Assembly (NCBI GenBank): GCA_000004985.1
Contig: GG738912.1
Strand: one strand, 5' to 3'
Source of the DNA: Naegleria gruberi
Lineage: Eukaryota
Length of the DNA stretch: 64,000 nucleotides
Shown piece by piece: positions 1 through 64,000 of the stretch. The position numbers and the translations under genes are program-made. How positions within the stretch are numbered: the first letter of the stretch is position 1; the number at the start of each line of letters is the position of its first letter. The notes under the pieces are model-generated. The model was given only the letters and a program-made list of their open reading frames with translations. It was not told the DNA's origin and did not search any database.

Positions 1-152
1 CATTTCTAACAGACTATCCGCTAGGTGATGAATTGTGAGTTAACATTTCACATACTACCCACAAAAGCTAGCTCTGGATTAAATATATTTTATTCAATTC
101 AGGTTTTTGATGTTTCTATGAAAGTTTCGTCTAAGTGCCGAAACATCCAATA

Positions 153-1820
153 TTAATACAAGAATTCTGCAAACAATGGCAAGTGATCAGAGCCATGATC
201 TTCATCAGGAATACTTGATTTTGGAACGAATTCCAAACAAGGTCCACTATCTTTCACTTGCAAACTTGGAGAATGCCATATGTAATCAACTATTGAATTT
301 CTACCAGTCGTTCCACAACAAGTCCAAAACTCCTGAACTGTATCATGACTCTTTTGCAGTGGAATACTTTCACAAGCTTCAATTAATTGTATTGGTTTCT
401 CGTGTGGACTTGTATTGAAATCTCCAAACCAAATAATACTTGTCTTTTGAGGATCAGCAATTTTTCCAATTTGATTCAAAATTTCATTCACTTGTTTTTC
501 TCTTGGGCCAGTATCACGAGGTTGGAATGTCAAATGACAATTTATAATACAGAAGAATCGACCTTTCACTCTATCCCTTGCAATAACGTATTGAAATACT
601 TCAGGATACTCCTTCACTAAGGTCTTTTCTCCCTTATTGAATATTTCAAATTTGGTATTTCTAATAGCAAGTATCAAGCCGTCCTTCTTTGGATAATTCT
701 TATACGAATGGTAAACTGAAAATCCTTCTTGTTCCAGAAAGAATTGAATTTGAGAAGCATGTTGATTATCAATTTCTTGTAGACCAATTATATCAAATCT
801 TCTCTCCTTCAAGACGGAAAATATTTTATACTTTCGTATTTCCCAATCCAGATATTTCTGATTGGTAATATTCGAATATCTACTCAAAGAAATGTAACAT
901 TGTGCCAAAATATTATAGGAACAGACCAGAATAGTTGGTGGAGGAAAGGACAGATTAGTTTGTGGTAGATTTTCTGATCTTGATCCAATGATGACCTGAT
1001 TATTCTGGACTGGAGAAACATGAAAATGTTGAAATTGCTTTCCAGAATTTTGAGGATTGTAAAAATTTTGAGGAGGATAATTTTGAATTGCTTGATTTGG
1101 ATAATTTGCAATTGGTTGTAAAATTTTGGGATTTGCATATTGAATTGGAGGAGGTTGATTTTGTTGGTGGTGTTGTTGATGACTATTAGAAACTGAACTA
1201 GTTCCTTTCTGATTATTACCATAATGAGCTTGATAGGTAGTTTGATTTTTGGCAGGTTTTTGACTACTTGACTGATTAGTAGAATCAATCTGCTTCTTCT
1301 TCTTCTCATTCACCCCATGACATTCCTTCCACACAGGTTCATCACTTCCATGTATAAAACAATATCTATGCCATCTTTCCTTATTATAGCATTTTTCACC
1401 ATATTTGCACGGATGATGAAACTTGAATTTGTGTGAAAATTCCTTATTTTCATCCAGTAATGATTTACAATTTAGTCCATACTTGCACGGATGATAAAAT
1501 TGAAAATTATGATTGGAATCATTGGTGAGTTTACAATTTTCCCAATTTGGACATCTCAAAGAAACTAATTGTTCATCATCAATCCCTTGAATTACATTCG
1601 AAACATCTGAAAAAAAGTGTTTGGCCTTTCGAATAATTTCTTTCGAAAAATTAGTTTCATGTTTAAAAGTTAAATTGTGTTTCTTATTGGTGAGGAGAGA
1701 ACAATCCTTCCCGAATGGACAGGTATGGATGAAATAATGTGTATGATTGGAGTCAAATAGATTATAACAATTTTCATCGTATTGACAAACTGTAAGTTTT
1801 GATGACATTTTTTTTGACAA
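153..1820 (-). CDS. Protein with N-terminal repeated PBZ-type (C-x5-C-x7-11-H-x5-H) zinc fingers and a C-terminal endonuclease/exonuclease/phosphatase (EEP; CCR4/nocturnin/Angel-like) nuclease domain
   Basis: The 555-aa ORF has about five repeats of C[KP][YF]GxxC...H...H (CPFGKDC..H..H; CKYGLNC; CKYGEKC). The C-terminal half carries the EEP motif series: LVCSYNIL, DIIGLQEID, INCHL, WFGDFN, VDYIW, GSDHLPL. No internal stop, so no intron is needed. Confidence 0.6.
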   Translation of the reverse strand: MSKKMSSKLTVCQYDENCYNLFDSNHTHYFIHTCPFGKDCSLLTNKKHNLTFKHETNFSKEIIRKAKHFFSDVSNVIQGIDDEQLVSLRCPNWENCKLTNDSNHNFQFYHPCKYGLNCKSLLDENKEFSHKFKFHHPCKYGEKCYNKERWHRYCFIHGSDEPVWKECHGVNEKKKKQIDSTNQSSSQKPAKNQTTYQAHYGNNQKGTSSVSNSHQQHHQQNQPPPIQYANPKILQPIANYPNQAIQNYPPQNFYNPQNSGKQFQHFHVSPVQNNQVIIGSRSENLPQTNLSFPPPTILVCSYNILAQCYISLSRYSNITNQKYLDWEIRKYKIFSVLKERRFDIIGLQEIDNQHASQIQFFLEQEGFSVYHSYKNYPKKDGLILAIRNTKFEIFNKGEKTLVKEYPEVFQYVIARDRVKGRFFCIINCHLTFQPRDTGPREKQVNEILNQIGKIADPQKTSIIWFGDFNTSPHEKPIQLIEACESIPLQKSHDTVQEFWTCCGTTGRNSIVDYIWHSPSLQVKDSGPCLEFVPKSSIPDEDHGSDHLPLFAEFLY

Positions 1821-1841
1821 GTGAATTCTGACAGATAAAAA

Positions 1842-2729
1842 ATGGTAGCATCAAGCGAAGAAGAACACGATCAGGAAACATCAACAACAGCTGCATCACT
1901 TTCGATATCAAGTGTTGTTGGTGGAATTAAAAATTTACTTGGTGAATTATTTGACAAGGCATCAACTGAAGAAATTGATCATGTAATTGCATTGACAGGA
2001 TTTAATGCATTGAAAGCTTATACATGTTTATTGGAAAAGTATCCTCCACCTACTGTTCCGGTGTCAAATGTTGTGGAACAGCAGCCATCTGTCAGTAGTC
2101 AAAATATTCCCCTGACACAACAATATTTTCAACCATCACAATTACCAATTCAACATGTTCATCAAAATATTGATCCGATGATGATGAGCCAATTTATGAT
2201 GCAAAATCAATTTATGCCTGTCGGATGTCAACAATTCAATCAAATTCCTCAATTTCAACAACAGCAACCTATGAATCAATCTACATGTATTTTGATGAAT
2301 GATGGAATGGGAAGACAATATTATATGATTTCTGATCCAAGTCAAATGTCAAGTAATAATTCAATGATGGTCAGCAGTGGAATTACAACTTCCAACCCAA
2401 CTCCTCAACCATCTTCTACATCAATTACAGCATCTACTTCAATTGCAACTCAAACATCTACTTCTAATACACCTGCCACATCAACGCAACCTGCCACCAC
2501 TCATGTCACCATTGACAAGAAGAAGAAATGTAAAGATTGGGACAAATGTACTCAAACTGGCGACCAAACACACGTTGAGAAATTCTTCCATCCATGCAGA
2601 AATGGATCTCATTGCAAGAATATTGAAAATGTCATTCATCAAAATAGATTTGTTCATCCTTGTAAAGATGGAAAGCAATGTAAGAAGAAGGATGATAATT
2701 TACACAATATTATGTTTACTCATAAATAA
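1842..2729 (+). CDS. UBA-like, Q/S/T-rich protein with two C-terminal PBZ-type zinc fingers
   Basis: 295-aa ORF with an A-rich start context. N-terminal EEIDHVIALTGFNALKAYTCLLEKY is UBA-like. It is followed by Q/M/S/T-rich low complexity. The C-terminus has CKDWDKC..H, PCRNGSHCKNIENVIHQNRFVH and PCKDGKQCKKKDDNLHNIMFTH. Confidence 0.5.
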   Translation: MVASSEEEHDQETSTTAASLSISSVVGGIKNLLGELFDKASTEEIDHVIALTGFNALKAYTCLLEKYPPPTVPVSNVVEQQPSVSSQNIPLTQQYFQPSQLPIQHVHQNIDPMMMSQFMMQNQFMPVGCQQFNQIPQFQQQQPMNQSTCILMNDGMGRQYYMISDPSQMSSNNSMMVSSGITTSNPTPQPSSTSITASTSIATQTSTSNTPATSTQPATTHVTIDKKKKCKDWDKCTQTGDQTHVEKFFHPCRNGSHCKNIENVIHQNRFVHPCKDGKQCKKKDDNLHNIMFTHK

Positions 2730-2796
2730 AATCAATGCTTTTGCTTGTCAAATTGTGAATTCACTTGTCAAATCATCGTTTTACCTGTCAAAAAAA

Positions 2797-4527
2797 ATGT
2801 TACCTTATCGTCCGCCTATTGTTCAGCCAATTCAACAGTTAATTCCGGTGTATTCCTACATGCCATCAACTTCATCATCGCCTGCCACTCCAACCAATGA
2901 TCAATCACATCAATCAACTGCCACAAATCAAAATAATCAGCAAAGTATTTGCAAATTTGGTCCAAATTGTCCCAACTATGACCAATGTACCTCTCTTCAT
3001 CCATGCCGTTACGGAGAAGATTGCAGAAGAATTTCAAGAGTTGTTAACAAGACTCAGAAATTACAAGACATTGTTCACTGTTCCAAATGTTTCCATATTT
3101 GTAAATGGGGTGAGAAGTGCAAATATTTGAATGATGAAGAACATGTAAATATGTTTCTTCACACGTGTACTAAATCAAATTGTAAAGATGAAGTTCACAA
3201 AGAGAGATTTAGACATAAATGCAAATATGGAAAAAATTGTCGTTCCTTAGATGGAAAATATGAAAATTGGGAACATTATGTCAAGTTTATTCATCCTAGG
3301 ACTAATGGAGTTATGAGACATGTAGAAAAACAAATGTATTATCTATTTTCTGAAATATCTAATGATGAAAGCAATTCAAAAACTGCTCAATCTGACATTC
3401 CTGGTTTGACACTTGTAAAGAAGAGTACACTCAAACCACAAGTGAAAGATAGAAAACGATCTGCCAAATGTGAAATTTCCACAATCGATGGTAAATCCAC
3501 AGAGTATTATTTCATTGGGTATGAGAAGGGTGCTGGAAATTCGTCAACTTCAAAAGTCGTTTGTTTTAAAGAGACTGGAAAGGGAGTTTTTGAAGGTCAT
3601 ATTAAGGTAGTTGCAGAATCTAGTTGTGTATTTGATGGAAATGCAAAGATTGAACAACCTTGGTATCATTCAAAAGTTAATGTTTATAGAAATACTGTCA
3701 TTAGTCAAGTATTTGATGAAATTTTGAAACAAGGTTTGAATGGAGTGAGCCCAAATGCTACCTATATCGATGTTATGAAATACATGATAGAACAGCATGA
3801 TATTCCAATATTTATTGTTGGAGGAGCTGTCAGAGATGTCATTCGAGAAGTGATTGTTGAAAAAAAGACCAATGCCTTACAAATTATGAATAATATTAAG
3901 GATATTGATATTGGATTTGGTTGTGATCCACAGACATTTCATGGACGCCTCACTCGAAAATATAAATCAGGTGTTCCAATTCCTGGACCTCGTGGACTAG
4001 TTCAAGTAGGAAGCTCCAATGGTTCTGATCTATTCCTGGAAGGTAAAGCCATTAATGGTTTAAATAATGATAATAAGAGTGTGAAAGCACAAATTGCTCA
4101 ATGTTATGGAACTAATCTGAGAGGAGAAAACATTTGTAGAGATTTCACATGTAATTCTCTTTGGTATGATCCAATCAATAAGTGCATTATTGATACTATT
4201 GGAAATGGGCAAGGAATTAAGGACGTAATTTCAAAAAATTTACGAATTCCTGTAAAACCAAGAGATTGGGAATTTTGGGTTTCTGGCAATCCAACAAAGT
4301 TGATGAGATTTTACAAATTCCTTTTGAAGGGATATTCTGCAGATGCCAAAACTAAATCATTCATAATTGAACAAGTTAAAAGTGGTAAATTTATTAGTGA
4401 TATGGAAATTAGAACTCAATACACAAAAGGAATTGGAAAAGCCAACAAAGCAAGGTTGGAGAATTTGTTGAGAAGTGATTTTGGTGATCAGTTTTACAAT
4501 AATTATTTCGCTAATCATATTAAATAA
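2797..4527 (+). CDS. PBZ-type zinc fingers fused to a class II (CCA-adding enzyme / poly(A) polymerase family) nucleotidyltransferase domain
   Basis: Start is ATG at 2797 (aaaaaaaATG), in frame with track ORF 2377..4527. The track's upstream extension overlaps gene 2 in another frame and I judge it spurious. Four PBZ-like fingers: CKFGPNC, CRYGEDC, CKWGEKC..H..H, CKYGKNC..H..H. The head domain shows IFIVGGAVRDV...KDIDIGF (GGxVRD + DxD) and ENICRDFTCNSLWYD (compare RRDFTINAL). The tail is RIPVKPRDWEFWVSGNPTKLMRFYKFL. Confidence 0.55.
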   Translation: MLPYRPPIVQPIQQLIPVYSYMPSTSSSPATPTNDQSHQSTATNQNNQQSICKFGPNCPNYDQCTSLHPCRYGEDCRRISRVVNKTQKLQDIVHCSKCFHICKWGEKCKYLNDEEHVNMFLHTCTKSNCKDEVHKERFRHKCKYGKNCRSLDGKYENWEHYVKFIHPRTNGVMRHVEKQMYYLFSEISNDESNSKTAQSDIPGLTLVKKSTLKPQVKDRKRSAKCEISTIDGKSTEYYFIGYEKGAGNSSTSKVVCFKETGKGVFEGHIKVVAESSCVFDGNAKIEQPWYHSKVNVYRNTVISQVFDEILKQGLNGVSPNATYIDVMKYMIEQHDIPIFIVGGAVRDVIREVIVEKKTNALQIMNNIKDIDIGFGCDPQTFHGRLTRKYKSGVPIPGPRGLVQVGSSNGSDLFLEGKAINGLNNDNKSVKAQIAQCYGTNLRGENICRDFTCNSLWYDPINKCIIDTIGNGQGIKDVISKNLRIPVKPRDWEFWVSGNPTKLMRFYKFLLKGYSADAKTKSFIIEQVKSGKFISDMEIRTQYTKGIGKANKARLENLLRSDFGDQFYNNYFANHIK

Positions 4528-4569
4528 CTAATGTAAATCAAAATTCAACACTTTTTAGGTCATTAACTT

Positions 4570-7500
4570 TTAATTTTTTCTATTCCTTTTTGGTTTAGAA
4601 ACAAATGTTGGGACTCTTGTGAGTGATTGTTTTTCATATTCAAACTCTATCGCGGAAAAATGGTTATATTGTTCACCAAAGTATCCTCTAGCTTCTTGGT
4701 TTCCATTTTTAGCAGCTTTCAACAACCAGAGTGTTCCTTGTGTTACATCTGTTTCACATAATAACTTTCCCAACGCCAACTCTGCATCTGAATTTTGTTG
4801 TTGAGCAGCTTTGAGCAACCATGAATGTGCAAGCTTAATGTTTTTCGGGACAACCTTATCAAGTCCATACATATAAATCATTCCAAGAGAATATTGTGCA
4901 TTTGAATTTCCTTGATTAGCAGATTTGCAATACCACTCAAAAGCAAGTGAATAATTGGGTGTTTGGATGATATTAAGTGTATGATGATAAATGCAAGCTA
5001 CTTCATATTGGGCTTCATTATTTCCAAGTTCAGCAGCTTTTTGATAGTAATCCCATGCTTTTTGATTATCCTTTAATTCTTTATAGAGATATCCTAAACG
5101 AAAGAGTGCTTCTGAATTCTTCACATCAGATTCTACTGCTTTTAGATACCATATAATGGCCTCATGTTTATCCAATAAAACACCATCACCCAGCTCATAC
5201 ATTTCTCCAATATCATATTGTGAATCAGAATCATTGAATTTTGTAGATGCTTCCAAATACAATTCGTGTGCTTCTTGATAATTACCCTTATTAAAAAACA
5301 TTCTAGCCACATTTCTAAGAGCTTCAATATGCGTACTTATTATTTCAGCTTCTCTAAAAATAAGTTTTCTATATTCTTCATCAATTTCCATTCTTTTTAA
5401 ATTCATATTATTACCTAATATAATGTGTTCGCCAGAAACTAAGATATCTGTAGTAATAGTAGAAAGCTTTTGCTTGGATAAATCGAGTGCTTTTTGGTAA
5501 AGTTTAAATGCCAACAATTCATTACTTGATATTCCATTATCACCATCTTCAAGCATTGATGCAACATAATTAATGGCAGGAATATAGTTACTATCATATA
5601 CTTTCTTAAATAGCTCAAAAGTTTCGGTATTGTTTGTTTTGGAATAATGAATAGCTTGTTGGAATAATTTCTCCCCTTTATCATTACTAACTTCCAAAAT
5701 CATATCCAATTGACTTGCAGAATATAAAACTCCATATTCCACGCCTTCCATTTCTAAAGTATTAACGTTCATCTCATATTGGTTTCTTCTTTGAGCATCT
5801 TCTATAAAATAAGAAATCAATTTTCTTTTTTGAGAATCATTATTTAACACTAAAGAGTAGAGAGTGTAATTATTTTGCTCTGATTTCTCCATTTCTAAAA
5901 TGTGAGAGGAGAAGTTTGGGATTAGAATAAATCTGCTTTTGTCTTTGATTAAATGGCCCATTTTTAAACCAAATTGTGTGACAGATTTTAGAGAGGAATT
6001 TAGAGAAATAATATGCACCTCCTTGTCCTTAAGAAATAATACAAAAAATCTCCAAAAAAGGTCCATCATTTCCGAGACCATTTGAACTCGCTGTTTCTTT
6101 TTGTTAATCTGTTTGAAAATAGTTTGAAATAATTCCTTATAAATATCTTCCATCCTTTTTTGATAATCATTTGGTTTCGTGTTGTTTTTGAAAATATTTG
6201 CTATCTTGTACTTGATAAATGTGATTAAATGTTGTCTGTCATCTACACGTGCTATTTGAGAATTTGGGTCTTTAAACTCTAATTTTTGAGAAACTAACAA
6301 TTGCATACTATCATATAATTTACCAACTAGAGAAACACTGCGCCTCAATGGACCATGTTTGTTCTTGTGGTAGTGTGGAAAGCCAGGGAATTTTTCAAGT
6401 AGTTCTAAATCTTGTGCATTTACAGCAACACTGTAGTTGCCTTTTTTGGGAGCGTCGATAGCCCTGTTGATGAGAGTACATAATCTTTCCATGTTATTCC
6501 AGTATTTTCGTGACCATTGATTTCCATAAAAATCAGCAAACAAATGACGAATTCCAATCAAGTCTTTGAATATATCAGGATCGAATGATCGTGTCTCATT
6601 GTAGTCGTCATCAAAAGATCCTGGATCGAACTCTACTAATGATTCTACTAGTTCGTTATCCCAACATGCAAAATATTGATCTCCATCTAGATCAGATCCT
6701 GCAATCATATTTGTTATTGGTCTACTTCCTTTTGTAGGAAAAACAATAACATCGTAAAGAAAATTCAATTCAGGAATGTTGACTGCCTCTAATTTTCTCA
6801 GGTCACCACGATGTAAGCATGGCTCTTTAGTGACAATCACAGTATTCTCAATTACATTCTTCTTCTTTGGATCATTTAGAGAGGAAACTTGAATAAATAT
6901 TTGACCTTCTTTGAGTACTCCGAAAGGATCTGCTATTCCGTACAACCTTCTAGAACTGTAACAAGGAATTCTCAAGGAGAGTATTTGGTTTCTGTAGGGG
7001 CCTGTCAGGAAAGCAAGCTTTTTGCTTTTTAGAATGGAAAGAACGTTAAGAGAGGCATAGTCTCCTTGTTTTACGTACTGATCAAAAACCTTGTCAATGT
7101 CCGATTCTGAAATATAGTTTTTCATCAAATTTTCAATATGTTTACAGGCCTTTTGGTTTAGTATTTCGAATATCTTTCCTTGTTTTGTTTCATCTTCACA
7201 CCCTTCTAAAATGTGCATAATTGTCGAATTGATTCTAGCAAAATCACAGGGGCTTGAATAACCTACGATGCATAAATTATTAATTATATCATCATCAGTG
7301 TTTGGGTGTTCAATTTTCATCATTGATTTCCTTAGCACTAAATGGTGACCATACACCTTTTCCGCATTTGGATGGATGTAAACCATGCCTTTGGCTCCTC
7401 TAAATCTTATTTGGTATGCACAGGGAAGATATTCATTGACTAGAAACTCTACTCCATCATTTTCTTCGTAGATACCATCTTCATCCATCGATTGTTTGCT

Positions 7501-8724
7501 CTGGTATTTCAATAAATTTTTAGATTTACGAACAATTTCATAAACTTTCATAGCCAATTCAAGAGAAATAAATCCACATCCATCGGTGAAAAGTCCCTCA
7601 TCATTAATAACAGTGTATTCTGAAACTCCAATAGTAGGAATAACAGGAGTATTAAATAAAGCCAGTCTTAAACTTTGCTTTAATTTGTTATTCTCAAAAT
7701 AAAGATCCCTGTTCAATGTATCTGGAATGGCCCATGTTTTTACATCATGTATTGATAGGGAAGAATTGTTTGGAAGTTTGGAAAGATCAGGACACATGTA
7801 AATAAATCGATAAGAATGCATTCCACTCGTATTTTGACACAGTTTCTGGAATGTAAATCCAGCAATATGTAAAGGCTCTTCTCTTTCTATATATGGCTCT
7901 ATTAGCCTGAATGATTGGTTATCCATTAACACTCTGCTAATGTGCTTTTGGTCTTTCATTAATTTCAATGTTTCCTCATCGAATTTTCCTTCCTTGAATT
8001 GATTTAAATATTGTCTCAATAATACTATATCTCCATGATCCTCTGATTTTGATTCCATAGCCACTTGATCCTTCAATTCAATATTATTTAAAATTTCAGG
8101 GTGCTCTCCAGTAGATTCAAGAATCATTTGAGATTTGAAACCCATTCTCAAAAAGCTAAATCCAACATTCAACACTGTATTCACACCAAATTTTTGTCTA
8201 AACCTACTCTGTAGCCATCTATCTTGTTGTGAGCTGTTGAATCGAATGGCAAGAATGGGTGATATCTTTGGTTTGTAAAAACAATATAAGGTTGCTGTTC
8301 TAGTCCTAAACATTGTCTCTGATTCGTCCAATTCTTCTGTTGTTTGCTTACTTGGAGATGAAAGGTTTAAATTCTGATGATCCTCTTCCTTCTCTGTTAT
8401 TGTTGCTAACAACCACCGATGAAGAGCCTCTAATCCTATCGGATAGGCAATCACTGCCATCCTAGAAACTCTCTTTAATATTTCATAGCGATCGACGAAG
8501 GACATTCCACAATACTTTTCCCCTCTCACATTTTTGAAATTAAATTCCAAATATTTGGTACAATCATCAAAATTTCTAATGATCGGAATGGATTCAATCA
8601 TGTAATAAGTTGCCAATAAATCCTTTACGTAATTTTCATCTTGTCTATTCATAAACTTTAACTCTTCAAGTTGTTGAATCTTTTCAAGCTTTGAGAACCC
8701 AGAAACAAAAGACAATACGGACAT
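4570..8724 (-). CDS. Eukaryotic cellular RNA-dependent RNA polymerase (RDR family) with C-terminal Sel1-like (SLR/TPR-like) repeats
   Basis: 1384-aa uninterrupted ORF starting aaaaaaaATG. It carries the RDR catalytic signature: VIVTKEPCLHRGDLRKLEAVNIPELNFLYDVIVFPTKGSRPITNMIAGSDLDGDQYFACWD. Other RDR blocks are present: DGCGFISLELA, RFRGAKGMVY, LRKSMMKIEHP, YRNQILSLRIPCYSSRRLYGIADPFGVL. The C-terminal ~300 aa are tandem Sel1-like units (AxxWYxKAAxxGNxxAQYxLGxxY...). Confidence 0.75.
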   Translation of the reverse strand: MSVLSFVSGFSKLEKIQQLEELKFMNRQDENYVKDLLATYYMIESIPIIRNFDDCTKYLEFNFKNVRGEKYCGMSFVDRYEILKRVSRMAVIAYPIGLEALHRWLLATITEKEEDHQNLNLSSPSKQTTEELDESETMFRTRTATLYCFYKPKISPILAIRFNSSQQDRWLQSRFRQKFGVNTVLNVGFSFLRMGFKSQMILESTGEHPEILNNIELKDQVAMESKSEDHGDIVLLRQYLNQFKEGKFDEETLKLMKDQKHISRVLMDNQSFRLIEPYIEREEPLHIAGFTFQKLCQNTSGMHSYRFIYMCPDLSKLPNNSSLSIHDVKTWAIPDTLNRDLYFENNKLKQSLRLALFNTPVIPTIGVSEYTVINDEGLFTDGCGFISLELAMKVYEIVRKSKNLLKYQSKQSMDEDGIYEENDGVEFLVNEYLPCAYQIRFRGAKGMVYIHPNAEKVYGHHLVLRKSMMKIEHPNTDDDIINNLCIVGYSSPCDFARINSTIMHILEGCEDETKQGKIFEILNQKACKHIENLMKNYISESDIDKVFDQYVKQGDYASLNVLSILKSKKLAFLTGPYRNQILSLRIPCYSSRRLYGIADPFGVLKEGQIFIQVSSLNDPKKKNVIENTVIVTKEPCLHRGDLRKLEAVNIPELNFLYDVIVFPTKGSRPITNMIAGSDLDGDQYFACWDNELVESLVEFDPGSFDDDYNETRSFDPDIFKDLIGIRHLFADFYGNQWSRKYWNNMERLCTLINRAIDAPKKGNYSVAVNAQDLELLEKFPGFPHYHKNKHGPLRRSVSLVGKLYDSMQLLVSQKLEFKDPNSQIARVDDRQHLITFIKYKIANIFKNNTKPNDYQKRMEDIYKELFQTIFKQINKKKQRVQMVSEMMDLFWRFFVLFLKDKEVHIISLNSSLKSVTQFGLKMGHLIKDKSRFILIPNFSSHILEMEKSEQNNYTLYSLVLNNDSQKRKLISYFIEDAQRRNQYEMNVNTLEMEGVEYGVLYSASQLDMILEVSNDKGEKLFQQAIHYSKTNNTETFELFKKVYDSNYIPAINYVASMLEDGDNGISSNELLAFKLYQKALDLSKQKLSTITTDILVSGEHIILGNNMNLKRMEIDEEYRKLIFREAEIISTHIEALRNVARMFFNKGNYQEAHELYLEASTKFNDSDSQYDIGEMYELGDGVLLDKHEAIIWYLKAVESDVKNSEALFRLGYLYKELKDNQKAWDYYQKAAELGNNEAQYEVACIYHHTLNIIQTPNYSLAFEWYCKSANQGNSNAQYSLGMIYMYGLDKVVPKNIKLAHSWLLKAAQQQNSDAELALGKLLCETDVTQGTLWLLKAAKNGNQEARGYFGEQYNHFSAIEFEYEKQSLTRVPTFVSKPKRNRKN

Positions 8725-8906
8725 TTTTTTCTGGGTTTAAAATCAAAATTGAACTCACAACAAAAACAAGGATTGCAAAGGGTTTAGCATTAAATTTATT
8801 GTAAAAACAAATATCAACTTGGAATTACTAGATACGTGTACCAATTCTCTGATCTACCTTTTATGAGATTAGCTGTCTATGAACTCTCTCAAATCTAAAT
8901 CAGTAA

Positions 8907-10094
8907 TTACCACCAAAATACTATGTCAGTATTAGTCTGTTTGGAAAATTCATCACTAATTTTGTTTCCACTCACGTCTAATAATTGTAAATTCTTCATT
9001 TGTGTGATTGCCTTAAGTCCTTCATCCGTTATTTCATTGTTATTTACATATAAAATAGATAATTTCTCTAATTCACTAATGTAGTGTGCTCCTTCGTCTT
9101 GAATATCATTGAGTGAAATATCTAGTTCAGTTACGCGTTGCATTTTGCTGATAAATTTTGCTCCAGTTGGGCCAATTTCGCAATTATTGATCAAAAGTGT
9201 TGTCAATTGTTCAAGTTCACCGATTGATTCTGCTCCTTGTTGTCCAATTAAATTGAAACCAACATTGATAAATGTCAAGCCTTTCAGTTGGCTAATTGAA
9301 TTGGCTCCTTCCTCTCCAATTCCATTACTACTAACATCTAGTTTGGTTAAATTCTTCATATGGCTTATTGAATACATTCCTTCATCACCAATGTTATTGC
9401 TGCCAATGAAAAGCTCTCTTAATTGATCTAATTGTGCAATGAGTTCTGCTCCTTGTATTCCAAGATCATTATCATTAATTCTGAGAGAGGTTAAATTTCT
9501 CATCCCACTAACTACCTCCACATCCAAACATTTGAGCTTAGTGTATGACATGTCCAGAATAGTCAATTGCTTCATATCTTTAATTTTACAAACTGATTCA
9601 AAACTAAATCTATTTCCAGAAACATTAAGTTCTTTCAATTGCTTCATTTGTGAAATTACACTGATTTCTCTATCAGAAATTTTACAAAACACAACATGAA
9701 GCCTCCTTAAATGCTCGCATCGTGCAATGCTCTCTATTGCATCAATAGTTATTTCATTCTTGTTATTAATAACAAGAGAATTCAGCCTTTGTGCCATTTC
9801 AATTCCATTCCAAAATCTTTCATTCTGAATTCTTGCTCTGACTTCAATATTCGTAAAATATGATAACCATTCAAAATGTTCAATATTAGAATGTCTATTA
9901 ATTATTACTATTGAAAGAATCGATCGTTCCCTAATTACATTCATCCATTGTTTAGAAATTAATAAACAATTCTTCAATAGGAATTTGTGATCCGCGTCTA
10001 CAAAGGAGAGAATTTCAAAAATTACATCATCAGAAAATAATTCTTGATGTTGTGATTTGATGCGGGTGGAATCTTCTACGTGATTGTTGAGCAT
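8907..10094 (-). CDS. F-box-like / RI-type leucine-rich-repeat protein
   Basis: N-terminus DDVIFEILSFVDADHKFLLKNCLLISKQWMNVI is F-box-like. It is followed by about 10 RI-type 24-28 aa LRRs (LxxLxxLxISxNxIGxEGAxxISxLxx). Start is A-rich (aaaaaaaaATG at 10094). Confidence 0.6.
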   Translation of the reverse strand: MLNNHVEDSTRIKSQHQELFSDDVIFEILSFVDADHKFLLKNCLLISKQWMNVIRERSILSIVIINRHSNIEHFEWLSYFTNIEVRARIQNERFWNGIEMAQRLNSLVINNKNEITIDAIESIARCEHLRRLHVVFCKISDREISVISQMKQLKELNVSGNRFSFESVCKIKDMKQLTILDMSYTKLKCLDVEVVSGMRNLTSLRINDNDLGIQGAELIAQLDQLRELFIGSNNIGDEGMYSISHMKNLTKLDVSSNGIGEEGANSISQLKGLTFINVGFNLIGQQGAESIGELEQLTTLLINNCEIGPTGAKFISKMQRVTELDISLNDIQDEGAHYISELEKLSILYVNNNEITDEGLKAITQMKNLQLLDVSGNKISDEFSKQTNTDIVFWW

Positions 10095-11432
10095 TTTTTT
10101 TTAATTTTTTTAAAAAAACATTAATGGAAATTTCAGAGACCAAATAACTTGAACGATCAAAGGCAGAATCTACAACTGAGAATGACTTGGTTTGAGAATC
10201 GTATCCAGTGGCCAAAACGAAATGTTCAGTCTTCTTTCCAGGTGGTTTGATTAGTTTCAAGATGACCATTCTTCCTTCACACAAGTTTCGAATAGTTACA
10301 GACATGTCAGTGGTTATCCCTGAGAATTTCACACCAAATTGTTTGTTAATGGATGCCCAGATAAATAAGTTTCCATCCTTGAAACCACGATTTTTCTTCA
10401 ACCATTCGTTCATTTCTTTTGGTGTCCATTCGGTTCTTCCCAAACCTTTCAATCCAGAAGTAATGGCCGAAAGAAGACAACCAGCTTTACAAATTGTTGA
10501 ACTTCCACTTCCTAATTTGAGAGATCCCCATCTTGTATCACATTGCTTAAAGACTGTGAATTGAGTATGAACATATCCTGGATAACATTCCTTTTTTGGA
10601 GGATTAGGTTTTATGGATATTTCTGGTTTTGGAGGAATTGGAATAGGTCTTGGAGATTCTTGTGGAATTGGAACAGGATTAGGTCTAGGAGAAGGTCTAG
10701 GATCTGGATGTGGTTTAGGAGAAGGAACTGGTGGCACAGGTTTTGGTGATTCATGTGGCACTGGTGGAACAGGTTTTGGTGAAGGGATTGGATTTGGAGG
10801 AATTGGCTTTGGTGAAGGAATTGGAATTGGTGGAGTTGGAGGATTCGGTTGGGGTGGATTTGGAATTGGTGGGACTGGATTTGGACTGGAGGAATTGGAA
10901 TAGGTCTTGGTCCTCTACAACATGGTCTGGCACAGTTGTTTCCTTGTTGTGGAATTTTCAAATCCAAATTGACATTGACGTTTTGTCTACTTCCTCCATT
11001 GGAAGATGCTGAGCTGGAGGAAGAAGCAGAGGCAGATGCAGGTTGTTGGATAATGATTGTTTGAGGAGGTGGTATAATTGGTTTAATCATTGGAACATTG
11101 AGAATGATATTTTGAGGAGGGAAGAAACACTTAGGTTTCTTGCAAGGTTTAGTTGGTTTTCTAATTGGTTTCTTACATGGTTTCTTTGGTTTCTTTCCAA
11201 TCACATGGACAATAAATCCAGGACTCTTGTTATTTCTACACTTGAGTCTTCTAATATTGGATCTAATCTTTCGAGATTTGGACGAAATTCTTTCAGTGTC
11301 CAAAGTAATCACTTGGACACTTCTTCTTTCATGATTTGCTGAGTCGCTTGCCAACACAGCAGCACTAAAGAAACAAATTAACAATAGTGTGGCCAACAAG
11401 AAAGCTGTTTTCACAATCAAATTGCTGAACAT
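10030..11432 (-). CDS. Secreted Lys/Pro-rich protein with a C-terminal papain-fold C39-like (BtrH/YvpB-type, Cys-His-Asp) peptidase domain; reading frame interrupted near 10885
   Basis: Start ATG 11432 (tcaaaaaaATG) gives a signal peptide MFSNLIVKTAFLLATLLLICFFSAAVLAS. Then come basic KKPxKP repeats and Pro-rich sequence (PRPIPIPP), which continues in a second frame from about 10905 (SPNPVPPIPNPPQPNPP...PKPHPDPRPSP). The C39-like domain follows: QCDTRWGS..TICKAGCLLSAITSGL...HFVLATGYD...VVDSAFD. The two frames meet at ccaGTcca (about 10885), consistent with a 1-nt indel. The C-terminal end overlaps the 5' end of the next gene and may be a read-through. Confidence 0.4.
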
Positions 11433-11650
11433 TTTTTTGATGGTTTTGGTCAATTGGCTTGAATCTCCTAGAAGAAATAGGTTTCGAATGGTTGAGTAGT
11501 TTCTGATATCATCACAGAAACCTTGACTCACTGATTCCTAGGTCTCTACAGGTATTGCAACTTTACAAAACATGTCAGGTCAAGCTTTGTTCCTGATAGT
11601 TCAGGGTTTATGCAAAAAAGGAAATGGAACTTTCGTTTATTCTTTGAAAA

Positions 11651-12788
11651 TTATTGGTTGGAAATATTAGAGCATGTGGACAAACAGCGATTATCATCCC
11701 CATCTTCGTTGATAGTTGTCATTGGTGTGGAAGTTTGAATCTGTAGTTGACCTTCCTCAACATTAACTGAACTTGAAATATTACTATTTGCATTATCATG
11801 ATCAATTAAATGTTTCAATACCACCTTTCTGATTTGGAAGAGCACAAACCATGATAATCTTATCATGACCAATACCAAGGAAATCTTGATAGTTTCTCCT
11901 GGTAAGAATGGAACTAAACCCTTCTCAATTCCCTTAGAGAGTCCAAGATTTGGCACTCCGAATGCCAACCATCCACATCCAAATACAAATGTAACAGCAT
12001 TCGATAGACACAACATGAGGAGATTCATCATGATGGTACGATCTGAAGCCATTTTGGAGCAAAACCAACCACAAATCAGTGCACTAAAGACAAAACCAAT
12101 GAGGAAACCACTACTACTCGACTGGAACAAGACCAGATTTCCATGTGTTTGATTGGAAAACCAAGGAATATCAAGAACAGAACCACAGAATAAATAGAGG
12201 AGAATACTGAGTGGAGCAATGACAAAACCAGTTAAGGAGCCAAGCCACAAGACACCAAAAGTTTGTCCAGTGATTGGAACGGCACTAATGGAGGAAGGGA
12301 GTGAAATGGAAATTTGAGCACAAACTCCCATCAAGCATGCTCCAAAGATAACCAACAACATGTTGGAAATGAAGGGAACGACAGCATTGGAAACGATTGT
12401 TTTCAAAAGTGGATGGCATGTGCCAAGTTTCAAATGCCACTTTTTTACAAGATCAAATCTTCTCTCACTCTTGATAAGAATGAGATCAAAAACTGAACGC
12501 ATGAGTGCCATGTATGCATCCAAGAATGAAGGATACCAACTTGGGTTGACCAAGATTTTCACAGGAGGTTCCTCTTCAACCATTGGTGTAGAAGTGCTGC
12601 CAATTCTACCAATTGAGTGGTCTTGTCCTCTTCTTCTTCTAATCTGTGATATATTTTCAGATTCAATGGTGAGATGTTGCTGAGAAACTTTATATCCAAG
12701 CTTTCTTTCAATTTCCTTGCCCAAATCATCAATTCTGCTTGACGATTCAAATGACTCACCAAGTGGGGACACTACAAGATATTGCATG
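11651..12788 (-). CDS. BioY-family (biotin ECF-transporter S-component-like) membrane protein with a eukaryote-style N-terminal extension
   Basis: Strong BioY blocks: CAQISISLPSSISAVPITGQTFGVLWLGSLTG, ILLYLFCGSVLDIPWFSN..GNLVLFQSSSSGFLIGFVFSALICGWF, FGCGWLAFGVPNLGLSKGIEKGLVPFLPGETIKISLVLVM. Likely ATG at 12788 (aaaaaaacaccATG), with about 130 aa N-terminal to the BioY core. Confidence 0.6.
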
Positions 12789-13160
12789 GTGTTTTTTTTG
12801 TATTGTTTTTCTCTCAAGATCTTGTGAGGAGAGAACTCGAAGCTCAATAGAATTTGATTCTTCTAAGTGTTTGGGGAGACCGAAATATTCGGAAGTTTTG
12901 AAAAGATCCGTTTAATGTGTAAGCAATTCTGAACCTTCTTTAAGGATTTTTAATAATCACGAACGACTCCCCGAATACAATATGGTTTCACACATTGTAA
13001 ATTTAACAGAGTTACGAATATTAAATTATAATTAATCTAATTAATAATAAAGCATCAATATATTGCTAACTAGATTGCTAATCAATCATGCATGGATTTG
13101 AAACTAGATCCAATATCTATCACGTAAATATTCAAAACTCATTAATAAAACATGAATTGT

Positions 13161-14876
13161 TTAATAACGTGAGGTGGTGAAGCCATCATCCTCATTGAGC
13201 ATTCTAAGCTTGTACTTTTGATATTCTTTTCCCATTTTGAATCTAGTGTAGGTATCTTTCATGACATGTTCAATTTCTGTGAGTGCTTCCTTGTAGAGGA
13301 GTACTACATTGGCAACATTATCAAAATCAGTGTCAAATTCATCTTTGAATTTGGCCAATAATTTGCTTGGAAGATTTAACTGGTAGACTGAAGTGGATGG
13401 AATGAATAATTGGTAGAGTTTCAGAGCTAGGGCTCTTTGTTCTTCTTCTGATAAAAAGATTGAATTCAAAAATTTCAAAACTTCCTCATAAAAGATAATA
13501 TTCTCTTGTGAATATTCATCTTTGGAGAAGGTTTTGAATTGTTCTCTCATGTAGGTGTCTCTTAAAAATTCTGAGAGTGAGGATCTACGAGATGTGGAAG
13601 GAAGATCAGCAGATGGAGTTTTTTTAGCAAAACTGAATCTTCTTGGAGATTCGAATAACTCTTCATCTGAATCTTTAGAGTTAGGGATTGGGTTTTCATT
13701 TCTGTTAAGTACAGAAAATTGGATTTCAAATGGTTCACTAATTTCAACAACTGTTGATTTTGCAGAATTAATTTCTGATTCGTGATTCATTAGATTGTTA
13801 AAATTCAACTTTGGAATAATGAGCTGATTGAGCATAAGGGTATTTCTTCTACTCTTTCGGTTAATGTTGAATGAATGGGATTTGTTAGGAGGTGTTAAAT
13901 TATCCACAATGGGACTACTTGAGCTAGAACTAGTACTAGCTCTGGCTGATCTGATATAACCAATTGGGAGTTCATGTTCATCATATTCATCTTCACTTTC
14001 CTCTGCTTCTTTAACTTCTTTACTTTCGTGAACTTTCTTCAAGTTAAGTGATAAGGCAAGTGAAATTGACTTTCTGAAAGAATTGGAATGTGAACTATTA
14101 GCTTCCAATTTGGAAGTTGGGGTTGATGGTGTTTGGATTTTGGCCGAGTAATCATTTCTAAAATCAGACTCTGCTTGTTTCAAATTTTTACAAAGTCCAT
14201 AAAATGAATTATTGGAATCTTTGAATTGTTTCTTGTGAGTCATGTGGAAAATAAATTTGTAATTCAACAAGATTTGACAAAAGCATTGACTGAATAGTCT
14301 AATCTCATCGGATTGAGAAAGTCCAAACCCATTATTTGACTCCACAATTGTCTCTGCCTTAATGATCTGACTAATCAATAATGTTGAATCCTTTCCTGTG
14401 AAACTTTCCTTAAAAGACTTGAGTAAATATCTATTATCTTTCACTGAAATTTCAGAGTGGAATTGTTTAGCAAGGTCAATAATAAATTCCACGGAAAGAA
14501 CCTTCTTTGATAGGCAAAAATCCACAAAGCTAGTCAAATGGTTTCTCTTTCTTTTCAATAATTGATTGGATGAATGTTTTCTTGGTGAAAGAGGTGTCAT
14601 TGGACTTGTCATTGGTGACTCAACAATCAATGGATTACTGGCAGATGATTTTGGAGAAGTATTTGGAGATGAGAAGAGAGAATCGTCATCATCCTTCAAA
14701 TAACCACAAAAATCCTCATAAAATCTCACAAGACAATTATGATGACTTGTTGATTGGTCGATCAAATCTGTCAATTTTGTAACAACTGACAATTCATTGG
14801 TTGCAGAGTCCTGAGCAGGATCTTCCTCATGCATTTGTGTTCCGTTATTCTTGTTTTTGTTCATTCTCTGTATCAC
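13161..14876 (-). CDS. RGS (regulator of G-protein signalling) domain protein, S/T-rich
   Basis: C-terminal RGS box: LRDTYMREQFKTFSKDEYSQENIIFYEEVLKF...LALKLYQLFI...ANVVLLYKEALTEIEHVMKDTYTRF. The N-terminal part may hold a second, degenerate RGS-like region. Confidence 0.6.
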   Translation of the reverse strand: MIQRMNKNKNNGTQMHEEDPAQDSATNELSVVTKLTDLIDQSTSHHNCLVRFYEDFCGYLKDDDDSLFSSPNTSPKSSASNPLIVESPMTSPMTPLSPRKHSSNQLLKRKRNHLTSFVDFCLSKKVLSVEFIIDLAKQFHSEISVKDNRYLLKSFKESFTGKDSTLLISQIIKAETIVESNNGFGLSQSDEIRLFSQCFCQILLNYKFIFHMTHKKQFKDSNNSFYGLCKNLKQAESDFRNDYSAKIQTPSTPTSKLEANSSHSNSFRKSISLALSLNLKKVHESKEVKEAEESEDEYDEHELPIGYIRSARASTSSSSSSPIVDNLTPPNKSHSFNINRKSRRNTLMLNQLIIPKLNFNNLMNHESEINSAKSTVVEISEPFEIQFSVLNRNENPIPNSKDSDEELFESPRRFSFAKKTPSADLPSTSRRSSLSEFLRDTYMREQFKTFSKDEYSQENIIFYEEVLKFLNSIFLSEEEQRALALKLYQLFIPSTSVYQLNLPSKLLAKFKDEFDTDFDNVANVVLLYKEALTEIEHVMKDTYTRFKMGKEYQKYKLRMLNEDDGFTTSRY

Positions 14877-15313
14877 TGTGATTGCAAAATTGTGATATCG
14901 TTAGGAAGGAAAAATTGTTGTAATCTAAATTTTGTTGATGATTATAATCCCTCGGCTTAGAAGGGTTTATTATTCGAAACTTACGTTAGTGTTGTGTGGT
15001 TTGCTGTGTGTGTGGATCAGAAACAAATGGTCTCGAAAGACTCTTTTGTTGTTGTGTGAGGAGTGAGAGGGAGGTTTGTGGTGTTTTTTTTCAAAATCAA
15101 AAAACGTTTCGATGAAAAAACATGTGAAATTCATGCTTGGGTGAATGTTGATGATTAATGTGATGTTTTTGAAAGTTATGCATGAAGACGAAAGGACCAA
15201 ATCACCGGACTCTTGGAGTTAATTAAACATTTGGAAAGTAGCAACAAGCATTATTGTGCAAATGGCCGAAATGTTTAGAATAATACATAAGAATTTATCC
15301 TCTTACTTCATTT

Positions 15314-16891
15314 CTAATGAGTACTTTCAAATATTACTTTGGGTTTCTTAGATTTTGATTGTACATAAAGGATGCCATCTGTATCAAGTCCAAACGTGAG
15401 TGAAATATTACTAGAAGATAACTCTGTTATCTCAGTAATCTTTACAATTCCAATCAGCTCATTATCACTTGCTTTTTTCGAATCACCTTCATATATTTTG
15501 AGTGAAACTGCTTTCTTTTGATTGTTTGGATTTGGCGGGAGGGAGAATTCTCTTTCTGAACTACAGGGAATGGAATTGTCCTTTTTAAGGAGTATCATTA
15601 AATCTCCTCCTATACTAATCTCACATCCAATGTTTCGGCTTGTAACTTCAATGAGGAGAAGATCTTTTTCAAAATTTGCTAATATACCACCTTGGATAGC
15701 AGCTCCAAAAACAACTGGATTTGGATAAATAGGTCTTGGATGGATGGATTTACAAAAATAGGTTGTAATGAGTTGTTTTAGTTTTGGTATTTCACATCCT
15801 CCTCCAATAATTATTGCATCGGCTATTTCTTCCTTGGAACAATTTGCTCTTCGAATGACCTTATCAGCAAGGGATAAACATTTTGAAAAGAAATCAGTAT
15901 TCAAATCCTCAAATTTAGAACGAGTTAGCACAATCTCAAAATCAATTCCATCCATTAGTGATTTGATAGATAGTTGTGTTTGCAATTCAGTAGATAATTT
16001 CTTCTTGGCTTCCTCGCATGCAACTTGCATCTTCCTCATTGAAACAGGATTCTCCTGTAGTCGTTTCTTGAATAATTTATAAAATTCCTCACAACAATAG
16101 CTCACTAAACTTTCGTCTAGCTTTGCACCACCATGGTTAGGGAGACCATCACTACTTTTTGTATCCACAACTCCATTGTCCACCAAGAACACTGAAGCAG
16201 AGCATCCTGACCTTCCCAAATCAAATACGAAAACCCTCTTTTCCCCTCTGTATTTCCAAATATACTGGAAGCAAGCTGCAGATGTATCATGAACGAGTCT
16301 ACTGTTTGTCACTCCAATACTTTCCACGACTTTCTTCATTTCAATTCTCTGATGATTCGAAAAGTAATTCGGAATTGAAACCACCAAATCCGTCACTGCT
16401 CGTTTCAAATATCTTTCAGCATCCTCCTTCAATTGTTTAAGAATTAATCCAATCATTTCATTAACAGATATTTCCTCATACTCCTCCTCTTTACAAACAC
16501 TCAAACGAATTGTCTTGTCCTGCTTTCTAATAATTCTGAATGGCCACTCATTACTTTTCAATATTAATTCGTCATCTTCATCATCACAAGCCTTTCCAAT
16601 TAATTGTTTAAAATCCCAGAATAAACAATATGGATCCTCCGATTTACTATAAAACTCCAAAGCCTCCTCTCCAATTAATATTCTACTATTACTCATAGAT
16701 GAGTCATCCAATAATGAAGAGGAAGAAACAAAGGCTATACACGTTGGAGTTTCATAATTTCCCAATTTATTTGGAATGTATTCAACATGATCTTCGAGAT
16801 AGACAGCCACTCGACAATGTGATCCTCCGAAATCAATGGCAACAATTCCGTGATTGAGATGAGAAAACATTTTTTTTAATGGTTGATCCAA
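15314..16891 (-). CDS. Divergent short Hsp70-family (actin-fold ATPase) protein
   Basis: Hsp70 NBD blocks: VAIDFGGSHCRVAV, DLGRSGCSASVFLV, EEAKKKLSTELQTQLSIKSLMDGIDFEIVLTRSKFEDLNTDFF, IIIGGGCEIPKLKQLITTYF. At 525 aa it lacks most of the lid/C-terminus. A-rich start. Confidence 0.65.
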   Translation of the reverse strand: MDQPLKKMFSHLNHGIVAIDFGGSHCRVAVYLEDHVEYIPNKLGNYETPTCIAFVSSSSLLDDSSMSNSRILIGEEALEFYSKSEDPYCLFWDFKQLIGKACDDEDDELILKSNEWPFRIIRKQDKTIRLSVCKEEEYEEISVNEMIGLILKQLKEDAERYLKRAVTDLVVSIPNYFSNHQRIEMKKVVESIGVTNSRLVHDTSAACFQYIWKYRGEKRVFVFDLGRSGCSASVFLVDNGVVDTKSSDGLPNHGGAKLDESLVSYCCEEFYKLFKKRLQENPVSMRKMQVACEEAKKKLSTELQTQLSIKSLMDGIDFEIVLTRSKFEDLNTDFFSKCLSLADKVIRRANCSKEEIADAIIIGGGCEIPKLKQLITTYFCKSIHPRPIYPNPVVFGAAIQGGILANFEKDLLLIEVTSRNIGCEISIGGDLMILLKKDNSIPCSSEREFSLPPNPNNQKKAVSLKIYEGDSKKASDNELIGIVKITEITELSSSNISLTFGLDTDGILYVQSKSKKPKVIFESTH

Positions 16892-17540
16892 TTTTAAAAG
16901 TTTACAATTTTAAATAATTTAATTGTTTGTGATATATGATGATACTAAATTCTGATGATTGTAAGAATGCATTCATTTTGTATTGATATTAAAGAAAATT
17001 TTTAATAATTAAGTGTTGTAAACAACTGATACCAAAATGGATTGGAACTAACTTTGGGAATTTTAATTTACGCATGAATTTCACAATTCAAGGTTATTTG
17101 CATCATTTTTCGGTTACTCAGTATTTTATACAATGAATTGTAAAATGATCAAATAGTTTACAATAGCCGATTGCAACTTTGAAATATAACTTCCAAAATG
17201 ATTTAAAGATGAAAGCAAGCATACACCATGAATCTGTATTATTCAACATCTCTTTCTGAATCTACCATAGAAATCAAGGTCATCACAGGTCTTGCAGGAA
17301 GTGACTGATTTCAAGCCTTCTTTAAAACAATCAGAATTAATAATATAATTAAAACATTAATAAACAAAATTATTTTTAATGGAACCAGGTTAGTAATTGT
17401 TTGAGATTTCTCTAATTGAGCTGTACCATCGGAACAAAATTCGAACATTTATTCTCCAAAAAGAAAATGAAATTCGAAACAATAGACACAGCTCAATGAT
17501 TATATAATGTACAAATTGATGCAGATAATATACAATTCAT

Positions 17541-18827
17541 CTATTCATCGTCTTCTCTAATATCATTCAATTCCTTTCCTCTAACCTTGTTGATAATAAT
17601 TTTCATAATCATGGAGAACCAGAAAATGTGTAAGGATACAAGAACAACCAAAAGAGAGATGAGTGACCAGAAACTACTAATGCAATATTTGAAGAGGCAA
17701 CCTCCATAATTTGTAACTTCAAGAAGAGAGTTAGCATTTTCAACATATCTGAAAATGTAATATCTTTGAGGATAGTCCCAACTGTTTGTTACAAAGAACA
17801 AGGCGTTAATGATGAGGTATGGCAAATATACTAATCTCAAAATTAAGAAGGATACTACAAATCCAACAAATAACATTTCACAAATCTTTTCCTGTTTGAA
17901 AAGTTTGAGTGTTTTGGCACTATAGAGAAAGACGTCAACAACATCGTGCAAGAGCAAGACCAAAGTACCAATTCTGTGATAGTAGGAAATTACACACCAA
18001 ACAATAAGGACAATAGTGACAAGGTGGTGAACCAACATTTCAACAAAGTCCTTCATTCTCTCATCGACAAAGAGCAATGTAAAGAGTGCTTGGAAATAGA
18101 AACCTGCTCCGACTAACAAGTACATTCTTACGAATGGCGAAATTTCATAGCCAGTTTGTTCTTGTGGGTAGCCAATAACAAGATGTGACAAGTCCCAGAA
18201 CCACGGAGTCTCCTTCAAAATCAAAAATCCCAAGACGGCCGAAGCAATATAATACAATGAAAACCAGAGATTTTCCATAAGACGTTGTTCATCTTTCAAT
18301 TGCTTGGAGGCATCTACAGCTTCCTTCTTTTCCTTGTTGCCGTCAGCAGCAGATGAACCAACGGAATAATCTCTCAATTTGAAAATCATACCCTTCACAC
18401 TCTCACTGTTGAGTATTCTTCTAATACCATACAAGAGAAGAGCACAGAAGAGAACAAATAATGTATCCTCTAAAGTCCAACCAACTCTTCTCCATATTGA
18501 TGGTGCTGCTTCATTACTTCCCATAAATAAAGGGAATGAATGAGGAGGACCTACGGAGAGATTATAAACGTTGGTGGCTCCATTCGATGTGTACGAATAG
18601 ATATGACTATTGTTAGAACCCTTGACCCCAAAGAAGTGATCAACAATATGATAAAAGATGGCTGCTGCTTGATTTTGTGAGGATAGACCACCTGAGGCTG
18701 CCATATTAGCAGCTGAATTATTTACAGAAAGGACGGAATGGTTGGTGGCAATGATAGAATCATCAGGATAGACCTTCATCATGGTCATTCCTGTTGTACC
18801 ACTATTGCTAGTATCAATTGTATTCAT
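17541..18827 (-). CDS. TLC-domain (Lag1/ceramide synthase-like) multipass membrane protein
   Basis: Lag1 motif MLVHHLVTIVLIVWCVISYYHRIGTLVLLLHDVVDVFLYSAKT (HH..T......HD..D) with multiple TM helices. The track start is TTG; the first ATG in frame is at 18827. Confidence 0.6.
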   Translation of the reverse strand: MNTIDTSNSGTTGMTMMKVYPDDSIIATNHSVLSVNNSAANMAASGGLSSQNQAAAIFYHIVDHFFGVKGSNNSHIYSYTSNGATNVYNLSVGPPHSFPLFMGSNEAAPSIWRRVGWTLEDTLFVLFCALLLYGIRRILNSESVKGMIFKLRDYSVGSSAADGNKEKKEAVDASKQLKDEQRLMENLWFSLYYIASAVLGFLILKETPWFWDLSHLVIGYPQEQTGYEISPFVRMYLLVGAGFYFQALFTLLFVDERMKDFVEMLVHHLVTIVLIVWCVISYYHRIGTLVLLLHDVVDVFLYSAKTLKLFKQEKICEMLFVGFVVSFLILRLVYLPYLIINALFFVTNSWDYPQRYYIFRYVENANSLLEVTNYGGCLFKYCISSFWSLISLLVVLVSLHIFWFSMIMKIIINKVRGKELNDIREDDE

Positions 18828-20055
18828 TATGTGATGATGTTTGATGATGAAGTTGAAAAATACCAAAATTCACTGATGATGAAAACCGAGATCAATGCAA
18901 TGAAATAATTTGTTGGCACCTATTATAACCCACTAGAAATGTTAAGTAAGTTAACCTTCTTTCAAATTCTCTCTCAAGCCAAAAAGCTCAAAATTTGTAT
19001 GTTAAATATATATCAATCTACTACAACAGCAAGTATCCACTACTGCTGTTACCTCAAAGTCGTTAGAAAAAGGAAGAATCGAGTTATAATCTACTCTCAC
19101 TTTACAATACAACACAAAGGAACAACCTGAAAAAGAATTGGCGAAAAATCTGATGGAAGTGAAAAAACACGGGGGTGGAGTGTTGGTGTTTTTTTTTCTA
19201 CTGGTTTGTGGATGATACTTGGCTCAACGATAACAGGCTGGTTTGATGAGACAATACAAGGGCTGTCTCAAGACTTCGCACAGGTTCGGCCTAGATTGAA
19301 TATTCACCGTCCTCCACTTGTGAGGTTTTGATGAGTTTGGTGAATCATGCATAGAACATGCATTGCAAGGGAGGGCTTTTAGGGATATAATGTTGGAGTA
19401 CATTTGCTAATTCGAACAGGGAAGGAAATTGAATGTTGGTGGTATGATTTCTTATCTTGATGATTGAATCGCAAGAGCATTTGATATTAGAAGAGACAAT
19501 GATGGCCGCCGATATTGCACTAGGAGGATTGGATATATTGTTGTTAACATAAACCTTCACACATGTGTAGGAAGTAATATGAAAATTGAAGGAGATCAAT
19601 TTCCAATCCAACTCCAATTGGATGTTAGATTCGTTTTCCGAACAAAGAAAGATGACAAACCAAATGGATAAAAAAGAAATTCTTGGACAAATTTGAAAAA
19701 CTGCAATACTTTACAACGAGTAATGGGTATCGAAGTTGTATTATCATGAATTTTACAACAATACAAAATGTGATGTTGGCGCCAAGTTCAACAGTTTAAT
19801 TGATGAATACTTTTATGTATTGGTTTAGACTGGTTGTTGTCAGCAAGTTCCCCTTGTTTGGTTTGAACCGCTCAATTTATAATTAAGGCGATTTTCTGCA
19901 ATATTCCATTTTTGTGCAATTTGTGTATTTCAACATTCCACCTAGTTGATAACATTTAAATATTCAAGTGTAATAACTAAATAAAGAGAATATCTAGATT
20001 ATTTTATTTAAATATTGGGAGGAAAATAACTTAGGTTTCAAAATTGAAAAGGAAA

Positions 20056-23055
20056 CTAGGCCAGTTCATGGCTGATGGTGTTGAAGGTATATTTAGAGGT
20101 GTCTTCTAACTCTTTGAATGGTAATTCAAATAGACGGTTGAGGAAATGTTGTAAATTTTCATTGGATTTTCCTTCAGAATAAATTAGGTTTTCAAAAAGA
20201 GACAGAAGAAATTGGAAAGGTGCTTTCAATTCGTCTATCATGTGTTCTTTGGCTAATTGACTTTCAAAAACAATGCAATTTTCACTGATGAGTTGAAGGG
20301 ATAAAACTTTGAGTGAAATTTCGTAAAGTTTTTCCAATAAATTGTGATCTGAGAGAATGATTTTTGATTTTTCTACGGAAAAGGTTTCTAATATCAATTT
20401 TTCAATATATTTCATTATCAGTGACTGTTCAACTATGGAAAGAGACTCGTTATGTGAAAAGAAGGTATTCCTCTTATATTGATATCTTGGAAATGCTATT
20501 TGAAGCATATTATACATTCTAAGAGGTATTTCCTTCCATGAATAAAAGTAAATATTTCTCAAGAAAGAGTTACTGTTTCTTGATAGAGCTTTTGGTGGTT
20601 CAAAGGCAACGTTGGAGAAGATATTGAGTGTAACAATAGATGGACCAAAATTAGAGATGTGATAGAAAATATCACTGGTTAATTGCATACTATCCAATGT
20701 TAACACATTCAATGAGTTGAAAACTAAGCAAATTTGTTGGATGTCTTGATCCACAATAGACCTGGAGTGGATGACTAAACTTCTAATAAGTGGACATTTG
20801 ATATTTGAGCTCAATTCACTAAATTTCAACCTGTTGGAATTCAATGTCAAGTGGTAGAGAGAAAGCGAATTTTGAAGTTGTGAGAGAAAAGTACCAGTAA
20901 TGTTATCACTCTTAATAGACAGGTATTGTAACCTTGGGCAACATGTGAGAATCTTACCAAGATCTTCATCATTGACATCTGTTCCTGATCTTATAATTCT
21001 CTCTGGCGAGGAATTGGACGAGTTGGAACTACTTCCAAAAGATCCAATTGATGATGGTGGAGATAGAGAACCATCACTTGTACTTGTTCCTGTACTTTCA
21101 CTTCCAGTGCTAGTACAATCCTCTTCACCTTCACTTTCTTCCTCAATTACCTTGTTGAAGAGAAACTCGTTTGATCTATTAGATACTACTAAATGTTCTA
21201 CATTTGGACAATTGGAAAGAACTGAGAGGAGTACTGAAGATGGTAAAAATGTTCCTACCAATTTGAGTGTCTTGAGATTATATTTACAGTGTGAAAATGC
21301 CTCTAGGAATTGAGTGTAATCAGTCAATAAAATCTTTGATAATTCAATAGATTTCAGATGAACACTTGGGAGACAATATTTAACAATTAAACCATTGTTA
21401 AAGTTGTGAATTCTATGCTTGTCATCAAGCCTTATTCTGACACTCTTCAATCTATCCAAAGGTTTGAAAAACTCTTCATTATCGATCAAAGACGCTGATC
21501 TGTCAATACTTAAAGTGTTGGTATGTAAATCTATGGCTAAGTGTTCCAAAGCCAAACCGTATGAAAATATATTCACAAATGTCTTGATGGAGCAAGAAAC
21601 CCCTTCCAATGACAAGTATACAAGAGGTACATTCTTAATTAAAAGGGCTTGCACTAGAGAATCGACAACAACTAAAGAACTGTTATGATTAAAATCAGTA
21701 GCATATAACGGGAGAGCCAGTTCGAAATGTTCTAAATCCAAAAGTTTGTTTGTCATGGCATCCATATGAGACATGTTAATAGAATTAACAGGTGGTCGAC
21801 TAATTTTCAACTCTTTCAAATGTGGAAGAAGGTTTTCAGAAATCATTCTCACCACTGAACTGGTAGATTTAAAATTTGTAAGCCTGAGACATGTTAATGG
21901 AAGAGGTGATTCAGAAATGACTCTCCAACCATCCTTCTCATCACTATTGGATCCATTCTGATGATTAGCATTGTGATTTCTTCTGGTTGGTGACATTAGA
22001 CCTGATGAGCTGTGAATCTCAAGCTTTTTCAACTTGGAAGCCATGTTAAGAAGTAATGGAATGGATGATTCTTGAAATTGATGACAATCCTTAATCACCA
22101 CTTGATCCAAATTATTACACTCTGTGAAAATCTTTTCAAAAAAAGGCAATGAGAGGAAATGTTGCTTTACAAACACAACTTTTCTCCATGTGTTTGGTGC
22201 TCTTTTTGAAAAGATATCCCTAATAAAGCTTTGCTCGTTCAAACTGATTGGAACATTGGCTGGTATCTCAAAACCACTGGCACACAACTCGCTATCCTGA
22301 TCAACAGATTGTTTAAACTTTTTACAGATTGGTCTGGCACATGTGAACAAATCATAAGTATCCAAATATTGGAGAATGTATGATAAAATCTCTGGAGCCA
22401 GATCACAAATATGATGTGTTATTACAACATTGTGAAGATAACCTCTATTTCTCTTAGAAAATGGAGACTTGGAGATACTAACAGGAGAATATCCATCATA
22501 AAAATTTGTTGCTGCATAATCCATATTGGAATCTACTCGAGAATCAGTATTTTGAATTCTCTTTCGAGAAGGAGATGATGAATTTCTCTCAACCTGAGAA
22601 GATAAATAAAAAGTGTTATTCTTTTCATTAGATTGATTCACAATGTTGGAATCTGAATTATTACAATCTGAATTTAACTCTGAATTCGAATTGAAATTTC
22701 TGATATAAGGAAAATTAAAAGAACGTGTATAATGAGGTTCAAATTGATTGGAATAATTATTATAAATTTGAATAAAATGGTCATCGTATTGCAATTCTTC
22801 CCTATGTTGAGAGGTCTGTTGTAGATTCGGCTCGAGAATAGTTTGGAAAGAGGAAGGTCGATTAGCTCTCAACATTTGATTGGAATTTCCATTAATGAAT
22901 TGTGAATCAATATTTTCATTATCAACTCCATCGTTATGAATAATTTCTGAGGACAAATTATCGCTACCTCCCCTTGAAGTATCATTTTCACTTTGGAATG
23001 TCTGAAAATGCATAATATATTGAATATTTCTAAAAAAGGTACAATAGTATTTCAA
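20056..23055 (-). CDS. F-box protein with LRR-like C-terminal region; N/S-rich low complexity
   Basis: F-box: ICDLAPEILSYILQYLDTYDLFTCARPICKKF. The C-terminal half has irregular LRR-like L-x-x-L periodicity. The true start is probably an internal Met (e.g. MHFQTF...). 999-aa ORF. Confidence 0.5.
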   Translation of the reverse strand: MKYYCTFFRNIQYIMHFQTFQSENDTSRGGSDNLSSEIIHNDGVDNENIDSQFINGNSNQMLRANRPSSFQTILEPNLQQTSQHREELQYDDHFIQIYNNYSNQFEPHYTRSFNFPYIRNFNSNSELNSDCNNSDSNIVNQSNEKNNTFYLSSQVERNSSSPSRKRIQNTDSRVDSNMDYAATNFYDGYSPVSISKSPFSKRNRGYLHNVVITHHICDLAPEILSYILQYLDTYDLFTCARPICKKFKQSVDQDSELCASGFEIPANVPISLNEQSFIRDIFSKRAPNTWRKVVFVKQHFLSLPFFEKIFTECNNLDQVVIKDCHQFQESSIPLLLNMASKLKKLEIHSSSGLMSPTRRNHNANHQNGSNSDEKDGWRVISESPLPLTCLRLTNFKSTSSVVRMISENLLPHLKELKISRPPVNSINMSHMDAMTNKLLDLEHFELALPLYATDFNHNSSLVVVDSLVQALLIKNVPLVYLSLEGVSCSIKTFVNIFSYGLALEHLAIDLHTNTLSIDRSASLIDNEEFFKPLDRLKSVRIRLDDKHRIHNFNNGLIVKYCLPSVHLKSIELSKILLTDYTQFLEAFSHCKYNLKTLKLVGTFLPSSVLLSVLSNCPNVEHLVVSNRSNEFLFNKVIEEESEGEEDCTSTGSESTGTSTSDGSLSPPSSIGSFGSSSNSSNSSPERIIRSGTDVNDEDLGKILTCCPRLQYLSIKSDNITGTFLSQLQNSLSLYHLTLNSNRLKFSELSSNIKCPLIRSLVIHSRSIVDQDIQQICLVFNSLNVLTLDSMQLTSDIFYHISNFGPSIVTLNIFSNVAFEPPKALSRNSNSFLRNIYFYSWKEIPLRMYNMLQIAFPRYQYKRNTFFSHNESLSIVEQSLIMKYIEKLILETFSVEKSKIILSDHNLLEKLYEISLKVLSLQLISENCIVFESQLAKEHMIDELKAPFQFLLSLFENLIYSEGKSNENLQHFLNRLFELPFKELEDTSKYTFNTISHELA

Positions 23056-23403
23056 ATAGCTATTGTAAAGCGGATGCTAAATACCTCCTCTATCTATGAC
23101 AAGTAAACAATGATAAGAATCATCAACATGATGAATTTCCAACTCAAACTTACAAATACGATGATGACCCGTAAATTTCCAACTCCAAAACTTGTTTGTA
23201 CTAGAGTTTGTTACTACTATTGTAAAATAAGAATGTCCTTCTTCTTCTCATCAACACAATTTATGACCAATTAATGTTGTTGCGGATGTTGTTCTATCAA
23301 TCCAAAATAATAATAATATTAGCCTCTCTGATGATGCTATTATGCAAAATTCAAGTACAATTTGAATACTGCTTCTTTAAATAAGATGATTGCGTACTAG
23401 TGT

Positions 23404-23438
23404 AATGTTGTTGTTATTGCTATTGTTATTGTTGTTGA
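23404..23438. repeat. Short (TTG/TTA)n microsatellite in an intergenic region
   Basis: tgttgttgttattgctattgttattgttgttg. Confidence 0.5.
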
Positions 23439-23928
23439 TAAGAAAGTATGATAATAATATTATAATAATAATAAGAAATCACTCTTGCCACTGTTGGATT
23501 TTACGTTTAATTTTTTTCAGTGTTGGAAGTTCCATGATTGGAGCTGGTGATGCGCAAGGCTCTATTCTGTGGTGTTGGAGGTGGGAATCTGGAGTGGAGA
23601 TTTGTTGAGATTAAATTCTGGTGGTTTCAGGATGAAGGTGAAAAAGAGATTGTACAAGGTTTGAAATTCAGATTATGGTTAATGCTATAATGGACAATCA
23701 AAAGTATCATACTAGTGGTGAGATTGGGAGGATTCTTACGAGTTGGATTCTGAATTGGACATTGATTATTTATACACTGAGGAACCTTAGGTTGAACGAT
23801 TTCTAAGGTTGAAATGCTAACGGTCTAATTGGAAATATTGAGCGACATTGAAAGGGATACCCTTTTAAAATTATTTAGCATTCAAGAATATGTTGTCTAT
23901 TGTAGAAGTAATCTTGTAAGCCAAGATT

Positions 23929-25440
23929 TTATTCCTGAGGTTTTTTAATGACAATCTCCTCAATTCTCTTCACAGGTACATAGGAGACAACGCGTCCAAC
24001 TTCTTGCCAATCTGAGAGAGTTTCCTCCTCTACCTCAAATGTAGTTTTAGGTGGAGCATTGGAGTGAATTGGATCATCCGTCTCTGAATGTGAAAAGGCA
24101 AATGGTGTTGCCAATCTTTTCAAGTGACCAAAGGTACCCTTCTCTTGCTCCATTCTTGGACGAATGAAGGCAGATTTGGAACGACCAACTTTCTTACCAG
24201 AGTCTGTAGAGCTAATTGTTGGTGAGAGTGTTGGGGTGGTTTGTGAGGACGGTGTCTCGACAGATTTTTGTGAACTTGGTGGAGTAATGAGCTCATCCAA
24301 TTGAGGAGAGGTCACGAGTGAAATAACTGGAGATCCTGGAGTGCTGGCTGAATGAGCTTCTTCCATATCGATACCAAGGAATGAAATGGAACTCTTCTTT
24401 TTGATGGCAATTTCTGGAGTGTTTTCTTCCTTTTTTTCAATAAATTCTCTTTTTGGAGGAGTTGGAAGCTCGATAGTGAGTTTGAAATCATCTTCTTGCT
24501 CTTGCTTTTTGACCTGTTTGTTTTTGGATATGGTCAACTCTGACATGCAGGACTCACTCAAATCTTGTAAGAAATTGAAAAGAAGAGAAGAATCCTTGAA
24601 TCTATTTTGATAATCATGATTGATCCAATTCAATAGTGCTGGTAAAAATTGGCCTCTACCTCCAAAATTATTCAACTCACTCAATTCCATTATTATTCTC
24701 TTCACATCTTCAATATTTACAATGGAGAGGAATACTTGATTCTTGATGAATTTTTCAAAATTTCCTTGCAGACATTCCAAACATTTCACTTTGATTGATT
24801 TGAATTTTTCATTCCAAATCTTTCCTCCATATCGTTCAATGAAATTCAAATTCTCCTTCTCTTTTAATTTGAATGGAGGAACATAAGCTTTGGTAAAAGT
24901 ATTTACATTTGATCGTTGTCTAGTAATTAATACAGGTTTCAACATGTCATTCATGAATGAGTTTGGATCTACAATTGTCTCAATAAAAGTATTCTTGCAA
25001 TAATTTGAAGTCTTTGTTTCATTGAAAATGGACAATAATTTCAATACATCTTCAAATATATTGTCTCCTTGAATGATTGATGTGAAATTGTCATGCAAAT
25101 TGTGAAGGAGAGAAACTACAATTTCTGGTGCGAAATATTCATTAGATAACTGTAATAGAGGAATAATTTCATTATTTTCCCAGTCAATTCGTCCACTATA
25201 ATAGAAAGTGAGAAATTTCCTAACAATGGATGGTTTGTGTTTTGTGATGGTTATCATTGAAGAGGAACTAAATAATTGTTTGAATGACATATTTTTACAG
25301 GCCAAAACAATTCTATGAATTTTAAATACTTCCCCAGTGCCATTAAATGTGACTCGGATTTCACCATCAGGATAACTTTCACTCTTGTTAAAGCATTCCT
25401 CTACATTCTGTGGAGAGTTGAACAATTTGAAAACACCCAT
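23929..25440 (-). CDS. BTB/POZ-domain protein
   Basis: N-terminal GEVFKIHRIVLACKNMSFKQLFSS...FLTFYYSGRIDW...IPLLQLSNEYFAPEIV is BTB-like. The C-terminus is S/T/P-rich. A-rich start. Confidence 0.5.
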   Translation of the reverse strand: MGVFKLFNSPQNVEECFNKSESYPDGEIRVTFNGTGEVFKIHRIVLACKNMSFKQLFSSSSMITITKHKPSIVRKFLTFYYSGRIDWENNEIIPLLQLSNEYFAPEIVVSLLHNLHDNFTSIIQGDNIFEDVLKLLSIFNETKTSNYCKNTFIETIVDPNSFMNDMLKPVLITRQRSNVNTFTKAYVPPFKLKEKENLNFIERYGGKIWNEKFKSIKVKCLECLQGNFEKFIKNQVFLSIVNIEDVKRIIMELSELNNFGGRGQFLPALLNWINHDYQNRFKDSSLLFNFLQDLSESCMSELTISKNKQVKKQEQEDDFKLTIELPTPPKREFIEKKEENTPEIAIKKKSSISFLGIDMEEAHSASTPGSPVISLVTSPQLDELITPPSSQKSVETPSSQTTPTLSPTISSTDSGKKVGRSKSAFIRPRMEQEKGTFGHLKRLATPFAFSHSETDDPIHSNAPPKTTFEVEEETLSDWQEVGRVVSYVPVKRIEEIVIKKPQE

Positions 25441-25634
25441 TTTTTTGATTGTTGATTAATGGATGCCAAGTATTTCATTCTCATCTAAATTAATTGATGA
25501 CATCGATATTGAATAGGACCAAAATAAACAAAGTAAATCTGAAAATGAATAGGAACAACAAATTCATCTTATTGTTCTTGAAGAAAAGCAACTCTCGAAT
25601 TTAAATTTTATGATTAATTTTTTTTATAATTTAT

Positions 25635-26366
25635 TTAGAACTTCATTTCGTGTGGCTTATCACCGTTTTGGAGTCTGAAAGGAGTTTGGAGGTATTCCTT
25701 CAACAATTCGACCTTACCGACGGCAGCAACAACTTGTTGGTCGACAGCATCGAAAGTCTTCTTATTTTCTTCAGAGATAGCACCCTTCTTTCCGGCTCTG
25801 AACCAACTCTTCTTACCAGTTTCATCCAATCTGGTCTTATGTTCCTTTGTGAAAGTAGCATCAGTAACGGTAGCTGGGACGGTAACAGCAGAAACGTCAA
25901 CCTTGGTGGAGGTAGCGATAACGTATCTTTGGTTAACTCTTCTCAATGGGACACCGTTTAATTGGAATGGACCAGTGACCAAGAGGAGACCTGATGGCAA
26001 TTGCTTCAAGAAGACAACTCTCTTACCAGCGAATTTACCAGCCAACAAAATCAAAACAGTACCTGGTGTAATTGTGGATCTGAGCTTGGTGGCCTTTTGT
26101 GGCTTAGCACTCTTGGATCTGATGGTAGTGAGGGAGAAATCAGCAGCAATTCTGTCATCAGCAACTTCAACAGTAGCCTTGTTTCTAACAACCTTGATCT
26201 TTTGTTGCTTGACAACCTTCTTGGTTCTCTTAGCATCACTCTTAATGTAAGAGAAAGTACCCTTCTTCCAGAACAAAGAATTTGGGCTCAATCTGGTGAC
26301 AGACTTAGCCAATGGAGCCATAGACTTCTCCTTGTTTGGGTTTTCCTTTCTAACTCTCTTAGGCAT
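25635..26366 (-). CDS. rpl6: 60S ribosomal protein eL6 (L6e)
   Basis: TPGTVLILLAGKFAGKRVVFLKQLPSGLLLVTGPFQLNGVPLRRVNQRYVIATSTKVD matches eL6. True start MPKRVRKEN is ATG 26366; the track start is an upstream TTG. Locally GC-richer, C-ending codons fit a highly expressed gene. Confidence 0.8.
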   Translation of the reverse strand: MPKRVRKENPNKEKSMAPLAKSVTRLSPNSLFWKKGTFSYIKSDAKRTKKVVKQQKIKVVRNKATVEVADDRIAADFSLTTIRSKSAKPQKATKLRSTITPGTVLILLAGKFAGKRVVFLKQLPSGLLLVTGPFQLNGVPLRRVNQRYVIATSTKVDVSAVTVPATVTDATFTKEHKTRLDETGKKSWFRAGKKGAISEENKKTFDAVDQQVVAAVGKVELLKEYLQTPFRLQNGDKPHEMKF

Positions 26367-26773
26367 CTTTATTGATGAATATTTGATATTGGTGGTTGAT
26401 GAAGAAGACAAAAATATGCGTAAGATATTAATTGGAGGATGATGAATACGAACCTTTTTAATTGTGACTTTTTTTTTCAACAAAATTTTTTAATTAATAT
26501 CAGGTTGTCTTTCCAATGACGATTTTACAATGAAAAATTTTTAGGCATTTTTGCTTTCAATTCCTTCAAGAAAGAAGAAAACAAAGAACCCAGCAACTCA
26601 ACATGCTAATTTCATAATGTTTTCACAACACTTTTGGAAGTAATAACAACACTATTAGGATTAACATAAATTAGATTTTATTCTCTCTAGATTACATCTC
26701 GTTTTTGAGTGTCAAGATGAAGGAACACTTCAGCAAATAATCATGGATGATTGTCGATAAATATTTACACACA

Positions 26774-27518
26774 ATTTAATCATCTCTCATAAAGTCCATA
26801 TCATCATCATCGTCACCACCGAAAGGATTAGAATCAGCTTCACTTTGTGGTTCCTCATTTGTTCCTGTTACCATTGTTTCATCATTATTATTCATTGGAG
26901 TTTCTGTTGTTTCATCATTATTATTATCAGTGGCACCATCTCCTTCCTCTTGTTGTTCTTGTTGTTCTGTTGATGGTGATTTAGGCTTGCTAGTTTCCTC
27001 ATCGGTTGTTGCTGCTTCTTCCTCTGTTGTTGATAATGTTGTTGTTGTATTATTGGTTTGAGAATTACTAGCAGCTGCTGGTTTAAGAGTTACAGCAAGA
27101 AAGTTTGGTACAATATTGCCATTCTCTTGTTCTCTCTTCCTTCTTTCTTCATCCCATTGTTTAATTTCACTATCCGTTACTATTTGTATGTGTTGATGAT
27201 GAAATCCAATTAATAAAATTATTAAATTAATATTTAAATATTGATACTAGAAATCCAATGATCCAACACGTTCAAACACTTACAATGAACATATCCAACA
27301 GTAGAAACAAATTCAACTTTTCTCATCGATCTTTTCCATGGTTTTACTTTAATATCATTATTCTTTTCAATCCATGTTCCTTTTCCTGCTCTTGATTTTG
27401 TTGGAGCTTGTACACTGTGAGTGCTTTCATTGTCATCATCCATTGCGGAAGAGTCATTACTAGCTTCATTCTGTATTACTTCTCGTTGTGAAGTTGATCG
27501 GGTTACACGTGAAGACAT
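26774..27518 (-). CDS. Acidic hypothetical protein, two exons (intron about 27180..27283)
   Basis: Exon 1 (27518..27284) is MSSRVTRS...GKGTWIEKNNDIKVKPWKRSMRKVEFVSTVGYVH, then GTAAGT. With a 104-nt AT-rich intron ending ...caaatAG, the frame stays open for 135 codons (LTDSEIKQWDEERRKREQENG...DDDDDMDFMRDD*) to TAA at 26774. The alternative 37-nt intron gives an immediate stop. Confidence 0.45.
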
Positions 27519-27607
27519 TTTTTCCTAAGCTTTGAAAAATTCAACAATCGATTAAGATAACAATTCTTTTGAATTTATTGGAATAATCAGGATTGACTAT
27601 TTATCAA

Positions 27608-29594
27608 TTATGGAGAATCATCTTGATATTTTGGATCATACTCGAGGTAGGGTATTTCCATGTTGAGTTTGATTGGAAAGGTTTTGAAGAAGGCCAAATA
27701 TTTGACAAATTCACCTTGATTAGTCTTATTGTGAAGGAGGTAGGTTGGTTTGTGAGTTTCTGATAGAGATGGTGAGCTAACAATCCTTGTCATTGCTGTT
27801 AGTGAATGTGAATTAGTAATATAGCTGGTGAGGAAGTATCTGAATTTCATTCGAGGTATTCTATCAGGAGCTATGGATGAAAGTCGAGTGGTACGTCTTC
27901 TGAAATGAGTATTTGTAGTTTTCACTATTTCAGATAGCTCTTCATCATTCTTTGCAAGTTTTTCAATAAAAGACCATATATTATACTCTGATTTCATATC
28001 TTCTAGGAATAGAGACATGATGGTTGGAATGAGTCTCTTTCTCATTAATTGTCCAATTAGTGAGGAGGATGTTTTCTCATCTCTCATATTCTCATCCTTC
28101 AAATTTACCAAAGAATGTATTTCCTTCATTTCTGCTCTGATAGATTCCAAAATTTGATCATATGGAATAGATTCATAATCAAATACTGGTTCTATATCTT
28201 CATCTCCTCCCCATTGAAGCTCAACATCCAATTCTTCTTCCTCTTCCTCAAAATCTTCTGGTGTTACCACTGAAGGTCTTGTATTCAAAATTCTGGCTTT
28301 TTCTGCCCTTTGAGCTTGTGATATTTCCTTGCTGTAGCCCTTCTTTTGTTCATCAGTGAATAGTGTTGCAAGATAAAGAAAATTGGGAGTTGAGGAAGAG
28401 AGCTCTTGATGAATCGACCGATATACTTCGAGGTCATTGTCCAATATTTCAAACTTATTGTCCTCCAAATATTCCAATAAACCATTCATGTTTCTATTAA
28501 TAATATATTTGGTGATGCTAGGTTCATGTTTTTGTTCGTATTGTTGGCAAAATACCATTACAGTTTTCAAATAATTGTGAATGTGTTTGTAAATTGTTGG
28601 AATAATCCATCCAAAGACATCAATACCGAATTCCTTATGAGATTTTTCCAAATAGAGGAATAAATGATTATCCAAGAAAAATTCCATGTCTGTAATTTCC
28701 TTTCGTTTTTGAATTCTCTTTTTCTGAACAGTTTCCAGTTTCTTACTGGCAAAAGTATCAACATTTTGTTTCAGTTCAAACTTAGATTGAAGATCAACAG
28801 ATATACTCTTCATTTCTTGATGAATGGAAGCAATTTCATCATTTAAACTCTTTAATTTTTCAGTAAATCTTTCGAGATTGGCTGTCAGTTGATCTTTGGA
28901 GGCTATTTCCAAAATTCTGAATAACATGTCAACAAAATAACAAAAAATTTTAAACTAACCTGAACCACTTTTTGAATGATCCATTCTCTAACATTTCTAA
29001 TTGTTGATCTTTTTGATTTTCTAAAGAATCAATCAATGAAATCAAATCTCTGGATCTACTATTCGAAAGTATTCCAAAGAAGGTTTCCACCACATTAAAC
29101 CAAACATTCAAAGAAAAACACACTGATGACCTATAAAATAATTTTGGATGAGATAGCAAGGTTGATACAATCTTTTCCTTCTTCTCACGTTGTCTTGTTT
29201 TCTCCAGTGAAATAAATGTTGAATCTCCCAACGAAGAGGGCAGAATTGTCATGGCATCTACTTCTTCTCCATGCTTTTTGAGTAGTTTCATGATTTGATC
29301 GATAACTTGCTTCTCAGAAGTTAGTTGTACAAGTTTGGTCCTTGCATATATCAAACCCTCTACAATACAATCCTTGTATCCACTCTCCCTTTCCAATTGT
29401 CTTCTCACATCCTCAATATCCTTTATCTCAAAAGCTCTATCAACATTATTCTTCAATTGTTCATACCTTCTGAGAGGTTCCAAATAGAGAGCTTCTAATT
29501 TTGCCTTGATTGGATGAATTAGTTTATCACTCGGGAAAAAATTGAAAACCTTATTAGCATACTTGTAATCTCTCTGAATGTATGCATCGTGCAT
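27608..29594 (-). CDS. Hypothetical protein (possible RUN-like region), two exons joined across a 43-nt intron (28917..28959)
   Basis: ORFs 28950..29594 and 27608..28927 join in frame when gttagtttaaaattttttgttattttgttgacatgttattcAG is removed (...KKWF|R|ILEIASKDQL...). Both ends have A-rich starts/stops. Confidence 0.5.
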
Positions 29595-29756
29595 TACTTT
29601 TGCAAAATGGATAACACCCTTACTAATACTATCCTCCGATAGGAATACATTATTAACTAAGTTCAGTCGGTTAATAAATTAACATCTAACATTTAGTTAT
29701 ACTACTCACATTCTCCATTTGAGCTTTTTAAAAAGAAAATATCATAATTCGATCCT

Positions 29757-30704
29757 TCAATGACATAATTGTTCTGACTCTGTCCAGCTTGAATATTGAG
29801 AGAGTACACCTTTTTTGAATGGACTATGAGAGGTTTCGAACACCATACCGAAGAAATACTATCACAAAAAGCATAATCAACACCATTCTTTTCAATCATT
29901 ATCATGTAAACATTCAATAAGTAAATCAATATTACTCACCAAATGAACAGAACACCATATGGAGAAATCCACATCATTACCCAATGATATATTCGTATCA
30001 TTCTTCTTTACCATACAAAAGTAAGAACCAGGTTCTAAATTCAATTCAATGGTCGTATCTAGAAATCGTTTTGATACATAGGTTCCATCATCAATTTGTA
30101 AATCATCTTCTCCGTATCCAAGAAATCTATAGTTCAGACAACGTTTTCCAGATTGATTTTTGAAAATATTTTCATTTAAACTAATGGTTTCCTTTTGGCA
30201 TATTTCAATATCATAGGATGACTTTTCCGAGCACTCAACTACAACACGAATGTAAAACGATGTATTTAAAACATCTAGAGTATGTGCATTATCAAACAAT
30301 TCAACCTTTTCCTTCAATGTATCGATTTTGTATTCGAATAAGAAACCTCCACTATTCGAAACCTTTTCCTGAGATATAGATATCCAAACTGGTTTGTTTT
30401 CCGATTGTTCAAACTGAAAATATCCATAAGAAAAGGTTACATTTCTAATCCCTAATGAACTACCTTCAGCAATTAGTTTAATTTTATATGATCCATCACC
30501 CAACATTGGAAAATCATACAATGCCTCAGAATTTGCTTTTTGTTCCGAATAGTTTTCTCTCAACATTAGTTGGGAATAGTCGAAACCATCATAGGCTGAT
30601 GTAGTATTGGGATTTACTTCACCAGCAACAACTGCCTTTGATTTCTTCGAAGATGGCACATAGACATCATCGTTATTGTTACGTGAGTTCATAAACTTTA
30701 GCAT
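29757..30704 (-). CDS. Hypothetical protein; probable 81-nt intron (about 29859..29939) before a short terminal exon
   Basis: 270-aa ORF from an A-rich ATG at 30704, ending ...IWCSVHL followed by GTGAGT...tgatAG. The splice acceptor and last exon are uncertain. Confidence 0.35.
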
Positions 30705-30985
30705 TTTTTTGCTGTAATTTCAATAACTCGTAGTTGATTGGTGACATATTTTGATATGATAAGTACGCTTCACTGAAATGTACTGAAATATTGGTGATGG
30801 GTTAGAAAAACCGTAGCATTTTCACTCTGCCAGACTTTTGAAAAAATGATACAACAATTTCTCATGCAGAAATCTAACAGCTGGAACGGGCAAAGAGTTT
30901 ACAAAATAGTACATGAAATGTTGAATATCCTAGTACCAACCGTTTTGATTTTTCATTAAGCTTTAGGTGTTTATTGAAATGTTTA

Positions 30986-33761
30986 TTATTTTGATAGTTC
31001 TAATAGGAAAGAAACCCCCAAAACAGCAAAAAAATAATAAACCATATTAGCAACAGGTTCTCTTTGATTTCTTGGAGTTGTTTCAATTGGATTGAGTTCT
31101 TCTTCCTTGCTTTCAGATTGTTCATCAACTGCAACAATTGAGTTTTCAACTTGTTCTTGGAAGGATTTGAGTTTTTCTTCGTAAGAGTTGATTTTCTCAA
31201 TTGACTTTTCGAAATTTTGTTTGAGAGCTTCTTTTTCTTTTCTTTCCTTTTCATTGTTGATTTTGGCAGAGTTTAATTGCTCTGAGAGTTGGTTGATTTG
31301 AGTTTTGAGAAGTTTGTTTTGATTCTTTTCAATTTCAAGAGAGTCAGAAAGTTGTTGAGTGGATTGCTTTTCTTTTGTGAGTTCTTCTTTTAAGTTTTGG
31401 GATTGTTTAGTTAATGAGTTTGATAATTCTTGAAGCTTTTCCTTCTCAGTTTTTGAGAGGGATTCGTTTAGTTTCTTCTGATAAATCAAATCTTTTTGAA
31501 GAGATTCTAATTGTTGGGTGAGAGCAGAATTTTGTTGTTCAAGCTGTTTGGCATTTGACAAATCCTTCTCATATTGAGAAAGTTTGTGTTCCACTATTTG
31601 CTTTTCTTCTTTCAAACTGGTGAGAGATTTCTCATGATCTTCTTTCAAATTACCAATTTGATTTTCCAATTCTGATTTTTGCTGCCTTTGTTTCTTCAAG
31701 TCTTGTTCCATCTGGTTGATTTTTTCTTCAAGTTGACTTGTAGAGTTATTACTTGTGGACTTTAAACTCTCATTTTGTTTCAATAGAGATTGATTCTTTT
31801 CAACCTCTTCCTTTAGCTTGTTTTCAATATCAAGTTTTTCATTGGTCAGTGTTTCAATTTGTACATTTAAATCCTTGTTGGAAGATTGTAATCTTTCAAC
31901 TTGTTCTTTTTCATTTTCATACTTTTGAGATATTTCTTCAAGATTTTTCTTCGCATCATTTAGTTCATTTTCAATCTTTTTCATAGATTCGGTATGTTGT
32001 TCAATGTTGTGAGAAAGTTCCTTTTGTAATTGATTATATTTTTCTTGGAGAGCTTGGTTTTCTGATTGCTCCTTTTCTAATGCCTTACTGGTCTGTTCCT
32101 GAAGTTCCTTCAAGCTCTTGAATTGTGTTTGTAGAGAGGAAACTGTCTCATCAACTTGGGAATTGCTTTCTTTTGCTACAATTTCCAACTTTTCTTTCAA
32201 TTCCAACTCAACAGAATTCAATCGTTCAACTTCCCTTCTCAAATCATCAACAGAGTTATTTGAAATGATTAATTCAGATTTAACCGATTCTAAATTATTC
32301 TTGAGAGATTGTTCAGTTTCTCTAATCTTTTCAATTTCTTCCTTTTCCTTTTCTAATTGATTAGTTGCTTGAGAAAGTTCCTCTGTGAGTTTTTCCACTT
32401 CTTGAACAACTTTTTGCTTTTCTTCAATAAGAGTTGTCAATTTTTGTTCAGAATTTTCCTTCACCTCATTCAAAGATTGTTCAACAGCTTCGAGTTGTTG
32501 TTTCTTCTCATTGATATCAATTTCCAATTTACTGCACTCTGCCAATTTCAATTCTAACTGAATATTCAAATTAGAGCAAAATGGACAGGTTTTTTCATCG
32601 TGCAACAATTCAGGAGCATGTGTCAATATCACAGGAGGTTCTTCCATTGACAAACTGTGAGATAATCTAGGAGACCTTGGTGATCTTGGAGATTTTGGTG
32701 AGACAGGATTTGAGGCAGGTGTTCCTTCTTCAGCTGATGGCATCAACTCTTCTCCTTTTTCTTTGAAATATGAAAGGTAGGTCACTATGTTATTGAGGTA
32801 TATAAGAAACTTGAAGAATGAAATTGTATTACTTACACATGGAAAGTTTCTCAGGACCCTTCTCCAAAATATCCGAATCAATCAAATTTGGAATTTCCAA
32901 TTGATCATTGGCTACACTAACCAAATGTTCATTAATTTCTGATTTTGATTTTGTGGTATTAATAACATCTCTTTCATAATTAAAATATTTGAACATTTCT
33001 TCCAAATCATTTCTAAACTTTTCCTTCATGAGTTTGTCAATAACAGCACCAAGTGCTTTGCCATCAGACCAACTTGATGAGATATCACCAACAGAGAAAC
33101 CATACTTTTCAGTATATTCTGAGATAATGTCTTGTACCCAATTTAACATGGATTTTTCAACTGAAACTTTTCCCTTAGTTGGCGATTCCATTACATCTGA
33201 TTGCTCATCTGATGAAGAGTTGATTTGATAGAATAAAATCATTCTCCAGACGAGAGCAAGACAAATTTTTAAATTTCCCTTGTGCTGATTCAATGAATTT
33301 CATGATGTTTCGAATAAAAACTTACAATTTCGTCTGAGGTGATACCTGTGAGGTTTATGCCAGATTGGGCCATAGAGTTCAACGCTAGGTTGATATTTTC
33401 AATCATTTGAATAGGAATTTTAGGTTTCTTATTCATCTTGGATGACAAGGTAGTTTCGGATATAGAATTTTGTTTCTTTTTCTTTTTCTTTGTCTTGACC
33501 TTGGATTTTAATTGGTCCAAAAGATAACACAAATTAACTCCATCAACAAAAGCACTAGTCAAATCCTCTACTGTAATGTTTTCTTTTCGTAATTGAACAT
33601 TAACCCATTGTGTAAATGTCTTATCCGAAATAATTAGAAACTAAACTATTCTAACTTACCACATGTTGCACATCGACCCAATTACTATCAAACTTGGATC
33701 CTCTTGGAGTAGTTGGCGTGCCAGTTGAATTAATCTCTTCTTGCAATAGTATGTGGGCCAT
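30986..33761 (-). CDS. Tandem calponin-homology (actin-binding) domains + long coiled coil + C-terminal transmembrane anchor (interaptin/nesprin-like architecture), about 4 exons
   Basis: Exon 1 (33761..33660) is MAHILLQEEINSTGTPTTPRGSKFDSNWVDVQHV. A 40-nt intron (33620..33659, gtaagttag...ataAG) follows. Exon 2 holds CH1: TFTQWVNVQLRKENITVEDLTSAFVDGVNLCYLLDQL...IENINLALNSMAQSGINLTGITSDEI. A 41-nt intron (33285..33325) follows. Exon 3 has NLKICLALVWRMILFYQI then CH2 (LNWVQDIISEYTEKYGFSVGDISSSWSDGKALGAVIDKL). A further short intron lies near 32760..32838; its exact junction is uncertain from my reading. Then come about 600 aa of coiled coil and the tail VANMVYYFFAVLGVSFLLELSK. Confidence 0.55.
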
Positions 33762-34224
33762 TTTTTAATATTTATTTAAATGTCTCTTCACCAATCTTCG
33801 TATGTGTGTGTTGACAGGCGAAAGAATTTTCAAGTTTAACAGCCCATTCATTAAAACAACCATATCTTTGACAAGAATGGAAGAATCATTTTCAAAAAAG
33901 TTGAGTGCACCGTTATTTTGATAAGAGCACTCTCATTACAATAAATTTACAAGATAAAATTACAATCTTTTCCTACTGAACATCAACGTTTGTCAGAGAT
34001 TCAGTATAGTTACTTACCTTCATTGTCTCCTATGATGTAAAGTTGATTGGTTAGAGGCGAACAATCCATGGTCATGTTCATGACAGGTTTTGTTTTTAGA
34101 GATAATTATCCCTGCATTTATGAACTGGACGAAAATTGGCACAATTATGACACACTCAACCACTTTAAAATAACAAAACAGTAAAAAGAGTTAATTTCAG
34201 CCTTTTACATTATCATTTCATTAC

Positions 34225-35034
34225 CTATGCTTGAGTATTGTTGTTTTGCTTTGATGCTTTTCTCAATATAAGTACAATGACAACCACAACAATAATCCAA
34301 ATACAGAAACAACAAACAACACCTAGTAGTGATCCAACAACGGCTCCAGCTATAGCTCCCGCTTTTCCATCTACTTTTGGTTGTACATTATTCTCTAGTA
34401 ATACAGAAGGACTACAAACTTTAGTGCCTGTTTCGTCACATCTCAGATAAATGAAGTATTGGTATGCATCTGGCTTATCAGGTAGTATTGTTTCTCTTGA
34501 GAATGATGTAAATCCGCTAGTTGGTTCTAAAACTGTGCTGGGAATTGTTGGAGAGGAAATAATCTTTAAAGTCATTTTGTCAGATGTGGTAATTCTGAGC
34601 TTGTAACCATTTGGTTGCTTGTATCCTGGATGTGTGTACATTTCAAGTCTGGAGGAAGGAATTTTAGGGGAGTACCAATCATTTCTGCTCATATATTTGA
34701 AAACTCTGGTAACTTGGAGAGTGGTGTATGTCTCTGAGGTGGTGCCTTCATTGTATAGAACAAAGTTAACATCACCACCACCCACATTCAGCTCATATTC
34801 ATTTTCAAAGTAGGCACGAGAGGCAAGACGAACAAATTTCGAATAGTCTAAAGTAGGGCCTGGAACATATCCAAAACTGACGAGCATAGACGAAGCTTTA
34901 AACTCATAGCTGTATAAACCATAGCCAGAGAATGTTCCAACATTAACAAATGATTTGGCAGCAATAGATGTTTGACTTGCCACTAATTGACCAAGCAATA
35001 AAACAGTCAATGATAGAAGGTATTGGCAGTTCAT
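34225..35034 (-). CDS. Type I membrane protein (signal peptide, extracellular domain, single TM, short basic tail)
   Basis: From ATG 35034 (aaaaaaaaaatcatcATG): MNCQYLLSLTVLLLGQLVASQT, then ...GAIAGAVVGSLLGVVCCFCIWIIVVVVIVLILRKASKQ. Confidence 0.45.
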   Translation of the reverse strand: MNCQYLLSLTVLLLGQLVASQTSIAAKSFVNVGTFSGYGLYSYEFKASSMLVSFGYVPGPTLDYSKFVRLASRAYFENEYELNVGGGDVNFVLYNEGTTSETYTTLQVTRVFKYMSRNDWYSPKIPSSRLEMYTHPGYKQPNGYKLRITTSDKMTLKIISSPTIPSTVLEPTSGFTSFSRETILPDKPDAYQYFIYLRCDETGTKVCSPSVLLENNVQPKVDGKAGAIAGAVVGSLLGVVCCFCIWIIVVVVIVLILRKASKQNNNTQA

Positions 35035-35805
35035 GATGATTTTTTTTTTGTGATGAAAAGTCATATCGATCACAATCCTAATTTTCACAAATTAAGAAAA
35101 AAAATATTTTACAATAGTGTTAATAGTCCTGACATAGTGCACTCTTTCGAATAAAATAGAAAAGCTTTCCAAAAAGATGAGTTTGGCCGTATCACTTCAC
35201 TTGTCTGATAATTCACTGAAAAATTGGAGTAACATTGATTGGAGCGTTTACATCCTTCATACTTTGAACCATTAATGGATGATTGTTCACTTCCTCATTA
35301 ACCCTTTATCTAGATATTCTCCAAGATGACATGATTCTTTTTTCTATGGATTTTATTACCAATGGGGCTTACATATTCGAGGATGCTGAGCGAGTAATGG
35401 TTTCTTTCCAGATTACTTAAGTTATTTCAATTCCATCAATCCACCAGTATTGAATGTTGTGTGATACTAGGGACTTTATTAAGGTAGGAATGAGAGCAAG
35501 TGTTTCTTTCAGAATCTCAAATCCAGAACCTTTTCCCATTTCAATCAAAACCACGAAACAGACTGCACAGGCCTCAACTCAAAAAAGAATTCAAGTACAA
35601 ACAAAATGCCAATCTTCACTCAAGGAAATTGAAGCAAAAGCCGAAGCAACATCTAAAAGGAGAAATACCAACTTTTGATTCCTTATCGATCAACGCTTCA
35701 ATCTGAAAGAGTATTTAATCTATTCAAATACTATCATCGGATTAAGCGCACCAACAATTATTCAAATTGAATTAGTTAAAAATCCATAAAAACATCTTCA
35801 AGAAA

Positions 35806-37527
35806 ATGATTCAACGAACAACTGTCTATTATAAGAAACGACTTTTCAATACTTTTCTTATCGGTTCTTTGAAAAGATTTCAATTCTCTTCTTTTCATAT
35901 TTCTAATTGCAACCAATTGGAATCCCAAACATTGAGTGCTGATCAATCCAAATGTCCTTATCACAAAACCGATTCAACGAAACAAGCCACTCTCCAAAAT
36001 TGCAAATCTATTGATGAAATGCCAGGTCCTAAGAGATTACCACTTATTGGAAACTTGTTAGATTTAATTAAGAATGTAAAGTCAAATGCTGGTCCTTATT
36101 TTCTTTCATTGTCGGAACAGTATGGTGACTTGGTTAGATTGAAAACCTTCAACAATGATCTTGTGATATTATCAAATCCAGAGTTGATGGGTGAATTATA
36201 TAAGAAGGAAGAAAAGAGGTCAACCATTCAAAGTTCAAGAAAGTATAAGCTGGAGAGAGGAATTCCTTTGGCTCCAATTGAAATGCTCTATGAGGAACCA
36301 TGGCAAGAGACTAGACAATTGTTTAACATTGCCATGAAACCAGAATTCCAAGATCAAGTCGTAATTCCTCAATTGACTCAATTGAATGGTGAAATGATAA
36401 GAAGATTAATTAAATACTTAGAACCAACACAAGATCCAGATAAATTCAGACTAACGGATAGTGTAAACGCCATTTCAAGATATGGTTTCGATGCAGTAAT
36501 GGCTGTTTTTCTTGGTGTTAAAATGACCGATGATATTACAAAAACATTTCCATTTGAAATTTCAGATTTTGTAAAGTATTCAGTTGAGTCATTGGATGTA
36601 ATAATTAGATTATTGACAAAACCATCCCTGTATCAATATTTTAAAACAAAAGAATACAAGAGAATGGAATTTACCTATGAAAAATCATTCGAATATGCAA
36701 ATTATGTAATGAACAGGTTTAAGGTCAACCCAAGCGAAAAGCCAAGATTGTATGAACTGCTAATGGAACGTTCAAAGAATGAACCAAATCCTGAAATTCT
36801 GGTTCAATCAGTTATGAATTCATTCCTTCAAGCTGCAATCGACATTACAATGACAATGATGAGTCATGTCATGTACAGATTAGCTCATCATCCAGATTAC
36901 CAAAAAAAACTTTACAATGAGCTATTAGAGGTATTTGGAGAGCCAACTTTAGACGAGGTTACTTCAGAGAACGGTCTAGTAGTAAATGCAGAGCAATTCA
37001 AGAAACTAAAGCTCACTAAAAACTTTGTGGAAGAAGTTTTACGCCTCAATCCCTTTGGATATGCTTCCAGTGCAAGAATACTCAATAACGATACAGAACT
37101 GGGAGGATATAATATTCCAAAGGGTACAACAGTTATTGCACTCCAAAGACGTGCTTGTTTGAGTGAAGAGTTTGTGCCACGAGCTCAAGAATTCATTCCA
37201 GAAAGATATGAGAGAAATTCACCATTGGCAATGAAGAGTTCATTTGTAAGCAGTCCATTTGGTGTTGGTGTAAGTTTTCTATCAATTGCTTCAATTAACT
37301 TGCGAATTAAGGCAAGAAAATGCCCAGGTAGTAGAATTGCAACCTTAGAACTTTGCATGTCAATTGTCAACACTGTCAGACATTTCAAACTTTCCTTAGA
37401 GGAAAAGGAATTCCCAGAAATGAGCACCGATCGTTCCTTACTCTACATTGACATGCAAAAGCATCCACTGATCTTCTCTCCAAGATCCCATCTTACTGAT
37501 TATTGCAAATCTCAAAAGAATTTGTAA
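35806..37527 (+). CDS. Cytochrome P450 (mitochondrial-clan-like N-terminus); contains a 42-nt in-frame intron 37270..37311
   Basis: The heme-binding signature FGxGxRxCxG is restored only after removing gtaagttttctatcaattgcttcaattaacttgcgaattaAG, giving PFGVG|ARKCPGSRIATLEL. Also present: MPGPKRLPLIGNL, the ETLR-like region and PERF-like FIPERY. The intron is a multiple of 3 with no stop, so the track reads through it. Confidence 0.75.
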   Translation: MIQRTTVYYKKRLFNTFLIGSLKRFQFSSFHISNCNQLESQTLSADQSKCPYHKTDSTKQATLQNCKSIDEMPGPKRLPLIGNLLDLIKNVKSNAGPYFLSLSEQYGDLVRLKTFNNDLVILSNPELMGELYKKEEKRSTIQSSRKYKLERGIPLAPIEMLYEEPWQETRQLFNIAMKPEFQDQVVIPQLTQLNGEMIRRLIKYLEPTQDPDKFRLTDSVNAISRYGFDAVMAVFLGVKMTDDITKTFPFEISDFVKYSVESLDVIIRLLTKPSLYQYFKTKEYKRMEFTYEKSFEYANYVMNRFKVNPSEKPRLYELLMERSKNEPNPEILVQSVMNSFLQAAIDITMTMMSHVMYRLAHHPDYQKKLYNELLEVFGEPTLDEVTSENGLVVNAEQFKKLKLTKNFVEEVLRLNPFGYASSARILNNDTELGGYNIPKGTTVIALQRRACLSEEFVPRAQEFIPERYERNSPLAMKSSFVSSPFGVGVSFLSIASINLRIKARKCPGSRIATLELCMSIVNTVRHFKLSLEEKEFPEMSTDRSLLYIDMQKHPLIFSPRSHLTDYCKSQKNL

Positions 37528-37759
37528 AGTTATTGTAAAGATATCTGTAAGTGAATTGTTTGAATTATGTAAACTCATCTTTCAATGTTTCAATCACATA
37601 ATACTCCTCACTTTAAGATATTGGGATTGTTAAATAAATGAAGCTTTACAATGTACGGTGGCCTTAAATATCAACAAACCCAAATCCCTACAAAGAATCT
37701 TAGTTAGTCTAAAGATTTGGACTCAGGCTGTTATTGATATAAGAGACATTAATAAAGTT

Positions 37760-38990
37760 TCACGTTTTATTCTTCACCAATTTCATTGTGACCAATATTA
37801 AGTGATGTTAATTGTTTCATTTCACTTATGTATTTGGATCCTTCTACACCGATTTCATTGTAATGTATATTAAGTGATGTTAATTGTTTCATTTCACTTA
37901 TGTATTTGGCTCCTTCTACACCAATTTCATTGGAACAATATTAAGTGATGTTAATTGATTTCATTCCACTTATGAATTTGGCTCCTTCTACACCGATTTC
38001 ATTGTAATCTATATTAAGTGATGTTAATTGATTCATTTCACTTATGTATTTGGCTCCTTCTACACCAATTTCATTGGAATATATATTAAGTGATGTTAAT
38101 GATTTCATTCCACTTATGAATTTGGCTCCTTCTACACCGATTTGATTGTGACCAATATCAAGTGATGTTAATTGTTTCATTTCACTTATGTATTTGGATC
38201 CTTCTACACCAATTTGATTGTGACCAATATTAAGTGATGTTAATGATTTCATTCCACTTATGTATTTGGCTCCTTCTACACCGATTTGATTGTGACCAAT
38301 ATCAAGTGATGTTAATTGTTTCATTTCACTTATGTATTTGGATCCTTCTACACCAATTTCATTGGAATATATATCAAGTGATGTTAATTGTTTCATTTCA
38401 CTTATGTATTTGGATCCTTCTACACCAATTTCATTGGAACCAATATCAAGTGATGTTAATTGTTTCATTTCACTTATGTATTTGGCTCCTTCTACACCGA
38501 TTTCATTGTAATGTATATTAAGTGATGTTAATGATTTCATTCCACTTATGAATTTGGCTCCTTCTACAAGATTTGATTGTGACCAATATCAAGTGATGTT
38601 AATTGTTTCATTTCACTTATGTATTTGGCTCCTTCTACACCAATTTGATTGTGACCAATATTAAGTGATGTTAATTGTTTCATTTCACTTATGTATTTGG
38701 ATCCTTCTACACCAATTTGATTGGAATATATATTAAGTGATGTTAATTGATTCATTTCACTTATGTATTTGGATCCTTCTACACCGATTTGATTGTTACC
38801 AATATCAAGTGATGTTAATTGTTTCATTTCACTTATGTATTTGGCTCCTTCTACACCAATTTCATTGTAATATATATCAAGTGATGTTAATTGTTTCATT
38901 CCACTTATGTATTTGGATCCTTCTACACCAATTTGATTGTCAGAAATATCAAGTGATGTTAATTGGTTCATTCCACTTATGAATTTAAGT
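37760..38990. repeat. Tandem array of near-identical 72-bp coding repeats (24-aa RI-type LRR units)
   Basis: Visible periodicity, e.g. the ttaacatcacttgatat..ggtgtagaaggagccaaatacataagtgaaatgaaacaa complement repeated at least 16 times with a few substitutions per unit. Confidence 0.8.
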
Positions 38991-39327
38991 TTATCTGAAG
39001 AGTTAAGCAAGCCACAAGAAAACTTAACATTTACAATACTATTCATGAATTGACTTTTCATTAACAATTCAATTCTTTTTTCTGTTAATTGTTTTGTAAA
39101 TTGAATAACAAGTTTTGAACGATCCTTTATCACATTAAACCATTGTTTTGAAATTAAAGAACAATTATTCAAAATAAACCACGAATCATCAATCATGCAA
39201 ATAATTTCAAAACAAACATCATCCGAAAATATAACATTCTCTATTAATTAACAATTCAATCCATTAATTATTATTTTGAAAATAACCCTTCGATAAAATA
39301 CCAACCTTCTTCTTGTTTTACCTCCAT
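37760..39327 (-). CDS. F-box-like / RI-type LRR protein built from 72-bp tandem repeats (paralogue of 56208..); frame interrupted at about 38545 and about 37945
   Basis: A probable micro-exon 1 (39327..39306, MEVKQEE) is followed by a 65-nt intron (39241..39305, donor GTTGGT). Exon 2 encodes ENVIFSDDVCFEIICMIDDSWFILNNCSLISKQWFNVIKDRS (F-box-like; compare gene 8907). At least 17 24-aa units follow, LTSLDIxxNxIGVEGxKYISxMKx. Track ORFs 38564..39196 and 37941..38540 are the same gene in shifted frames. Degenerate repeats continue to about 37760. Confidence 0.5.
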
Positions 39328-39728
39328 CGCGATGATAATTGATGATAGCTGAAATATTGGTAGTTTTTTATGATTGATATCACAAGCAACGATACCAACA
39401 GGAAACAATTAATACTTGTTACAACAATTCTTGATGTTCCGTCATGTTCTAAAATAATAATTATAAATTCACTATTAACTTAAAATTGAATAAAGGTTTC
39501 AAATTAAAAGCTAAATAAAATTGACAGACCAACAACCATCTTACTGGACTCTTAACAAATTGATGTTTTAATGCGATTGATGGAGCATAGTGCCTAGTTT
39601 GTAATATTGAAGGAAGGCCCTAATATTGATTGGAGTATTAAGAGGAATTGATGTTATCGTTTTTTAAAAAAAGCTTTTAGCTTTTAGACCCAATAATAAT
39701 TTAGATTTCCATCACAGCCCGACAAAAA

Positions 39729-41205
39729 ATGATGAAACATAAAATTGGATTCATGCTGAGGAGGAAATTAGCATCCTCACCCACGACTGTGGTTAGGAAT
39801 TTACTTCCGAACAATAGCAAGAAATCAGTGATGAGGTTTTCAATTTTGGATGACAAATCTCCTTCAATATTAATTTCTATGAATATGAAGGCTTCGTATC
39901 ATCGAAATATTAGAATGATGAACAATCAGAGACAGGAACAAGAGGAAGACTATTTTGAACACTATAGAAGACAATATCAAATTAATGAAGTTTTTGAAAA
40001 TTATTATGATACCCAATCGGAAAGAGGAAAAAAAGAACACATGAACAGATTGCTGTGGTTCTTGATTGCATTCCCAGCCTTCTTCTTTGTATCATTACAG
40101 GCCTTTTTGGCTAGTGATGCTGTTAATCATCAGGATTTGAAGAATGTTACAATAAGATTGGAAGAAGCAATACCAACTACTGTAGGAAATAGAGAGAATA
40201 TTTCAGGAGATCGTTATGATGAGTCATCCTCAATGCAACAACAAGAAAAAGCAGAGGTGATTAAAGGACCAATTTTGGACGTTCCTAATGATAATTATTT
40301 ACAAAAATTATCAAAAGATGTAAGAAGATATCCAGTTATTTGGGGAATTATTGGATTGAATTGTGCCATGATGCTTATGGTAAAAGGATTCAAAAGATCG
40401 CCAAGATTCCACGATTTTTATTCGAAACATTTGACTGTTTCAGTACATAATTTATTGAAGAGAAGATATCATACCTTGTTAACCTCCACTTTTGTACATG
40501 GTGATTGGCTTCACTTAGGTTTTTGCATGTATGGCCTTTACAATATGGGATCTCTTACCTATGATTTGATGGGACCTACAACATTTTTGCTTTTTTATTT
40601 AGGTGCTGGTATGACTGCATCAATGGGTAGTTCCTTACTCAAATTAATAACAAAGAATTATTATCAGAGATCTGTTGGTTCAAGTGGAAGTATTTTCGCA
40701 ATTGTTTTTGCTGGCCTTAATGTTATTACATTTGAGAAGGCCAAAATGAATTTAATTTTCCTTCCAGATAGTTGGGGAGGTTTCAATGCCACCTACTTTT
40801 TACCATTATATTTTGTTGGTGAAATTCTTTATAATATCTTCTCGAGAAGAGTCAAATTGGATACAGGTAAGTTTTCATACTTTTCACGTTATTGAACTCT
40901 ACAAAGGTGGTCACTTGAGCGGAGCTTTGGCTGGATATTTAGCATTGGAAGCAATGAAAAATCAATCTTATCACAAGCAAACCAGAAAAGTGGAATTTAG
41001 TGGAAGAAATACTTATTATTTGGGTGAAGTTAAAGATTTAAAAAAGAATGGAGCTGGTGCCTTAATTGGAGGAAATATGTCATATGTTGGTAATTTCAAA
41101 GATGGAAATCCAGAAGGTCAAGGAATTGTTATTGTAAATACAAACGAAGGAACAAAAGCTATTAAAGGTATCTTTAAGAATGGAAACTTTACACCAACCA
41201 AATAA
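39729..41205 (+). CDS. Rhomboid-family intramembrane serine protease (PARL-like N-terminus) fused to C-terminal MORN repeats; one 40-nt intron (40867..40906)
   Basis: Exon 1 has HGDWLHLGFCMYGLYNMGSLTYDLMG, LGAGMTASMGS and the GxSG motif in VGSSGSIFAIVFAG. GTAAGT follows at 40867. Exon 2 (from 40907) carries the TM6 His, GGHLSGALAGYLA. Then come MORN-like repeats YYLGEVKDLKKNGAGALIGGNMSYVGNFKDGNPEGQGIVIV. Confidence 0.65.
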
Positions 41206-41589
41206 ATCGTTGCAAAATTTAGAAGGATTACACGTTAAACCAAATGAAATCTTTGTTGGCTAATTCTGTTTCCTTATTTTCAGTGTCTAAGTATTGCAGT
41301 TTTCTCACAAATATTTAAAAAAATGGAAGACAGCGATAGTGGTACGTTGCATGGTTCAACATTGATAGTAACATTAAAGACTGCAAAACACCTTTCAAGC
41401 TCACGGAAACTTTGTTAAATAATGACTATTTGAAAGAGATTGAATATTATTAAACAAAGAATCGAACCTAGTTTCTGTGCAAGATAAGGTTGTTGAGGAT
41501 TTAGACAAACTCTCCACCATTTTAGGTTGCTCCAAACAAGAGGCATTCAATAGAATGGTGTTAGCTATGAGAATATTACCTTTTCATTA

Positions 41590-42692
41590 TTGAATTGCTC
41601 TATTTTTAATGAAGACCAACACAAGGGAAGCCAACACTTGTTGGAGTATGCCAAACAACCATCCCAAGAGAATCTGAACATTGTTTTGAGTTATTACAAA
41701 CTAAAGACTGATTACAAGTCGTTTATATTGAGAGCTCTAGATCCTCTCCAACTTGAAATATATGAGGAAACCACAAAATTACCAAAAACTACAACCCATT
41801 TTAGTCCACTTTTCGATCTTGCAGCACTTTCATCGTGCAACAATCTGTTGGTGAATAGCAATAAGCAAATTCCAGGTTTACTCAACAAACATACAGCAAT
41901 CTTTAACAGAACTACAAGTGGATGCTGTCCTAGTTCAACAATACAATGAAAAGCTTCTTTTAAAGATAATAAGGGAAGACAACAAAGATAGATTTATGAA
42001 TCATCTTAATTTTTATCATGCGATTAGCATTATCTAGAAAGGTGAGAGAACTAGTTAAAAGAGACCTTAAACCAGAAATACACAATAATCTATTCGTTTT
42101 GGGAATGACAACAGATAGAGAAGTGACCAAAACCATTGGAAACAAAAGTTCAAATGGATCCCTCTCTACATTTTTCCTTCAAAGAAAAAGCAAAAGATGT
42201 TACTTCCAGTACAACTGATTCACTGTGGAAAGGAGTTTTAGAGAAAGATCTTGGTAAATCATGGAATGCTTATGCAAAAAAATCTCAACAGGCAGTAATG
42301 ACATTAAAATCACTCAACTACCCTTTCTCACACTTTATATCGCTATGTTACCTACTCTAGAAGGCGAGCCAGTTACCAAGTTCAAAAATAAGGAAGAAGC
42401 TATCATTGATCTGGTTCAGTTAGTGTTACTGGGTATATGCAAAACTATTCATAACGATATCAAACCCGATAATGTGGTCAAATATGATGGTCATTTCTTT
42501 TTGATTGATTATGGCATCTCATTACTCTACCACTCTTTCAATGGAAATCAATGTTTTGATAAGGAACTTAAACCAATCAAATCCAAATCTGTACTCACCA
42601 CTCCTCTTTATGATTCCCCTGAAAAGGCAAAGGATGGATGTGTTTCTCCAAAAAGTGATTTGTATTCTTTAGGAGTCTATTTCTTCTATTGA
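41590..42692 (+). pseudogene. Protein-kinase-like gene fragmented over at least 4 frames (possible pseudokinase pseudogene, or a multi-intron gene I cannot resolve)
   Basis: The last ORF (42261..42692) holds the kinase C-lobe: IHNDIKPDNVV...FLIDYG...TPLYDSPE...SDLYSLGV. No canonical GxGxxG/VAIK N-lobe is visible upstream. A second RDLKPE-like string lies at about 42060 in another frame. Confidence 0.35.
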
Positions 42693-42821
42693 TTTGTCTT
42701 TAGTCTAACCAACTTGGTGAGGTCATTAAAAGAGACTCCAACAAATGACTAAACCAGTACTGGAAGAATAAACTAATTTACAAAATTGTTTTTTTACTAA
42801 AATTACAAAAAAGGATAATAT

Positions 42822-43181
42822 TTAAATAACACCCTTATACTTCATATCAGAGGCACAAATGTGAGTAATCAACCATTGCTTAATAAATTGCATTTCAGCA
42901 TCTCCAACACTTGTCAATGCCAAAGCATCCTGAACAAACTTATCATGAGTTTCCTTATGAGAGGCAGATTCAGACCAACCAGCCTTAGCAAACAAATCTT
43001 CTTCAGTCTTGAAGTGGAAAACAACGTAATCTAATAATTCCTTCAATGTTGTGCCACAACTTCTCTTGGCATCTAAGGCATTGATGAGAGTGAAGAGTTT
43101 CTTGTGTTGTTCGTTTAATTCAGCATTGCCAATATCGAGAGTGGTTGACCATTCGTATGGAGTTGGGATTGGATAGGACAT
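42822..43181 (-). CDS. Hemerythrin-like (HHE cation-binding) protein
   Basis: 119 aa. Blocks EWSTTLDIGNAELNEQHKKLFTLINAL, LLDYVVFHFKTEEDLF...HKETHDKFV and IKQWLITHICASDMKY match the hemerythrin His/Glu/Asp ligand pattern (H..E, H...H, H....D). Single exon, ATG 43181. Confidence 0.7.
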   Translation of the reverse strand: MSYPIPTPYEWSTTLDIGNAELNEQHKKLFTLINALDAKRSCGTTLKELLDYVVFHFKTEEDLFAKAGWSESASHKETHDKFVQDALALTSVGDAEMQFIKQWLITHICASDMKYKGVI

Positions 43182-43476
43182 GTTTGTTGTATTTGTTTTT
43201 GTTTTTGTTTGTGAAAAAGTGATGTTAGCAACTAGAATTGATTGCTATTTATTTGAAAATAGTGACATGTGTCAGTGACATTTTTGTAATGTTAAAAATA
43301 TGAACTTTTTTGGAGATTTTTAAGTTTGTACAAAATTGTCGTAATAAATTAATGGCGTTTGGCGTGTTGTTAAGAAACGCCACGTCAACCATTGTTTACA
43401 ATTAATTTGAATGTTCACACAAAGAATTTACAACAATCAATTTATAAAAGAGCAGAATGAAAGTATAGGTGTGAAA

Positions 43477-44538
43477 TCATTTAATTCTTGCAAGAATATA
43501 TTCATGACAATAGAATAGTTCACCACTTTTTTGATAAATTACTGGAGAACAATAATAATGCTTTGAAAGGTAACCCATTAGAGGCTCGTTCTTTGGTTGA
43601 CTATTTGGTGGAACTTGAAATGTTTTTACCAATTTTCCATCCCAATTGACCACACTGAAATGTCCAACTCCTTCACAAAGAATGATTTGTCTAGAAAATT
43701 CATCAACTCTGATTAATGTTCCATATTTTGGTTCAAAATCGAGTTTTGCCTTGTGTGTAATTTTCAAAGTTTTCAATTCAATCCAACACAATTCATTTTG
43801 GTTATTGAGATAAATTATTCTATCATTTTCTGATAAAATTGTTCCGTCCTGAATTGATTTGATATTGAGTTGCATTTCTTTCTCATTAGAGTCAATCTTA
43901 ATTAAACTTCCATCAATTATTGAATAGTAGGCAAAATGAGATCCATCACACAACATGAGTGTGAAATTCTCTTCCATTTTCACAATATTCAAAGTCGTTC
44001 CCTTATATATTTCTCTATTATTATTGATATGACTTGAAACTTTCCAAATTGGTTGAGGAGTTTCAGGAGGACTCTTAACAAATGTGAAAAAACTTGTATT
44101 TGGCTTGAAATTGAAAATACTTTCCAGATCATATTTGTATAAATTGAAATCATACTCAAAAAGATACAAATCAGTGCCAATTCTTGAATCATCTATTTGA
44201 GAAAATGCAGCACAAAGCACATTTCCACTTCCCAACCTCACAACCTTGATTAATAGGTTGGTTTTGAGATCAACAAATGCAATTGTAATTTTTCCCTGCA
44301 AGCTGATCAATAGAATAATCCATGAAAATTGTGGACACACTCCGATATGATAGGATGGATATGGGCTACTCCTTGATGGTGCAATTCTGGCATAAGCTCT
44401 GAATGATTTAATTGTGTGGTAGGATTGAAAAGTTAGTGTTGGATTGTAGGATTTCAAGTTGATATGGTTGGAGAAGAGTTGGAAGAGATTGGTGGGAGTT
44501 GGAAAATTAAAGGAGAGATCTTGGAAGGAGTGTGACAT
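43477..44538 (-). CDS. Hypothetical protein (no recognisable domain; possibly beta-propeller-like)
   Basis: 353-aa ORF with an A-rich start (caaataaaaaaaATG). Confidence 0.4.
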   Translation of the reverse strand: MSHSFQDLSFNFPTPTNLFQLFSNHINLKSYNPTLTFQSYHTIKSFRAYARIAPSRSSPYPSYHIGVCPQFSWIILLISLQGKITIAFVDLKTNLLIKVVRLGSGNVLCAAFSQIDDSRIGTDLYLFEYDFNLYKYDLESIFNFKPNTSFFTFVKSPPETPQPIWKVSSHINNNREIYKGTTLNIVKMEENFTLMLCDGSHFAYYSIIDGSLIKIDSNEKEMQLNIKSIQDGTILSENDRIIYLNNQNELCWIELKTLKITHKAKLDFEPKYGTLIRVDEFSRQIILCEGVGHFSVVNWDGKLVKTFQVPPNSQPKNEPLMGYLSKHYYCSPVIYQKSGELFYCHEYILARIK

Positions 44539-44718
44539 TTTTTTTATTTGTAAATTGAAGAGTTATGATAAGTTCATATTGTAAAGAAGTTGATGTAACC
44601 ACAGTTTGTAATGAAGGATTTAATGAATTGCATGGTTATTGAAACATAGATTGTTGTAAAACTAACAACGTAGTGATTACCTTAACAAGTACATATCCTT
44701 AATGTTCATTAATGTGTC

Positions 44719-44791
44719 GGGGTCTTGGCGCAGTCGGTAGCGCGTAGGTCTCATAATCCTAAGGTCGTGAGTTCGATCCTCACAGACCCCA
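44719..44791 (+). tRNA. tRNA-Met (CAU), elongator type
   Basis: GGGGTCTTGGCGCAGTCGGTAGCGCGTAGGTCTCATAATCCTAAGGTCGTGAGTTCGATCCTCACAGACCCCA. The 7-bp acceptor stem pairs, A box TGGCGCAGTCGG and B box GGTTCGATCC are present, and the anticodon CAT is at 44752..44754. It resembles eukaryotic elongator Met. Confidence 0.85.
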
Positions 44792-44798
44792 TCTTTTT
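44792..44798 (+). terminator. Pol III T-run terminator downstream of tRNA-Met
   Basis: tcttttt immediately 3' of the discriminator base. Confidence 0.4.
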
Positions 44799-45205
44799 GA
44801 GTTATTAAAAAAGCAAGGAAAATTCCTGTTAACTTTTTGTAAATTCTCATACGTGTCAATGATTATTAACCTTGGAGCTCCACCAAAGCCCGACTCGTTC
44901 TCCAACAGTCCAATTCAAACCCAATACCAGAAATTCACAACACCCGGAATATTATCTTGTAATTTCTTCACATACGCTTGTATCTTTATTTTAACAGCAC
45001 AACTTCAATCAAATTATGAACCTACCCAAAAACCAAACTCTCCACCAAAAACCAAACATCAATTAATCTCTCTCACCATTCAGAATTGATAACTGTGTTT
45101 ATTTCTCTTCGGGCATGCCACATTGCTTTCTGATGATGACGACATGGAAATTCAAAGCCTTTCAGAAAAAAGAAGGAAAAAAAATTTATTAGCAGGAAGA
45201 AAAAA

Positions 45206-47076
45206 ATGTCAACAGGCTCGCCATCATCACCATCTTCGCCGCAAAAATCATCGCCATCCAATGATGGTGATAAGAAGAGTGTAAATAAGGAGGAAGAAGC
45301 TATTGGTATTTGTACAACTACTAAAGAGAGATTTAATGTTCCTCTCACTTATGATTGCACTGACGTTTTTGTTACTCCTCAAAAGTGGACTGAATGGCCA
45401 GTTATTATTGAATTGCTCCTTATCTTCTTCTATAGTGCCACTTATCTGTTAGGAATTCTTCCAAAATGGGTATGTTTTATAATGATGAAAATTAAATATT
45501 CACCAAATTTCGTGATGAATAGTTCTTCCTGGTAAATTATATCTTTTGGAGATTGGCTTATAACTGTGGTTTAGGATATATTCTTTCAACACAATCCAAC
45601 GGAAAACATTTCACTAAATTGGTTCAAAATTTAATCAAAACTCACAAACCAATGTTAGAAAGTAACTTGTCACTCAGAGGTAAAAACGGTGTTGTTAAAC
45701 ATGAAAAGTATCGTATTGATGATTATCCTTTGGATTTTACTGCTTGGATGGTTTATCGTGCTGTTGTTGATGTTATTTTGAGTAGTGATTTGGCTGGTTA
45801 TATTGTTTTCTGTGTTGCCTATTTTGAACTCCCAACAACATTTGGTCTCTATGAATTTATTTCCTATGGTATTGGTATTTCCTTGTGTCTTTTCAACTTG
45901 TGGGCTAAATCCGATGCTCATCGTGTTTTGGGTGACTATGCTTGGTATTGGGGAGATTTCTTCTTCTTGTTGGATAAGAATTTAGTTTTTGATGGTATTT
46001 TCCAAATGTTCCCTCATCCAATGTACAGTGTTGGTTATAGTTTCTATTATGGTGTTTCTATCATGTCTAGATCTCACACAGTTTTAGTTGTTTCTTTCTG
46101 TGCTCACATGTTGCAATTGATTTTCCTAGTATTCGTTGAAAATCCACACATTGAAAAGATTTACGGTGGAATGAGTTCTGAAACCAATCAAACTTCAGAA
46201 CGTGAACCAATCTTCTTCAAGAATTTGGAACCATTCAAGAATCCTGATGATTTATTCTTGGTTGTTATTATTTGTTATGCCATGTTTACATCTTTGACAG
46301 CATCATTCACTACAGCTGTTGGTCATGCTGTTTTGTGGAGATTGATTCATCATGTCGGAATGGGATATATTCTTTACGGTCAAGCTAAGAATCAAGCATT
46401 TACAAAGAGATTCACAAAGTTAGGCGGTACAAGTCAACAAGCTTTCACATTCTTTAAGAAGTTATATAATTTCTCTCTCACTATTAATCACGTCATTATG
46501 GTTACACTCACTGCTAAGATCTTTATTACTACATTCATTTGGTCAGGTTTCGTTGCTGCTGATGGTGCTTCTGATTATCACTTTGAAGGTTTCTCTCAAT
46601 TGTTGTCATGGCAATATGCTACTCAATTGGTTGCTGGTATTATCTTGATTCTCCTCAACATTTATCAATCTACTTCTACTCATGAAGTTTTGGGAGATCA
46701 TGGTTGGTTCTATGGAGACTTTTTCTATACTGAAACAAATCAAAACAAACAGCCATCATATACTGGTATTTACAGATACTTGAACAATCCTGAAATTGTT
46801 CTTGGTTATTGTGCCTATTTTGGTTTGGCTCTCATTTCCAAGTCATATGCCGTATTAGGATTGGCCATTTTGTCTCAATTTGCCACATATCTTTTCGTCA
46901 AGTTTGTTGAAAAGCCACACATGGACAAGATTTACGGAGCTAAGAATTTGAGAGAAAAGGGTGGTATTGAAATGGAATTATCTCGAGTTACTTCCCATCC
47001 AAAGATTGCTGCTTTGAATGAACGACTTGATGAAAACATCTCTAAGGTCAAGAAACTTTTACTGAAACAAGACTAA
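45206..47076 (+). CDS. Phosphatidylethanolamine N-methyltransferase, CHO2-type (two PEMT repeats); 53-nt intron 45470..45522
   Basis: ORFs 45206..45535 and 45553..47076 join at ...LLGILPKW|FFLVNYIFWRLAYNCGLGYIL after removing gtatgtttta...gaatAG. Two PEMT blocks are present: HRVLGDYAWYWGDFFF...FPHPMYSVGYSFYYG...ENPHIEKIYG and HEVLGDHGWFYGDFFY...YRYLNNPE...EKPHMDKIYG. Confidence 0.7.
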
Positions 47077-47131
47077 ACCGAGGAAAACAAACACTTTAAT
47101 TTAATAAATAAAAAATTTTGAAAAAAAGTAT

Positions 47132-49963
47132 TTACTTGTGTGAAAGCTTTTTAGACAAACGATCAACTTCATCACCAAGCACAGAAACATGTTTCTGTAG
47201 TGTAATGTTGTGAAGTAGTGTGTCTTGCATTACTTGTTGCATGTGTTTGTAGGCCTCCATAGAAATAATGTGGTCACTTCCAGATATACTCACATTGTTA
47301 GGATTATTTGTATTATTTGAGCCTGAAAAGAAGGAAGAAAAGATACTTCTACTATTAACTTTTTCTTGCTCTGGAGAGGTAAATCTACCGAGTGGTATTT
47401 GAGAATAAAAATGTTCCAATAATGTTTGTTTCTTTTCCAAATCGTCCACAAGAATCAATTGTCTATCATTAATTAACCTATTTTTCTCTGATAAATCCCA
47501 GTTGGTTTGTTGAAGCTGCCCAACTCTTTCTAATAATACAGTATTATCGTTCTCTAATTGCTTTAGCAATAGTTCATTTTCAGCATCCTTTGCTGTGTTG
47601 GTTGTAAGTCGAGATGGCGACTCATCACCACTTGGTGTTCTAGGAGTGCGAGGAGTGGATGGGGTTGCTGACATTTTTGGAGTGCTTGGTTTGAGCAATT
47701 CTTCTAATTGTTTTTTGAGATCTGAATTTAGATTCTTAACCTTCCTCAATTGCAATTGGAATTCTATCTTTTCATCAGCATATTTCTGTTTTAATACTTC
47801 ATATTCTACAGACATTTCTGTCATGTCATTTGCTTGCTTTTGGGCAATTTCACTTCTATACTTGTAGTTAGCCACACTAACATTGTTGAATATATCATTC
47901 ACAAAATTTCTGATAAATTCCTTGGACATCTTTTCTAATTCATTATTGAGTTTTTCAATAATCTTTGAAAGTGCCTTGATATTTTGGTCTTTTTCAGAAT
48001 TTGATTCTTCTAATTTTGTCTTTTCAATTTGCAAGTTGTGTATCTGTTCATCTAACTTGTTATTTAATGAGTTCAATTCCACATTCTTTACCTTGATGGT
48101 GTCAAATCTTCTTTCAAAATCAGAGTAATCTTGCTTGAGCTTTTCCAATTGTTGTTTTGTTTCATCATAGAGCTTTCCCTTTTCTATAATTGGTTCATTA
48201 TTCTTGAGAATCTTTTGTAACTCGATTGAGTCCTTCTTGAATTGCTCTCTTTGTTGGTTGGATTGGTTTAATTGATTTTCTAATCCAATGATCTTTTCCT
48301 TGTATTGATATTCAACTTTTTCAAATTGAGAAATAAGTTTTTCGGTTTGTTCCTTCTTATCCTGAACATTCAGTTGTAATTCTACAAATGCTTCTTGCTT
48401 CTTTGTGAATTTATCCTTCCATGAGGCTAATTGTGACTGAGTTTGTTCAAGTTGGAGGGCATATTGTTTAGACTCATTCTTTGATTGATCCAGTTCCTTT
48501 TTGTAAATTTCATTCTCGATTTTAAATTGTTCTGTTTGATTGGTAAAGTTGATGTTGAGTGCTTGATGCTCTTTTCTTAGACTTGACATTTGAACACTAA
48601 AATCCTCAATTTGAGTGTTAAGATTGAGCTTGTCGTTTTCCAATTTTTTGATAGCATCTTCCAACTGTTGAACCTGATTAGCAGATAATTGAATAGTATT
48701 TTTCATTTGTAAGTTTTCATCTAAATTGATTCTAAGTTTTTCCTTCAAATCGTCAACACTTTCCTTCAATTGAGAGATTGTTTTCACATGTTCTTGAATG
48801 TCGGTTTCATGTTGTTGAATTGTTAAATTTTTCTCTTGTATGGTTACAGTACTACTTTGCAATTGTGATTGCAATTGTTGTGTTTGTTGCAAAAATTGTT
48901 GTTGAATAATTTGTAATTGTTGAATCTTTTGAACATGTTGTTGGGCTTGTTGGGTTAATTCATGATTCAAGCTTTCCAATTCAGTTATCTTTTTCAATAA
49001 TTCAGGAGAATCAACTTCCTTCTTTACATTTTGTTCTTCGGATTGCTTTTCTTCTGTTTGTTGTTGATCAACAGTTTCTGAGGTGGTTGCTTCAGGAGTT
49101 TCAGATTGGGAAGTTTCTTCTTCCTTCTTTTCTGATTCAACAGGTTCAGTGGCAATTTCTTGATTCTCTAGGTTGTTTGATTCAGTTTCTGTTTTCTCCT
49201 CAACTGGTTTTGTTTCAATATTTACATCAGTGTTTGGTTCTACATTACAGAAATTTGGAACAGTCAATGTTTTGATTGTTTGGTTTTGTAATTCTATTTG
49301 ATGATTTAATCTTTCAATCTCATTCGTCTTTTCTACATTTTGTTGTTTTACAATTTTTAATTCATTCAAACATTCATTTCTTTCCTTCTCCAGAGATTCT
49401 CTTTCATTAAAGATATTCTTTAAATTCTCCTTTACGGCATCCAATTGTTCATTTTGAAGTTTCATTAATTCATTAGTATTAGCAACTTGTTTTTCAAATG
49501 ATTTGATCTGTTGTTGCTGTTCATACTTTACTCTTTTCAACTCTACCAATTGTTGATTCAATACTTGAAATTCTTCAATAGAAATGGAAACAGTTTGAGA
49601 ATTATTATTACTATTATGTGGCTGCTGTAATTGTTGTGGAGGCTTATTCATCGGAGGAGGTTGTTGATTAGATGGTTGTGGTTGATTATTTCCTTCAATT
49701 CCCTTTTTAACCAAATTCCAAGCACTATTCAAACCCGATGAAAGTTTACTTGTTGTAGTTCCACCTCCACCTCCACTATTATTTGCAGAATTATTAGACG
49801 GAGGTGACATGACTGTATTTCTTCTCGTTCCACCTTGATTACTACCTGTTTGTCTACTCGCTGTTGTTGGTATATTCGGTGGAGGAACTCTATTTGATGA
49901 TGAAGAAGCATTCATCCTCTGCTGATTATTAGTCGGAGTTGATGAGGGATTGGGTTGTTGCAT
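47132..49963 (-). CDS. Long coiled-coil protein with Q/N/P-rich N-terminus
   Basis: 943-aa ORF with continuous heptad-like E/K/Q/L-rich sequence and no enzymatic motifs. A-rich start. Confidence 0.5.
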   Translation of the reverse strand: MQQPNPSSTPTNNQQRMNASSSSNRVPPPNIPTTASRQTGSNQGGTRRNTVMSPPSNNSANNSGGGGGTTTSKLSSGLNSAWNLVKKGIEGNNQPQPSNQQPPPMNKPPQQLQQPHNSNNNSQTVSISIEEFQVLNQQLVELKRVKYEQQQQIKSFEKQVANTNELMKLQNEQLDAVKENLKNIFNERESLEKERNECLNELKIVKQQNVEKTNEIERLNHQIELQNQTIKTLTVPNFCNVEPNTDVNIETKPVEEKTETESNNLENQEIATEPVESEKKEEETSQSETPEATTSETVDQQQTEEKQSEEQNVKKEVDSPELLKKITELESLNHELTQQAQQHVQKIQQLQIIQQQFLQQTQQLQSQLQSSTVTIQEKNLTIQQHETDIQEHVKTISQLKESVDDLKEKLRINLDENLQMKNTIQLSANQVQQLEDAIKKLENDKLNLNTQIEDFSVQMSSLRKEHQALNINFTNQTEQFKIENEIYKKELDQSKNESKQYALQLEQTQSQLASWKDKFTKKQEAFVELQLNVQDKKEQTEKLISQFEKVEYQYKEKIIGLENQLNQSNQQREQFKKDSIELQKILKNNEPIIEKGKLYDETKQQLEKLKQDYSDFERRFDTIKVKNVELNSLNNKLDEQIHNLQIEKTKLEESNSEKDQNIKALSKIIEKLNNELEKMSKEFIRNFVNDIFNNVSVANYKYRSEIAQKQANDMTEMSVEYEVLKQKYADEKIEFQLQLRKVKNLNSDLKKQLEELLKPSTPKMSATPSTPRTPRTPSGDESPSRLTTNTAKDAENELLLKQLENDNTVLLERVGQLQQTNWDLSEKNRLINDRQLILVDDLEKKQTLLEHFYSQIPLGRFTSPEQEKVNSRSIFSSFFSGSNNTNNPNNVSISGSDHIISMEAYKHMQQVMQDTLLHNITLQKHVSVLGDEVDRLSKKLSHK

Positions 49964-50207
49964 TTTTTTTTAAGATTTTTTTCCCTCCATATTTTATTTT
50001 TAAATTGCTTTTTTGATTTTTAAGAGTTTTTCCAATTCTTTGATGATTGGAAGGAAGAACAAGAAGATTTCTTCGAATTGATGATGAAAATCGAATTTTA
50101 CTTGATTTTAATACAAATTATTAAAAGGCAAGTTGACAAGAAGATAATGTTCATCATATTGCCTTTTTCACATTTTGACAAATTACACTGTCACCCTTCA
50201 AAAAAAA

Positions 50208-51752
50208 ATGACAAACCTCAACATTCCATTTCCATCCATTCCACCACCACAATTAAATGAGCAACAACAACTAAATTATCAGCAACAACAAGTAAATATT
50301 CCACCATCAAATATTCAACCAAAAGCTCCAAGAGTCATTCCACTTCCTATCGAACAAGAACAATTAACTTTACAACAAAATTATGTTTCACAAGCGAGAT
50401 GGATTCCAGTGGCTAACCTCATCATGTCATCTAAATATCACGCTTGTTCGAATATGGTTCATAATTTATCTGAAGGTGATGCAAAGGAAGGTTTTTCTGG
50501 TGTTTGTACAACCGATGCAACTAATCGTGAGTTTATTCAAGTTTCGTTTAGTTCAGATCATTCAATGGTTGCTCAAATTACAAGAATGATTATTAGACCA
50601 TGTATTAAAGATACTTGGGGACCTCAATATCTTGATGGTTGTTCAATTGAATACAAATCAGGTCAATCAGATTGGCAATTTCTTTGTAAAATTAAATTGG
50701 ATTCAAAAGGAGTGATGGATATTACTTCACCTCAACCAATTCCAATTTCAACATTGAGAATTACTCCATCCACAACAAGTAATTATATTGGATTGGGTAC
50801 ATGGAAGTTTTATGGAATTTTAAGTGAGACACGTTCTTTATTTAATGAATTTTATAGAGAACCATTAACTGGATTGACTTTGAAGGATGAATTTGGAAAT
50901 GAATTAAGTCAATTGTATTGTCTTTCTTATCAATTATTAATGAGTAGTTATTATGGAAAGGGTGTAGCAAATACATTCTTTGAATTGATGAATGATGCAA
51001 ATGATAAGACAGGTGCTGCAACATTTCAAGAATTAGATCCATACATTCAAGCTAATTTGAAAAGTCCACAATATATTACACACCTCCTTGTTAAGCCATA
51101 TGCTGCCAGTGGTTGGGGATTTAAATATTTAGATAATGCATGGGTTCAATATTCTAATGATGGAATTGAATGGGAAAATGTGATAAAAATTACAGATGCA
51201 AATAGACATGTCTATACTTTACCATTCCCAATTAAATCAGCATATTGGAGAATTTGTAGAGAAGGTATTGAACATTTGGCAGTTTCTGCTTTCAAGTTAT
51301 ACACTCTCAAACCATTTTACAATTTTGCTAGTGCTCCTGTCTCATTACCACAAAATGAAATTCGATTCAGACCTCAAATATCTTCATGTTATTCAGGTCT
51401 TTCCCTTTCCTATGAAGGTTTTCAAGATGAGAGTGGTGCATTTGGATGTGGAACTGAGAAGGGATCATCTCACTACTTGTTGGCCACCTTTGATCAATTG
51501 TACGATATCAAATTAATCAAGATTAGATCTTTAAGAGATGGTTCTTGGGGTGCTTCCTATTCTGAGAAGATCAAAATCCAATACTCTGAGAATGGAGTGG
51601 AATGGTATGATTTCAGAAGTGCTGATTTCAATCATGAAGATTTAAAGTTTATCTATGCAAATCCACCAATCTGTGCAAGATTTGTCAAATTGGTTCAAAA
51701 TGAGGAATATATGGGTGTTGGTACTCTCAAATTTTATGGAGATAAAGTTTAA
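50208..51752 (+). CDS. Protein with three discoidin / F5-8 type C (galactose-binding-like) domains and a Q-rich N-terminus
   Basis: The domain-terminal ...GLGTWKFYG, ...AVSAFKLYT and ARFVKLVQNEEYMGVGTLKFYG repeat three times, each after a W/Y-rich beta-sandwich-like block. Start ATG 50208 (aaaaaaaaATG). Confidence 0.5.
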   Translation: MTNLNIPFPSIPPPQLNEQQQLNYQQQQVNIPPSNIQPKAPRVIPLPIEQEQLTLQQNYVSQARWIPVANLIMSSKYHACSNMVHNLSEGDAKEGFSGVCTTDATNREFIQVSFSSDHSMVAQITRMIIRPCIKDTWGPQYLDGCSIEYKSGQSDWQFLCKIKLDSKGVMDITSPQPIPISTLRITPSTTSNYIGLGTWKFYGILSETRSLFNEFYREPLTGLTLKDEFGNELSQLYCLSYQLLMSSYYGKGVANTFFELMNDANDKTGAATFQELDPYIQANLKSPQYITHLLVKPYAASGWGFKYLDNAWVQYSNDGIEWENVIKITDANRHVYTLPFPIKSAYWRICREGIEHLAVSAFKLYTLKPFYNFASAPVSLPQNEIRFRPQISSCYSGLSLSYEGFQDESGAFGCGTEKGSSHYLLATFDQLYDIKLIKIRSLRDGSWGASYSEKIKIQYSENGVEWYDFRSADFNHEDLKFIYANPPICARFVKLVQNEEYMGVGTLKFYGDKV

Positions 51753-51859
51753 TTATCATATCAATACTATTACAACAGTCGGACTATTTCATCGGACACT
51801 TTACTTTTTCTGTGCGAACCAAACTCTGTTCACAATCAATTGTGAAGCACACAAAAAAA

Positions 51860-52990
51860 ATGTCCACACATCACTTACACAACACTGAGCATGATGATGC
51901 AGCTTTGTGTGAATGTACACATCATCACGAGCAGCACGATGATGAAAATTATGAATGTAACTTGAAACCCTATTCATATCCATGGTATCCATTTATGGAA
52001 ACAATGAAACCAGGAATTAAAAAATTCCCAACACGATTACATGCTCTTCTCAAAGAAGATAATCCATATATTAATAGTGGATATAGAAAGATGCCAATAG
52101 AATCCATTCAAAAATGCATTTATTCAATATTTACTTTACATAATGAAACTTTAAATATTTGGACACATTTAATTCCTGCTCTCTATTTTGGATATTTAAT
52201 ATTTCAATGTACAATTGAGTCAATTTATAGTCAAAAGGATATTATGGATACTGTAATTTCATTCATTTATTATACAAGTGCTTTTTTAATGTATTTATTA
52301 AGTGCAATTTATCACATATTTAGAATGAATAATGAAACTAGTTACCATTTTTGTTTAATTTGTGATTTGAGAGGAATAATTTCAATATTTTCAGGAGCTA
52401 ATATTTGGTCTTGTTATTATTTTTTGAAGGGATTTGATAATATTTCAATAGTATTAACATGTATTAGTTTAGTAGGATATATTCACTTGTGGACTTGGAT
52501 TCCAAAAATGGTTAAATATAGATTAACAAAACAAAGAACAATTAATTTTGCAATTTTTAGTACGTTGGGTATTGGTAGTATGATTTTGAGATTTTACATG
52601 CAATATGAATATATTTTCAAACCACTAGTTGGAAATCAAGTTTCTTTTATTGATTTAATTTTAAATGCTACTTTTGGAAATGAATTGAATATTACCATAT
52701 CTAATCCTCATTTATTTGAATTATTGGATTTTAATAGATTACTATTCAGAACAGTCATTATCAGATCTTACTTTTTACTAATTTTGGCAATGATTTTCAG
52801 AGTCACTAAATTTCCTGAGAAATACTTCCCTTACAAGTTTGATATTTTTGGAGCTAGTCATCAAATATTCCATGCAATTGTTGCAATTTGTTTAATGTGG
52901 AATCACCATGATTTGTGGGCAGATTATACCACTCATGATTCAGTCCAATTACATTACACTTTATTAGAACAAATTTTACAAAAATCTTAA
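51860..52990 (+). CDS. PAQR-family (adiponectin-receptor/haemolysin-III-like) 7-TM protein with His-rich N-terminus
   Basis: HNETLNIWTHL and SHQIFHAIVAICLMWNHHDL hallmarks with 7 predicted TM segments. The N-terminus is MSTHHLHNTEHDDAALCECTHHHEQHDDE. Confidence 0.7.
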   Translation: MSTHHLHNTEHDDAALCECTHHHEQHDDENYECNLKPYSYPWYPFMETMKPGIKKFPTRLHALLKEDNPYINSGYRKMPIESIQKCIYSIFTLHNETLNIWTHLIPALYFGYLIFQCTIESIYSQKDIMDTVISFIYYTSAFLMYLLSAIYHIFRMNNETSYHFCLICDLRGIISIFSGANIWSCYYFLKGFDNISIVLTCISLVGYIHLWTWIPKMVKYRLTKQRTINFAIFSTLGIGSMILRFYMQYEYIFKPLVGNQVSFIDLILNATFGNELNITISNPHLFELLDFNRLLFRTVIIRSYFLLILAMIFRVTKFPEKYFPYKFDIFGASHQIFHAIVAICLMWNHHDLWADYTTHDSVQLHYTLLEQILQKS

Positions 52991-53016
52991 TTTACTATCA
53001 ATGTTAACACATTATA

Positions 53017-54207
53017 CTAATTTACAACCTTTCTAGTCTTTTTGAATCTTTGCTTTTCTAAAATAAAAACTAGATGAGAAATTTGCACACCCATTTCAGT
53101 ACCTGCCATATTCAAATTATTTCCTGTGAAATGTCTTCTAATAATGAGATTATTATCAACATTAAAACTTGAAACCAATGTTCCTATTTGAATACCAGTG
53201 AATGGATAACTAGCATGGAGAATATCAAATCTATTCACTTTCTGATCATTATTCAAATCATCCAATTCAAATTTAGTGTTTGGCTTACTATCTTTTGCAA
53301 TATAAATTGTAAACTGATTGTAAGGATAAATAAACAACTTTCTAAAATCTTGTCTTCCAATTCTCAAAATAACCTCATTATACAGAGTGAGTTCATCAAC
53401 ATAAATCCACGCTCCTCTTGTTCCTTCATTATGTTCAATAATTTCCAAACCAGGATTTTCCAATTCCTTCTCGAAATCTAAATCATACAAGGTGATATCA
53501 TGAATTTCCTGATTCAATTTTTCAAAATAAGTTTCATCTTTCAACCATTCAAACATTGCTGAGAAGGCAATTTGCAATTCTTCACAATAAACTTCACAAT
53601 GTCCCTCTCTCTCAATATATAACAATTGAGGAATAACAATTGATGTATCTTTCTCTTTTTCTTCTTTTGATTTTTCAATATAATCTTTAACAATTGACAT
53701 TTCACTAGAATTACAAATATAAATCTGAGGAATCTTTGGTTTGTACAAGAATTGAATAGGATCATCAATTGGATCTTTTTGAATAAACAAAGCAGCTCCC
53801 GTGGCAATAATTCCACTAAATTCATTCCTTGTAAATCTTTCATTCAATAGTGTAACAATAGCTCCTCCCATTGATTCTGCTTCCAAAATTACAGTTAATC
53901 CTTCTGAATTTCCATTACAATATTTATCAATTATAAAATTTCTTAAATCATTTACATCTTCCACTGAATCCTTTAATATATATCCCTCTCTACGATAAGA
54001 AGTTGATGCTAATATAAAACCTCTTCTAAGTAAGGTAGCATATGGTTCGGAATGATAGTCAAATACTGCAGTTAAAGGTATTCCAACTGGTCTATAACCA
54101 TGACACCAAATGTAAATTCCCTTGATGGAACTGTTCAATGTTTCATCAAGAGGAGGTAAAACAATTTTATAAACTGCTCCTTTATCACTGATACCATCAA
54201 TAATCAT
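53017..54207 (-). CDS. Alpha/beta-hydrolase-fold protein (GxSxG nucleophile elbow)
   Basis: LTVILEAESMGGAIVTLL (G-E-S-M-G) after a beta-strand/HG region (IWCHGYRPVG). About 396 aa; the C-terminal 150 aa are unassigned. Confidence 0.5.
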   Translation of the reverse strand: MIIDGISDKGAVYKIVLPPLDETLNSSIKGIYIWCHGYRPVGIPLTAVFDYHSEPYATLLRRGFILASTSYRREGYILKDSVEDVNDLRNFIIDKYCNGNSEGLTVILEAESMGGAIVTLLNERFTRNEFSGIIATGAALFIQKDPIDDPIQFLYKPKIPQIYICNSSEMSIVKDYIEKSKEEKEKDTSIVIPQLLYIEREGHCEVYCEELQIAFSAMFEWLKDETYFEKLNQEIHDITLYDLDFEKELENPGLEIIEHNEGTRGAWIYVDELTLYNEVILRIGRQDFRKLFIYPYNQFTIYIAKDSKPNTKFELDDLNNDQKVNRFDILHASYPFTGIQIGTLVSSFNVDNNLIIRRHFTGNNLNMAGTEMGVQISHLVFILEKQRFKKTRKVVN

Positions 54208-54445
54208 TTTTTTTTGTTGTGTTGTTTGAGTTTAGTGGATTTGTTGTGAAAATGAACTTGTTAATTCAATGAACATGGAACTGTTAGTGCAGATAACCTA
54301 ACTAAGAAGAGATATTAACAACAAAACAATTCTCAATAGGGTTAGCAATGACAAATCATAGACGGCTATGTAATTGCTAAACAAACATATACCAACAAAT
54401 AACAGGGAGAAAGCATGAATAAGGTGACAAACAACGCTTAATGTA

Positions 54446-54518
54446 GCCCGTCTAGCTCAGTCGGTAGAGCGCAAGGCTCTTAACCTTGTGGTCGTGGGTT
54501 CGACCCCCACGGTGGGCG
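54446..54518 (+). tRNA. tRNA-Lys (CUU)
   Basis: GCCCGTCTAGCTCAGTCGGTAGAGCGCAAGGCTCTTAACCTTGTGGTCGTGGGTTCGACCCCCACGGTGGGCG. Anticodon CTT is at 54479..54481, with A/B boxes. It is followed by ttttatttttg T-runs. Confidence 0.85.
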
Positions 54519-54775
54519 ATTTCCTTTTATTTTTGCATTGAATTTATGTTGATTTTGTTGTACCAATTTCTTGAAATCTCATCTTTATTTGATTGTCTGG
54601 TACATAAGTTACAAACAACCTCAAGAACTTATCTGTATCTTGTTGAAAACCATAAGAGAAAGGCTACTTATGTGTCACTTGCAAGAGAAGAAATAGAAAC
54701 TGTTACATGTTCTGAATATTCGACCTTCAGGATAGGCGATTTTCTTTTTCTTCCTCATATTTTATTAAGCATTCA

Positions 54776-55903
54776 CTATTCCTTCTTTTTCTTTGCCTTT
54801 GGTTGAGTAAATGCATTAGCTTTTCTCTTACCAGTGTATTCATTTGTCTTTTCAAGCTTATTTAACATTTGGTGTCTCAAAAATCTCACATTGCTTGGAT
54901 CAACATTGTGATGTGGCATTACAGTTCGTGTTGGTTGTTCTTCTTGATTGACCACTCGAATATCTTGTTCATTAATATTTTCAATAACTTCTTGTGGGTG
55001 AACATTTGGAGAAGTGTTTTCTATATTGTTGGATGGGGTATTTCTATGTCTTGTGTTTCGTCTAGATCCATTAACTCCATTTCGTATCCTAGGCCTGACT
55101 GCAATATTTTCTTGGTTGATAGTAGATCTATTAGCAGGTTGTTCAAGATTTTCATTTCTTCTATTCGAAACAACAGGTCTAATTTTTTCAAGATTCCCAT
55201 TTACAACATTATAATTCCTGACAATCCTATTATCACCTTCCAAGTTTTGATTCAATCTAAGTGGTAGTTCATTATTCACCACCACATTATTTCTTTCCAT
55301 CATTTCTCTATTTGGATCACCAGTTGACCTCATTAAACAATATCCAATAAATATGATTCCAATCAATTCAATTGCACTTCTATTAAAATAAAACATCCAA
55401 TACACAGCAAGAAATCCTGAAATAGCTCCAAACAAGTGTCCAATAAAATCTCCATAAAACATTGCTACTAAAATACTCAATTGGAAAGGATTAACTCCAA
55501 GCATTACATATAAAAATGCTTCATAACCATATACTACTCCACTAAATCCTATGGCATTGTGAGTTCGGTAAAATTGCTTTACACGTTGAAATTTGTTAAT
55601 AATTAGGGAATAGTATAAAAAGTCAACCATGTAATTAATCAAAATAATACAAATTGAAATGTGCGCAAATAAAAACAGAGTTGCAAATTGCTCAAATTCT
55701 TCAGATAATTGATTAAAACAATATAAATTTGATATTAAATGAATTAAATCTACATGGAGGAAAATATGTGAAACTGATCTATACCATTCTTTGTTTTCGA
55801 ATATTCTAACGAAATTATGTGACCACCTGTTATTATGTTCTTCTGTTCGGAAGAGGTGAGCCAGAGTCATCAGAGCAAATATAGAATTTACAAATGTCCT
55901 CAT
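54776..55903 (-). CDS. Second rhomboid-family protein with N/R-rich C-terminal tail
   Basis: TM2 H..N (SHIFLHVDLIHLISNL), GxSG in AIGFSGVVYGY and the TM6 His in IGHLFGAISGF. Start ATG 55903 (aaaaaaaaATG); the track start is upstream. Confidence 0.55.
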   Translation of the reverse strand: MRTFVNSIFALMTLAHLFRTEEHNNRWSHNFVRIFENKEWYRSVSHIFLHVDLIHLISNLYCFNQLSEEFEQFATLFLFAHISICIILINYMVDFLYYSLIINKFQRVKQFYRTHNAIGFSGVVYGYEAFLYVMLGVNPFQLSILVAMFYGDFIGHLFGAISGFLAVYWMFYFNRSAIELIGIIFIGYCLMRSTGDPNREMMERNNVVVNNELPLRLNQNLEGDNRIVRNYNVVNGNLEKIRPVVSNRRNENLEQPANRSTINQENIAVRPRIRNGVNGSRRNTRHRNTPSNNIENTSPNVHPQEVIENINEQDIRVVNQEEQPTRTVMPHHNVDPSNVRFLRHQMLNKLEKTNEYTGKRKANAFTQPKAKKKKE

Positions 55904-56207
55904 TTTTTTTATTACGTTTTTTAAGCATTCATGTTTACTGTATATAAGAATTCTGATAATGTGTGATTCACACAAAAAACCAATGGTAAAAAAATATTTG
56001 AAAACTTACTGTAAAGAATTTTGTTTGGGAATTTATAGACTCCGTTTGCAACGTATTTTAAAATGCGCATTTGCCGGAAGTCTATTTGTTATCATTTTAG
56101 AACATGACGGAACATCAATAGTTGTAACACAACTTCATTGTATCGTTGCTTGTGATTTTAATCAGAAAAAACTACCAATATTTCAGCTATCATCAATTAT
56201 CATCGCG

Positions 56208-57778
56208 ATGGAGGTAAAACAAGAAGGTTGGTATTTCGAAGGGTTATTTTCAAAATAATAATTAATGGATTGAATTGTTAATTAATAGAGAATGTTATAT
56301 TTTCGGATGATGTTTGTTTTGAAATTATTTGCATGATTGATGATTCGTGGTTTATTTTGAATAATTGTTCTTTAATTTCAAAACAATGGTTTAATGTGAT
56401 AAAGGAACGTTCAAAACTTGTTATTCAATTTACAAAACAATTAACAGAAAAAAGAATTGAATTGTTAATGAAAAGTCAATTCATGAATAGTATTGTAAAT
56501 GTTAAGTTTTCTTGTGGCTTGCTTAACTCTTCAGATAAACTTAAATTCATAAGTGAAATGAAACAATTAACATCACTTGATATACATTCCAATGAAATTG
56601 GTGTAGAAGGAGCCAAATTCATAAGTGAAATGAAACATTAACATCACTTGATATACATTACAATGAAATCGGTGTAGAAGGAGCCAAATACATAAGTGAA
56701 ATGAAATCAATTAACATCACTCGATATATATTCCAATGAAATTGGTGTAGAAGGAGCCAAATACATAAGTGAAATGAAACAATTAACATCACTTAATATT
56801 GGTTACAATGAAATTGGTGTAGAAGGATCCAAATTCATAAGTGAAATGAAACAATTAACATCACTCGATATATATTCCAATGAAATTGGTGTAGAAGGAG
56901 CCAAATACATAAGTGAAATGAAACAATTAACATCACTTGATATACATTACAATGAAATTGGTGTAGAAGGATCCAAATACATAAGTGAAATGAATCAATT
57001 AACATCACTTGATATACATTCCAATCAAATTGGTGTAGAAGGAGCCAAATACATAAGTGAAATGAAACAATTAACATCACTTGATATACATTACAATGAA
57101 ATTGGTGTAGAAGGATCCAAATACATAAGTGAAATGAATCAATTAACATCACTTGATATACATTCCAATCAAATTGGTGTAGAAGGAGCCAAATTCATAA
57201 GTGAAATGAAATCATTAACATCACTTGATATACATTACAATGAAATTGGTGTAGAAGGATCCAAATACATAAGTGAAATGAAATCATTAACATCACTTGA
57301 TATATATTCCAATGAAATTGGTGTAGAAGGAGCCAAATACATAAGTGAAATGAATCAATTAACATCACTTGATATGCTTCCAATTAAATTGGTGCAGAAG
57401 GAACCAAATTCATAAGTGAAATGAAACAATTAACATCACTCGATATATATTCCAATGAAATTGGTGTAGAAGGAGCCAAATACATAAGTGAAATGAAATC
57501 ATTAACATCACTTGATATACATTACAATGAAATCGGTGTAGAAGGATCCAAATACATAAGTGAAATGAAATCATTAACATCACTTGATATATATTCCAAT
57601 GAAATTGGTGTAGAAGGAGCCAAATACATAAGTGAAATGAAACAATTAACATCACTTGATATTGGTCACAATGAAATCGGTGTAGAAGGAGCCAAATTCA
57701 TAAGTGGAATGAAACAATTAACATCACTCGATATATATTCCAATGAAATTGGTGTAGAAGGAGCCAAATACATAAGTG
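56208..57778 (+). CDS. F-box-like / RI-type LRR protein, inverted paralogue of 37760..39327; partial (runs into assembly gap) with internal frame breaks
   Basis: Micro-exon ATGGAGGTAAAACAAGAAG (56208..56226) is followed by a 62-nt intron (56227..56288, donor GTTGGT). Exon 2 encodes ENVIFSDDVCFEIICMIDDSW..., with the same N-terminal sequence as the other locus. The 72-bp LRR repeats run from about 56560. A 1-nt loss near 56636 creates a stop, and the frame resumes at 56774 and 57421. Confidence 0.5.
56560..57778. repeat. Tandem array of near-identical 72-bp LRR-coding repeats abutting the gap
   Basis: About 17 units of ttaacatcac ttgatata(c/t)attccaatgaaattggtgtagaagga(g/t)ccaaa(t/a)tacataagtgaaatgaa(a/t)caa. 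Confidence 0.8.
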
Positions 57779-60700
57779 NNNNNNNNNNNNNNNNNNNNNN
57801 NNNNNNNNNNNNNNNNNNNNNNNNNNNNNNNNNNNNNNNNNNNNNNNNNNNNNNNNNNNNNNNNNNNNNNNNNNNNNNNNNNNNNNNNNNNNNNNNNNNN
57901 NNNNNNNNNNNNNNNNNNNNNNNNNNNNNNNNNNNNNNNNNNNNNNNNNNNNNNNNNNNNNNNNNNNNNNNNNNNNNNNNNNNNNNNNNNNNNNNNNNNN
58001 NNNNNNNNNNNNNNNNNNNNNNNNNNNNNNNNNNNNNNNNNNNNNNNNNNNNNNNNNNNNNNNNNNNNNNNNNNNNNNNNNNNNNNNNNNNNNNNNNNNN
58101 NNNNNNNNNNNNNNNNNNNNNNNNNNNNNNNNNNNNNNNNNNNNNNNNNNNNNNNNNNNNNNNNNNNNNNNNNNNNNNNNNNNNNNNNNNNNNNNNNNNN
58201 NNNNNNNNNNNNNNNNNNNNNNNNNNNNNNNNNNNNNNNNNNNNNNNNNNNNNNNNNNNNNNNNNNNNNNNNNNNNNNNNNNNNNNNNNNNNNNNNNNNN
58301 NNNNNNNNNNNNNNNNNNNNNNNNNNNNNNNNNNNNNNNNNNNNNNNNNNNNNNNNNNNNNNNNNNNNNNNNNNNNNNNNNNNNNNNNNNNNNNNNNNNN
58401 NNNNNNNNNNNNNNNNNNNNNNNNNNNNNNNNNNNNNNNNNNNNNNNNNNNNNNNNNNNNNNNNNNNNNNNNNNNNNNNNNNNNNNNNNNNNNNNNNNNN
58501 NNNNNNNNNNNNNNNNNNNNNNNNNNNNNNNNNNNNNNNNNNNNNNNNNNNNNNNNNNNNNNNNNNNNNNNNNNNNNNNNNNNNNNNNNNNNNNNNNNNN
58601 NNNNNNNNNNNNNNNNNNNNNNNNNNNNNNNNNNNNNNNNNNNNNNNNNNNNNNNNNNNNNNNNNNNNNNNNNNNNNNNNNNNNNNNNNNNNNNNNNNNN
58701 NNNNNNNNNNNNNNNNNNNNNNNNNNNNNNNNNNNNNNNNNNNNNNNNNNNNNNNNNNNNNNNNNNNNNNNNNNNNNNNNNNNNNNNNNNNNNNNNNNNN
58801 NNNNNNNNNNNNNNNNNNNNNNNNNNNNNNNNNNNNNNNNNNNNNNNNNNNNNNNNNNNNNNNNNNNNNNNNNNNNNNNNNNNNNNNNNNNNNNNNNNNN
58901 NNNNNNNNNNNNNNNNNNNNNNNNNNNNNNNNNNNNNNNNNNNNNNNNNNNNNNNNNNNNNNNNNNNNNNNNNNNNNNNNNNNNNNNNNNNNNNNNNNNN
59001 NNNNNNNNNNNNNNNNNNNNNNNNNNNNNNNNNNNNNNNNNNNNNNNNNNNNNNNNNNNNNNNNNNNNNNNNNNNNNNNNNNNNNNNNNNNNNNNNNNNN
59101 NNNNNNNNNNNNNNNNNNNNNNNNNNNNNNNNNNNNNNNNNNNNNNNNNNNNNNNNNNNNNNNNNNNNNNNNNNNNNNNNNNNNNNNNNNNNNNNNNNNN
59201 NNNNNNNNNNNNNNNNNNNNNNNNNNNNNNNNNNNNNNNNNNNNNNNNNNNNNNNNNNNNNNNNNNNNNNNNNNNNNNNNNNNNNNNNNNNNNNNNNNNN
59301 NNNNNNNNNNNNNNNNNNNNNNNNNNNNNNNNNNNNNNNNNNNNNNNNNNNNNNNNNNNNNNNNNNNNNNNNNNNNNNNNNNNNNNNNNNNNNNNNNNNN
59401 NNNNNNNNNNNNNNNNNNNNNNNNNNNNNNNNNNNNNNNNNNNNNNNNNNNNNNNNNNNNNNNNNNNNNNNNNNNNNNNNNNNNNNNNNNNNNNNNNNNN
59501 NNNNNNNNNNNNNNNNNNNNNNNNNNNNNNNNNNNNNNNNNNNNNNNNNNNNNNNNNNNNNNNNNNNNNNNNNNNNNNNNNNNNNNNNNNNNNNNNNNNN
59601 NNNNNNNNNNNNNNNNNNNNNNNNNNNNNNNNNNNNNNNNNNNNNNNNNNNNNNNNNNNNNNNNNNNNNNNNNNNNNNNNNNNNNNNNNNNNNNNNNNNN
59701 NNNNNNNNNNNNNNNNNNNNNNNNNNNNNNNNNNNNNNNNNNNNNNNNNNNNNNNNNNNNNNNNNNNNNNNNNNNNNNNNNNNNNNNNNNNNNNNNNNNN
59801 NNNNNNNNNNNNNNNNNNNNNNNNNNNNNNNNNNNNNNNNNNNNNNNNNNNNNNNNNNNNNNNNNNNNNNNNNNNNNNNNNNNNNNNNNNNNNNNNNNNN
59901 NNNNNNNNNNNNNNNNNNNNNNNNNNNNNNNNNNNNNNNNNNNNNNNNNNNNNNNNNNNNNNNNNNNNNNNNNNNNNNNNNNNNNNNNNNNNNNNNNNNN
60001 NNNNNNNNNNNNNNNNNNNNNNNNNNNNNNNNNNNNNNNNNNNNNNNNNNNNNNNNNNNNNNNNNNNNNNNNNNNNNNNNNNNNNNNNNNNNNNNNNNNN
60101 NNNNNNNNNNNNNNNNNNNNNNNNNNNNNNNNNNNNNNNNNNNNNNNNNNNNNNNNNNNNNNNNNNNNNNNNNNNNNNNNNNNNNNNNNNNNNNNNNNNN
60201 NNNNNNNNNNNNNNNNNNNNNNNNNNNNNNNNNNNNNNNNNNNNNNNNNNNNNNNNNNNNNNNNNNNNNNNNNNNNNNNNNNNNNNNNNNNNNNNNNNNN
60301 NNNNNNNNNNNNNNNNNNNNNNNNNNNNNNNNNNNNNNNNNNNNNNNNNNNNNNNNNNNNNNNNNNNNNNNNNNNNNNNNNNNNNNNNNNNNNNNNNNNN
60401 NNNNNNNNNNNNNNNNNNNNNNNNNNNNNNNNNNNNNNNNNNNNNNNNNNNNNNNNNNNNNNNNNNNNNNNNNNNNNNNNNNNNNNNNNNNNNNNNNNNN
60501 NNNNNNNNNNNNNNNNNNNNNNNNNNNNNNNNNNNNNNNNNNNNNNNNNNNNNNNNNNNNNNNNNNNNNNNNNNNNNNNNNNNNNNNNNNNNNNNNNNNN
60601 NNNNNNNNNNNNNNNNNNNNNNNNNNNNNNNNNNNNNNNNNNNNNNNNNNNNNNNNNNNNNNNNNNNNNNNNNNNNNNNNNNNNNNNNNNNNNNNNNNNN

Positions 60701-62307
60701 NNNNNNNNNNNNNNNNNNNNNNNNNNNNNNNNNNNNNNNNNNNNNNNNNNNNNNNNNNNNNNNNNNNNNNNNNNNNNNNNNNNNNNNNNNNNNNNNNNNN
60801 NNNNNNNNNNNNNNNNNNNNNNNNNNNNNNNNNNNNNNNNNNNNNNNNNNNNNNNNNNNNNNNNNNNNNNNNNNNNNNNNNNNNNNNNNNNNNNNNNNNN
60901 NNNNNNNNNNNNNNNNNNNNNNNNNNNNNNNNNNNNNNNNNNNNNNNNNNNNNNNNNNNNNNNNNNNNNNNNNNNNNNNNNNNNNNNNNNNNNNNNNNNN
61001 NNNNNNNNNNNNNNNNNNNNNNNNNNNNNNNNNNNNNNNNNNNNNNNNNNNNNNNNNNNNNNNNNNNNNNNNNNNNNNNNNNNNNNNNNNNNNNNNNNNN
61101 NNNNNNNNNNNNNNNNNNNNNNNNNNNNNNNNNNNNNNNNNNNNNNNNNNNNNNNNNNNNNNNNNNNNNNNNNNNNNNNNNNNNNNNNNNNNNNNNNNNN
61201 NNNNNNNNNNNNNNNNNNNNNNNNNNNNNNNNNNNNNNNNNNNNNNNNNNNNNNNNNNNNNNNNNNNNNNNNNNNNNNNNNNNNNNNNNNNNNNNNNNNN
61301 NNNNNNNNNNNNNNNNNNNNNNNNNNNNNNNNNNNNNNNNNNNNNNNNNNNNNNNNNNNNNNNNNNNNNNNNNNNNNNNNNNNNNNNNNNNNNNNNNNNN
61401 NNNNNNNNNNNNNNNNNNNNNNNNNNNNNNNNNNNNNNNNNNNNNNNNNNNNNNNNNNNNNNNNNNNNNNNNNNNNNNNNNNNNNNNNNNNNNNNNNNNN
61501 NNNNNNNNNNNNNNNNNNNNNNNNNNNNNNNNNNNNNNNNNNNNNNNNNNNNNNNNNNNNNNNNNNNNNNNNNNNNNNNNNNNNNNNNNNNNNNNNNNNN
61601 NNNNNNNNNNNNNNNNNNNNNNNNNNNNNNNNNNNNNNNNNNNNNNNNNNNNNNNNNNNNNNNNNNNNNNNNNNNNNNNNNNNNNNNNNNNNNNNNNNNN
61701 NNNNNNNNNNNNNNNNNNNNNNNNNNNNNNNNNNNNNNNNNNNNNNNNNNNNNNNNNNNNNNNNNNNNNNNNNNNNNNNNNNNNNNNNNNNNNNNNNNNN
61801 NNNNNNNNNNNNNNNNNNNNNNNNNNNNNNNNNNNNNNNNNNNNNNNNNNNNNNNNNNNNNNNNNNNNNNNNNNNNNNNNNNNNNNNNNNNNNNNNNNNN
61901 NNNNNNNNNNNNNNNNNNNNNNNNNNNNNNNNNNNNNNNNNNNNNNNNNNNNNNNNNNNNNNNNNNNNNNNNNNNNNNNNNNNNNNNNNNNNNNNNNNNN
62001 NNNNNNNNNNNNNNNNNNNNNNNNNNNNNNNNNNNNNNNNNNNNNNNNNNNNNNNNNNNNNNNNNNNNNNNNNNNNNNNNNNNNNNNNNNNNNNNNNNNN
62101 NNNNNNNNNNNNNNNNNNNNNNNNNNNNNNNNNNNNNNNNNNNNNNNNNNNNNNNNNNNNNNNNNNNNNNNNNNNNNNNNNNNNNNNNNNNNNNNNNNNN
62201 NNNNNNNNNNNNNNNNNNNNNNNNNNNNNNNNNNNNNNNNNNNNNNNNNNNNNNNNNNNNNNNNNNNNNNNNNNNNNNNNNNNNNNNNNNNNNNNNNNNN
62301 NNNNNNN
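57779..62307. other. Assembly gap (4,529 N)
   Basis: Continuous n run. Track ORFs containing X strings are artefacts of it. Confidence 0.95.
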
Positions 62308-63633
62308 ACAACACCCATTCCAGCAGCACCTGAACCAACAATTAAAATCTTTTGTTTTGTTATATCTGAAAATGATTGACCAGTAGCTCTTAAACAATTT
62401 AAAACACCTGATAGAATAACACTTGCAGTTCCTTGAATATCATCATTGAAACATAAAATTCTATCACGATATTTTTGTAAGAGTGCATCTGCTTTATCAC
62501 TTGAAAAATCTTCCCATTGAATTAATACATTTGGCCATCTTGAAACTATGGCATCTACCCATTCCTCAACAAGTTCATAATATTCAGGTCCTGTTAATCT
62601 CTTTTGTCTTAATCCTAAATATAATGGATCATTAAATAACTTTTCATTATTTGTACCAACATCCTATATTTTCATATATATTTGATTTCATATTATATTT
62701 GATTTCATATATATTATATTTGATTCATATATTTATCATATATATTTGATTCATATATTAATAGATTCATTAAGGTTAAATAATAAGAATATTAAATATT
62801 TTCATGTATATAAATCATTAAACATACCAATAAAACAGGTAAAACTCTACCTGGATTAATACCACCTGCAGCAACGTATAAAGATAATTTACCAATTGGA
62901 ATACCATCACCATTAGCACCCAAATCACCTAAACCTAAAATTCTACCACCATCAGTTACAACTATAACATCAACTTCTTCAACTGGCCAATTATAAACCA
63001 TTGATTTCATTTCACCTTTATCTAAAGCTGAAAAGAACATTCCTCTTGGTTTACGGAAAATATGTGAAAAGTTTTCACAAGCCTTTCCAACAGTTGGTGT
63101 ATAAATAATTGGAGCTAATTCCTTAATATTATTTACAATAAAATAGTAAAATAAAGTCTCATTACGATCATGTAATTGTGTACAAAATTGATACTTTTCA
63201 ATATCTGTTTGAATGGTACTAAATCTTTCTTTTAATCTCATTAATTGAGTATCTATATTTGAAACTGTTGGTGGAATTAACCCTCTAATACCTAATCTAT
63301 CACGTTCTGTTTTACTAAATGATGTTCCCTTATTTAATAATCCATTATTCATTACATCAATACCACTCTTAATTGATAAAAATAATATATACAATAATAA
63401 TATGATTGTATGATGATGAATAGTAAGATACATTATGATGATTGTAAGATGAATATTTTTAGAGAGAATATTAAACATACTTCATTAGTAAATATAACAT
63501 CTTTAGAAAATGAATGATGAGATTGATAATCGGAATAAGAACAATGTTGAGTATTATTAATACAATTTCTAAGGGGGTTGGATGATGAATAACCCTTCTT
63601 AATTTTCTTAATATTTGAACCAATCTTTTGCAT
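62308..63633 (-). CDS. NAD(P)-dependent malic enzyme, 5' part (3 exons seen; 3' end lost in gap)
   Basis: Exon 1 (63633..63481) is MQKIGSNIKK...VIFTNE followed by GTATGT. Exon 2 (63367..62828) has ERDRLGIRGLIPP...DRNETLFYY...YTPTVG...VVTDGGRILGLGDLGANGDGIPIGKLSLYVAAGGINP...VLPVLL. A 173-nt intron lies at 62655..62827. Exon 3 (62654..) has DVGTNNEKL...LIQWEDFSS...CFNDDIQGTASV...GSGAAGMG. Confidence 0.75.
62660..62770. repeat. Imperfect AT-rich tandem repeat (TCATAT(AT)nATTTGATT, about 16-22 nt units) inside a malic-enzyme intron
   Basis: tcatatatatttgatt / tcatattatatttgatt / tcatatatattatatttgatt / catatatttatcatatatatttgatt. Confidence 0.6.
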
Positions 63634-64000
63634 TTTTCTTTTTAATAAAAACAACAATCAAGTTTCAAAATAGAAATATGTAGTTTAGCAAAGTTTCATC
63701 AATAATCATGATCATAAGCAAATAATAATTCCGAATCACCACCCACACAAAAACAGTAAATATTCAATAAATAAACATGATAATGCACACTTACTCTTTT
63801 TTTTGTGTTGTTGATCTCCACTTGCATGATGGTGGTGAAGGCTTGGACATTTTTGAAACTCTTTTAAGGGAGAAAAATAGCGGACAAAATAGACGGGAAC
63901 ATTTATGGAAATTATTAGAGAAATGTTTCATCTAGCATCATACAAAGGCCTTGATGAAGGCTATTTGTGATACTTGTAATAGAGAAATATTAAATGTGGA

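What the first reader, a model, noticed from the sequence alone, without database searches (positions are those of the whole stretch)
153..8724. Clustered RdRP + zinc-finger-tagged nucleotidyltransferase + zinc-finger-tagged CCR4-like nuclease: candidate RNA-silencing tailing/trimming module
Four adjacent genes encode an EEP 3'-exonuclease-type nuclease, a UBA/Q-rich adaptor-like protein, a class II (CCA/PAP-type) nucleotidyltransferase and a cellular RdRP. The first three carry the same unusual repeated C-x5-C...H-x5-H (PBZ-like) finger, and the RdRP carries Sel1 protein-interaction repeats. Known RdRP complexes pair the polymerase with a non-canonical nucleotidyltransferase and a 3' exonuclease (S. 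pombe RDRC with Cid12, Tetrahymena Rdr1 with Rdn1/2, Neurospora QDE-1 with QIP). In those cases the transferase is Cid1-type, not the GGxVRD class II type seen here. Physical clustering plus a shared finger module suggests a co-functioning, possibly co-regulated set with non-standard components. The fingers could bind nucleic acid rather than poly(ADP-ribose).
Basis: partly seen in the sequence, partly recalled or inferred. Interest (0 to 1): 0.8.

Follow-up and report, generated by a model that had tools for sequence, protein, structure and literature searches.

The report
PARP-linked finger-tagged nucleotidyltransferase and nuclease cluster
In this amoeba (Naegleria gruberi), three neighbouring genes (a nuclease, an adaptor and a nucleotide-adding enzyme) carry the same poly(ADP-ribose)-binding-type zinc finger and in related species sit next to PARP enzymes, so they look like an undescribed ADP-ribosylation-linked end-processing module, not the RNA-silencing module first proposed; the adjacent RNA-dependent RNA polymerase is probably just a neighbour.

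Summary
Window 153-8724 (Naegleria gruberi) encodes a CCR4/ANGEL/Nocturnin-type EEP nuclease, a Q-rich finger protein, a class II nucleotidyltransferase (NTase) and a cellular RdRP with Sel1 repeats. All 10 strict C-x5-C-x5-12-H-x5-H fingers in the 64 kb lie in the first three genes.

The RNA-silencing reading is not supported.
- **Fingers:** they are PBZ-type. Their profile hits the APLF tandem PBZ first, and PF10283 is the top Pfam family.
- **Synteny:** in N. lovaniensis, N. fowleri, Willaertia magna (two loci) and an environmental contig, the NTase stays next to finger-tagged EEP, the adaptor and/or finger-tagged PARP12/15-like PARPs with an inferred H-Y-E triad. Gene order is shuffled, and an RdRP is never present.
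- **Fusions:** other members of this NTase family are fused to WWE, to up to 15 PBZ-like fingers, or to U-box + PARP catalytic domains.
- **Not a CCA-adding enzyme:** it has an SH3-like barrel plus head and neck only, and scores 21.6 bits against a 439-bit CCA equivalog cutoff.
- **Promoter element:** an exact 16-mer is shared by the EEP/adaptor and NTase promoters but is absent upstream of the RdRP.

Best reading: PAR-recruited 3'-end trimming and tailing enzymes. The link to ADP-ribosylation is strongly supported. The substrate (RNA, DNA or PAR) is inferred.

The parts
153..1808 (-). PBZ-finger-tagged EEP nuclease/phosphatase of the CCR4/ANGEL/Nocturnin clade (551 aa from the ATG at 1808)
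   Evidence: PF03372 E 1.2e-16. Best PDB relatives are ANGEL2 and Nocturnin, with the SYN, LQE, GDFN and SDHLP motifs aligned. Orthologues with 5-6 fingers occur in N. lovaniensis, N. fowleri and Willaertia, and a relative with 2-3 fingers on an environmental contig.
183..920 (-). EEP catalytic domain
   Evidence: Pfam stretch aa 301-546 of the 555-aa ORF.
1350..1787 (-). Five PBZ-type C2H2 fingers of the EEP protein, arranged 3 + 2
   Evidence: Regex scan. The finger profile hits APLF PBZ. PF10283 is the top Pfam family.
1813..1828 (+). Shared promoter element TTTGACAAGTGAATTC in the 33-bp divergent EEP/adaptor intergenic region
   Evidence: An exact 16-mer found only twice in the window. A shared word of 13 or more was seen in 1 of 20,000 shuffles.
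1842..2729 (+). Adaptor-like protein: short N-terminal helical module, Q-rich linker and three C-terminal PBZ-type fingers (2529-2723)
   Evidence: The best finger matches are the C-terminal fingers of L002 4723-6246 (62% over 72 aa) and of L003 12447-13931 (54%). The N-terminal module aligns weakly with the N-termini of the cluster PARPs. UBA/CUE identity is not confirmed.
2757..2772 (-). Second copy of the shared 16-mer (palindromic core GTGAATTCAC), 25 bp upstream of the NTase ATG
   Evidence: TGACAAGAATTC also lies about 30-40 bp upstream of the NTase ATG in N. lovaniensis and N. fowleri.
2797..4527 (+). PBZ-finger-tagged class II nucleotidyltransferase of a distinct subfamily (576 aa)
   Evidence: PF01743, family alignment A1, AF2 model and Foldseek search, family census.
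2950..3294 (+). Finger array of the NTase: 2 strict and about 3 degenerate PBZ-type units
   Evidence: plus direct reading of the translation.
3382..3711 (+). Family-specific SH3-like beta-barrel preceding the NTase head (aa 196-305)
3754..4524 (+). Class II NTase head and neck (GGAVRD, DIDIGFG, LEGKAING, ENICRDFTCN, LRIPV, GNPTKLMRFYKF); no body or tail domains
   Evidence: NCBIfam scores are far below the CCA and PcnB cutoffs.
4570..8724 (-). Cellular RdRP (domain 6307-7881, DLDGD motif) with C-terminal Sel1/TPR repeats (~4690-5325). Judged a neighbour, not part of the module.
   Evidence: No fingers and no shared promoter motif. Not syntenic with the NTase elsewhere.

Best explanation
The nuclease, adaptor and NTase genes (153-4527) are the N. 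gruberi version of a conserved cluster of PBZ-finger proteins. It is seen in Heterolobosea, with relatives in other protists. Its other recurring members are finger-bearing PARP12/15-like PARPs with an inferred H-Y-E triad.

Proposed mechanism:
1. The PARPs make oligo- or poly(ADP-ribose) at a site of stress or damage.
2. The tandem PBZ fingers read that polymer and concentrate the adaptor, the EEP enzyme and the NTase there.
3. The EEP enzyme is ANGEL2/Nocturnin/CCR4-like. It trims or 'heals' a 3' end by removing nucleotides or a 3'/2',3'-cyclic phosphate.
4. The NTase adds untemplated nucleotides to the freed 3'-OH. It has a class II head and neck, with an SH3-like barrel in place of the tRNA-binding body and tail.

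What is shown and what is inferred:
- Shown: domain identities, PBZ-type fingers, conserved but shuffled linkage to EEP, adaptor and PARP, fusions of this NTase family to WWE and PARP, and a shared promoter element.
- Inferred: PAR binding, the order of action, and the substrate. RNA 3' ends seem most likely, DNA ends or PAR itself are possible.

The RdRP is a chance neighbour specific to N. gruberi.
For: - **PBZ identity:** 57 finger units give the consensus HxCxxGxxCx7HxxxFxHP. This matches the published PBZ consensus as I recall it from Ahel et al. 2008. The profile's best PDB hit is the APLF tandem PBZ, E 4.7e-5, with all four ligands of both fingers aligned. PF10283 is the family matched by most single fingers, 26 of 57, best E 1.5e-4.
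- **PARP linkage:** in N. lovaniensis the adaptor, PARP, NTase, EEP and a second PARP all carry the finger within 11 kb. N. fowleri has the same arrangement.
- **Other loci:** Willaertia locus L009 has EEP (6 fingers), PARP (7 fingers) and NTase. Willaertia locus L003 has NTase next to the adaptor. Environmental contigs L005-L007 have NTase head-to-head with a fingered EEP. Order and orientation differ between species while the membership persists.
- **Rosetta-stone fusions in the NTase family:** P0032 is WWE + NTase. P0068, P0080 and P0117 are U-box + PARP catalytic domain + NTase. P0023 from the malawimonad Gefionella has 15 fingers + NTase.
- **Published context:** PBZ is reported to co-evolve strictly with PARPs, and PBZ-PARP fusions are known (PMC4245714).
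- **Distinct NTase family:** 60 representatives at E<=1e-30, but only 1266 at E<=1e-3 among 1.84 billion proteins. No sequence hit to any solved structure at E 0.01. It scores 21.6 bits against a CCA equivalog cutoff of 439.
- **Cluster PARPs:** closest to PARP15/12/14. By my reading of the sequence, Glu sits at the third triad position.
- **Co-regulation:** an exact shared 16-mer lies in the EEP/adaptor and NTase promoters, and a related element lies upstream of the NTase in two other species.
Against: - No biochemical or expression data exist. PAR binding by these fingers is untested.
- No window finger stretch scanned reaches the PF10283 gathering score (best 15 bits against 22.7). The CxxGxxC half also resembles CCCH RNA-binding fingers.
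- No PARP gene lies in this 64-kb window. The N. gruberi sequence to the left of the EEP gene could not be read.
- N. lovaniensis and N. fowleri are close relatives, so their shared synteny counts as roughly one observation.
- Two NTase loci (L008, L012) have no EEP or PARP in the sequence available, which is under 10 kb on L008.
- The U-box-PARP-NTase fusions have lost the Asp of GGxVRD and the Arg of the CRD motif. Their NTase may therefore be a binding module rather than an enzyme.
- The substrate is not indicated by any result.
Confidence: 0.55

Rival explanations
1. One reading: the RdRP, NTase and EEP nuclease form an RNA-silencing tailing/trimming complex (RDRC-like), with the fingers binding RNA.
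For: - The RdRP is catalytically intact (DLDGD) and lies 42 bp from the NTase stop codon.
- Known RdRP complexes pair the polymerase with an NTase and a 3' exonuclease (established knowledge: S. pombe RDRC, Tetrahymena Rdr1-Rdn, Neurospora QDE-1/QIP).
- The first half of the finger resembles CCCH RNA-binding fingers.
Against: - The RdRP has no finger and no shared promoter element.
- It is adjacent to the NTase in 1 of 8 NTase loci.
- Neighbourhoods of RdRP relatives contain no NTase, EEP or fingers.
- No RdRP hit came from N. fowleri, N. lovaniensis or Willaertia, which keep the cluster.
- The NTase is class II, not Cid1/Trf4-type.
- No Argonaute, Dicer or helicase was found among the 20 other window ORFs scanned.
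Confidence: 0.06
2. The NTase and EEP act on ADP-ribose polymers or ADP-ribosylated ends themselves. The NTase would add a nucleotide to a free ribose hydroxyl of ADP-ribose or PAR (a terminal adenosine chemically like tRNA A76). The EEP phosphodiesterase would remove it or cleave PAR. Together they would be a writer/eraser pair that edits or caps the PARP product.
For: - The NTase is fused in one polypeptide to a PARP catalytic domain in three protein clusters, and to the iso-ADP-ribose reader WWE in another.
- The tRNA-binding body and tail are absent.
- The closest EEP relatives include Nocturnin, which from my own knowledge is an NADP(H) 2'-phosphatase, so an adenine-dinucleotide-directed EEP has precedent.
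- The PARPs have an inferred H-Y-E triad.
Against: - To my knowledge no class II NTase is known to use a non-nucleic-acid primer.
- The idea is purely inferential.
Confidence: 0.15
3. A DNA-damage-response module of the Dictyostelium/APLF type. PAR at DNA breaks recruits the EEP as a 3'-end-cleaning nuclease/phosphodiesterase and the NTase as a terminal transferase on DNA ends.
For: - PBZ proteins described so far are mostly DNA-damage-response factors, and PBZ is expanded in Dictyostelium repair proteins (PMC4245714).
- The EEP superfamily includes APE1 and TDP2 (established knowledge). The EEP also gives weak NCBIfam hits to exonuclease III, 28 bits against a cutoff of 99.
Against: - The EEP is closest to the RNA/dinucleotide-directed CCR4/ANGEL/Nocturnin clade, not to APE or TDP2.
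- Class II NTases are RNA-specific in all characterised cases (established knowledge).
- The cluster PARPs are PARP12/14/15-like rather than PARP1-3-like DNA-break sensors.
Confidence: 0.12
4. An innate-immunity/conflict system analogous to OAS-PDE12 plus antiviral PARPs. The NTase would make a nucleotide signal or tag foreign RNA, the EEP would degrade it, and the PARP12/14/15-like enzymes would act as effectors.
For: - The cluster PARPs are closest to the vertebrate PARP12/14/15 and ZAP clade, which from my own knowledge is antiviral.
- Both Willaertia NTase loci are flanked by GBP-type GTPases.
- The family has paralogue turnover and a patchy distribution.
- Distant relatives are fused to InPase in proteins whose InPase domain type is described in phage polyvalent proteins (PMC5512222).
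Against: - No PADLOC match.
- No relative in viral contigs.
- From my own knowledge, class II NTases are not known signal synthases.
- GBP adjacency is seen in only one species.
Confidence: 0.08
5. No functional link. The fingers spread between adjacent genes by local duplication or exon shuffling, and the adjacency is neutral.
For: Tandem fingers are modular and could spread locally. N. fowleri and N. lovaniensis are close relatives, so their shared synteny is partly inherited.
Against: - The same families stay neighbours in different orders and orientations across two genera and an unrelated 30% GC environmental contig.
- Independent fusions of the NTase to WWE and to PARP occur.
- The promoters share a 16-mer.
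Confidence: 0.04

Closest known systems
PBZ (PAR-binding zinc finger, Pfam PF10283) proteins: human APLF, CHFR and SNM1A, and Dictyostelium PBZ-tagged repair proteins and PARPs
   Same: - C-x5-C-x6-8-H-x5-H spacing, with CxxG and an aromatic residue two positions before the last His.
- Tandem arrays, and occurrence inside PARPs.
- The profile hits APLF PBZ1 and PBZ2 first.
- The logic of tethering an effector enzyme to PAR is the same.
   Different: - The cargo domains here (class II NTase, CCR4/ANGEL-type EEP) did not appear in the literature searches run.
- Arrays are longer (3-7 fingers, up to 15) and joined by a one-residue H-P-C linker.
- No window finger stretch scanned reaches the Pfam gathering score.
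- Of the two aromatic positions I recall as PAR-contacting in APLF, the first is aromatic (Y/F/W) in half of the 10 strict window fingers. The second is Tyr in only 2 of 10.
WWE-RING ligase RNF146 and PBZ-RING CHFR (PAR-dependent effector recruitment or activation)
   Same: A PAR reader is fused to an enzyme. Family members here carry WWE (P0032) or U-box + PARP (P0068, P0080, P0117).
   Different: The effector is a nucleotidyltransferase or nuclease rather than a ubiquitin ligase. Allosteric activation by PAR is unknown here.
Class II nucleotidyltransferases (CCA-adding, CC-/A-adding enzymes, bacterial poly(A) polymerase PcnB)
   Same: GGxVRD and DxD head, a motif-D-like ENICRD, and a neck helix (GNPxKLxRYxKF, similar to DPLRxLRAxRF). 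Best structural matches are T. maritima, A. aeolicus and human CCA/A-adding enzymes. PF01743 scores above its cutoff.
   Different: - No body or tail domains.
- An N-terminal SH3-like barrel and PAR-reader modules instead.
- 15-20% identity in the structural alignments.
- No sequence hit to solved structures.
- Far below the NCBIfam CCA and PcnB cutoffs.
- Motif B lacks the canonical Arg, by my reading of A1.
CCR4 / Nocturnin / ANGEL1-2 / PDE12 clade of EEP enzymes
   Same: Best sequence matches are ANGEL2 and Nocturnin, with the catalytic motifs aligned.
   Different: It has an N-terminal array of five PBZ-type fingers and a Q/N-rich linker, and no LRR (unlike Ccr4). The substrate is unknown: deadenylase, 2',3'-cyclic phosphatase or NADP(H) phosphatase.
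RdRP complexes: S. pombe RDRC (Rdp1-Cid12-Hrr1), Tetrahymena Rdr1-Rdn1/2, Neurospora QDE-1 with QIP
   Same: In N. gruberi an RdRP, an NTase and a 3'-end nuclease are encoded side by side.
   Different: The NTase is class II, not Cid1/Trf4-type. There is no helicase. The association is not conserved, and the RdRP lacks both the shared finger and the shared promoter element.
RNA-end ADP-ribosylation by PARP10/11/15 and TRPT1, and 3'-end healing by ANGEL2 before re-extension or ligation (from my own knowledge, not retrieved here)
   Same: The cluster PARPs are closest to PARP15/12/14. An ANGEL-like phosphatase paired with a CCA-type NTase would form a heal-and-extend pair.
   Different: The Naegleria PARPs have Glu at the third triad position (inferred H-Y-E), which suggests chain elongation. 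No RNA ligase is present in the loci.

Membership tests
PBZ zinc finger (PF10283) | C2H2 ligand spacing C-x5-C-x6-8-H-x5-H with the CxxGxxC ... HxxxF/YxH consensus | tested here: met
   57 units give the consensus HxCxxGxxCx7HxxxFxHP, with all four ligands invariant.
PBZ zinc finger (PF10283) | Scores above the Pfam gathering threshold (22.7 bits) | tested here: not met
   The window finger stretches score at most 15 bits. Across 57 units, PF10283 is still the family matched by most (26 of 57, best E 1.5e-4).
PBZ zinc finger (PF10283) | Profile-level homology to an experimentally defined PBZ | tested here: met
   The finger profile's best PDB hit is the APLF tandem PBZ (2kqb, 2kuo), E 4.7e-5, with both fingers aligned end to end. 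CCCH fingers align over the first half only.
PBZ zinc finger (PF10283) | Co-occurrence with PARPs | tested here: met
   The same finger occurs inside neighbouring PARPs in N. lovaniensis, N. fowleri and Willaertia. The literature rule is in PMC4245714.
PBZ zinc finger (PF10283) | Binds poly(ADP-ribose) | not testable with these tools
   Needs a PAR dot-blot, EMSA or ITC with recombinant fingers.
Class II nucleotidyltransferase (PolyA_pol head, PF01743) | GGxVRD + DxD catalytic head, Pfam above threshold, class II fold | tested here: met
   34.5 bits against a cutoff of 23. GGAVRD and DIDIGF are invariant or nearly invariant in the family. Foldseek E 4e-8 to CCA-adding enzymes.
Housekeeping CCA-adding enzyme | Body and tail tRNA-binding domains, and equivalog-level similarity | tested here: not met
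   - Only about 90 residues follow the head.
- Only PF01743 was found, with no further NTase-associated RNA-binding family.
- 21.6 bits against a cutoff of 438.8 for TIGR02692.
- No phmmer hit to human or Arabidopsis CCA enzymes in the PDB.
Housekeeping CCA-adding enzyme | Being the only class II NTase in the genome | not tested
CCR4/Nocturnin/ANGEL clade of the EEP superfamily | EEP domain above threshold with catalytic Asn/Glu/Asp/His motifs, and closest to clade members | tested here: met
   PF03372, 61.6 bits against 24.5. ANGEL2 1.5e-10, Nocturnin 1.3e-9, Ccr4 4.6e-5, with the motifs aligned.
RdRP complex (RDRC-like) module | Cellular RdRP with a DbDGD active site | tested here: met
   PF05183 E 1.8e-78 and a DLDGD motif.
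RdRP complex (RDRC-like) module | Cid1/Trf4-type non-canonical poly(A) polymerase partner and a helicase partner | tested here: not met
   The NTase is class II. No helicase domain was found in the 20 other window ORFs scanned.
RdRP complex (RDRC-like) module | Association of the RdRP with the NTase and nuclease conserved in relatives | tested here: not met
   0 of 7 other NTase loci carry an RdRP. 0 of 2 loci of RdRP relatives carry an NTase, EEP or fingers.
RdRP complex (RDRC-like) module | Physical interaction or co-expression | not testable with these tools
   Needs pull-down and RNA-seq.

The most novel reading that the evidence does not exclude
This is a previously unrecognised branch of ADP-ribosylation biology. 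A dedicated class II nucleotidyltransferase family (SH3-like barrel + head/neck) is fused to PBZ, WWE or PARP domains in several deep protist lineages. Together with a PBZ-tagged ANGEL/Nocturnin-like phosphodiesterase, it would chemically modify the PARP product itself. For example, it could add a nucleotide cap or tail to poly(ADP-ribose) or to ADP-ribosylated nucleic-acid ends and remove it again. That would be a nucleotidylation code written on ADP-ribose.
Probability: 0.15. Interest if true: 0.92.

Novelty: new variant of a known kind. Interest (0 to 1): 0.68.

Why it matters
- **New effector class for PAR readers:** PAR readers are known to deliver ligases, scaffolds and DNA nucleases. 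A PAR-reader-tagged nucleotidyltransferase paired with a CCR4/ANGEL-type enzyme did not appear in the literature searched.
- **Strength of the genomic signal:** conserved gene clustering is unusual in eukaryotes. Here it is backed by independent fusions to PBZ, WWE and U-box-PARP.
- **What it could link:** if true, it connects ADP-ribosylation to untemplated nucleotide addition and 3'-end healing, or to modification of PAR itself.
- **Testability:** it offers a small, tractable enzyme family for direct tests.
- **Caution for annotation:** an RdRP next to an NTase and a nuclease is not by itself evidence of an RNAi module.

Tried and rejected
- **Exact-protein look-ups:** the N. gruberi RdRP and its paralogue P0002 are not on record. 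The scaffold to the left of the window, where PARPs might lie, could not be read.
- **Third homologue search:** a double-finger alignment found 5 candidates and no hits (an earlier attempt was rejected as too short). As a result there is no genome-wide census of finger proteins, and no check for a canonical Naegleria CCA enzyme.
- **UBA/CUE identity of the adaptor N-terminus:** no Pfam hit. A profile of five homologous segments gave nothing significant in the PDB. It is reported only as a shared helical module.
- **Other collections:** viral contigs held no relative of the NTase. The metagenome scan returned one weak locus, L013, which was not pursued. PADLOC gave no match for any of the four proteins. 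The afdb50 fold library was unavailable. BFVD returned only phage tRNA nucleotidyltransferases.
- **Literature searches:** searches for Naegleria + PBZ, PBZ + nucleotidyltransferase, Naegleria + CCA-adding enzyme and N. fowleri RdRP/RNAi found nothing describing this module.
- **SIR2 as a module member:** zf-UBP-SIR2 is adjacent only in the two sister species and has no finger, so it is left as 'possible'.
- **One gene or two:** the adaptor and NTase could have been one spliced gene. This was rejected because of the stop codon, the 67-bp promoter-like spacer and the reversed gene order in Willaertia.

Full report
**1. What is in the sequence**

The window is from Naegleria gruberi. The 1384-aa ORF at 4570-8724(-) is 100% identical to P0001, 'predicted protein [Naegleria gruberi]', on a 238,573-bp contig. 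The region is about 33% GC and densely packed with long open reading frames.

The four ORFs are real and carry the stated domains:
- **EEP enzyme, 153-1808(-).** PF03372 E 1.2e-16. Its closest solved relatives are ANGEL2 (1.5e-10), Nocturnin (1.3e-9) and, more weakly, Ccr4/CNOT6, with the catalytic motifs aligned.
- **Q-rich protein, 1842-2729(+).** No Pfam family.
- **Class II nucleotidyltransferase (NTase).** The true ATG is at 2797. PF01743 scores 34.5 bits against a cutoff of 23. It has GGAVRD and DIDIGF motifs.
- **Cellular RdRP.** PF05183 E 1.8e-78, DLDGD motif, and C-terminal Sel1/TPR repeats at E 4.8e-36.

A six-frame regex scan for C-x5-C-x5-12-H-x5-H finds 10 units in the 64 kb. All lie between 1350 and 3294: five in the EEP, three in the Q-rich protein and two in the NTase, which also has about three degenerate units.

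**2. What the finger is**

No window finger stretch scanned reaches the PBZ (PF10283) gathering score; the best is 15 bits against 22.7. I collected 57 distinct units from this window and its orthologous loci. Their consensus is HxCxxGxxCx7HxxxFxHP. That has the spacing and signature residues of the PBZ consensus as I recall it from Ahel et al. 2008.

Scanned one at a time, 26 of 57 units match PF10283 (best E 1.5e-4). This is by far the most frequently matched family. A profile of the 57 units searched against all PDB sequences hits the APLF tandem PBZ first, at E 4.7e-5. Both APLF fingers align across all four zinc ligands, whereas TTP-type CCCH fingers align only over the CxxGxxC half. The fingers are therefore PBZ-type.

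**3. Synteny: the decisive evidence**

The NTase has orthologues in N. lovaniensis (P0009), N. fowleri (P0012) and Willaertia magna (P0008, P0011, P0013), plus environmental relatives. Their neighbourhoods are as follows.

| Locus | Organism | Arrangement |
|---|---|---|
| L002 | N. lovaniensis | adaptor relative (3 fingers; best match to the window adaptor's fingers) - PARP (6 fingers) - fingerless second EEP - NTase (4) - EEP (6) - PARP (3) - zf-UBP-SIR2 |
| L004 | N. fowleri | same arrangement as L002 |
| L003 | Willaertia | NTase followed by the adaptor relative |
| L009 | Willaertia | EEP (6 fingers), PARP (7 fingers), NTase paralogue |
| L005-L007 | environmental, 30% GC | NTase (36% identical) head-to-head with a fingered EEP |
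| L008, L012 | environmental | fingered NTase, no EEP or PARP in the sequence held |

Gene order and orientation differ between N. gruberi, the N. lovaniensis/N. fowleri pair, Willaertia and the environmental contig, yet the same families remain neighbours. Across 8 independent NTase loci:
- a fingered EEP lies in the same locus in 5;
- the adaptor lies nearby in 4 (in N. fowleri only its fingers were located);
- a PARP lies nearby in 3;
- an RdRP lies nearby in 1, and that one is this window.

Two loci that encode RdRP relatives have unrelated neighbours and no fingers. The RdRP search returned only N. gruberi paralogues, two environmental proteins and distant animal sequences. It returned nothing from N. 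fowleri, N. lovaniensis or Willaertia, although proteins of all three species were returned by the same tool. Pfam scans of 20 further ORFs covering the window up to position 51752 found LRR/F-box, C39-like peptidase, BioY, RGS, Hsp70, TLC, L6e, P450, rhomboid and PEMT families. They found no Argonaute, Dicer, helicase or PARP.

**4. The NTase family**

An AF2 model has pLDDT of about 90 for residues 200-576. It matches class II CCA-, A- and CC-adding enzymes over 240-285 alignment columns at 15-20% identity.

The family nevertheless differs from those enzymes:
- it has only head and neck, with about 90 residues after the head;
- it has no sequence match to any solved structure at E 0.01;
- it scores 21.6 bits against a 438.8-bit cutoff for a CCA equivalog, and 33 against 306 for PcnB.

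A profile search of 1.84 billion representative proteins finds 60 members at E<=1e-30 and 345 at E<=1e-10, but only 1266 at E<=1e-3. This marks a distinct subfamily.

Its members show telling architectures:
- PBZ-type fingers in at least 13 of them, including 15 fingers in a protein from the malawimonad Gefionella okellyi;
- a WWE domain, another PAR reader, in P0032;
- U-box + PARP catalytic domain + NTase in one polypeptide in P0068, P0080 and P0117.

An alignment confirms that these fusions share the barrel and the family motifs. The U-box-PARP versions have lost the Asp of GGxVRD and the Arg of the CRD motif.

The cluster PARPs are closest to PARP15/12/14. By my reading of the sequences they carry Glu at the third triad position (QEIMFYD, TEFVIFD), which gives H-Y-E. 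PBZ is reported to co-evolve strictly with PARPs, and PBZ-PARP fusions are known (PMC4245714).

**5. Co-regulation hint**

The 33-bp divergent EEP/adaptor intergenic region and the 67-bp region upstream of the NTase share an exact 16-mer, TTTGACAAGTGAATTC, with the palindromic core GTGAATTCAC. It occurs nowhere else in the window. A shared word of 13 or more arose in 1 of 20,000 shuffles. TGACAAGAATTC lies at the corresponding position upstream of the NTase in N. lovaniensis and N. fowleri. The region upstream of the RdRP shares only 6-7-mers with either promoter.

**6. Interpretation**

The RdRP and RNA-silencing frame is not supported.

The best-supported explanation is a PAR-directed module:
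1. Fingered PARPs write PAR.
2. The PBZ arrays read it and concentrate the adaptor, the EEP and the NTase.
3. The EEP trims or heals a 3' end.
4. The NTase extends it.

The link to ADP-ribosylation rests on three independent lines: finger identity, shuffled but conserved neighbourhoods, and domain fusions. I rate that link at about 0.85. The substrate and the order of action are inferred. I rate RNA 3' ends as most likely, from the ANGEL/CCR4 and class II NTase precedents. DNA ends, PAR itself and an immune-signalling role are rivals. Overall confidence in the full statement is 0.55.

**7. Novelty**

Each domain is known, and PAR-reader-tethered effectors are a known kind. A PBZ-, WWE- or PARP-coupled class II NTase subfamily clustered with a PBZ-tagged ANGEL/CCR4-type enzyme did not appear in any literature search I could run. 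I classify it as a new variant of a known kind. There is a 0.15 chance that it represents something categorically new, namely enzymatic nucleotidylation of ADP-ribose polymers.

**8. Limits**

- There are no expression or biochemical data.
- The N. gruberi sequence to the left of the EEP gene is unseen.
- No PARP lies in this window.
- N. fowleri and N. lovaniensis are close relatives and count as about one observation.
- The presence of a separate canonical CCA enzyme in Naegleria was not verified.
- The UBA/CUE call for the adaptor is unconfirmed.

Noticed in passing
window 4570-8724 (-); P0001-P0005: RdRP fused to C-terminal Sel1/TPR repeats is a small family. There are three N. gruberi paralogues, one of which (P0003, plus the environmental P0004) also carries a TLDc domain. 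The search returned no homologue from N. fowleri, N. lovaniensis or Willaertia although their proteomes are in the database.
   Followed up: partly
window 1813-1828 (+) and 2757-2772 (-); L002 9962; L004 9968: An exact 16-mer, TTTGACAAGTGAATTC (palindromic core GTGAATTCAC, flanked by TTGTCAAA repeats), is shared by the EEP/adaptor bidirectional promoter and the NTase promoter. A related TGACAAGAATTC lies upstream of the NTase in two other Naegleria species. It is a candidate cis-regulatory element of the cluster.
   Followed up: partly
window 57779-62307: A run of 4529 N (assembly gap). The five long 'ORFs' that span it in the ORF list are artefacts.
   Followed up: yes
L003 (Willaertia) 1659-20952; L009 1-1060: Both Willaertia NTase loci are flanked by GBP-type GTPases. 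L003 shows a mirrored ADH - GBP - NTase - adaptor - RCC1/BTB - GBP - ADH arrangement. This may indicate a segmental duplication or an immunity-island context.
   Followed up: no
L002 15507-17009 and 1520-4657; L004 15464-17115 and 2194-5325: A zf-UBP + SIR2 protein (another NAD+ consumer) and the UBA1-type ubiquitin E1 flank the finger cluster in N. lovaniensis and N. fowleri. Neither carries fingers. With the U-box in the PARP-NTase fusions, this hints at a ubiquitin connection.
   Followed up: no
L011 8444-10660 (P0080); P0068; P0117: U-box + PARP catalytic + NTase single-polypeptide fusions. P0080 lies on a 54% GC Logan contig whose other ORFs have no Pfam hits. In all three fusions the NTase keeps DxD but has GGAV(R/V)H and has lost the Arg of the CRD motif.
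   Followed up: partly
P0093, P0108, P0109, P0119, P0127, P0142; P0065: Distant relatives (E ~1e-20) are proteins of ~780-1,720 aa that combine an InPase (PF18823) domain with a PolyA_pol head. InPase is described in phage polyvalent proteins (PMC5512222). One of them (P0127) has Hint/intein domains. P0065 is a 7,704-aa protein with at least four GGxVRD motifs.
   Followed up: no
L002 8327-9922 (+); L004 8959-9915 (+): A second, fingerless CCR4-like EEP paralogue sits immediately upstream of the NTase in N. lovaniensis and N. fowleri. It has no counterpart in this window.
   Followed up: partly
L009 7551-9467: The Willaertia fingered PARP next to the NTase paralogue P0011 has an in-frame stop inside the catalytic domain. 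This could be a pseudogene, an unannotated intron or a sequencing error.
   Followed up: no
window 10030-10761 (-) and 11651-12847 (-): A proline-rich protein with a Peptidase_C39-like domain, and a BioY-family (bacterial-type biotin transporter) homologue, lie just beyond the RdRP and LRR genes. They appear unrelated to the finding.
   Followed up: no

What the first reader, a model, noticed from the sequence alone, without database searches (positions are those of the whole stretch)
2797..4527. Class II (CCA-adding/PAP-type) nucleotidyltransferase fused to four PBZ-like zinc fingers
GGAVRDV...KDIDIGF and ENICRDFTCNSLWYD place the C-terminal half in the CCA-adding/bacterial poly(A) polymerase head-domain family. 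There is an approximately 13-aa insertion between the GG and DxD motifs. In eukaryotes this family is usually a single housekeeping tRNA enzyme. A finger-tagged paralogue suggests a retargeted template-independent 3'-tailing enzyme.
Basis: partly seen in the sequence, partly recalled or inferred. Interest (0 to 1): 0.6.

Follow-up and report, generated by a model that had tools for sequence, protein, structure and literature searches.

The report
PARP-linked zinc-finger nucleotidyltransferase gene
A Naegleria gruberi gene with no counterpart in the protein collection searched encodes a divergent relative of the tRNA CCA-adding enzyme that lacks the CCA-specifying residues and tRNA-binding domains, carries zinc fingers resembling poly(ADP-ribose) readers, and lies in a conserved cluster with PARP and nuclease genes, which suggests an undescribed link between ADP-ribosylation and untemplated nucleotide addition.

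Summary

It is not a CCA-adding enzyme. The templating motif EDxxR is replaced by an invariant GNPxK, and the body and tail domains are missing. A family-specific SH3-like barrel precedes the head.

It is also not a recent copy of the housekeeping enzyme. It belongs to a large uncharacterised clade (1999 cluster representatives) that includes a phage contig, a Sorangium protein, a malawimonad and bdelloid rotifers.

The link to ADP-ribosylation is recurrent. In Naegleria and Willaertia the gene clusters with finger-bearing PARP genes and Angel/Nocturnin-type nuclease genes. Other members are fused to a WWE domain or to U-box plus a PARP catalytic domain.

Best reading (about 0.5): an ADP-ribose-recruited, non-CCA 3'-end nucleotide-adding enzyme that works with the nuclease. 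Substrate and base specificity are untested. It is a new variant of a known kind, of moderate to high interest.

The parts
2797..4527 (+). Complete gene (576 aa plus stop) for the zinc-finger / SH3-like / class II NTase protein
   Evidence: Orthologues at 45-46% identity overall and 52-55% in the C-terminal 372 aa. The protein collection holds no identical or near-identical protein.
2730..2796 (+). 67-bp intergenic promoter region with three YTGTCAAAW boxes and the 16-mer GAATTCACTTGTCAAA (2757-2772)
   Evidence: The only other copy of the 16-mer in the window is at 1813-1828(-), just upstream of the EEP gene.
2797..2949 (+). Low-complexity P/S/T/Q-rich N-terminus (aa 1-51)
2950..3000 (+). Finger 0, CX5CX5CX3H (CCCH type, Nab2-like spacing), aa 52-68
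   Evidence: The Willaertia orthologue has CX5CX4CX3H at the same place.
3004..3294 (+). Four tandem CCHH, PBZ-like fingers (aa 70-100, 102-122, 124-140, 142-166) joined head to tail by H-x-C
   Evidence: PBZ Pfam hits for fingers of this type.
3409..3693 (+). Family-specific N-terminal SH3-like beta-barrel (aa 205-299) ending in the conserved QPW motif
3802..4194 (+). Class II NTase head domain (aa about 336-466): motif A GGAVRD (342-347), 21-residue spacer, DxD (K368-D369-I370-D371), conserved loop LEGKAINGLNNDN (414-426), motif B ENICRDFTCN (444-453)
4195..4524 (+). Motif C (aa 464-486), neck with motif D GNPTKLMRFYKF (aa 497-508, in place of EDxxRxxRxxRF) and a short helical C-terminus; no body or tail domains
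153..1808 (-). Cluster partner: EEP-fold phosphoesterase of the Angel2/Nocturnin (CCR4-like) clade with five N-terminal fingers of the same type
   Evidence: Pfam Exo_endo_phos E 1.2e-16. PDB Angel2 2.9e-9, Nocturnin 5.6e-9. Fingers. EEP genes lie next to or near the NTase gene in N. lovaniensis, N. fowleri and Willaertia.
1842..2729 (+). Cluster partner: 295-aa Q/S/T-rich protein ending in three CX5CX7HX5H fingers
   Evidence: Proteins with near-identical finger triplets lie next to the NTase gene in Willaertia (L002:12447-13928) and near it in N. lovaniensis (L001:4726-6246).

Best explanation
The gene encodes a catalytically intact but non-CCA class II nucleotidyltransferase that is part of a PARP-centred module.

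Shown:
- The head and neck fold and the catalytic motifs A, B and C are intact.
- The two base-templating residues of motif D are replaced (Asp to Asn, Arg to Lys, Glu to Gly).
- The tRNA-binding body and tail are absent.
- A conserved SH3-like barrel and an array of PBZ-like/CCCH fingers are added at the N-terminus.
- In Naegleria and Willaertia the gene is clustered with genes for PARPs and for Angel/Nocturnin-type EEP phosphoesterases that carry the same fingers.
- Relatives in other organisms are fused to a WWE domain or to U-box plus a PARP catalytic domain.

Inferred:
- A cluster PARP deposits ADP-ribose or poly(ADP-ribose) at a site of nucleic-acid damage or infection.
- The fingers bring the EEP enzyme and the NTase to that mark.
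- The EEP enzyme trims or heals the 3' end, for example by removing a 2',3'-cyclic or 3' phosphate as ANGEL2 does.
- The NTase then adds untemplated ribonucleotides to the freed 3'-OH. RNA is the most likely substrate.
- The SH3-like barrel takes over primer binding from the missing body and tail.

Which nucleotide is added, and whether the tail repairs the end or marks it for decay, cannot be told from sequence.
For: NTase identity and intact core:
- Pfam PF01743, E 1.8e-8.
- Invariant G-G..D, K-D-I-D, C-R-D-F..N and D..G..D across orthologues.

Not a CCA enzyme:
- The profile alignment places G-N-P-x-K opposite E-D-P-x-R of E. coli PAP.
- GNPxK is conserved in about 30 of the closest family representatives. 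None of the 84 members aligned has EDxxR; one has ADPTR, which keeps the Asp and Arg.
- In an in vivo selection on a human CCA enzyme library whose codons allowed N and K, the D and R of EDxxR were never replaced (PMC11784652).
- The protein ends about 70 aa after motif D.

Link to PARP:
- N. lovaniensis gene order: PARP / EEP / NTase / EEP / PARP / SIR2.
- N. fowleri: EEP / NTase / EEP / PARP / SIR2.
- Willaertia L004: EEP ... PARP / NTase.
- In each of these loci the PARP genes, at least one EEP gene and the NTase gene carry the CX5CX6-8HX5H fingers.
- In the 64-kb window the strict finger pattern occurs only in the three adjacent genes.
- Fusions: WWE+NTase (P0027) and U-box+PARP+NTase (P0060, P0077, P0093). 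Close relatives of P0093 are named bdelloid rotifer proteins.
- A malawimonad member has 16 fingers.
- 9 of 20 fingers hit Pfam PBZ.

Co-regulation:
- The exact 16-mer GAATTCACTTGTCAAA occurs only upstream of the EEP and NTase start codons.

EEP type: Angel2/Nocturnin clade.

Analogy, from my own knowledge:
- The HD domain of the E. coli CCA enzyme has 2',3'-cyclic phosphodiesterase and phosphatase activity that prepares 3' ends for nucleotide addition (Yakunin et al. 2004).
- ANGEL2 is a 2',3'-cyclic phosphatase (Pinto et al. 2020).
Against: - No experiment or expression data exist for any family member. No paper describing the family was found.
- The PBZ assignment is weak. The one finger whose bit score was reported scored 16.5 against a cut-off of 22.7. 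The spacing is one residue longer than canonical PBZ, and some fingers also hit CCCH RNA-binding families. The fingers could bind RNA rather than PAR.
- Gene clustering in a eukaryote could come from local duplication and shuffling of the finger cassette rather than from shared function.
- Two of the three Willaertia paralogue loci examined (L002, L005) have no PARP gene nearby.
- The rotifer-type PARP fusions have degenerate motifs A and B (GGAVRH or GGAVVH; the motif B Arg is replaced) and may be inactive.
- Motif D varies widely across the wider family, so base selection may be loose or the substrate may not be a standard NTP.
Confidence: 0.5

Rival explanations
1. DNA-end processing. The NTase acts like a terminal transferase at PAR-marked DNA breaks, together with the EEP nuclease acting as a 3'-end cleaner, in a PBZ-organised repair pathway comparable to APLF/PNKP/Pol mu in end joining.
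For: - PBZ fingers are mainly known from DNA-damage proteins (PMC4245714).
- The EEP fold also includes APE1 and TDP2 (my knowledge).
- The U-box+PARP+NTase fusions occur in bdelloid rotifers, which are known for tolerating extreme DNA breakage (my knowledge).
- The first Arg of motif B (RRD) is Cys here.
Against: - All characterised class II NTases use RNA primers and rNTPs.
- The second Arg of RRD is retained. From my recollection of the Bacillus structure, this is the residue that reads the ribose 2'-OH.
- The EEP partner is closest to the RNA/NADP-directed Angel2/Nocturnin clade, not to APE1 or TDP2.
Confidence: 0.15
2. The fingers are RNA-binding, CCCH-like modules, and the PARP association is incidental or runs through RNA, as in ZAP, PARP12 and TIPARP. 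The protein would be an RNA-guided tailing enzyme acting on particular transcripts or viral RNAs without reading ADP-ribose.
For: - Several fingers hit CCCH families (zf-CCCH, zf_CCCH_4, DUS3L, Nab2-type) as well as PBZ.
- The first finger is a true CX5CX5CX3H finger.
- The cluster PARP is closest to the PARP15/12/14 group, and ZAP is also among the hits.
- Willaertia loci are flanked by GBP immunity-type GTPase genes.
Against: - PBZ is the Pfam family hit by the most fingers (9 of 20).
- The only full-length PDB alignment is to APLF PBZ.
- An independent fusion to WWE, an established PAR reader, occurs in the same family.
Confidence: 0.17
3. The enzyme does not extend nucleic acids. It nucleotidylates ADP-ribose or PAR termini, or makes a small nucleotide signal.
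For: - The templating residues are altered and variable.
- All tRNA-binding parts are lost.
- There are direct fusions to PARP catalytic domains.
- Relatives are fused to an inorganic pyrophosphatase domain. That domain family is described mainly from phage polyvalent proteins (PMC5512222).
- Precedent for modifying ADP-ribose hydroxyls: Deltex E3 ligases ubiquitinate the terminal ADP-ribose of PAR (PMC11219154, listed).
Against: No class II NTase is known to do this. Nothing in the sequence points to it specifically.
Confidence: 0.1
4. It is the organism's housekeeping CCA-adding enzyme, or a recent functional copy of it, that merely carries extra fingers.
For: It passes the Pfam PolyA_pol head threshold, and its best structural matches are CCA-adding enzymes.
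Against: - Motif D is GNPTK, not EDxxR.
- D and R of that motif were irreplaceable in selection experiments (PMC11784652).
- There are no body or tail domains.
- No PDB protein is detectable by single-sequence search.
- The family is shared with a phage contig and a bacterium and has a distinct N-terminal domain.
Confidence: 0.03
5. It is a non-functional relic or pseudo-enzyme.
For: The gene is absent from the N. gruberi proteins in the collection searched. Some distant fusion relatives have degenerate catalytic motifs.
Against: - The 576-codon ORF is intact.
- All catalytic carboxylates and motifs A-C are invariant across Naegleria, Willaertia and environmental orthologues.
- A conserved promoter element is shared with the neighbouring EEP gene.
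Confidence: 0.05

Closest known systems
Class II tRNA CCA-adding enzymes (Bacillus stearothermophilus 1miv, Thermotoga maritima 3h37, human TRNT1 1ou5, Arabidopsis 9kma)
   Different: Motif D EDxxR is GNPxK. There are no body or tail domains. A 13-aa helix is inserted in motif A. The first Arg of RRD is Cys. A conserved LEGKxxNGxNxD loop lies where the variable flexible loop sits. An SH3-like barrel and zinc fingers are added at the N-terminus.
Bacterial poly(A) polymerase I (PcnB; 3aql)
   Different: PAP keeps EDPxR (visible in the alignment). From my knowledge it also has C-terminal RNA-binding regions. Neither feature is present here (one search shows no such Pfam hits).
Stand-alone CCA-head-domain protein NP_344798.1 (2la3) and phage or giant-virus 'tRNA nucleotidyltransferase' homologues
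   Different: None of these matches shows the SH3-like domain or the fingers. Whether they keep EDxxR was not checked.
PBZ-containing PAR readers (APLF, CHFR, SNM1A; the many Dictyostelium repair proteins)
   Same: CCHH fingers with a C-x-[FYW]-G-x-x-C start and H-x5-H end. They co-occur with PARP genes, including PBZ+PARP proteins (PMC4245714).
   Different: The central spacing is one residue longer (x7 against x6). The fingers are concatenated directly (H-P-C) in arrays of up to 16. The one bit score reported is below Pfam's cut-off. PAR binding is untested.
CCCH/WWE antiviral PARPs (ZAP/PARP13, PARP12, TIPARP) and TENT-type terminal transferases (TENT5/FAM46, TUT4/7)
   Different: In those systems the NTase belongs to other Pol-beta families and is not itself fused to PAR readers or PARP domains.
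E. coli CCA enzyme HD domain, and ANGEL2, as 3'-end healing activities
   Same: An NTase is paired with a phosphoesterase that can clear 2',3'-cyclic or 3' phosphates before extension (my knowledge). The EEP partner here is in the Angel2/Nocturnin clade.
   Different: Here the two activities are encoded by separate neighbouring genes that share a finger array and a promoter element.

Membership tests
Class II nucleotidyltransferase superfamily (Pfam PF01743 PolyA_pol head) | Score above Pfam's gathering threshold | tested here: met
   35.2 bits against a cut-off of 23, E 1.8e-8, aa 338-483. 80 of 84 family members also pass.
Class II nucleotidyltransferase superfamily (Pfam PF01743 PolyA_pol head) | Motif A GGxVRD followed by the catalytic DxD | tested here: met
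   GGAVRD (aa 342-347) and D369-x-D371, invariant in orthologues. The spacer is 21 residues instead of 8.
Class II nucleotidyltransferase superfamily (Pfam PF01743 PolyA_pol head) | Motif B RRDxxxN and motif C D..G..D | tested here: met
   C-R-D-F-T-C-N and I-D-x4-G-x-G-x-x-D are conserved. The first Arg is replaced by Cys.
Class II nucleotidyltransferase superfamily (Pfam PF01743 PolyA_pol head) | Head and neck three-dimensional fold | tested here: met
CCA-adding enzyme (tRNA nucleotidyltransferase) | Motif D EDxxR amino-acid template for CTP and ATP | tested here: not met
   GNPTK is aligned to EDPVR of PAP. GNPxK is invariant in the clade. D and R were irreplaceable in selection (PMC11784652).
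CCA-adding enzyme (tRNA nucleotidyltransferase) | Body and tail domains that hold the tRNA | tested here: not met
CCA-adding enzyme (tRNA nucleotidyltransferase) | Flexible loop between motifs A and B that switches C to A specificity | tested here: inconclusive
   A low-confidence loop lies at the equivalent place (model residues 217-235). It directly follows a strongly conserved LEGKxxNGxNxD segment, unlike the variable CCA loop.
CCA-adding enzyme (tRNA nucleotidyltransferase) | CCA addition to tRNA; a separate canonical enzyme in the genome | not testable with these tools
   No eukaryotic genome search is available. tRNA-Met and tRNA-Lys in the window lack encoded CCA, so a true CCA enzyme must exist somewhere in the genome.
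Bacterial poly(A) polymerase I | EDPxR motif plus C-terminal RNA-binding regions | tested here: not met
   Motif D differs. There are no Pfam hits to PAP C-terminal domains.
PBZ (PAR-binding zinc finger, Pfam PF10283) | CX5CX6HX5H spacing and a profile match above the threshold | tested here: inconclusive
   Spacing is x5/x7/x5 in most fingers. 9 of 20 fingers hit PF10283, best E 3.3e-4. The one finger with a reported bit score got 16.5 against a cut-off of 22.7. The APLF match has E about 1.6.
PBZ (PAR-binding zinc finger, Pfam PF10283) | Co-occurrence with PARP genes or domains | tested here: met
   Finger+PARP proteins lie next to or near the NTase gene in three loci. The family is also fused to WWE and PARP domains.
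PBZ (PAR-binding zinc finger, Pfam PF10283) | Binding of poly(ADP-ribose) | not testable with these tools
   This needs a biochemical assay.

The most novel reading that the evidence does not exclude
The family is a previously unrecognised enzymatic arm of ADP-ribosylation signalling. The NTase would use the free ribose hydroxyl of a protein- or nucleic-acid-linked ADP-ribose or PAR chain, rather than an RNA 3' end, as its primer. It would build a hybrid ADP-ribose-nucleotide mark that the Angel/Nocturnin-type EEP enzyme reverses. Viruses and bdelloid rotifers would have exchanged this system with protists.
Probability: 0.1. Interest if true: 0.9.

Novelty: new variant of a known kind. Interest (0 to 1): 0.6.

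Why it matters
Class II nucleotidyltransferases are regarded as tRNA CCA-adding enzymes and bacterial poly(A) polymerases. This gene exposes a large uncharacterised branch of the superfamily. The branch has lost the CCA template and the tRNA-binding domains and has gained its own SH3-like domain.

In protists and bdelloid rotifers the branch is repeatedly joined to poly(ADP-ribose) writers and readers, both by gene clustering and by direct fusion. If the inferred coupling is real, PARP signalling in these organisms directs untemplated nucleotide addition, probably with a partner 3'-end phosphoesterase. That would be a new output of ADP-ribosylation.

The coupling is directly testable with recombinant proteins. 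It is relevant to RNA or DNA end repair and to antiviral defence. It is also an example of a functionally coherent gene cluster, with a shared promoter element, in a eukaryote.

Tried and rejected
- Link to the adjacent RdRP gene (4570-8724(-), convergent, 42 bp between the ORF ends), by analogy with RNAi RdRP-NTase complexes. Rejected because the RdRP is not near the NTase gene in N. lovaniensis, N. fowleri or Willaertia.
- Single-sequence search of PDB: no relevant hit. A family profile was needed.
- GenBank phages by tblastn, with the window protein and with phage-type member P0053: no match. IMG/VR pattern scan: no confirmed relative. The phage members are therefore known only from metagenome contigs.
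- Look-up of the N. gruberi contig through the RdRP protein failed. The genes to the left of the window, where a PARP might lie, could not be seen.
- Literature searches returned nothing describing this family. Terms covered Naegleria+PBZ, Naegleria+CCA-adding, PARP+nucleotidyltransferase+PBZ+WWE, ADPr+CCA-adding+polyvalent proteins, bdelloid+PARP+nucleotidyltransferase, and PF01743/PolyA_pol. Text searches within two comparative-genomics papers found no mention of it either.
- Cho et al. 2007 (re-engineering of EDxxR) and Aravind et al. 2015 were not held in the library.
- I considered predicting base specificity from the N/K pair and dropped it. Asn can donate or accept hydrogen bonds, and motif D varies across the family.
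- A canonical Naegleria CCA enzyme could not be searched for with the available tools.
Full report
**Organism and gene.** The neighbouring ORF 4570-8724(-) is identical to Naegleria gruberi XP_002670772.1/EFC38028.1, an RNA-dependent RNA polymerase. The window is therefore N. gruberi nuclear DNA (about 33% GC). Window 2797-4527(+) is an intact 576-codon ORF. The list of ORFs also shows a GTG-started extension back to 2377. That stretch overlaps the clearly coding, finger-encoding frame of the upstream gene 1842-2729. The N. lovaniensis and N. fowleri orthologues begin 'MLPSTS', like 'MLPYRP' at 2797. No identical or near-identical protein exists in the 5.8-billion-sequence collection. The gene therefore seems to be missing from the N. 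gruberi protein set held there. The best hits are hypothetical proteins of Willaertia magna (46%), N. lovaniensis (45%) and N. fowleri (44%).

**Check of the observation.**
- The quoted motifs are present at aa 342-374 and 444-458.
- Pfam's PolyA_pol head domain passes its threshold: 35.2 bits against 23, E 1.8e-8.
- A single-sequence PDB search finds nothing relevant. A profile of eight orthologues finds S. pombe cca1 (E 1.9e-5) and E. coli poly(A) polymerase (E 4e-3).
- The spacer between GGxVRD and DxD is 21 residues. Many family members have 8, as canonical enzymes do.
- The N-terminal half holds five fingers: one CX5CX5CX3H finger and four CCHH fingers with spacings 5/17, 5/7, 4/4 and 5/11.
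- I tested twenty fingers of the locus-typical CX5CX7HX5H type from this and the orthologous loci. Nine hit Pfam PBZ (PF10283, best E 3.3e-4), more than hit any other family. Some hit CCCH families instead.
- The only full-length PDB alignment is to the APLF PBZ fingers, at a non-significant E-value.
- 'PBZ-like' is therefore a reasonable but unproven label.

**Why it is not a CCA-adding enzyme.** The profile alignment to E. coli PAP puts G-N-P-x-K opposite E-D-P-x-R. In class II enzymes the Asp and Arg of EDxxR form the protein template that reads CTP and ATP (PMC11784652).

In that study a library of the human enzyme had the three positions randomised with codons that allowed N and K. Selection returned only EDxxR, DDxxR and GDxxR, and never a replacement of D or R. 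GNPxK is invariant in the orthologues and is present in about 30 of the nearest cluster representatives.

The protein ends 68 residues after motif D, so the body and tail domains that hold tRNA are absent. The two tRNA genes in the window (44719-44791 and 54446-54518) are followed by TCT and ATT, not CCA. N. gruberi must therefore have a real CCA enzyme elsewhere. I could not search the rest of the genome.

**What is retained and what is new.**
- Retained: motif A, both catalytic Asp residues, the R-D-F-x-x-N core of motif B and motif C are invariant. The enzyme is probably active.
- New: Cys replaces the first Arg of RRD.
- New: a strongly conserved LEGKxxNGxNxD segment directly precedes a disordered loop (model residues 217-235), where CCA enzymes have their variable flexible loop.
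- New: a conserved domain of about 95 residues precedes the head (aa 205-299, ending in Q-P-W).
- Because it occurs in place of the missing body and tail, I infer that it helps hold the primer substrate.

**The wider family.** An exhaustive profile search of 1.84 billion cluster representatives found 1999 proteins at E<=1e-3, 373 at E<=1e-10 and 60 at E<=1e-30. Many of them cover the SH3-like domain as well as the NTase.
- Of 84 members scanned, 80 pass PF01743. Additional domains are an inorganic pyrophosphatase (InPase PF18823; 5 members), U-box (3), PARP catalytic domain (3) and WWE (1).
- P0060, P0077 and P0093 have the architecture U-box + PARP + SH3-like + NTase. P0027 is WWE + NTase. 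P0019 has a weak IBR hit.
- Close relatives of P0093 (73% identity) are named proteins of the bdelloid rotifers Adineta ricciae and Rotaria socialis.
- P0028, with 16 fingers, comes from the malawimonad Gefionella okellyi. P0049 is a 7704-aa Sorangium protein with repeated NTase modules.
- Nine high-GC members share an N-terminal 'VKIGPHGGKIVGF' domain. One of them, P0053, sits on a contig of tightly packed co-directional genes. That contig also encodes a major head protein (phrog_752, E 1.9e-80), so it is a phage.
- This InPase domain family is described mainly from phage polyvalent proteins that are probably packaged in the virion (PMC5512222).
- No relative was found in GenBank phages or IMG/VR.
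- Motif D varies across the family. None of the 84 has EDxxR, and one has ADPTR.
- The family is therefore an old, mobile, conflict-associated branch of the class II NTases, not a recent copy of the eukaryotic tRNA enzyme.

**Genomic context.**
- In the N. gruberi window the strict finger pattern occurs in only three ORFs, and they are adjacent.
  - EEP phosphoesterase at 153-1808(-), with five fingers. It matches Angel2 (2.9e-9) and Nocturnin (5.6e-9).
  - A 295-aa Q/S/T-rich protein at 1842-2729(+), with three fingers.
  - The NTase gene.
- N. lovaniensis gene order: finger protein (507 aa) / PARP with six fingers / EEP (531 aa) / NTase / EEP with six fingers / PARP with finger-type motifs / SIR2+zf-UBP.
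- N. fowleri has the same arrangement.
- In a second Willaertia locus, an EEP gene with six fingers and a PARP gene with six fingers lie within 9 kb upstream of an NTase paralogue. The ORF of that paralogue extends upstream to include one finger.
- In another Willaertia locus the NTase is followed by a protein with fingers near-identical to those of the 295-aa protein, and GBP genes flank the locus. A third Willaertia paralogue has no such neighbours.
- The cluster PARP is most similar to PARP15/12/14 and to tankyrase. Its C-terminal T-E-F-V-I-F-D resembles the N-E-Y-I-V-Y-D segment of PARP1 that holds the catalytic Glu. This rests on my own knowledge of the motif and is an inference. If correct, PAR synthesis is plausible.

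**A shared cis-element.** The exact 16-mer GAATTCACTTGTCAAA occurs twice in the 64-kb window and nowhere else, even when three mismatches are allowed. One copy is at 2757-2772(+), 25 nt before the NTase ATG. The other is at 1813-1828(-), 4 nt before the EEP ATG, within the 33-bp divergent EEP/295-aa intergenic region. Related 'TGACAAGAATTC[AT]C' and 'GGAACGTGAT' boxes occur in the NTase, PARP and EEP promoters of the other two Naegleria species. The background frequency of GAATTC is 0.5-1 per kb. This points to co-regulation.

**Mechanism.** The shown facts are the intact catalytic core, the loss of the CCA determinants, the new N-terminal domain, and the recurrent physical and genomic coupling to PARP, WWE, PBZ-like and EEP modules.

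From these I infer a module with the following steps.
1. A PARP marks a site with ADP-ribose or PAR.
2. The fingers recruit the EEP enzyme and the NTase to that mark.
3. The EEP enzyme clears or trims a 3' end.
4. The NTase extends the freed 3'-OH with untemplated ribonucleotides.

RNA is favoured as the substrate for three reasons. All characterised class II enzymes act on RNA. The second Arg of RRD is kept. The EEP partner belongs to the RNA/NADP-directed Angel/Nocturnin clade. The pairing resembles the HD phosphoesterase plus NTase combination of the E. coli CCA enzyme, and the 2',3'-cyclic phosphatase activity of ANGEL2 (my knowledge).

I give this composite model about 0.5. The rivals are as follows.
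- DNA-end tailing at PAR-marked breaks (0.15).
- Fingers that bind RNA rather than PAR (0.17).
- Nucleotidylation of ADP-ribose or PAR itself, or synthesis of a signalling nucleotide (0.10).
- A relic or pseudo-enzyme (0.05).
- A housekeeping CCA enzyme (0.03).

**Novelty and score.** None of the seven full-text searches or the text look-ups in individual papers found a description of this clade, its SH3-like domain or its PARP, WWE or PBZ associations. The library is incomplete, so an earlier mention cannot be excluded. The protein is a member of the known class II NTase superfamily, but it fails two defining tests for CCA-adding enzymes and for PAP. It has a new architecture and context, so I rate it a new variant of a known kind. 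Interest is 0.6. The link between ADP-ribosylation and nucleotide addition would surprise specialists and is directly testable, but every functional step is still inferred.

Noticed in passing
window 1813-1828(-) and 2757-2772(+); also 2745, 2765, 2785: The exact 16-mer GAATTCACTTGTCAAA occurs only twice in the window, each time just upstream of a start codon (EEP and NTase). The 67-bp NTase intergenic region also has three YTGTCAAAW boxes. Related GAATTC and AACGTGAT boxes occur in the orthologous cluster promoters of N. lovaniensis and N. fowleri. It is probably a shared regulatory element.
   Followed up: partly
window 153-1808(-): A gene for an Angel2/Nocturnin-clade EEP phosphoesterase with five N-terminal PBZ-like fingers. 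It lies divergent from the 295-aa finger gene with only about 33 bp between their start codons.
   Followed up: partly
window 1842-2729(+): A 295-aa Q/S/T-rich protein with no Pfam domain that ends in three CX5CX7HX5H fingers. Proteins with near-identical finger triplets lie next to or near the NTase gene in Willaertia and N. lovaniensis. Its N-terminal part is uncharacterised.
   Followed up: partly
window 4570-8724(-): An RNA-dependent RNA polymerase (Pfam RdRP, E 1.8e-78) fused to C-terminal Sel1/TPR repeats, identical to N. gruberi XP_002670772.1. It is convergent with the NTase gene, with 42 bp between the ORF ends. The adjacency is not conserved in the other species.
   Followed up: partly
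window 2797-4527: The NTase ORF has no identical or near-identical entry in the protein collection, although the neighbouring RdRP does. The gene appears to be missing from the N. gruberi protein set held there.
   Followed up: partly
L001:15507-17006 (N. lovaniensis) and L003:15464-17115 (N. fowleri): A SIR2 deacetylase fused to a zf-UBP (ubiquitin C-terminus-binding) finger lies directly after the PARP gene of the cluster in both species. An NAD-consuming enzyme thus sits beside the PARP/EEP/NTase genes.
   Followed up: no
L002 and L004 (Willaertia magna): The Willaertia NTase loci are flanked by guanylate-binding-protein (GBP) genes and an RCC1-BTB gene, which suggests an immunity-type genomic neighbourhood.
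   Followed up: no
L006:8878-11109: A metagenomic phage contig (major head protein phrog_752, E 1.9e-80) encodes a 743-aa member of the family with the SH3-like domain. The gene lies directly after a 2390-aa protein with no PHROG match. Nine family members share its N-terminal 'VKIGPHGGKIVGF' domain.
   Followed up: partly
P0093, P0159, P0161 (Adineta ricciae, Rotaria socialis): Bdelloid rotifers encode U-box + PARP + SH3-like + NTase fusion proteins. Motifs A and B of the NTase part are degenerate (GGAVRH; the motif B Arg is replaced).
   Followed up: partly
window 57779-62307: An assembly gap of 4529 N. The long 'ORFs' listed across about 57.4-62.4 kb on both strands are artefacts of this gap.
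   Followed up: yes
window 44719-44791 and 54446-54518: tRNA-Met(CAT) and tRNA-Lys(CTT) genes. Neither encodes the 3' CCA.
   Followed up: yes
window 10033-10761(-) and 11654-12847(-): ORFs with typically bacterial domains: Peptidase_C39_2 (E 3.6e-11) and the BioY biotin transporter (E 5e-26). They may be horizontally acquired genes.
   Followed up: no

What the first reader, a model, noticed from the sequence alone, without database searches (positions are those of the whole stretch)
4570..8724. RdRP with a C-terminal Sel1-repeat array and no helicase domain
The catalytic DLDGD core and flanking RDR blocks are unambiguous. The last ~300 aa are tandem Sel1-like repeats (W-Y-x-K-A-A-x-x-G-N-x-x-A-Q-Y-x-L-G). 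Cellular RdRPs I know of have no Sel1 fusions; Dictyostelium RrpA-C carry an N-terminal helicase-like domain instead. This could be a new recruitment/scaffolding solution for an RdRP.
Basis: partly seen in the sequence, partly recalled or inferred. Interest (0 to 1): 0.65.

Follow-up and report, generated by a model that had tools for sequence, protein, structure and literature searches.

The report
Naegleria RdRP with fused Sel1 repeats
This is a real, already-annotated Naegleria gruberi gene for an RNAi-type RNA-dependent RNA polymerase with a built-in Sel1-repeat protein-docking tail, a lineage-restricted and unstudied variant of an otherwise ordinary enzyme.

Summary
Window 4570..8724 (-) is one uninterrupted 1384-codon ORF. 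It is identical over its full length to the deposited Naegleria gruberi model XP_002670772.1 / UniProt D2VYX5 / NAEGRDRAFT_81763. Residues 1 to about 1000 form a complete QDE-1/RDR2-type cellular RdRP body: Pfam RdRP 265 bits, DLDGD at 678-682, predicted fold matching QDE-1 at E 6e-27. There is no helicase domain and no Walker A motif. Residues 1047-1356 are a Sel1-like repeat (SLR) alpha-solenoid of 7 units plus a half unit (Pfam E 4.8e-36; predicted fold matches bacterial SLR proteins and SEL1L).

The fusion is not a gene-model artefact. Two N. gruberi paralogs and one metagenomic ortholog keep RdRP-SLR in the same order. It is also not unrecorded, because the precomputed Pfam annotations already list PF05183 plus PF08238.

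Related heterolobosean RdRPs carry other C-terminal interaction modules: SLR+TLDc, LRR, or TPR+zf-MYND. The N. lovaniensis copy has none. Among the 150 closest of 3212 RdRP relatives, SLR occurs only in the Naegleria clade.

The most likely role is a covalently attached adaptor that routes this paralog to a partner or site. This role is inferred, not shown. It is a modestly interesting new variant of a known kind.

The parts
4570..8724 (-). Complete single-exon gene (1384 codons plus stop at 4570-4572) = N. gruberi XP_002670772.1 / D2VYX5 / NAEGRDRAFT_81763
7882..8724 (-). aa 1-281: N-terminal region conserved in the Naegleria RdRP clade; predicted to be part of the RdRP body (QDE-1 'slab'-side region), not a helicase
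   Evidence: No Pfam hit. Conserved across 5 clade members. Included in the roughly 900-column Foldseek alignment to QDE-1. No Walker A motif.
6307..7881 (-). aa 282-806: Pfam RdRP (PF05183) catalytic region
   Evidence: E 1.8e-78; sequence hits to RDR2 and QDE-1 in the PDB; family-wide near-invariant residues all present
6679..6693 (-). Catalytic loop DLDGD (D678, D680, D682)
5587..6306 (-). aa 807-1046: helical 'neck/head'-like tail of the RdRP body, conserved within the clade; ends at about the point where the N. lovaniensis homolog stops
5479..5586 (-). aa 1047-1082: first Sel1-like unit, positionally conserved in paralogs P0002-P0004
5332..5478 (-). aa 1083-1131: degenerate, low-confidence helical insert between Sel1 units (local GC dip)
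4657..5331 (-). aa 1132-1356: six contiguous Sel1/TPR-like units plus a capping half unit; predicted alpha-solenoid with pLDDT about 90
4573..4656 (-). aa 1357-1384: low-confidence C-terminal tail ending in the basic, NLS-like KPKRNRKN
   Evidence: the NLS-like reading is my inference from the sequence

Best explanation
This is a functional, single-exon Naegleria gruberi gene for a cellular (RDR/QDE-1-type, double-psi-beta-barrel) RNA-dependent RNA polymerase. Its complete polymerase body (aa 1 to about 1046) is covalently followed by a Sel1-like-repeat alpha-solenoid of 7 units plus a half unit (aa 1047-1356).

Shown here: the enzyme's identity, an intact catalytic site, the absence of a helicase, the reality of the fusion, and its age, which predates the duplication that produced paralog D2VAG1.

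Inferred: the polymerase makes complementary RNA or dsRNA for the Naegleria small-RNA pathway. The SLR solenoid would then be a built-in protein-protein adaptor. It would dock this paralog onto a specific partner, template-bearing complex or compartment, a job done in trans for other RdRPs (SGS3, Pol IV, Hrr1/Cid12, DRH-3/EKL-1, GTSF-1). Sister RdRPs with LRR, SLR+TLDc or TPR+zf-MYND in the same position suggest that the C-terminal module sets paralog-specific routing.
For: Identity: Pfam RdRP at 265 bits and Sel1 at E 4.8e-36. DLDGD is present, as are all family-wide near-invariant residues. The AF2 model of aa 1-1040 (pTM 0.72) matches QDE-1 at E 6e-27 and RDR2 at E 2e-23 over about 900 columns. 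The AF2 model of aa 986-1384 matches SLR crystal structures 6ok3, 4bwr, 8sxq, 6deh and 1ouv, and SEL1L. PDB sequence hits to SLR proteins reach 3e-41.

One gene: the ORF is identical to the deposited model, and ORF statistics exclude chance. P0002's SLR aligns colinearly with this one at E 4e-11 and 8e-8. The same domain order occurs in P0002, P0003 and P0004. P0003 and P0004 are 60% identical in the SLR, against 65% in the tail and 80% in the core.

Module swapping: P0005 and P0008 carry RdRP-LRR. Willaertia P0011 carries RdRP+TPR+zf-MYND in one ORF. N. lovaniensis P0009 stops where the SLR would begin.

RNAi context: N. gruberi Dicer homologs are used in published phylogenies (PMC4791657).
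Against: There is no expression, interaction, localisation or activity data for this protein. No paper in the searchable library mentions it. No orthologue of this particular paralog was found in another species, so purifying selection on its own SLR is not shown directly. P0001 and P0002 are only about 25% identical in the SLR. N. lovaniensis manages without the module, so it is not essential for the clade's RdRP function. SLR solenoids can also mediate self-association or autoinhibition.
Confidence: 0.6

Rival explanations
1. The SLR array acts in cis rather than as a recruiter. It would mediate homo-oligomerisation (QDE-1 works as a dimer) or fold back to gate the template or product channel as an autoinhibitory lid released by a signal.
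For: SLR/TPR solenoids do oligomerise: DELE1 appears among the fold hits. The flexible low-confidence linker and insert (aa 977-1040 and 1083-1131) would allow the array to fold back. The module is dispensable in N. lovaniensis, which fits a regulatory add-on.
Against: Sister paralogs replace the SLR with unrelated scaffolds, LRR or TPR+MYND. That is easier to reconcile with swappable partner-binding modules than with a co-evolved intramolecular lid.
Confidence: 0.2
2. The variable C-terminal solenoids (SLR, LRR, TPR) are sensor domains, as in NLR/STAND immune receptors. They would bind proteins of viruses or transposons and so trigger dsRNA synthesis on invader transcripts at the place where they are made.
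For: The conserved enzymatic body combined with a rapidly diverging, swappable superstructure-forming repeat is the architectural signature of conflict systems. The paralog family is expanded and includes an inactivated copy, P0012.
Against: This rests purely on an architectural analogy. No positive-selection test was possible and no invader ligand is known. The genes are not clustered with defence genes in this window, and no viral relatives were found.
Confidence: 0.1
3. The architecture is a gene-model or assembly artefact: two adjacent genes, an RdRP and a Sel1 protein, read as one.
For: No transcript evidence was available here. There is a GC dip to 0.23 inside the array, at aa ~1100-1150.
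Against: There is no stop for 1384 codons, while the other two frames contain 106 and 144 stops. The same order and frame are kept in three other genes on different scaffolds or contigs, one of them from another organism. The first Sel1 unit follows the conserved RdRP tail motif directly in all of them. The GC dip lies downstream of the first Sel1 unit, not at the RdRP/SLR junction.
Confidence: 0.03
4. The gene is a decaying or catalytically dead paralog, and the Sel1 tail is neutral baggage.
For: Dead paralogs exist in this clade. N. lovaniensis P0012 has lost the AGSDLDGD loop. The metagenomic P0005 and P0008 carry frameshifts.
Against: This copy keeps an intact 4.15-kb ORF, DLDGD, every near-invariant family residue and Sel1 units that score far above threshold. 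None of this is expected under neutral decay in a 33% GC genome.
Confidence: 0.05

Closest known systems
Neurospora QDE-1 and plant RDR2/RDR6 (eukaryotic cellular RdRP family, Pfam PF05183)
   Same: The same catalytic family: DxDGD loop, conserved core residues, and a predicted fold that superposes over about 900 columns.
   Different: Sequence identity is only 14-21%. Going by the Pfam results here and my own knowledge of these proteins, QDE-1 and RDR2 have no C-terminal repeat array and meet their partners in trans (RPA/QDE-3, Pol IV, SGS3). RDR2 has an N-terminal RRM, which is not detected here.
N. gruberi paralogs D2VAG1 (P0002) and D2VG25 (P0003), and metagenomic P0004
   Same: The same clade, with 46-48% identity in the core, the same N-terminal region and tail, and an SLR array at the same position.
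   Different: The SLR arrays are much weaker matches to the Sel1 profile (about 36 bits, against 122 here). P0003 and P0004 add a C-terminal TLDc domain and a long N-terminal extension.
Heterolobosean RdRPs with other C-terminal modules: Willaertia magna KAL9647075.1 (TPR+zf-MYND), metagenomic P0005/P0008 (LRR), N. lovaniensis XP_044542963.1 (none)
   Same: The same design logic: an RdRP body followed by a protein-interaction scaffold in one ORF.
   Different: The repeat class differs. There is no significant similarity between the Willaertia TPR region and this SLR (E 0.045), so a common origin for the tails is not shown.
Dictyostelium RrpA/RrpB/DosA and other helicase-fused RdRPs (e.g. P0006 from Mya arenaria, P0177)
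   Same: These are also RdRPs that have acquired an accessory module in cis.
   Different: Their module is an ATP-dependent helicase. This protein has none. Its add-on is a non-enzymatic scaffold.
SEL1L/Hrd3 and bacterial SLR proteins (LpnE, LceB, HcpC, E. coli c5321); eEF2K as an enzyme with a C-terminal SEL1-like array (own knowledge)
   Same: The same repeat family and solenoid fold. These proteins work as adaptors that bind partners or substrates. eEF2K is a precedent for a catalytic domain followed by a C-terminal SLR that recruits the substrate.
   Different: None of them is attached to a nucleic-acid polymerase. The binding specificity of this array is unknown.

Membership tests
Eukaryotic cellular RdRP (RDR/QDE-1 family, PF05183) | Profile match above the curated threshold across the catalytic region | tested here: met
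   265.2 bits against a cutoff of 23.8, aa 282-806, profile positions 63-581 of 582
Eukaryotic cellular RdRP (RDR/QDE-1 family, PF05183) | Catalytic DxDGD loop with three aspartates, plus the family's near-invariant residues | tested here: met
   DLDGD at 678-682. Q438, R440, K445, G446, S467, K470, D599, P635, D641, D678/680/682 and W688 are present in a 103-sequence alignment.
Eukaryotic cellular RdRP (RDR/QDE-1 family, PF05183) | QDE-1/RDR2-like overall fold | tested here: met
   AF2 model with pTM 0.72. Foldseek E 6e-27 to 5fsw/7y7t/2j7n and 2e-23 to 7w82. This is a predicted structure, not a solved one.
Eukaryotic cellular RdRP (RDR/QDE-1 family, PF05183) | RNA-templated RNA synthesis and a role in small-RNA biogenesis | not testable with these tools
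   This needs biochemistry and genetics. No publication on this protein was found.
Sel1-like repeat (SLR) proteins (PF08238) | Tandem 31-38-residue units here (typical SLR units are about 36-44 residues) matching the Sel1 profile above threshold | tested here: met
   122.3 bits against a cutoff of 30.7, in 5 stretches. Seven units found with my own HMM. PDB SLR proteins hit at 3e-41 to 1e-18.
Sel1-like repeat (SLR) proteins (PF08238) | Antiparallel helix-pair solenoid | tested here: met
   AF2 gives paired 12-14-residue helices with pLDDT about 90 for aa 1116-1351. The top Foldseek hits are SLR crystal structures.
Sel1-like repeat (SLR) proteins (PF08238) | Protein-protein adaptor function | not testable with these tools
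   Inferred from the family only.
Helicase-fused RdRPs (Dictyostelium Rrp type) | Helicase domain (Walker A/B, DEAD/Helicase_C or SF1 motifs) in the same polypeptide | tested here: not met
   No helicase Pfam hit. No [AG]x4GK[ST] or DExD/H motif. The N-terminal 281 aa is part of the RdRP body. There is no room for a missing upstream exon, because the next gene ends 182 bp upstream.
Heterolobosean 'RdRP + C-terminal solenoid' group (proposed here) | Membership of the Naegleria RdRP clade and a repeat scaffold directly after the conserved tail motif | tested here: met
   Clade scores of 511-671 bits, against 215 bits or less for everything else. NJ tree. Alignment. Modules identified.

The most novel reading that the evidence does not exclude
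Heterolobosean RdRPs are modular 'receptor-polymerases'. A conserved RdRP engine would be coupled to fast-evolving, swappable solenoid sensors (SLR, LRR, TPR). These sensors would recognise proteins of specific invaders (giant viruses, retroelements) or specific RNP compartments, so that template choice for dsRNA synthesis is made by protein recognition, as in NLR-type immune receptors, rather than by RNA features.
Probability: 0.1. Interest if true: 0.75.

Novelty: new variant of a known kind. Interest (0 to 1): 0.35.

Why it matters
How cellular RdRPs choose their templates is a central unsolved point of RNAi amplification. In every studied system the choice depends on separate partner proteins. 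A polymerase that carries its adaptor in cis, within a small family whose members differ mainly in that adaptor (SLR, SLR+TLDc, LRR, TPR+MYND, none), offers a natural domain-swap series. Pulling down each tail should reveal what directs each RdRP. It would also open up RNAi in Discoba outside the kinetoplastids, where almost nothing is known. On present evidence, though, this is an automatically annotated, lineage-specific architecture with no functional data, so the immediate significance is modest.

Tried and rejected
1. The search for homologous proteins with a 31-sequence RdRP core profile and with a 103-sequence full-length profile, intended as an architecture survey. Both returned only short fragments or helicases, because candidate pre-selection limits what is scored. 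They were useless for counting RdRP+Sel1 architectures.

2. Look-ups of the N. gruberi genes by exact product. The N. gruberi genome is not in the positional index, so the neighbourhoods of the paralogs could not be compared.

3. Metagenome scan with the clade alignment. It gave 7 distant RdRP loci, none with Sel1. The viral-contig scan gave no relatives.

4. The review most likely to have described this architecture (Burroughs, Ando & Aravind 2014, PMC4066877) is not held, so prior description cannot be excluded.

5. Functional linkage with the convergent PolyA_pol-type nucleotidyltransferase neighbour. It belongs to a different NTase family from Cid12/Rdn, has no PDB relative and no testable conservation of adjacency. 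I left this as a note only.

6. Specific relatedness of the upstream F-box/LRR gene to the LRR tails of P0005. Only generic LRR similarity was found, so I rejected it.

7. Common origin of the Willaertia TPR tail and the Naegleria SLR tail. Not supported (E 0.045).

8. The rest of the window holds ordinary housekeeping genes and no RNAi gene cluster.
Full report
WHAT IS THERE. The window is AT-rich (about 33% GC), gene-dense eukaryotic DNA. The flagged interval 4570..8724 on the minus strand is one ORF of 1384 codons with an ATG start and a single terminal stop. Its translation is 100% identical over 100% of its length to a deposited Naegleria gruberi protein: EFC38028.1 / XP_002670772.1 / UniProt D2VYX5 / NAEGRDRAFT_81763, on a 238.6-kb scaffold. 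The window is therefore N. gruberi nuclear DNA, and the public gene model is exactly this intron-less ORF. At the ORF's base composition a stop is expected every 12 codons or so. A 1384-codon open frame has probability about 3e-51, and the last 338 codons alone about 5e-13. The other two frames of the same strand contain 106 and 144 stops, and 200 shuffles never exceeded 130 stop-free codons.

DOMAINS. Pfam finds RdRP (PF05183) at aa 282-806 (E 1.8e-78, 265 bits) and Sel1 (PF08238) in five stretches (E 4.8e-36), with overlapping weaker TPR-family hits at aa ~1130-1250. The catalytic loop DLDGD is at aa 678-682, window 6679-6693. Every residue that is at least 90% conserved in a 103-sequence alignment of diverse RdRPs is present: Q438, R440, K445, G446, S467, K470, D599, P635, D641, D678/680/682, W688 and others.

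An AlphaFold2 model of aa 1-1040 (15-sequence alignment, pTM 0.72, core pLDDT above 85) matches QDE-1 of Thielavia and Neurospora (E 6e-27 to 1e-25, about 900 aligned columns) and plant RDR2 (E 2e-23 to 2e-20). The N-terminal 281 residues have no Pfam hit but are conserved among the Naegleria relatives, and they are part of the polymerase body. There is no Walker A or DExD/H motif. The upstream gene ends only 182 bp before the ATG, so no helicase exon can be missing.

My own parsing of the C-terminus gives Sel1-type units at 1048-1083, 1132-1164, 1165-1200, 1203-1234, 1235-1272, 1273-1310 and 1311-1341, plus a capping half unit. A degenerate roughly 49-residue insert follows the first unit. 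A model of aa 986-1384 shows regular helix pairs with pLDDT about 90 from aa ~1116 to ~1351. Its best structural matches are Sel1-like-repeat proteins: Oxalobacter 6ok3/6onw/6ork, E. coli c5321 4bwr, Legionella LceB 8sxq and LpnE 6deh, Helicobacter HcpC 1ouv, and human SEL1L. The same proteins are hit by sequence at E 3e-41 to 1e-18.

IS THE FUSION REAL? Independent evidence comes from relatives. The full-length search found two N. gruberi paralogs. P0002 (D2VAG1, 1235 aa) is RdRP+Sel1. P0003 (D2VG25, 1745 aa) is RdRP+Sel1+TLDc. It also found P0004, a metagenomic orthologue of P0003 (1811 aa, same architecture, in a single called gene on a 12-kb contig).

All of these align with the query from about aa 40 through the RdRP, through a conserved helical tail, and into the first Sel1 unit at the same position. 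The SLR of P0002 aligns colinearly with that of the query (BLASTP E 4e-11 and 8e-8). The fusion therefore predates that duplication.

Between P0003 and P0004 the SLR is 60% identical. This compares with 80% in the catalytic region, 65% in the tail and 48% in TLDc. The array is thus conserved in frame between organisms. A two-gene artefact is effectively excluded.

HOW COMMON IS IT? An exhaustive HMMER search of 1.84 billion cluster representatives with aa 1-1000 found 3212 RdRP relatives. Only a handful score above 250 bits, and these form the Naegleria clade. Everything else scores 215 bits or less.

I scanned the 152 retrieved proteins with the query's C-terminus and with an HMM built from its seven units. 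Sel1-like arrays appeared only in P0001-P0004. This covers only the top 5% of relatives. The two attempts at a wider architecture survey failed for technical reasons. A metagenome scan added seven distant RdRP loci without Sel1, and viral contigs hold no relative.

The precomputed Pfam annotation in the protein collection already lists PF05183+PF08238 for P0001-P0004, and UniRef names P0001 'RNA-dependent RNA polymerase'. The architecture is therefore on record. However, eight full-text searches found no paper that mentions it or these accessions. The one review that might describe it (PMC4066877) is not held.

THE WIDER PATTERN. This is the most informative result. The nearest relatives carry different things in the same C-terminal position.

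- P0005 and P0008, from the same metagenome as P0004, are each followed immediately by an overlapping LRR ORF. At the junctions, the LRR register in L002, and the conserved RdRP tail motif in L011, simply continue in another frame. These are RdRP-LRR genes broken by single frameshifts.
- Willaertia magna KAL9647075.1 (P0011) and a metagenomic relative (P0013) are RdRP+TPR+zf-MYND. In Willaertia this is one uninterrupted 5.6-kb ORF.
- N. lovaniensis XP_044542963.1 (P0009) ends where the SLR would begin, and nothing Sel1-like lies downstream. Its head-to-head neighbour P0012 has lost the AGSDLDGD loop.

A neighbour-joining tree groups (P0001, P0002), (P0003, P0004), (P0005, P0008) and (P0009, P0012). 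The Willaertia TPR tail shows no significant similarity to the Naegleria SLR (E 0.045), so a common origin of the tails is not shown. The picture is a conserved polymerase body with a swappable C-terminal protein-interaction scaffold.

HOW IT MOST LIKELY WORKS. The following is shown: an intact RDR-type catalytic machine fused to an SLR solenoid, with no helicase.

The rest is inferred from established knowledge of the two families. RDR enzymes copy single-stranded RNA into dsRNA or short antisense RNAs for Dicer/Argonaute pathways. N. gruberi has Dicer homologs (PMC4791657). RDR enzymes depend on partner proteins for template selection: SGS3 for RDR6, Pol IV for RDR2, Hrr1/Cid12 for Rdp1, DRH-3/EKL-1 or GTSF-1 for nematode RdRPs. 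SLR solenoids are adaptors that bind proteins on their concave face (SEL1L/Hrd3, LpnE, and eEF2K's substrate-recruiting SEL1-like array). These partner and adaptor examples come from my own knowledge.

The most economical reading is that the SLR is a covalently attached adaptor that routes this paralog to a specific partner or site. The different tails would then give the paralogs different routing. I give this about 0.6.

The rivals are as follows:
- Cis-regulation or oligomerisation: about 0.2.
- An immune-receptor-like sensor of invader proteins: about 0.1. This is the most novel reading not excluded.
- A dead paralog: about 0.05.
- An artefact: about 0.03.

CONTEXT. The neighbours are unrelated to RNAi by annotation. 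They include an F-box-like/LRR gene upstream and a convergent gene 42 bp from the RdRP stop, which has zinc-knuckle-like motifs and a PolyA_pol-type nucleotidyltransferase head domain. Further away are a peptidase C39-like gene, BioY, RGS/DEP, Hsp70, TLC, BTB, P450 and PEMT. The nucleotidyltransferase is worth a note, because RdRP complexes elsewhere contain nucleotidyltransferases. It belongs to a different family, though, and the adjacency could not be tested in the paralogs.

VERDICT. The gene is real, intact and already annotated. The RdRP-Sel1 architecture is rare, appears confined to Naegleria, and is apparently undescribed in the literature I could search. The scaffolding idea is reasonable and gains support from module swapping in sister genes, but it is untested. 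This is a new variant of a known kind, with interest about 0.35.

Noticed in passing
window 1842-2729 (+) and 2377-4527 (+): Two ORFs in overlapping frames look like exons of one gene. It has a UBA-like N-terminus, repeated C-x-C-x-H zinc-knuckle-like motifs in both parts, and then a PolyA_pol head (class II nucleotidyltransferase, PF01743, E 2.9e-8). It converges on the RdRP 3' end with a 42-bp gap. RdRP complexes elsewhere include nucleotidyltransferases, but of another family. There is no PDB sequence relative.
   Followed up: partly
window 8907-10094 (-): An F-box-like + LRR_6 (RNI-type) protein gene sits 182 bp upstream of the RdRP on the same strand. It shows only generic LRR similarity (26%) to the LRR tails fused to the related RdRPs P0005 and P0008.
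   Followed up: yes
window 10030-10761 (-) and 11651-12847 (-): A peptidase_C39_2-like protein with a proline-rich N-terminus and a BioY-family protein lie here. Both families are typically bacterial, so these are possible horizontal acquisitions in Naegleria.
   Followed up: no
window 57779-62307: This run of N is an assembly gap. The five 'ORFs' of about 1550 aa listed across 57421-62397 are artefacts of translating N.
   Followed up: yes
L002 ~6150-6195 and L011 ~3000-3065 (metagenome ERZ27315067): Two Naegleria-clade RdRP genes continue into LRR arrays after a frame change. In L002 the LRR register carries on in another frame, and in L011 the conserved 'FWRCLG' tail motif does. These are RdRP-LRR fusions broken by single-base frameshifts, which may be assembly errors or pseudogenisation.
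   Followed up: partly
L010 4762-11357 (N. lovaniensis PYSW02000051.1): A head-to-head pair of RdRP genes, neither with a Sel1 tail. One of them (C9374_011877, P0012) lacks the AGSDLDGD catalytic loop and is probably inactive.
   Followed up: partly
L012 5001-10613 (Willaertia magna JBEGDK010000121.1): A single 5.6-kb ORF encodes RdRP + TPR + two zf-MYND fingers, another heterolobosean RdRP with a C-terminal interaction module.
   Followed up: partly
window ~5270-5420 (aa ~1100-1150 of the RdRP): There is a local GC dip to 0.23 inside the Sel1 array. It coincides with the degenerate, low-confidence insert between the first and second units. An in-frame retained intron was not excluded.
   Followed up: no
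P0003 aa 1503-1666; P0004 aa 1556-1722: The paralog lineage P0003/P0004 carries a TLDc domain after the Sel1 array and a long N-terminal extension. In P0004 the extension includes a Cys-rich, zinc-finger-like stretch.
   Followed up: no

What the first reader, a model, noticed from the sequence alone, without database searches (positions are those of the whole stretch)
37760..57778. Inverted segmental duplication of an F-box/LRR gene (about 1.7 kb + repeats) bracketing a 17-kb block, one copy ending in the assembly gap
Region 37760..39455 (minus) and 56095..57778 (plus) share the upstream about 250 bp, a probable micro-exon MEVKQE(E) with an unusual GTTGGT donor, the intron, the F-box-like exon and a run of near-identical 72-bp LRR repeats. 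Similarity decays outside about 39455/56095. The inverted copies flank a block carrying rhomboids, hemerythrin, two tRNAs, CHO2, PAQR and other genes. They could mediate inversion of that block. The 4.5-kb gap begins exactly inside the repeat array, so the gap probably reflects unassemblable repeats. The true array may be much longer than either visible copy.
Basis: seen in the sequence. Interest (0 to 1): 0.55.

Follow-up and report, generated by a model that had tools for sequence, protein, structure and literature searches.

The report
Inverted pair of broken LRR genes
Two near-identical, oppositely oriented copies of an amoeba (Naegleria gruberi) F-box-like leucine-rich-repeat gene flank a 16.6-kb block; this is an ordinary young gene-family duplicate, both copies look damaged or mis-assembled, and the repeats explain the assembly gap.

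Summary
Window 37767-39460 (-) and 56089-57778 (+) align in inverted orientation at 91% over 1,699 columns. From the ATG to the start of the array the copies differ by one substitution and two 3-nt indels. Each carries a 72-bp (24-residue LRR) array of about 17 units. The 4,529-N gap starts 13 nt into unit 18 of copy B.

The window is the Naegleria gruberi NEG-M reference, on a 238,573-bp scaffold. The gene belongs to a Naegleria family of divergent F-box-like plus RI-type LRR proteins. A third, intact, diverged member lies at 8907-10094.

- Both copies carry frame-breaking lesions and have no gene model.
- The two arrays are not collinear at any register. They contain identical units within each array, which indicates rapid unit turnover.
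- Half of the lesions are hybrids of the two unit types, so assembly error cannot be excluded.
- The gap also holds at least 654 nt of a malic-enzyme gene, which caps the hidden array at about 50 units.

Inversion of the block is possible (320 nt with one mismatch) but nothing here tests it. The splice proposal is plausible and unverified. This is an ordinary feature of low interest.

The parts
37767..39460 (-). Arm A: complete copy of the F-box-like/LRR gene with about 130 nt of shared upstream sequence
   Evidence: BLASTN inverted alignment to 56089-57759, 91.2% over 1,699 columns. Terminal TAA at 37769-37767.
39328..39460 (-). Arm A shared upstream (promoter-proximal) region
   Evidence: Aligns to 56089-56207: 110 of 134 columns identical, 10 mismatches, 14 gap columns. 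Homology ends at 39460.
39306..39327 (-). Arm A proposed exon 1 (MEVKQEE, phase 1)
   Evidence: Sequence reading and script. Has one extra GAA codon relative to arm B. Not verified by RNA.
39241..39305 (-). Arm A proposed 65-nt intron (GTTGGT...AATAG)
   Evidence: Contains in-frame stops. Homology to the environmental paralog L001 starts at 39237, just inside the acceptor.
38987..39240 (-). Arm A F-box-like motif plus linker
   Evidence: The arm alone gives Pfam PF12937 E = 0.084, below threshold. In the family, 9 of 12 members hit PF12937 (best 1.6e-4) and 7 of 12 hit PF00646. hhalign of the family profile against a Pfam-passing F-box gives 93% probability, E = 3.2e-7.
37770..38986 (-). Arm A array: 17 units of 72 bp (24-residue RI-type LRR)
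   Evidence: TRF period 72, 16.9 copies. Pfam LRR_6 E = 3.6e-27 and 3.4e-43. Unit table.
38556..38626 (-). Unit A6: 71 nt, -1 frameshift leading to a stop
   Evidence: The ORF breaks between 39196-38564 and 38540-37941.
37908..37979 (-). Unit A15: +1 and -1 lesions with a stop between them
56089..57778 (+). Arm B: 5' part of the second copy, cut off by the gap
56208..56226 (+). Arm B proposed exon 1 (MEVKQE, phase 1)
56227..56288 (+). Arm B proposed 62-nt intron
56289..56542 (+). Arm B F-box-like motif plus linker
   Evidence: One substitution (D/E) relative to arm A. Exact matches of 171 and 148 nt separated by that one mismatch.
56543..57778 (+). Arm B array: 17 units plus 13 nt of an 18th
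   Evidence: TRF 17.2 copies. Unit table.
56615..56758 (+). Units B2 (71 nt, -1) and B3 (73 nt, +1): a frame-shifted stretch with stops
   Evidence: Both lesions are hybrids of the AAACAATTAAC and AAATCATTAAC unit types.
57335..57405 (+). Unit B12: 71 nt, degenerate
   Evidence: At least 5 differences from every other unit.
57779..62307 (.). Assembly gap of 4,529 N
   Evidence: It begins inside unit B18 and ends inside the malic-enzyme gene.
62308..63633 (-). Malic-enzyme gene, 5' part; its 3' part lies in the gap
   Evidence: Pfam malic domain positions 1-115 and 116-182, then Malic_M positions 1-40 of 258 at the gap edge. Introns with GTATGT donors.
39461..56088 (.). 16,628-nt block between the arms
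   Evidence: Gene content. tBLASTX of the block against itself found no inverted (mirror-image) matches, only same-strand internal repeats within the PEMT and F5/8-type-C genes.
8907..10094 (-). Third, intact, diverged family member (395 aa)
   Evidence: tBLASTN 61% identity in the F-box-like part and 40-50% in the LRRs. Translation. Pfam LRR_6 1.5e-35 and F-box 0.0092.

Best explanation
The arms are two separate, oppositely oriented paralogs of one gene in the Naegleria gruberi NEG-M reference genome. The gene belongs to a Naegleria family with a short variable N-terminus, a divergent F-box-like three-helix motif, a linker of about 45 residues, and a solenoid of 24-residue ribonuclease-inhibitor-type LRRs.

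Inferred origin: a recent inverted duplication, or a recent gene-conversion event. It covered about 130 nt of upstream sequence and the gene itself.

Inferred array dynamics: the 72-bp units turn over quickly by unequal exchange, replication slippage or conversion. This is why the arrays share unit types but not unit order.

State of the copies as assembled: both are disrupted by frameshifts and stops and neither has a gene model. They are therefore most likely young pseudogenes. Some lesions could instead be consensus errors in a repeat that 2000s-era Sanger assembly could not resolve.

The gap exists because the assembler could not walk through array B.

An intact copy would be expected (by analogy, not shown) to act as an SCF substrate receptor. 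The F-box would bind Skp1, and the concave LRR face would bind the target; that face carries the two most variable codons.

The arms are a possible substrate for inversion of the block by non-allelic homologous recombination. No evidence shows that this happens.
For: Organism:
- Six ORFs are exact matches to N. gruberi proteins on a 238,573-bp scaffold.

Two distinct loci:
- The flanks are different within continuous sequence. Arm A lies between a P450 gene and rhomboid 1. Arm B follows rhomboid 2.
- The upstream 134 columns differ by 10 mismatches and 14 gap columns.
- Homology stops at 39460/56089.

Recency:
- Between the ATG and the array start there is 1 substitution in 334 aligned bases.
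- The best annotated paralogs are only 62-81% identical.

Array turnover:
- Mean difference is about 7 per 72 nt at every register, from -8 to +8 units.
- Identical units occur within arrays: A10 = A12, B5 = B13, B6 = B8, B7 = B9, B11 = B15.

Coding origin of the units:
- 15 of 24 codons are invariant across 28 units.
- Variation is concentrated in codons 15 and 16 (the xx of LxLxxN), with 5 alleles each. Cell counts are 93 nonsynonymous against 20 synonymous.

Disruption:
- Units A6, A15, B2, B3 and B12 are 71 or 73 nt, or carry stops.
- B12 has at least 5 unique changes.
- There is no protein more than 81% identical, and no exact ORF, in a 15-billion-protein collection that does hold the neighbouring genes.

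Family and fold:
- Pfam LRR_6 scores reach 3.4e-43.
- The AlphaFold model has pLDDT 86 and a regular LRR solenoid.
- The best PDB match is the RipG4 LRR domain at E = 2.3e-10. Ribonuclease inhibitor, NLRP3 and FBXL2-SKP1 are also listed.
Against: - Three of the six lesions (B2, B3 and the +1 in A15) are exactly the hybrids expected if reads from the two unit types (AAACAATTAAC and AAATCATTAAC) were piled up together. Part or all of the 'pseudogene' signal may therefore be assembly error.
- No reads or RNA data were available.
- The arm alone does not reach any Pfam F-box threshold (13.1 bits against 24.3). The F-box part of the model has low confidence (pLDDT 43-62).
- Both arms have a rhomboid gene as their head-to-head neighbour. 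A simple recent one-gene duplication does not predict this.
Confidence: 0.72

Rival explanations
1. Both copies are intact, functional genes. The frameshifts and stops are consensus errors made when the Sanger assembler stacked reads from different, nearly identical 72-bp units.
For: - The B2 (-1), B3 (+1) and A15 (+1) lesions all sit at the single place where the two unit types differ by offset bases, and each is a hybrid of the two types.
- The B2/B3 and A15 lesions are compensated pairs.
- Unit variation keeps 15 of 24 codons invariant and falls mainly on the canonical variable LRR positions.
- The array could not be assembled through, hence the gap.
- Annotated paralogs also end abruptly inside LRRs, for example P0004 and P0006.
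Against: - B12 carries five private changes plus a deletion, which is more like decay than a base-calling error.
- The A6 lesion is a compound change (GGT to TT), not a type hybrid.
- The same hybrids would also arise in vivo by template switching.
- No gene model was accepted by the annotators.
Confidence: 0.3
2. The duplication itself is an assembly artefact. There is one locus, or an allelic haplotype, placed twice; or arm B's array was attached to the wrong 5' end.
For: - Arm B ends in a gap, so its 3' junction is unseen.
- The 340-nt region that is more than 99% identical could allow a chimeric join.
Against: - Both 5' junctions, and arm A's 3' junction, lie in uninterrupted sequence with unrelated flanks.
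- The upstream parts differ by several indels.
- Unit order and unit types differ between the arrays.
- Allelic copies would share flanks, and these do not.
- The gap length of 4,529 is a specific estimate, which (from my own knowledge of scaffolding practice) implies spanning clones.
Confidence: 0.07
3. An old inverted duplication of a two-gene module (F-box-like LRR gene head-to-head with a rhomboid gene). The rhomboids then diverged freely, while the LRR genes were kept, or recently made, nearly identical by gene conversion.
For: - Each arm has a rhomboid-domain gene as its divergent neighbour. ATG-to-ATG distance is about 400 nt for arm A and about 305 nt for arm B.
- Identity steps from 82% upstream to more than 99% in the gene, which looks like a conversion tract.
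- By my own rough estimate, chance adjacency of two members of one small family is of the order of 1 in 1,000.
Against: - The rhomboids share only 23% identity over 149 residues (E = 0.029 pairwise).
- Other proteins score far better against rhomboid 2 than rhomboid 1 does (71.5 bits against about 22), so they are not shown to be sister paralogs.
- tBLASTX found no inverted paralogy anywhere in the block.
- The third paralog and the environmental paralog L001 have no rhomboid neighbour.
Confidence: 0.12
4. The arms act as recombination sites that flip the 16.6-kb block, either as a population polymorphism or as a regulated switch.
For: - The repeats are inverted, with 320 nt carrying one mismatch and 1.2-kb arrays at about 90% identity.
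- Inverted repeats of this size are known substrates for non-allelic homologous recombination (general knowledge).
Against: - There is no second orientation in any data available here.
- The block holds unrelated housekeeping genes with mixed orientation, and no recombinase gene.
- Nothing suggests a benefit from switching.
Confidence: 0.05

Closest known systems
FBXL-type F-box/LRR substrate receptors of SCF ubiquitin ligases (e.g. SKP2, FBXL2, plant TIR1)
   Same: - An N-terminal motif of about 40 residues with the F-box pattern, followed by an LRR solenoid.
- FBXL2-SKP1 is among the structural matches.
- The family profile aligns to a genuine F-box at 93% probability.
   Different: - The motif is too divergent to pass Pfam thresholds.
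- The LRRs are 24-residue RI-type units that are almost identical to each other at the DNA level.
- Skp1 binding is untested.
- Both copies here are disrupted.
GALA/RipG effectors of Ralstonia solanacearum (F-box plus 24-residue LRRs)
   Same: - Best structural match: RipG4 LRR domain, E = 2.3e-10, 28% identity over 164 columns.
- Same F-box plus 24-residue LRR layout (layout from my own knowledge).
   Different: These are bacterial secreted effectors. Here the gene is a eukaryotic chromosomal gene family. No relationship beyond the shared fold class was tested.
Ribonuclease-inhibitor-like LRR proteins (RI, NLRP LRR domains, RanGAP; Pfam LRR_6)
   Same: - Pfam LRR_6 is the top family, E down to 3.4e-43.
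- RI and NLRP3 LRRs are among the fold matches.
   Different: - The units are 24 residues long and uniform, not alternating 28/29.
- The N-terminal domain is different.
Inverted low-copy repeats that mediate inversions by non-allelic homologous recombination (e.g. int22h repeats at human F8; my own knowledge)
   Same: A pair of inverted repeats more than 1 kb long with 90-99% identity, bracketing unique genes.
   Different: - The arms are much shorter.
- No inversion has been observed.
- The repeat is mostly an internally repetitive array, so exchange would more often reshuffle units.
Tandem-repeat coding arrays under concerted evolution (minisatellite-like LRR arrays, e.g. in plant R-gene clusters; my own knowledge)
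   Same: - Identical units occur within an array.
- There is no positional orthology between paralogs.
- Variation is focused on the exposed LRR positions.
   Different: No evidence of function or of positive selection. The counts are of cells, not events.

Membership tests
F-box/LRR (FBXL-type) proteins | N-terminal F-box domain recognisable by sequence profile | tested here: inconclusive
   The arm N-terminus gives PF12937 E = 0.084, 13.1 bits against a cutoff of 24.3. An earlier scan found none. Across 12 family members, 9 hit PF12937 (best 1.6e-4) and 7 hit PF00646, all below the cutoff. hhalign against a Pfam-passing F-box (P0067, 39.8 bits) gives 93.1% probability, E = 3.2e-7. A profile search of PDB sequences found nothing.
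F-box/LRR (FBXL-type) proteins | Three-helix F-box fold | tested here: inconclusive
   The AlphaFold model shows helices at residues 9-14, 20-26 and 32-41, but with pLDDT of only 43-62.
F-box/LRR (FBXL-type) proteins | C-terminal LRR domain | tested here: met
   Pfam LRR_6 at 3.6e-27 and 3.4e-43, also LRR_8 and LRR_4. The modelled solenoid has pLDDT 93-98.
F-box/LRR (FBXL-type) proteins | Binds Skp1 and assembles into an SCF ligase | not testable with these tools
   Needs co-immunoprecipitation or a two-hybrid assay with N. gruberi Skp1.
Functional protein-coding gene | Uninterrupted reading frame from start to stop | tested here: not met
   As assembled, arm A breaks at units A6 and A15, and arm B breaks at B2/B3 and B12. 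Assembly error is not excluded.
Functional protein-coding gene | Annotated model or transcript | tested here: not met
   No protein more than 81% identical was found. The exact ORFs are absent, while the neighbouring genes are present. Transcripts are not testable here.
Segmental (low-copy) inverted duplication | Two copies of at least 1 kb at 90% identity or more, in opposite orientation | tested here: met
   1,699 columns at 91.2%. The non-array part has 1 substitution in 334 aligned bases.
Segmental (low-copy) inverted duplication | Copies embedded in different unique flanks | tested here: met
   Flanks align at chance level beyond 39460/56089. The 5' and 3' unique parts have no further copies in the window. 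Arm B's 3' flank is hidden by the gap.
Segmental (low-copy) inverted duplication | Collinear copies | tested here: not met
   The arrays show no preferred register; mean difference is 6.2-7.5 per unit at all offsets.
Invertible segment (NAHR inversion) | Both orientations observed | not testable with these tools
   The N. gruberi reference is not in the gene-position index (a look-up of annotated paralog P0002 failed). Metagenome scans returned nothing.
Tandem array under concerted evolution | Units more alike within a genome than position predicts; identical units within an array | tested here: met
   Five identical unit pairs occur within arrays, and the nearest neighbours of most units are non-positional.

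The most novel reading that the evidence does not exclude
The two inverted, nearly identical arrays could be a working diversification device rather than decaying duplicates. Frequent exchange of 72-bp cassettes within and between the arms would reshuffle the exposed residues (codons 15 and 16) of an F-box substrate receptor. This would give the amoeba a fast-evolving repertoire of intracellular recognition proteins, for example against bacteria or viruses that live inside amoebae.
Probability: 0.06. Interest if true: 0.55.

Novelty: new member of a known kind. Interest (0 to 1): 0.15.

Why it matters
Mostly housekeeping value.
- It flags two unannotated, probably defective members of a Naegleria-specific F-box-like/LRR family.
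- It explains one scaffold gap in the reference assembly and puts an upper bound on what the gap can hide.
- It marks a place where a long-read assembly should be checked for array length, reading-frame integrity and block orientation.

If the arrays proved intact and variable between strains, the family would be a candidate for rapidly evolving recognition proteins in amoebae. Nothing here shows that.

Tried and rejected
- Exact-protein look-ups of window ORFs and of paralog P0002 in the gene-position index found nothing. N. gruberi paralog loci and alternative assemblies therefore could not be fetched.
- Exact look-up of the arm ORFs in the protein collection found nothing.
- Two metagenome scans, with a 26-mer from the F-box-like exon and a 30-mer from the LRR unit, returned 0 hits.
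- A profile search with the N-terminal alignment returned only 5 proteins and missed P0001, P0002, P0003 and P0007, whose N-terminal segments were typed into that alignment. It cannot serve as a family census.
- A profile search of PDB sequences for the F-box-like motif gave no meaningful match.
- Enumerating GT-AG introns between neighbouring ORFs was too ambiguous to give a donor consensus. Only the malic-enzyme intron 62664-62827 is pinned down by Pfam continuity.
- Literature searches found no paper describing this family or a long-read N. gruberi assembly. The 2010 genome paper is not held.
- I tested whether the two rhomboids are sister paralogs. They share 23% identity, and other proteins score higher against rhomboid 2, so there is no support.
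- I checked small N. gruberi scaffolds (proteins P0023 and P0019) as candidates for the missing gap sequence. They are different paralogs.

Full report
**1. What is in the sequence**

The inverted similarity is real and far beyond chance.
- BLASTN aligns 56089-57759 (+) to 39460-37770 (-) at 91.2% over 1,699 columns, E = 0.
- The repeat finder lists 105 inverted pairs. Their multiplicity reflects a tandem array.
- TRF finds a 72-bp period at 37770-38986 (16.9 copies) and at 56543-57778 (17.2 copies).
- The run of N spans 57779-62307 (4,529 bases) and starts 13 nt into the 18th unit of copy B.
- Beyond 39460/56089 the flanks align at chance level.

**2. Where the window comes from**

Six single-exon ORFs are exact matches to Naegleria gruberi proteins on one 238,573-bp scaffold. 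Examples are P450 EFC37991 at 35806-37527 and EFC38045 and EFC38046 inside the block. The window is therefore the published NEG-M reference assembly.

- two rhomboids, a hemerythrin, a double-PEMT (CHO2-like) protein and a HlyIII/PAQR protein;
- a F5/8-type-C protein, a hydrolase and a kinase fragment;
- tRNA-Met and tRNA-Lys.

**3. Anatomy of the copies**

From the ATG to the first LRR unit (39327-38987 against 56208-56542) the copies differ by one substitution and two 3-nt indels. The longest exact matches are 171 and 148 nt, separated by that single mismatch.

The 134 columns upstream are only 82% identical, with 14 gap columns.

The arrays behave differently.
- Comparing units in register at any offset from -8 to +8 gives the same 6-7.5 differences per 72 nt.
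- Identical units occur within each array: A10 = A12, B5 = B13, B6 = B8, B7 = B9, B11 = B15.
- The arrays therefore share a pool of unit types but not their order. This is the signature of rapid unit turnover, or of imperfect assembly.

Copy A ends with TAA at 37769-37767 inside its 17th unit. The end of copy B is hidden by the gap.

**4. Both copies are broken as assembled**

- Unit A6 is 71 nt and runs into a stop.
- Unit A15 has a +1 and a -1 change with a stop between them.
- B2 is 71 nt, B3 is 73 nt, and B12 is 71 nt.
- B12 differs from every other unit at 5 or more positions, which looks like decay.
- B2, B3 and the +1 in A15 sit exactly where the two unit types differ (AAACAATTAAC against AAATCATTAAC). 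Each is a hybrid of the two. Either in-vivo template switching or consensus calling on mixed read pile-ups would produce this.

Neither copy has a gene model.
- The closest proteins in a 15-billion-sequence collection that contains the neighbouring genes are N. gruberi paralogs at 62-81% identity.
- The exact ORFs are absent.

I rate real pseudogenes as somewhat more likely than assembly error, but this is not settled.

**5. What the gene is**

The LRR assignment is firm.
- Pfam LRR_6 reaches E = 3.4e-43.
- The AlphaFold model has pLDDT 86 with a regular solenoid.
- The best PDB matches are the RipG4 LRR domain (E = 2.3e-10), LegL1, ribonuclease inhibitor, NLRP3 and FBXL2-SKP1.

The F-box label is supported only at profile level.
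- The arm alone scores 13.1 bits against a cutoff of 24.3.
- 9 of 12 family members hit PF12937 and 7 of 12 hit PF00646, all below threshold.
- The family profile aligns to a genuine, Pfam-passing F-box at 93% probability.
- The modelled N-terminal helices have low confidence.

A third family member, intact and much more diverged, lies at 8907-10094. TRF detects no array there, so the homogeneity of the two arms is unusual for the family.

Among 28 in-frame units, 15 of 24 codons never vary. The two most variable codons are the xx of LxLxxN, with five alleles each. This fits units derived from a protein under selection.

**6. The proposed micro-exon and intron**

Splicing 56226|56289 in copy B and 39306|39240 in copy A joins MEVKQE(E) in phase 1 to ENVIFSDD... 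in both copies. Because the copies are nearly identical here, this is one observation, not two.

An environmental relative offers independent evidence (ENA contig L001, 86% identical over 513 nt). Its homology starts at 39237, four bases inside the proposed acceptor, and its own reading frame continues upstream without interruption. The third paralog also has no intron at that point.

The donor GTTGGT differs from the GTATGT donor of the nearby malic-enzyme intron that is fixed by Pfam continuity.

The region could be a real intron. It could equally be the point where a 5'-truncated copy meets unrelated sequence. Only RNA can decide.

**7. The gap**

Beyond the gap is a minus-strand malic-enzyme gene. 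It is cut at position 40 of 258 of its NAD-binding domain.
- At least 218 residues (654 nt) of that gene lie in the gap.
- If the 4,529-nt estimate is sound, at most about 3.9 kb remains for the rest of array B, its 3' end and the spacer. That is roughly 50 further units at most.
- The inference that the gap reflects an array the assembler could not cross is reasonable.
- Several annotated paralogs also end abruptly inside LRRs.

**8. Origin and consequences**

The simplest reading is a recent inverted duplication, or a recent conversion event, covering the gene and about 130 nt upstream.

One oddity remains. Each arm has a rhomboid gene as its head-to-head neighbour. That hints at an older two-gene inverted module. 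However:
- the rhomboids share only 23% identity;
- other proteins match rhomboid 2 far better than rhomboid 1 does;
- tBLASTX found no inverted paralogy anywhere in the block.

Inversion of the block through the arms is mechanistically possible. No tool here could test it, and nothing about the block suggests a switch.

**9. Verdict**

This is an ordinary, young, inverted paralog pair from an expanded lineage-specific LRR family in a published genome. The copies are probably pseudogenes or mis-assembled arrays. It is useful mainly as an assembly and annotation note. I found no paper in the held library describing the family.

Noticed in passing
window 39729-41205 (+) and 54776-55903 (-): Each arm has a rhomboid-domain gene as its divergent, head-to-head neighbour, forming a mirror arrangement. 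The two rhomboids share only 23% identity over 149 residues and are not shown to be sister paralogs.
   Followed up: partly
window 54776-55903 (-): Rhomboid 2 is very isolated in sequence space. An exhaustive HMMER search of 1.84 billion representative proteins found only 12 relatives at E <= 0.001.
   Followed up: partly
window 8907-10094 (-): A third, intact member of the same F-box-like/LRR family (395 aa). Its LRRs are diverged, and it has no intron before the F-box-like motif.
   Followed up: partly
window 56615-56758 and 37908-37979: Three frame lesions are exact hybrids of the two unit types at codons 7 and 8 (AAAC+ATTAAC, AAATC+AATTAAC). The same +1 variant occurs in both arms. The cause could be recombination in vivo or a consensus artefact.
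   Followed up: partly
L001 2086-2877 (ENA ERZ929261 metagenome contig, 4,116 bp): An environmental Naegleria-like contig carries a close paralog, 86% nucleotide identity over 513 nt. It has only about 4 LRR units and a continuous N-terminal ORF. Its neighbours are a gelsolin-domain gene, two unannotated ORFs between that gene and the paralog, and an amino-acid-transporter-like gene; no rhomboid.
   Followed up: partly
window 42822-43181 (-): The hemerythrin protein is identical at three N. gruberi loci (EFC37887, EFC38044, EFC47558), and a copy at 90% identity or more (EFC37982) lies on the same scaffold. Recent duplication is therefore common in this genome.
   Followed up: no
window 4570-8724 (-): A 1,384-aa single-exon ORF that UniProt names RNA-dependent RNA polymerase (D2VYX5).
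   Followed up: no
window 62661-62756: An AT-rich tandem repeat of 31 bp, about 3 copies, sits inside the 164-nt intron of the malic-enzyme gene.
   Followed up: no
window 4570-35088: Nearly all long ORFs in this 30-kb stretch are on the minus strand. The block between the arms has mixed orientation.
   Followed up: no
proteins P0004 and P0006 (N. gruberi paralogs on other scaffolds): Annotated family members end abruptly inside an LRR unit. This suggests that gene models of this family are generally truncated by gaps or frame breaks.
   Followed up: no
window 42261-42692 (+): A 143-aa ORF matches only the middle of the protein-kinase domain (Pfam positions 118-188 of 263). It is either one exon of a split gene or a fragment.
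   Followed up: no
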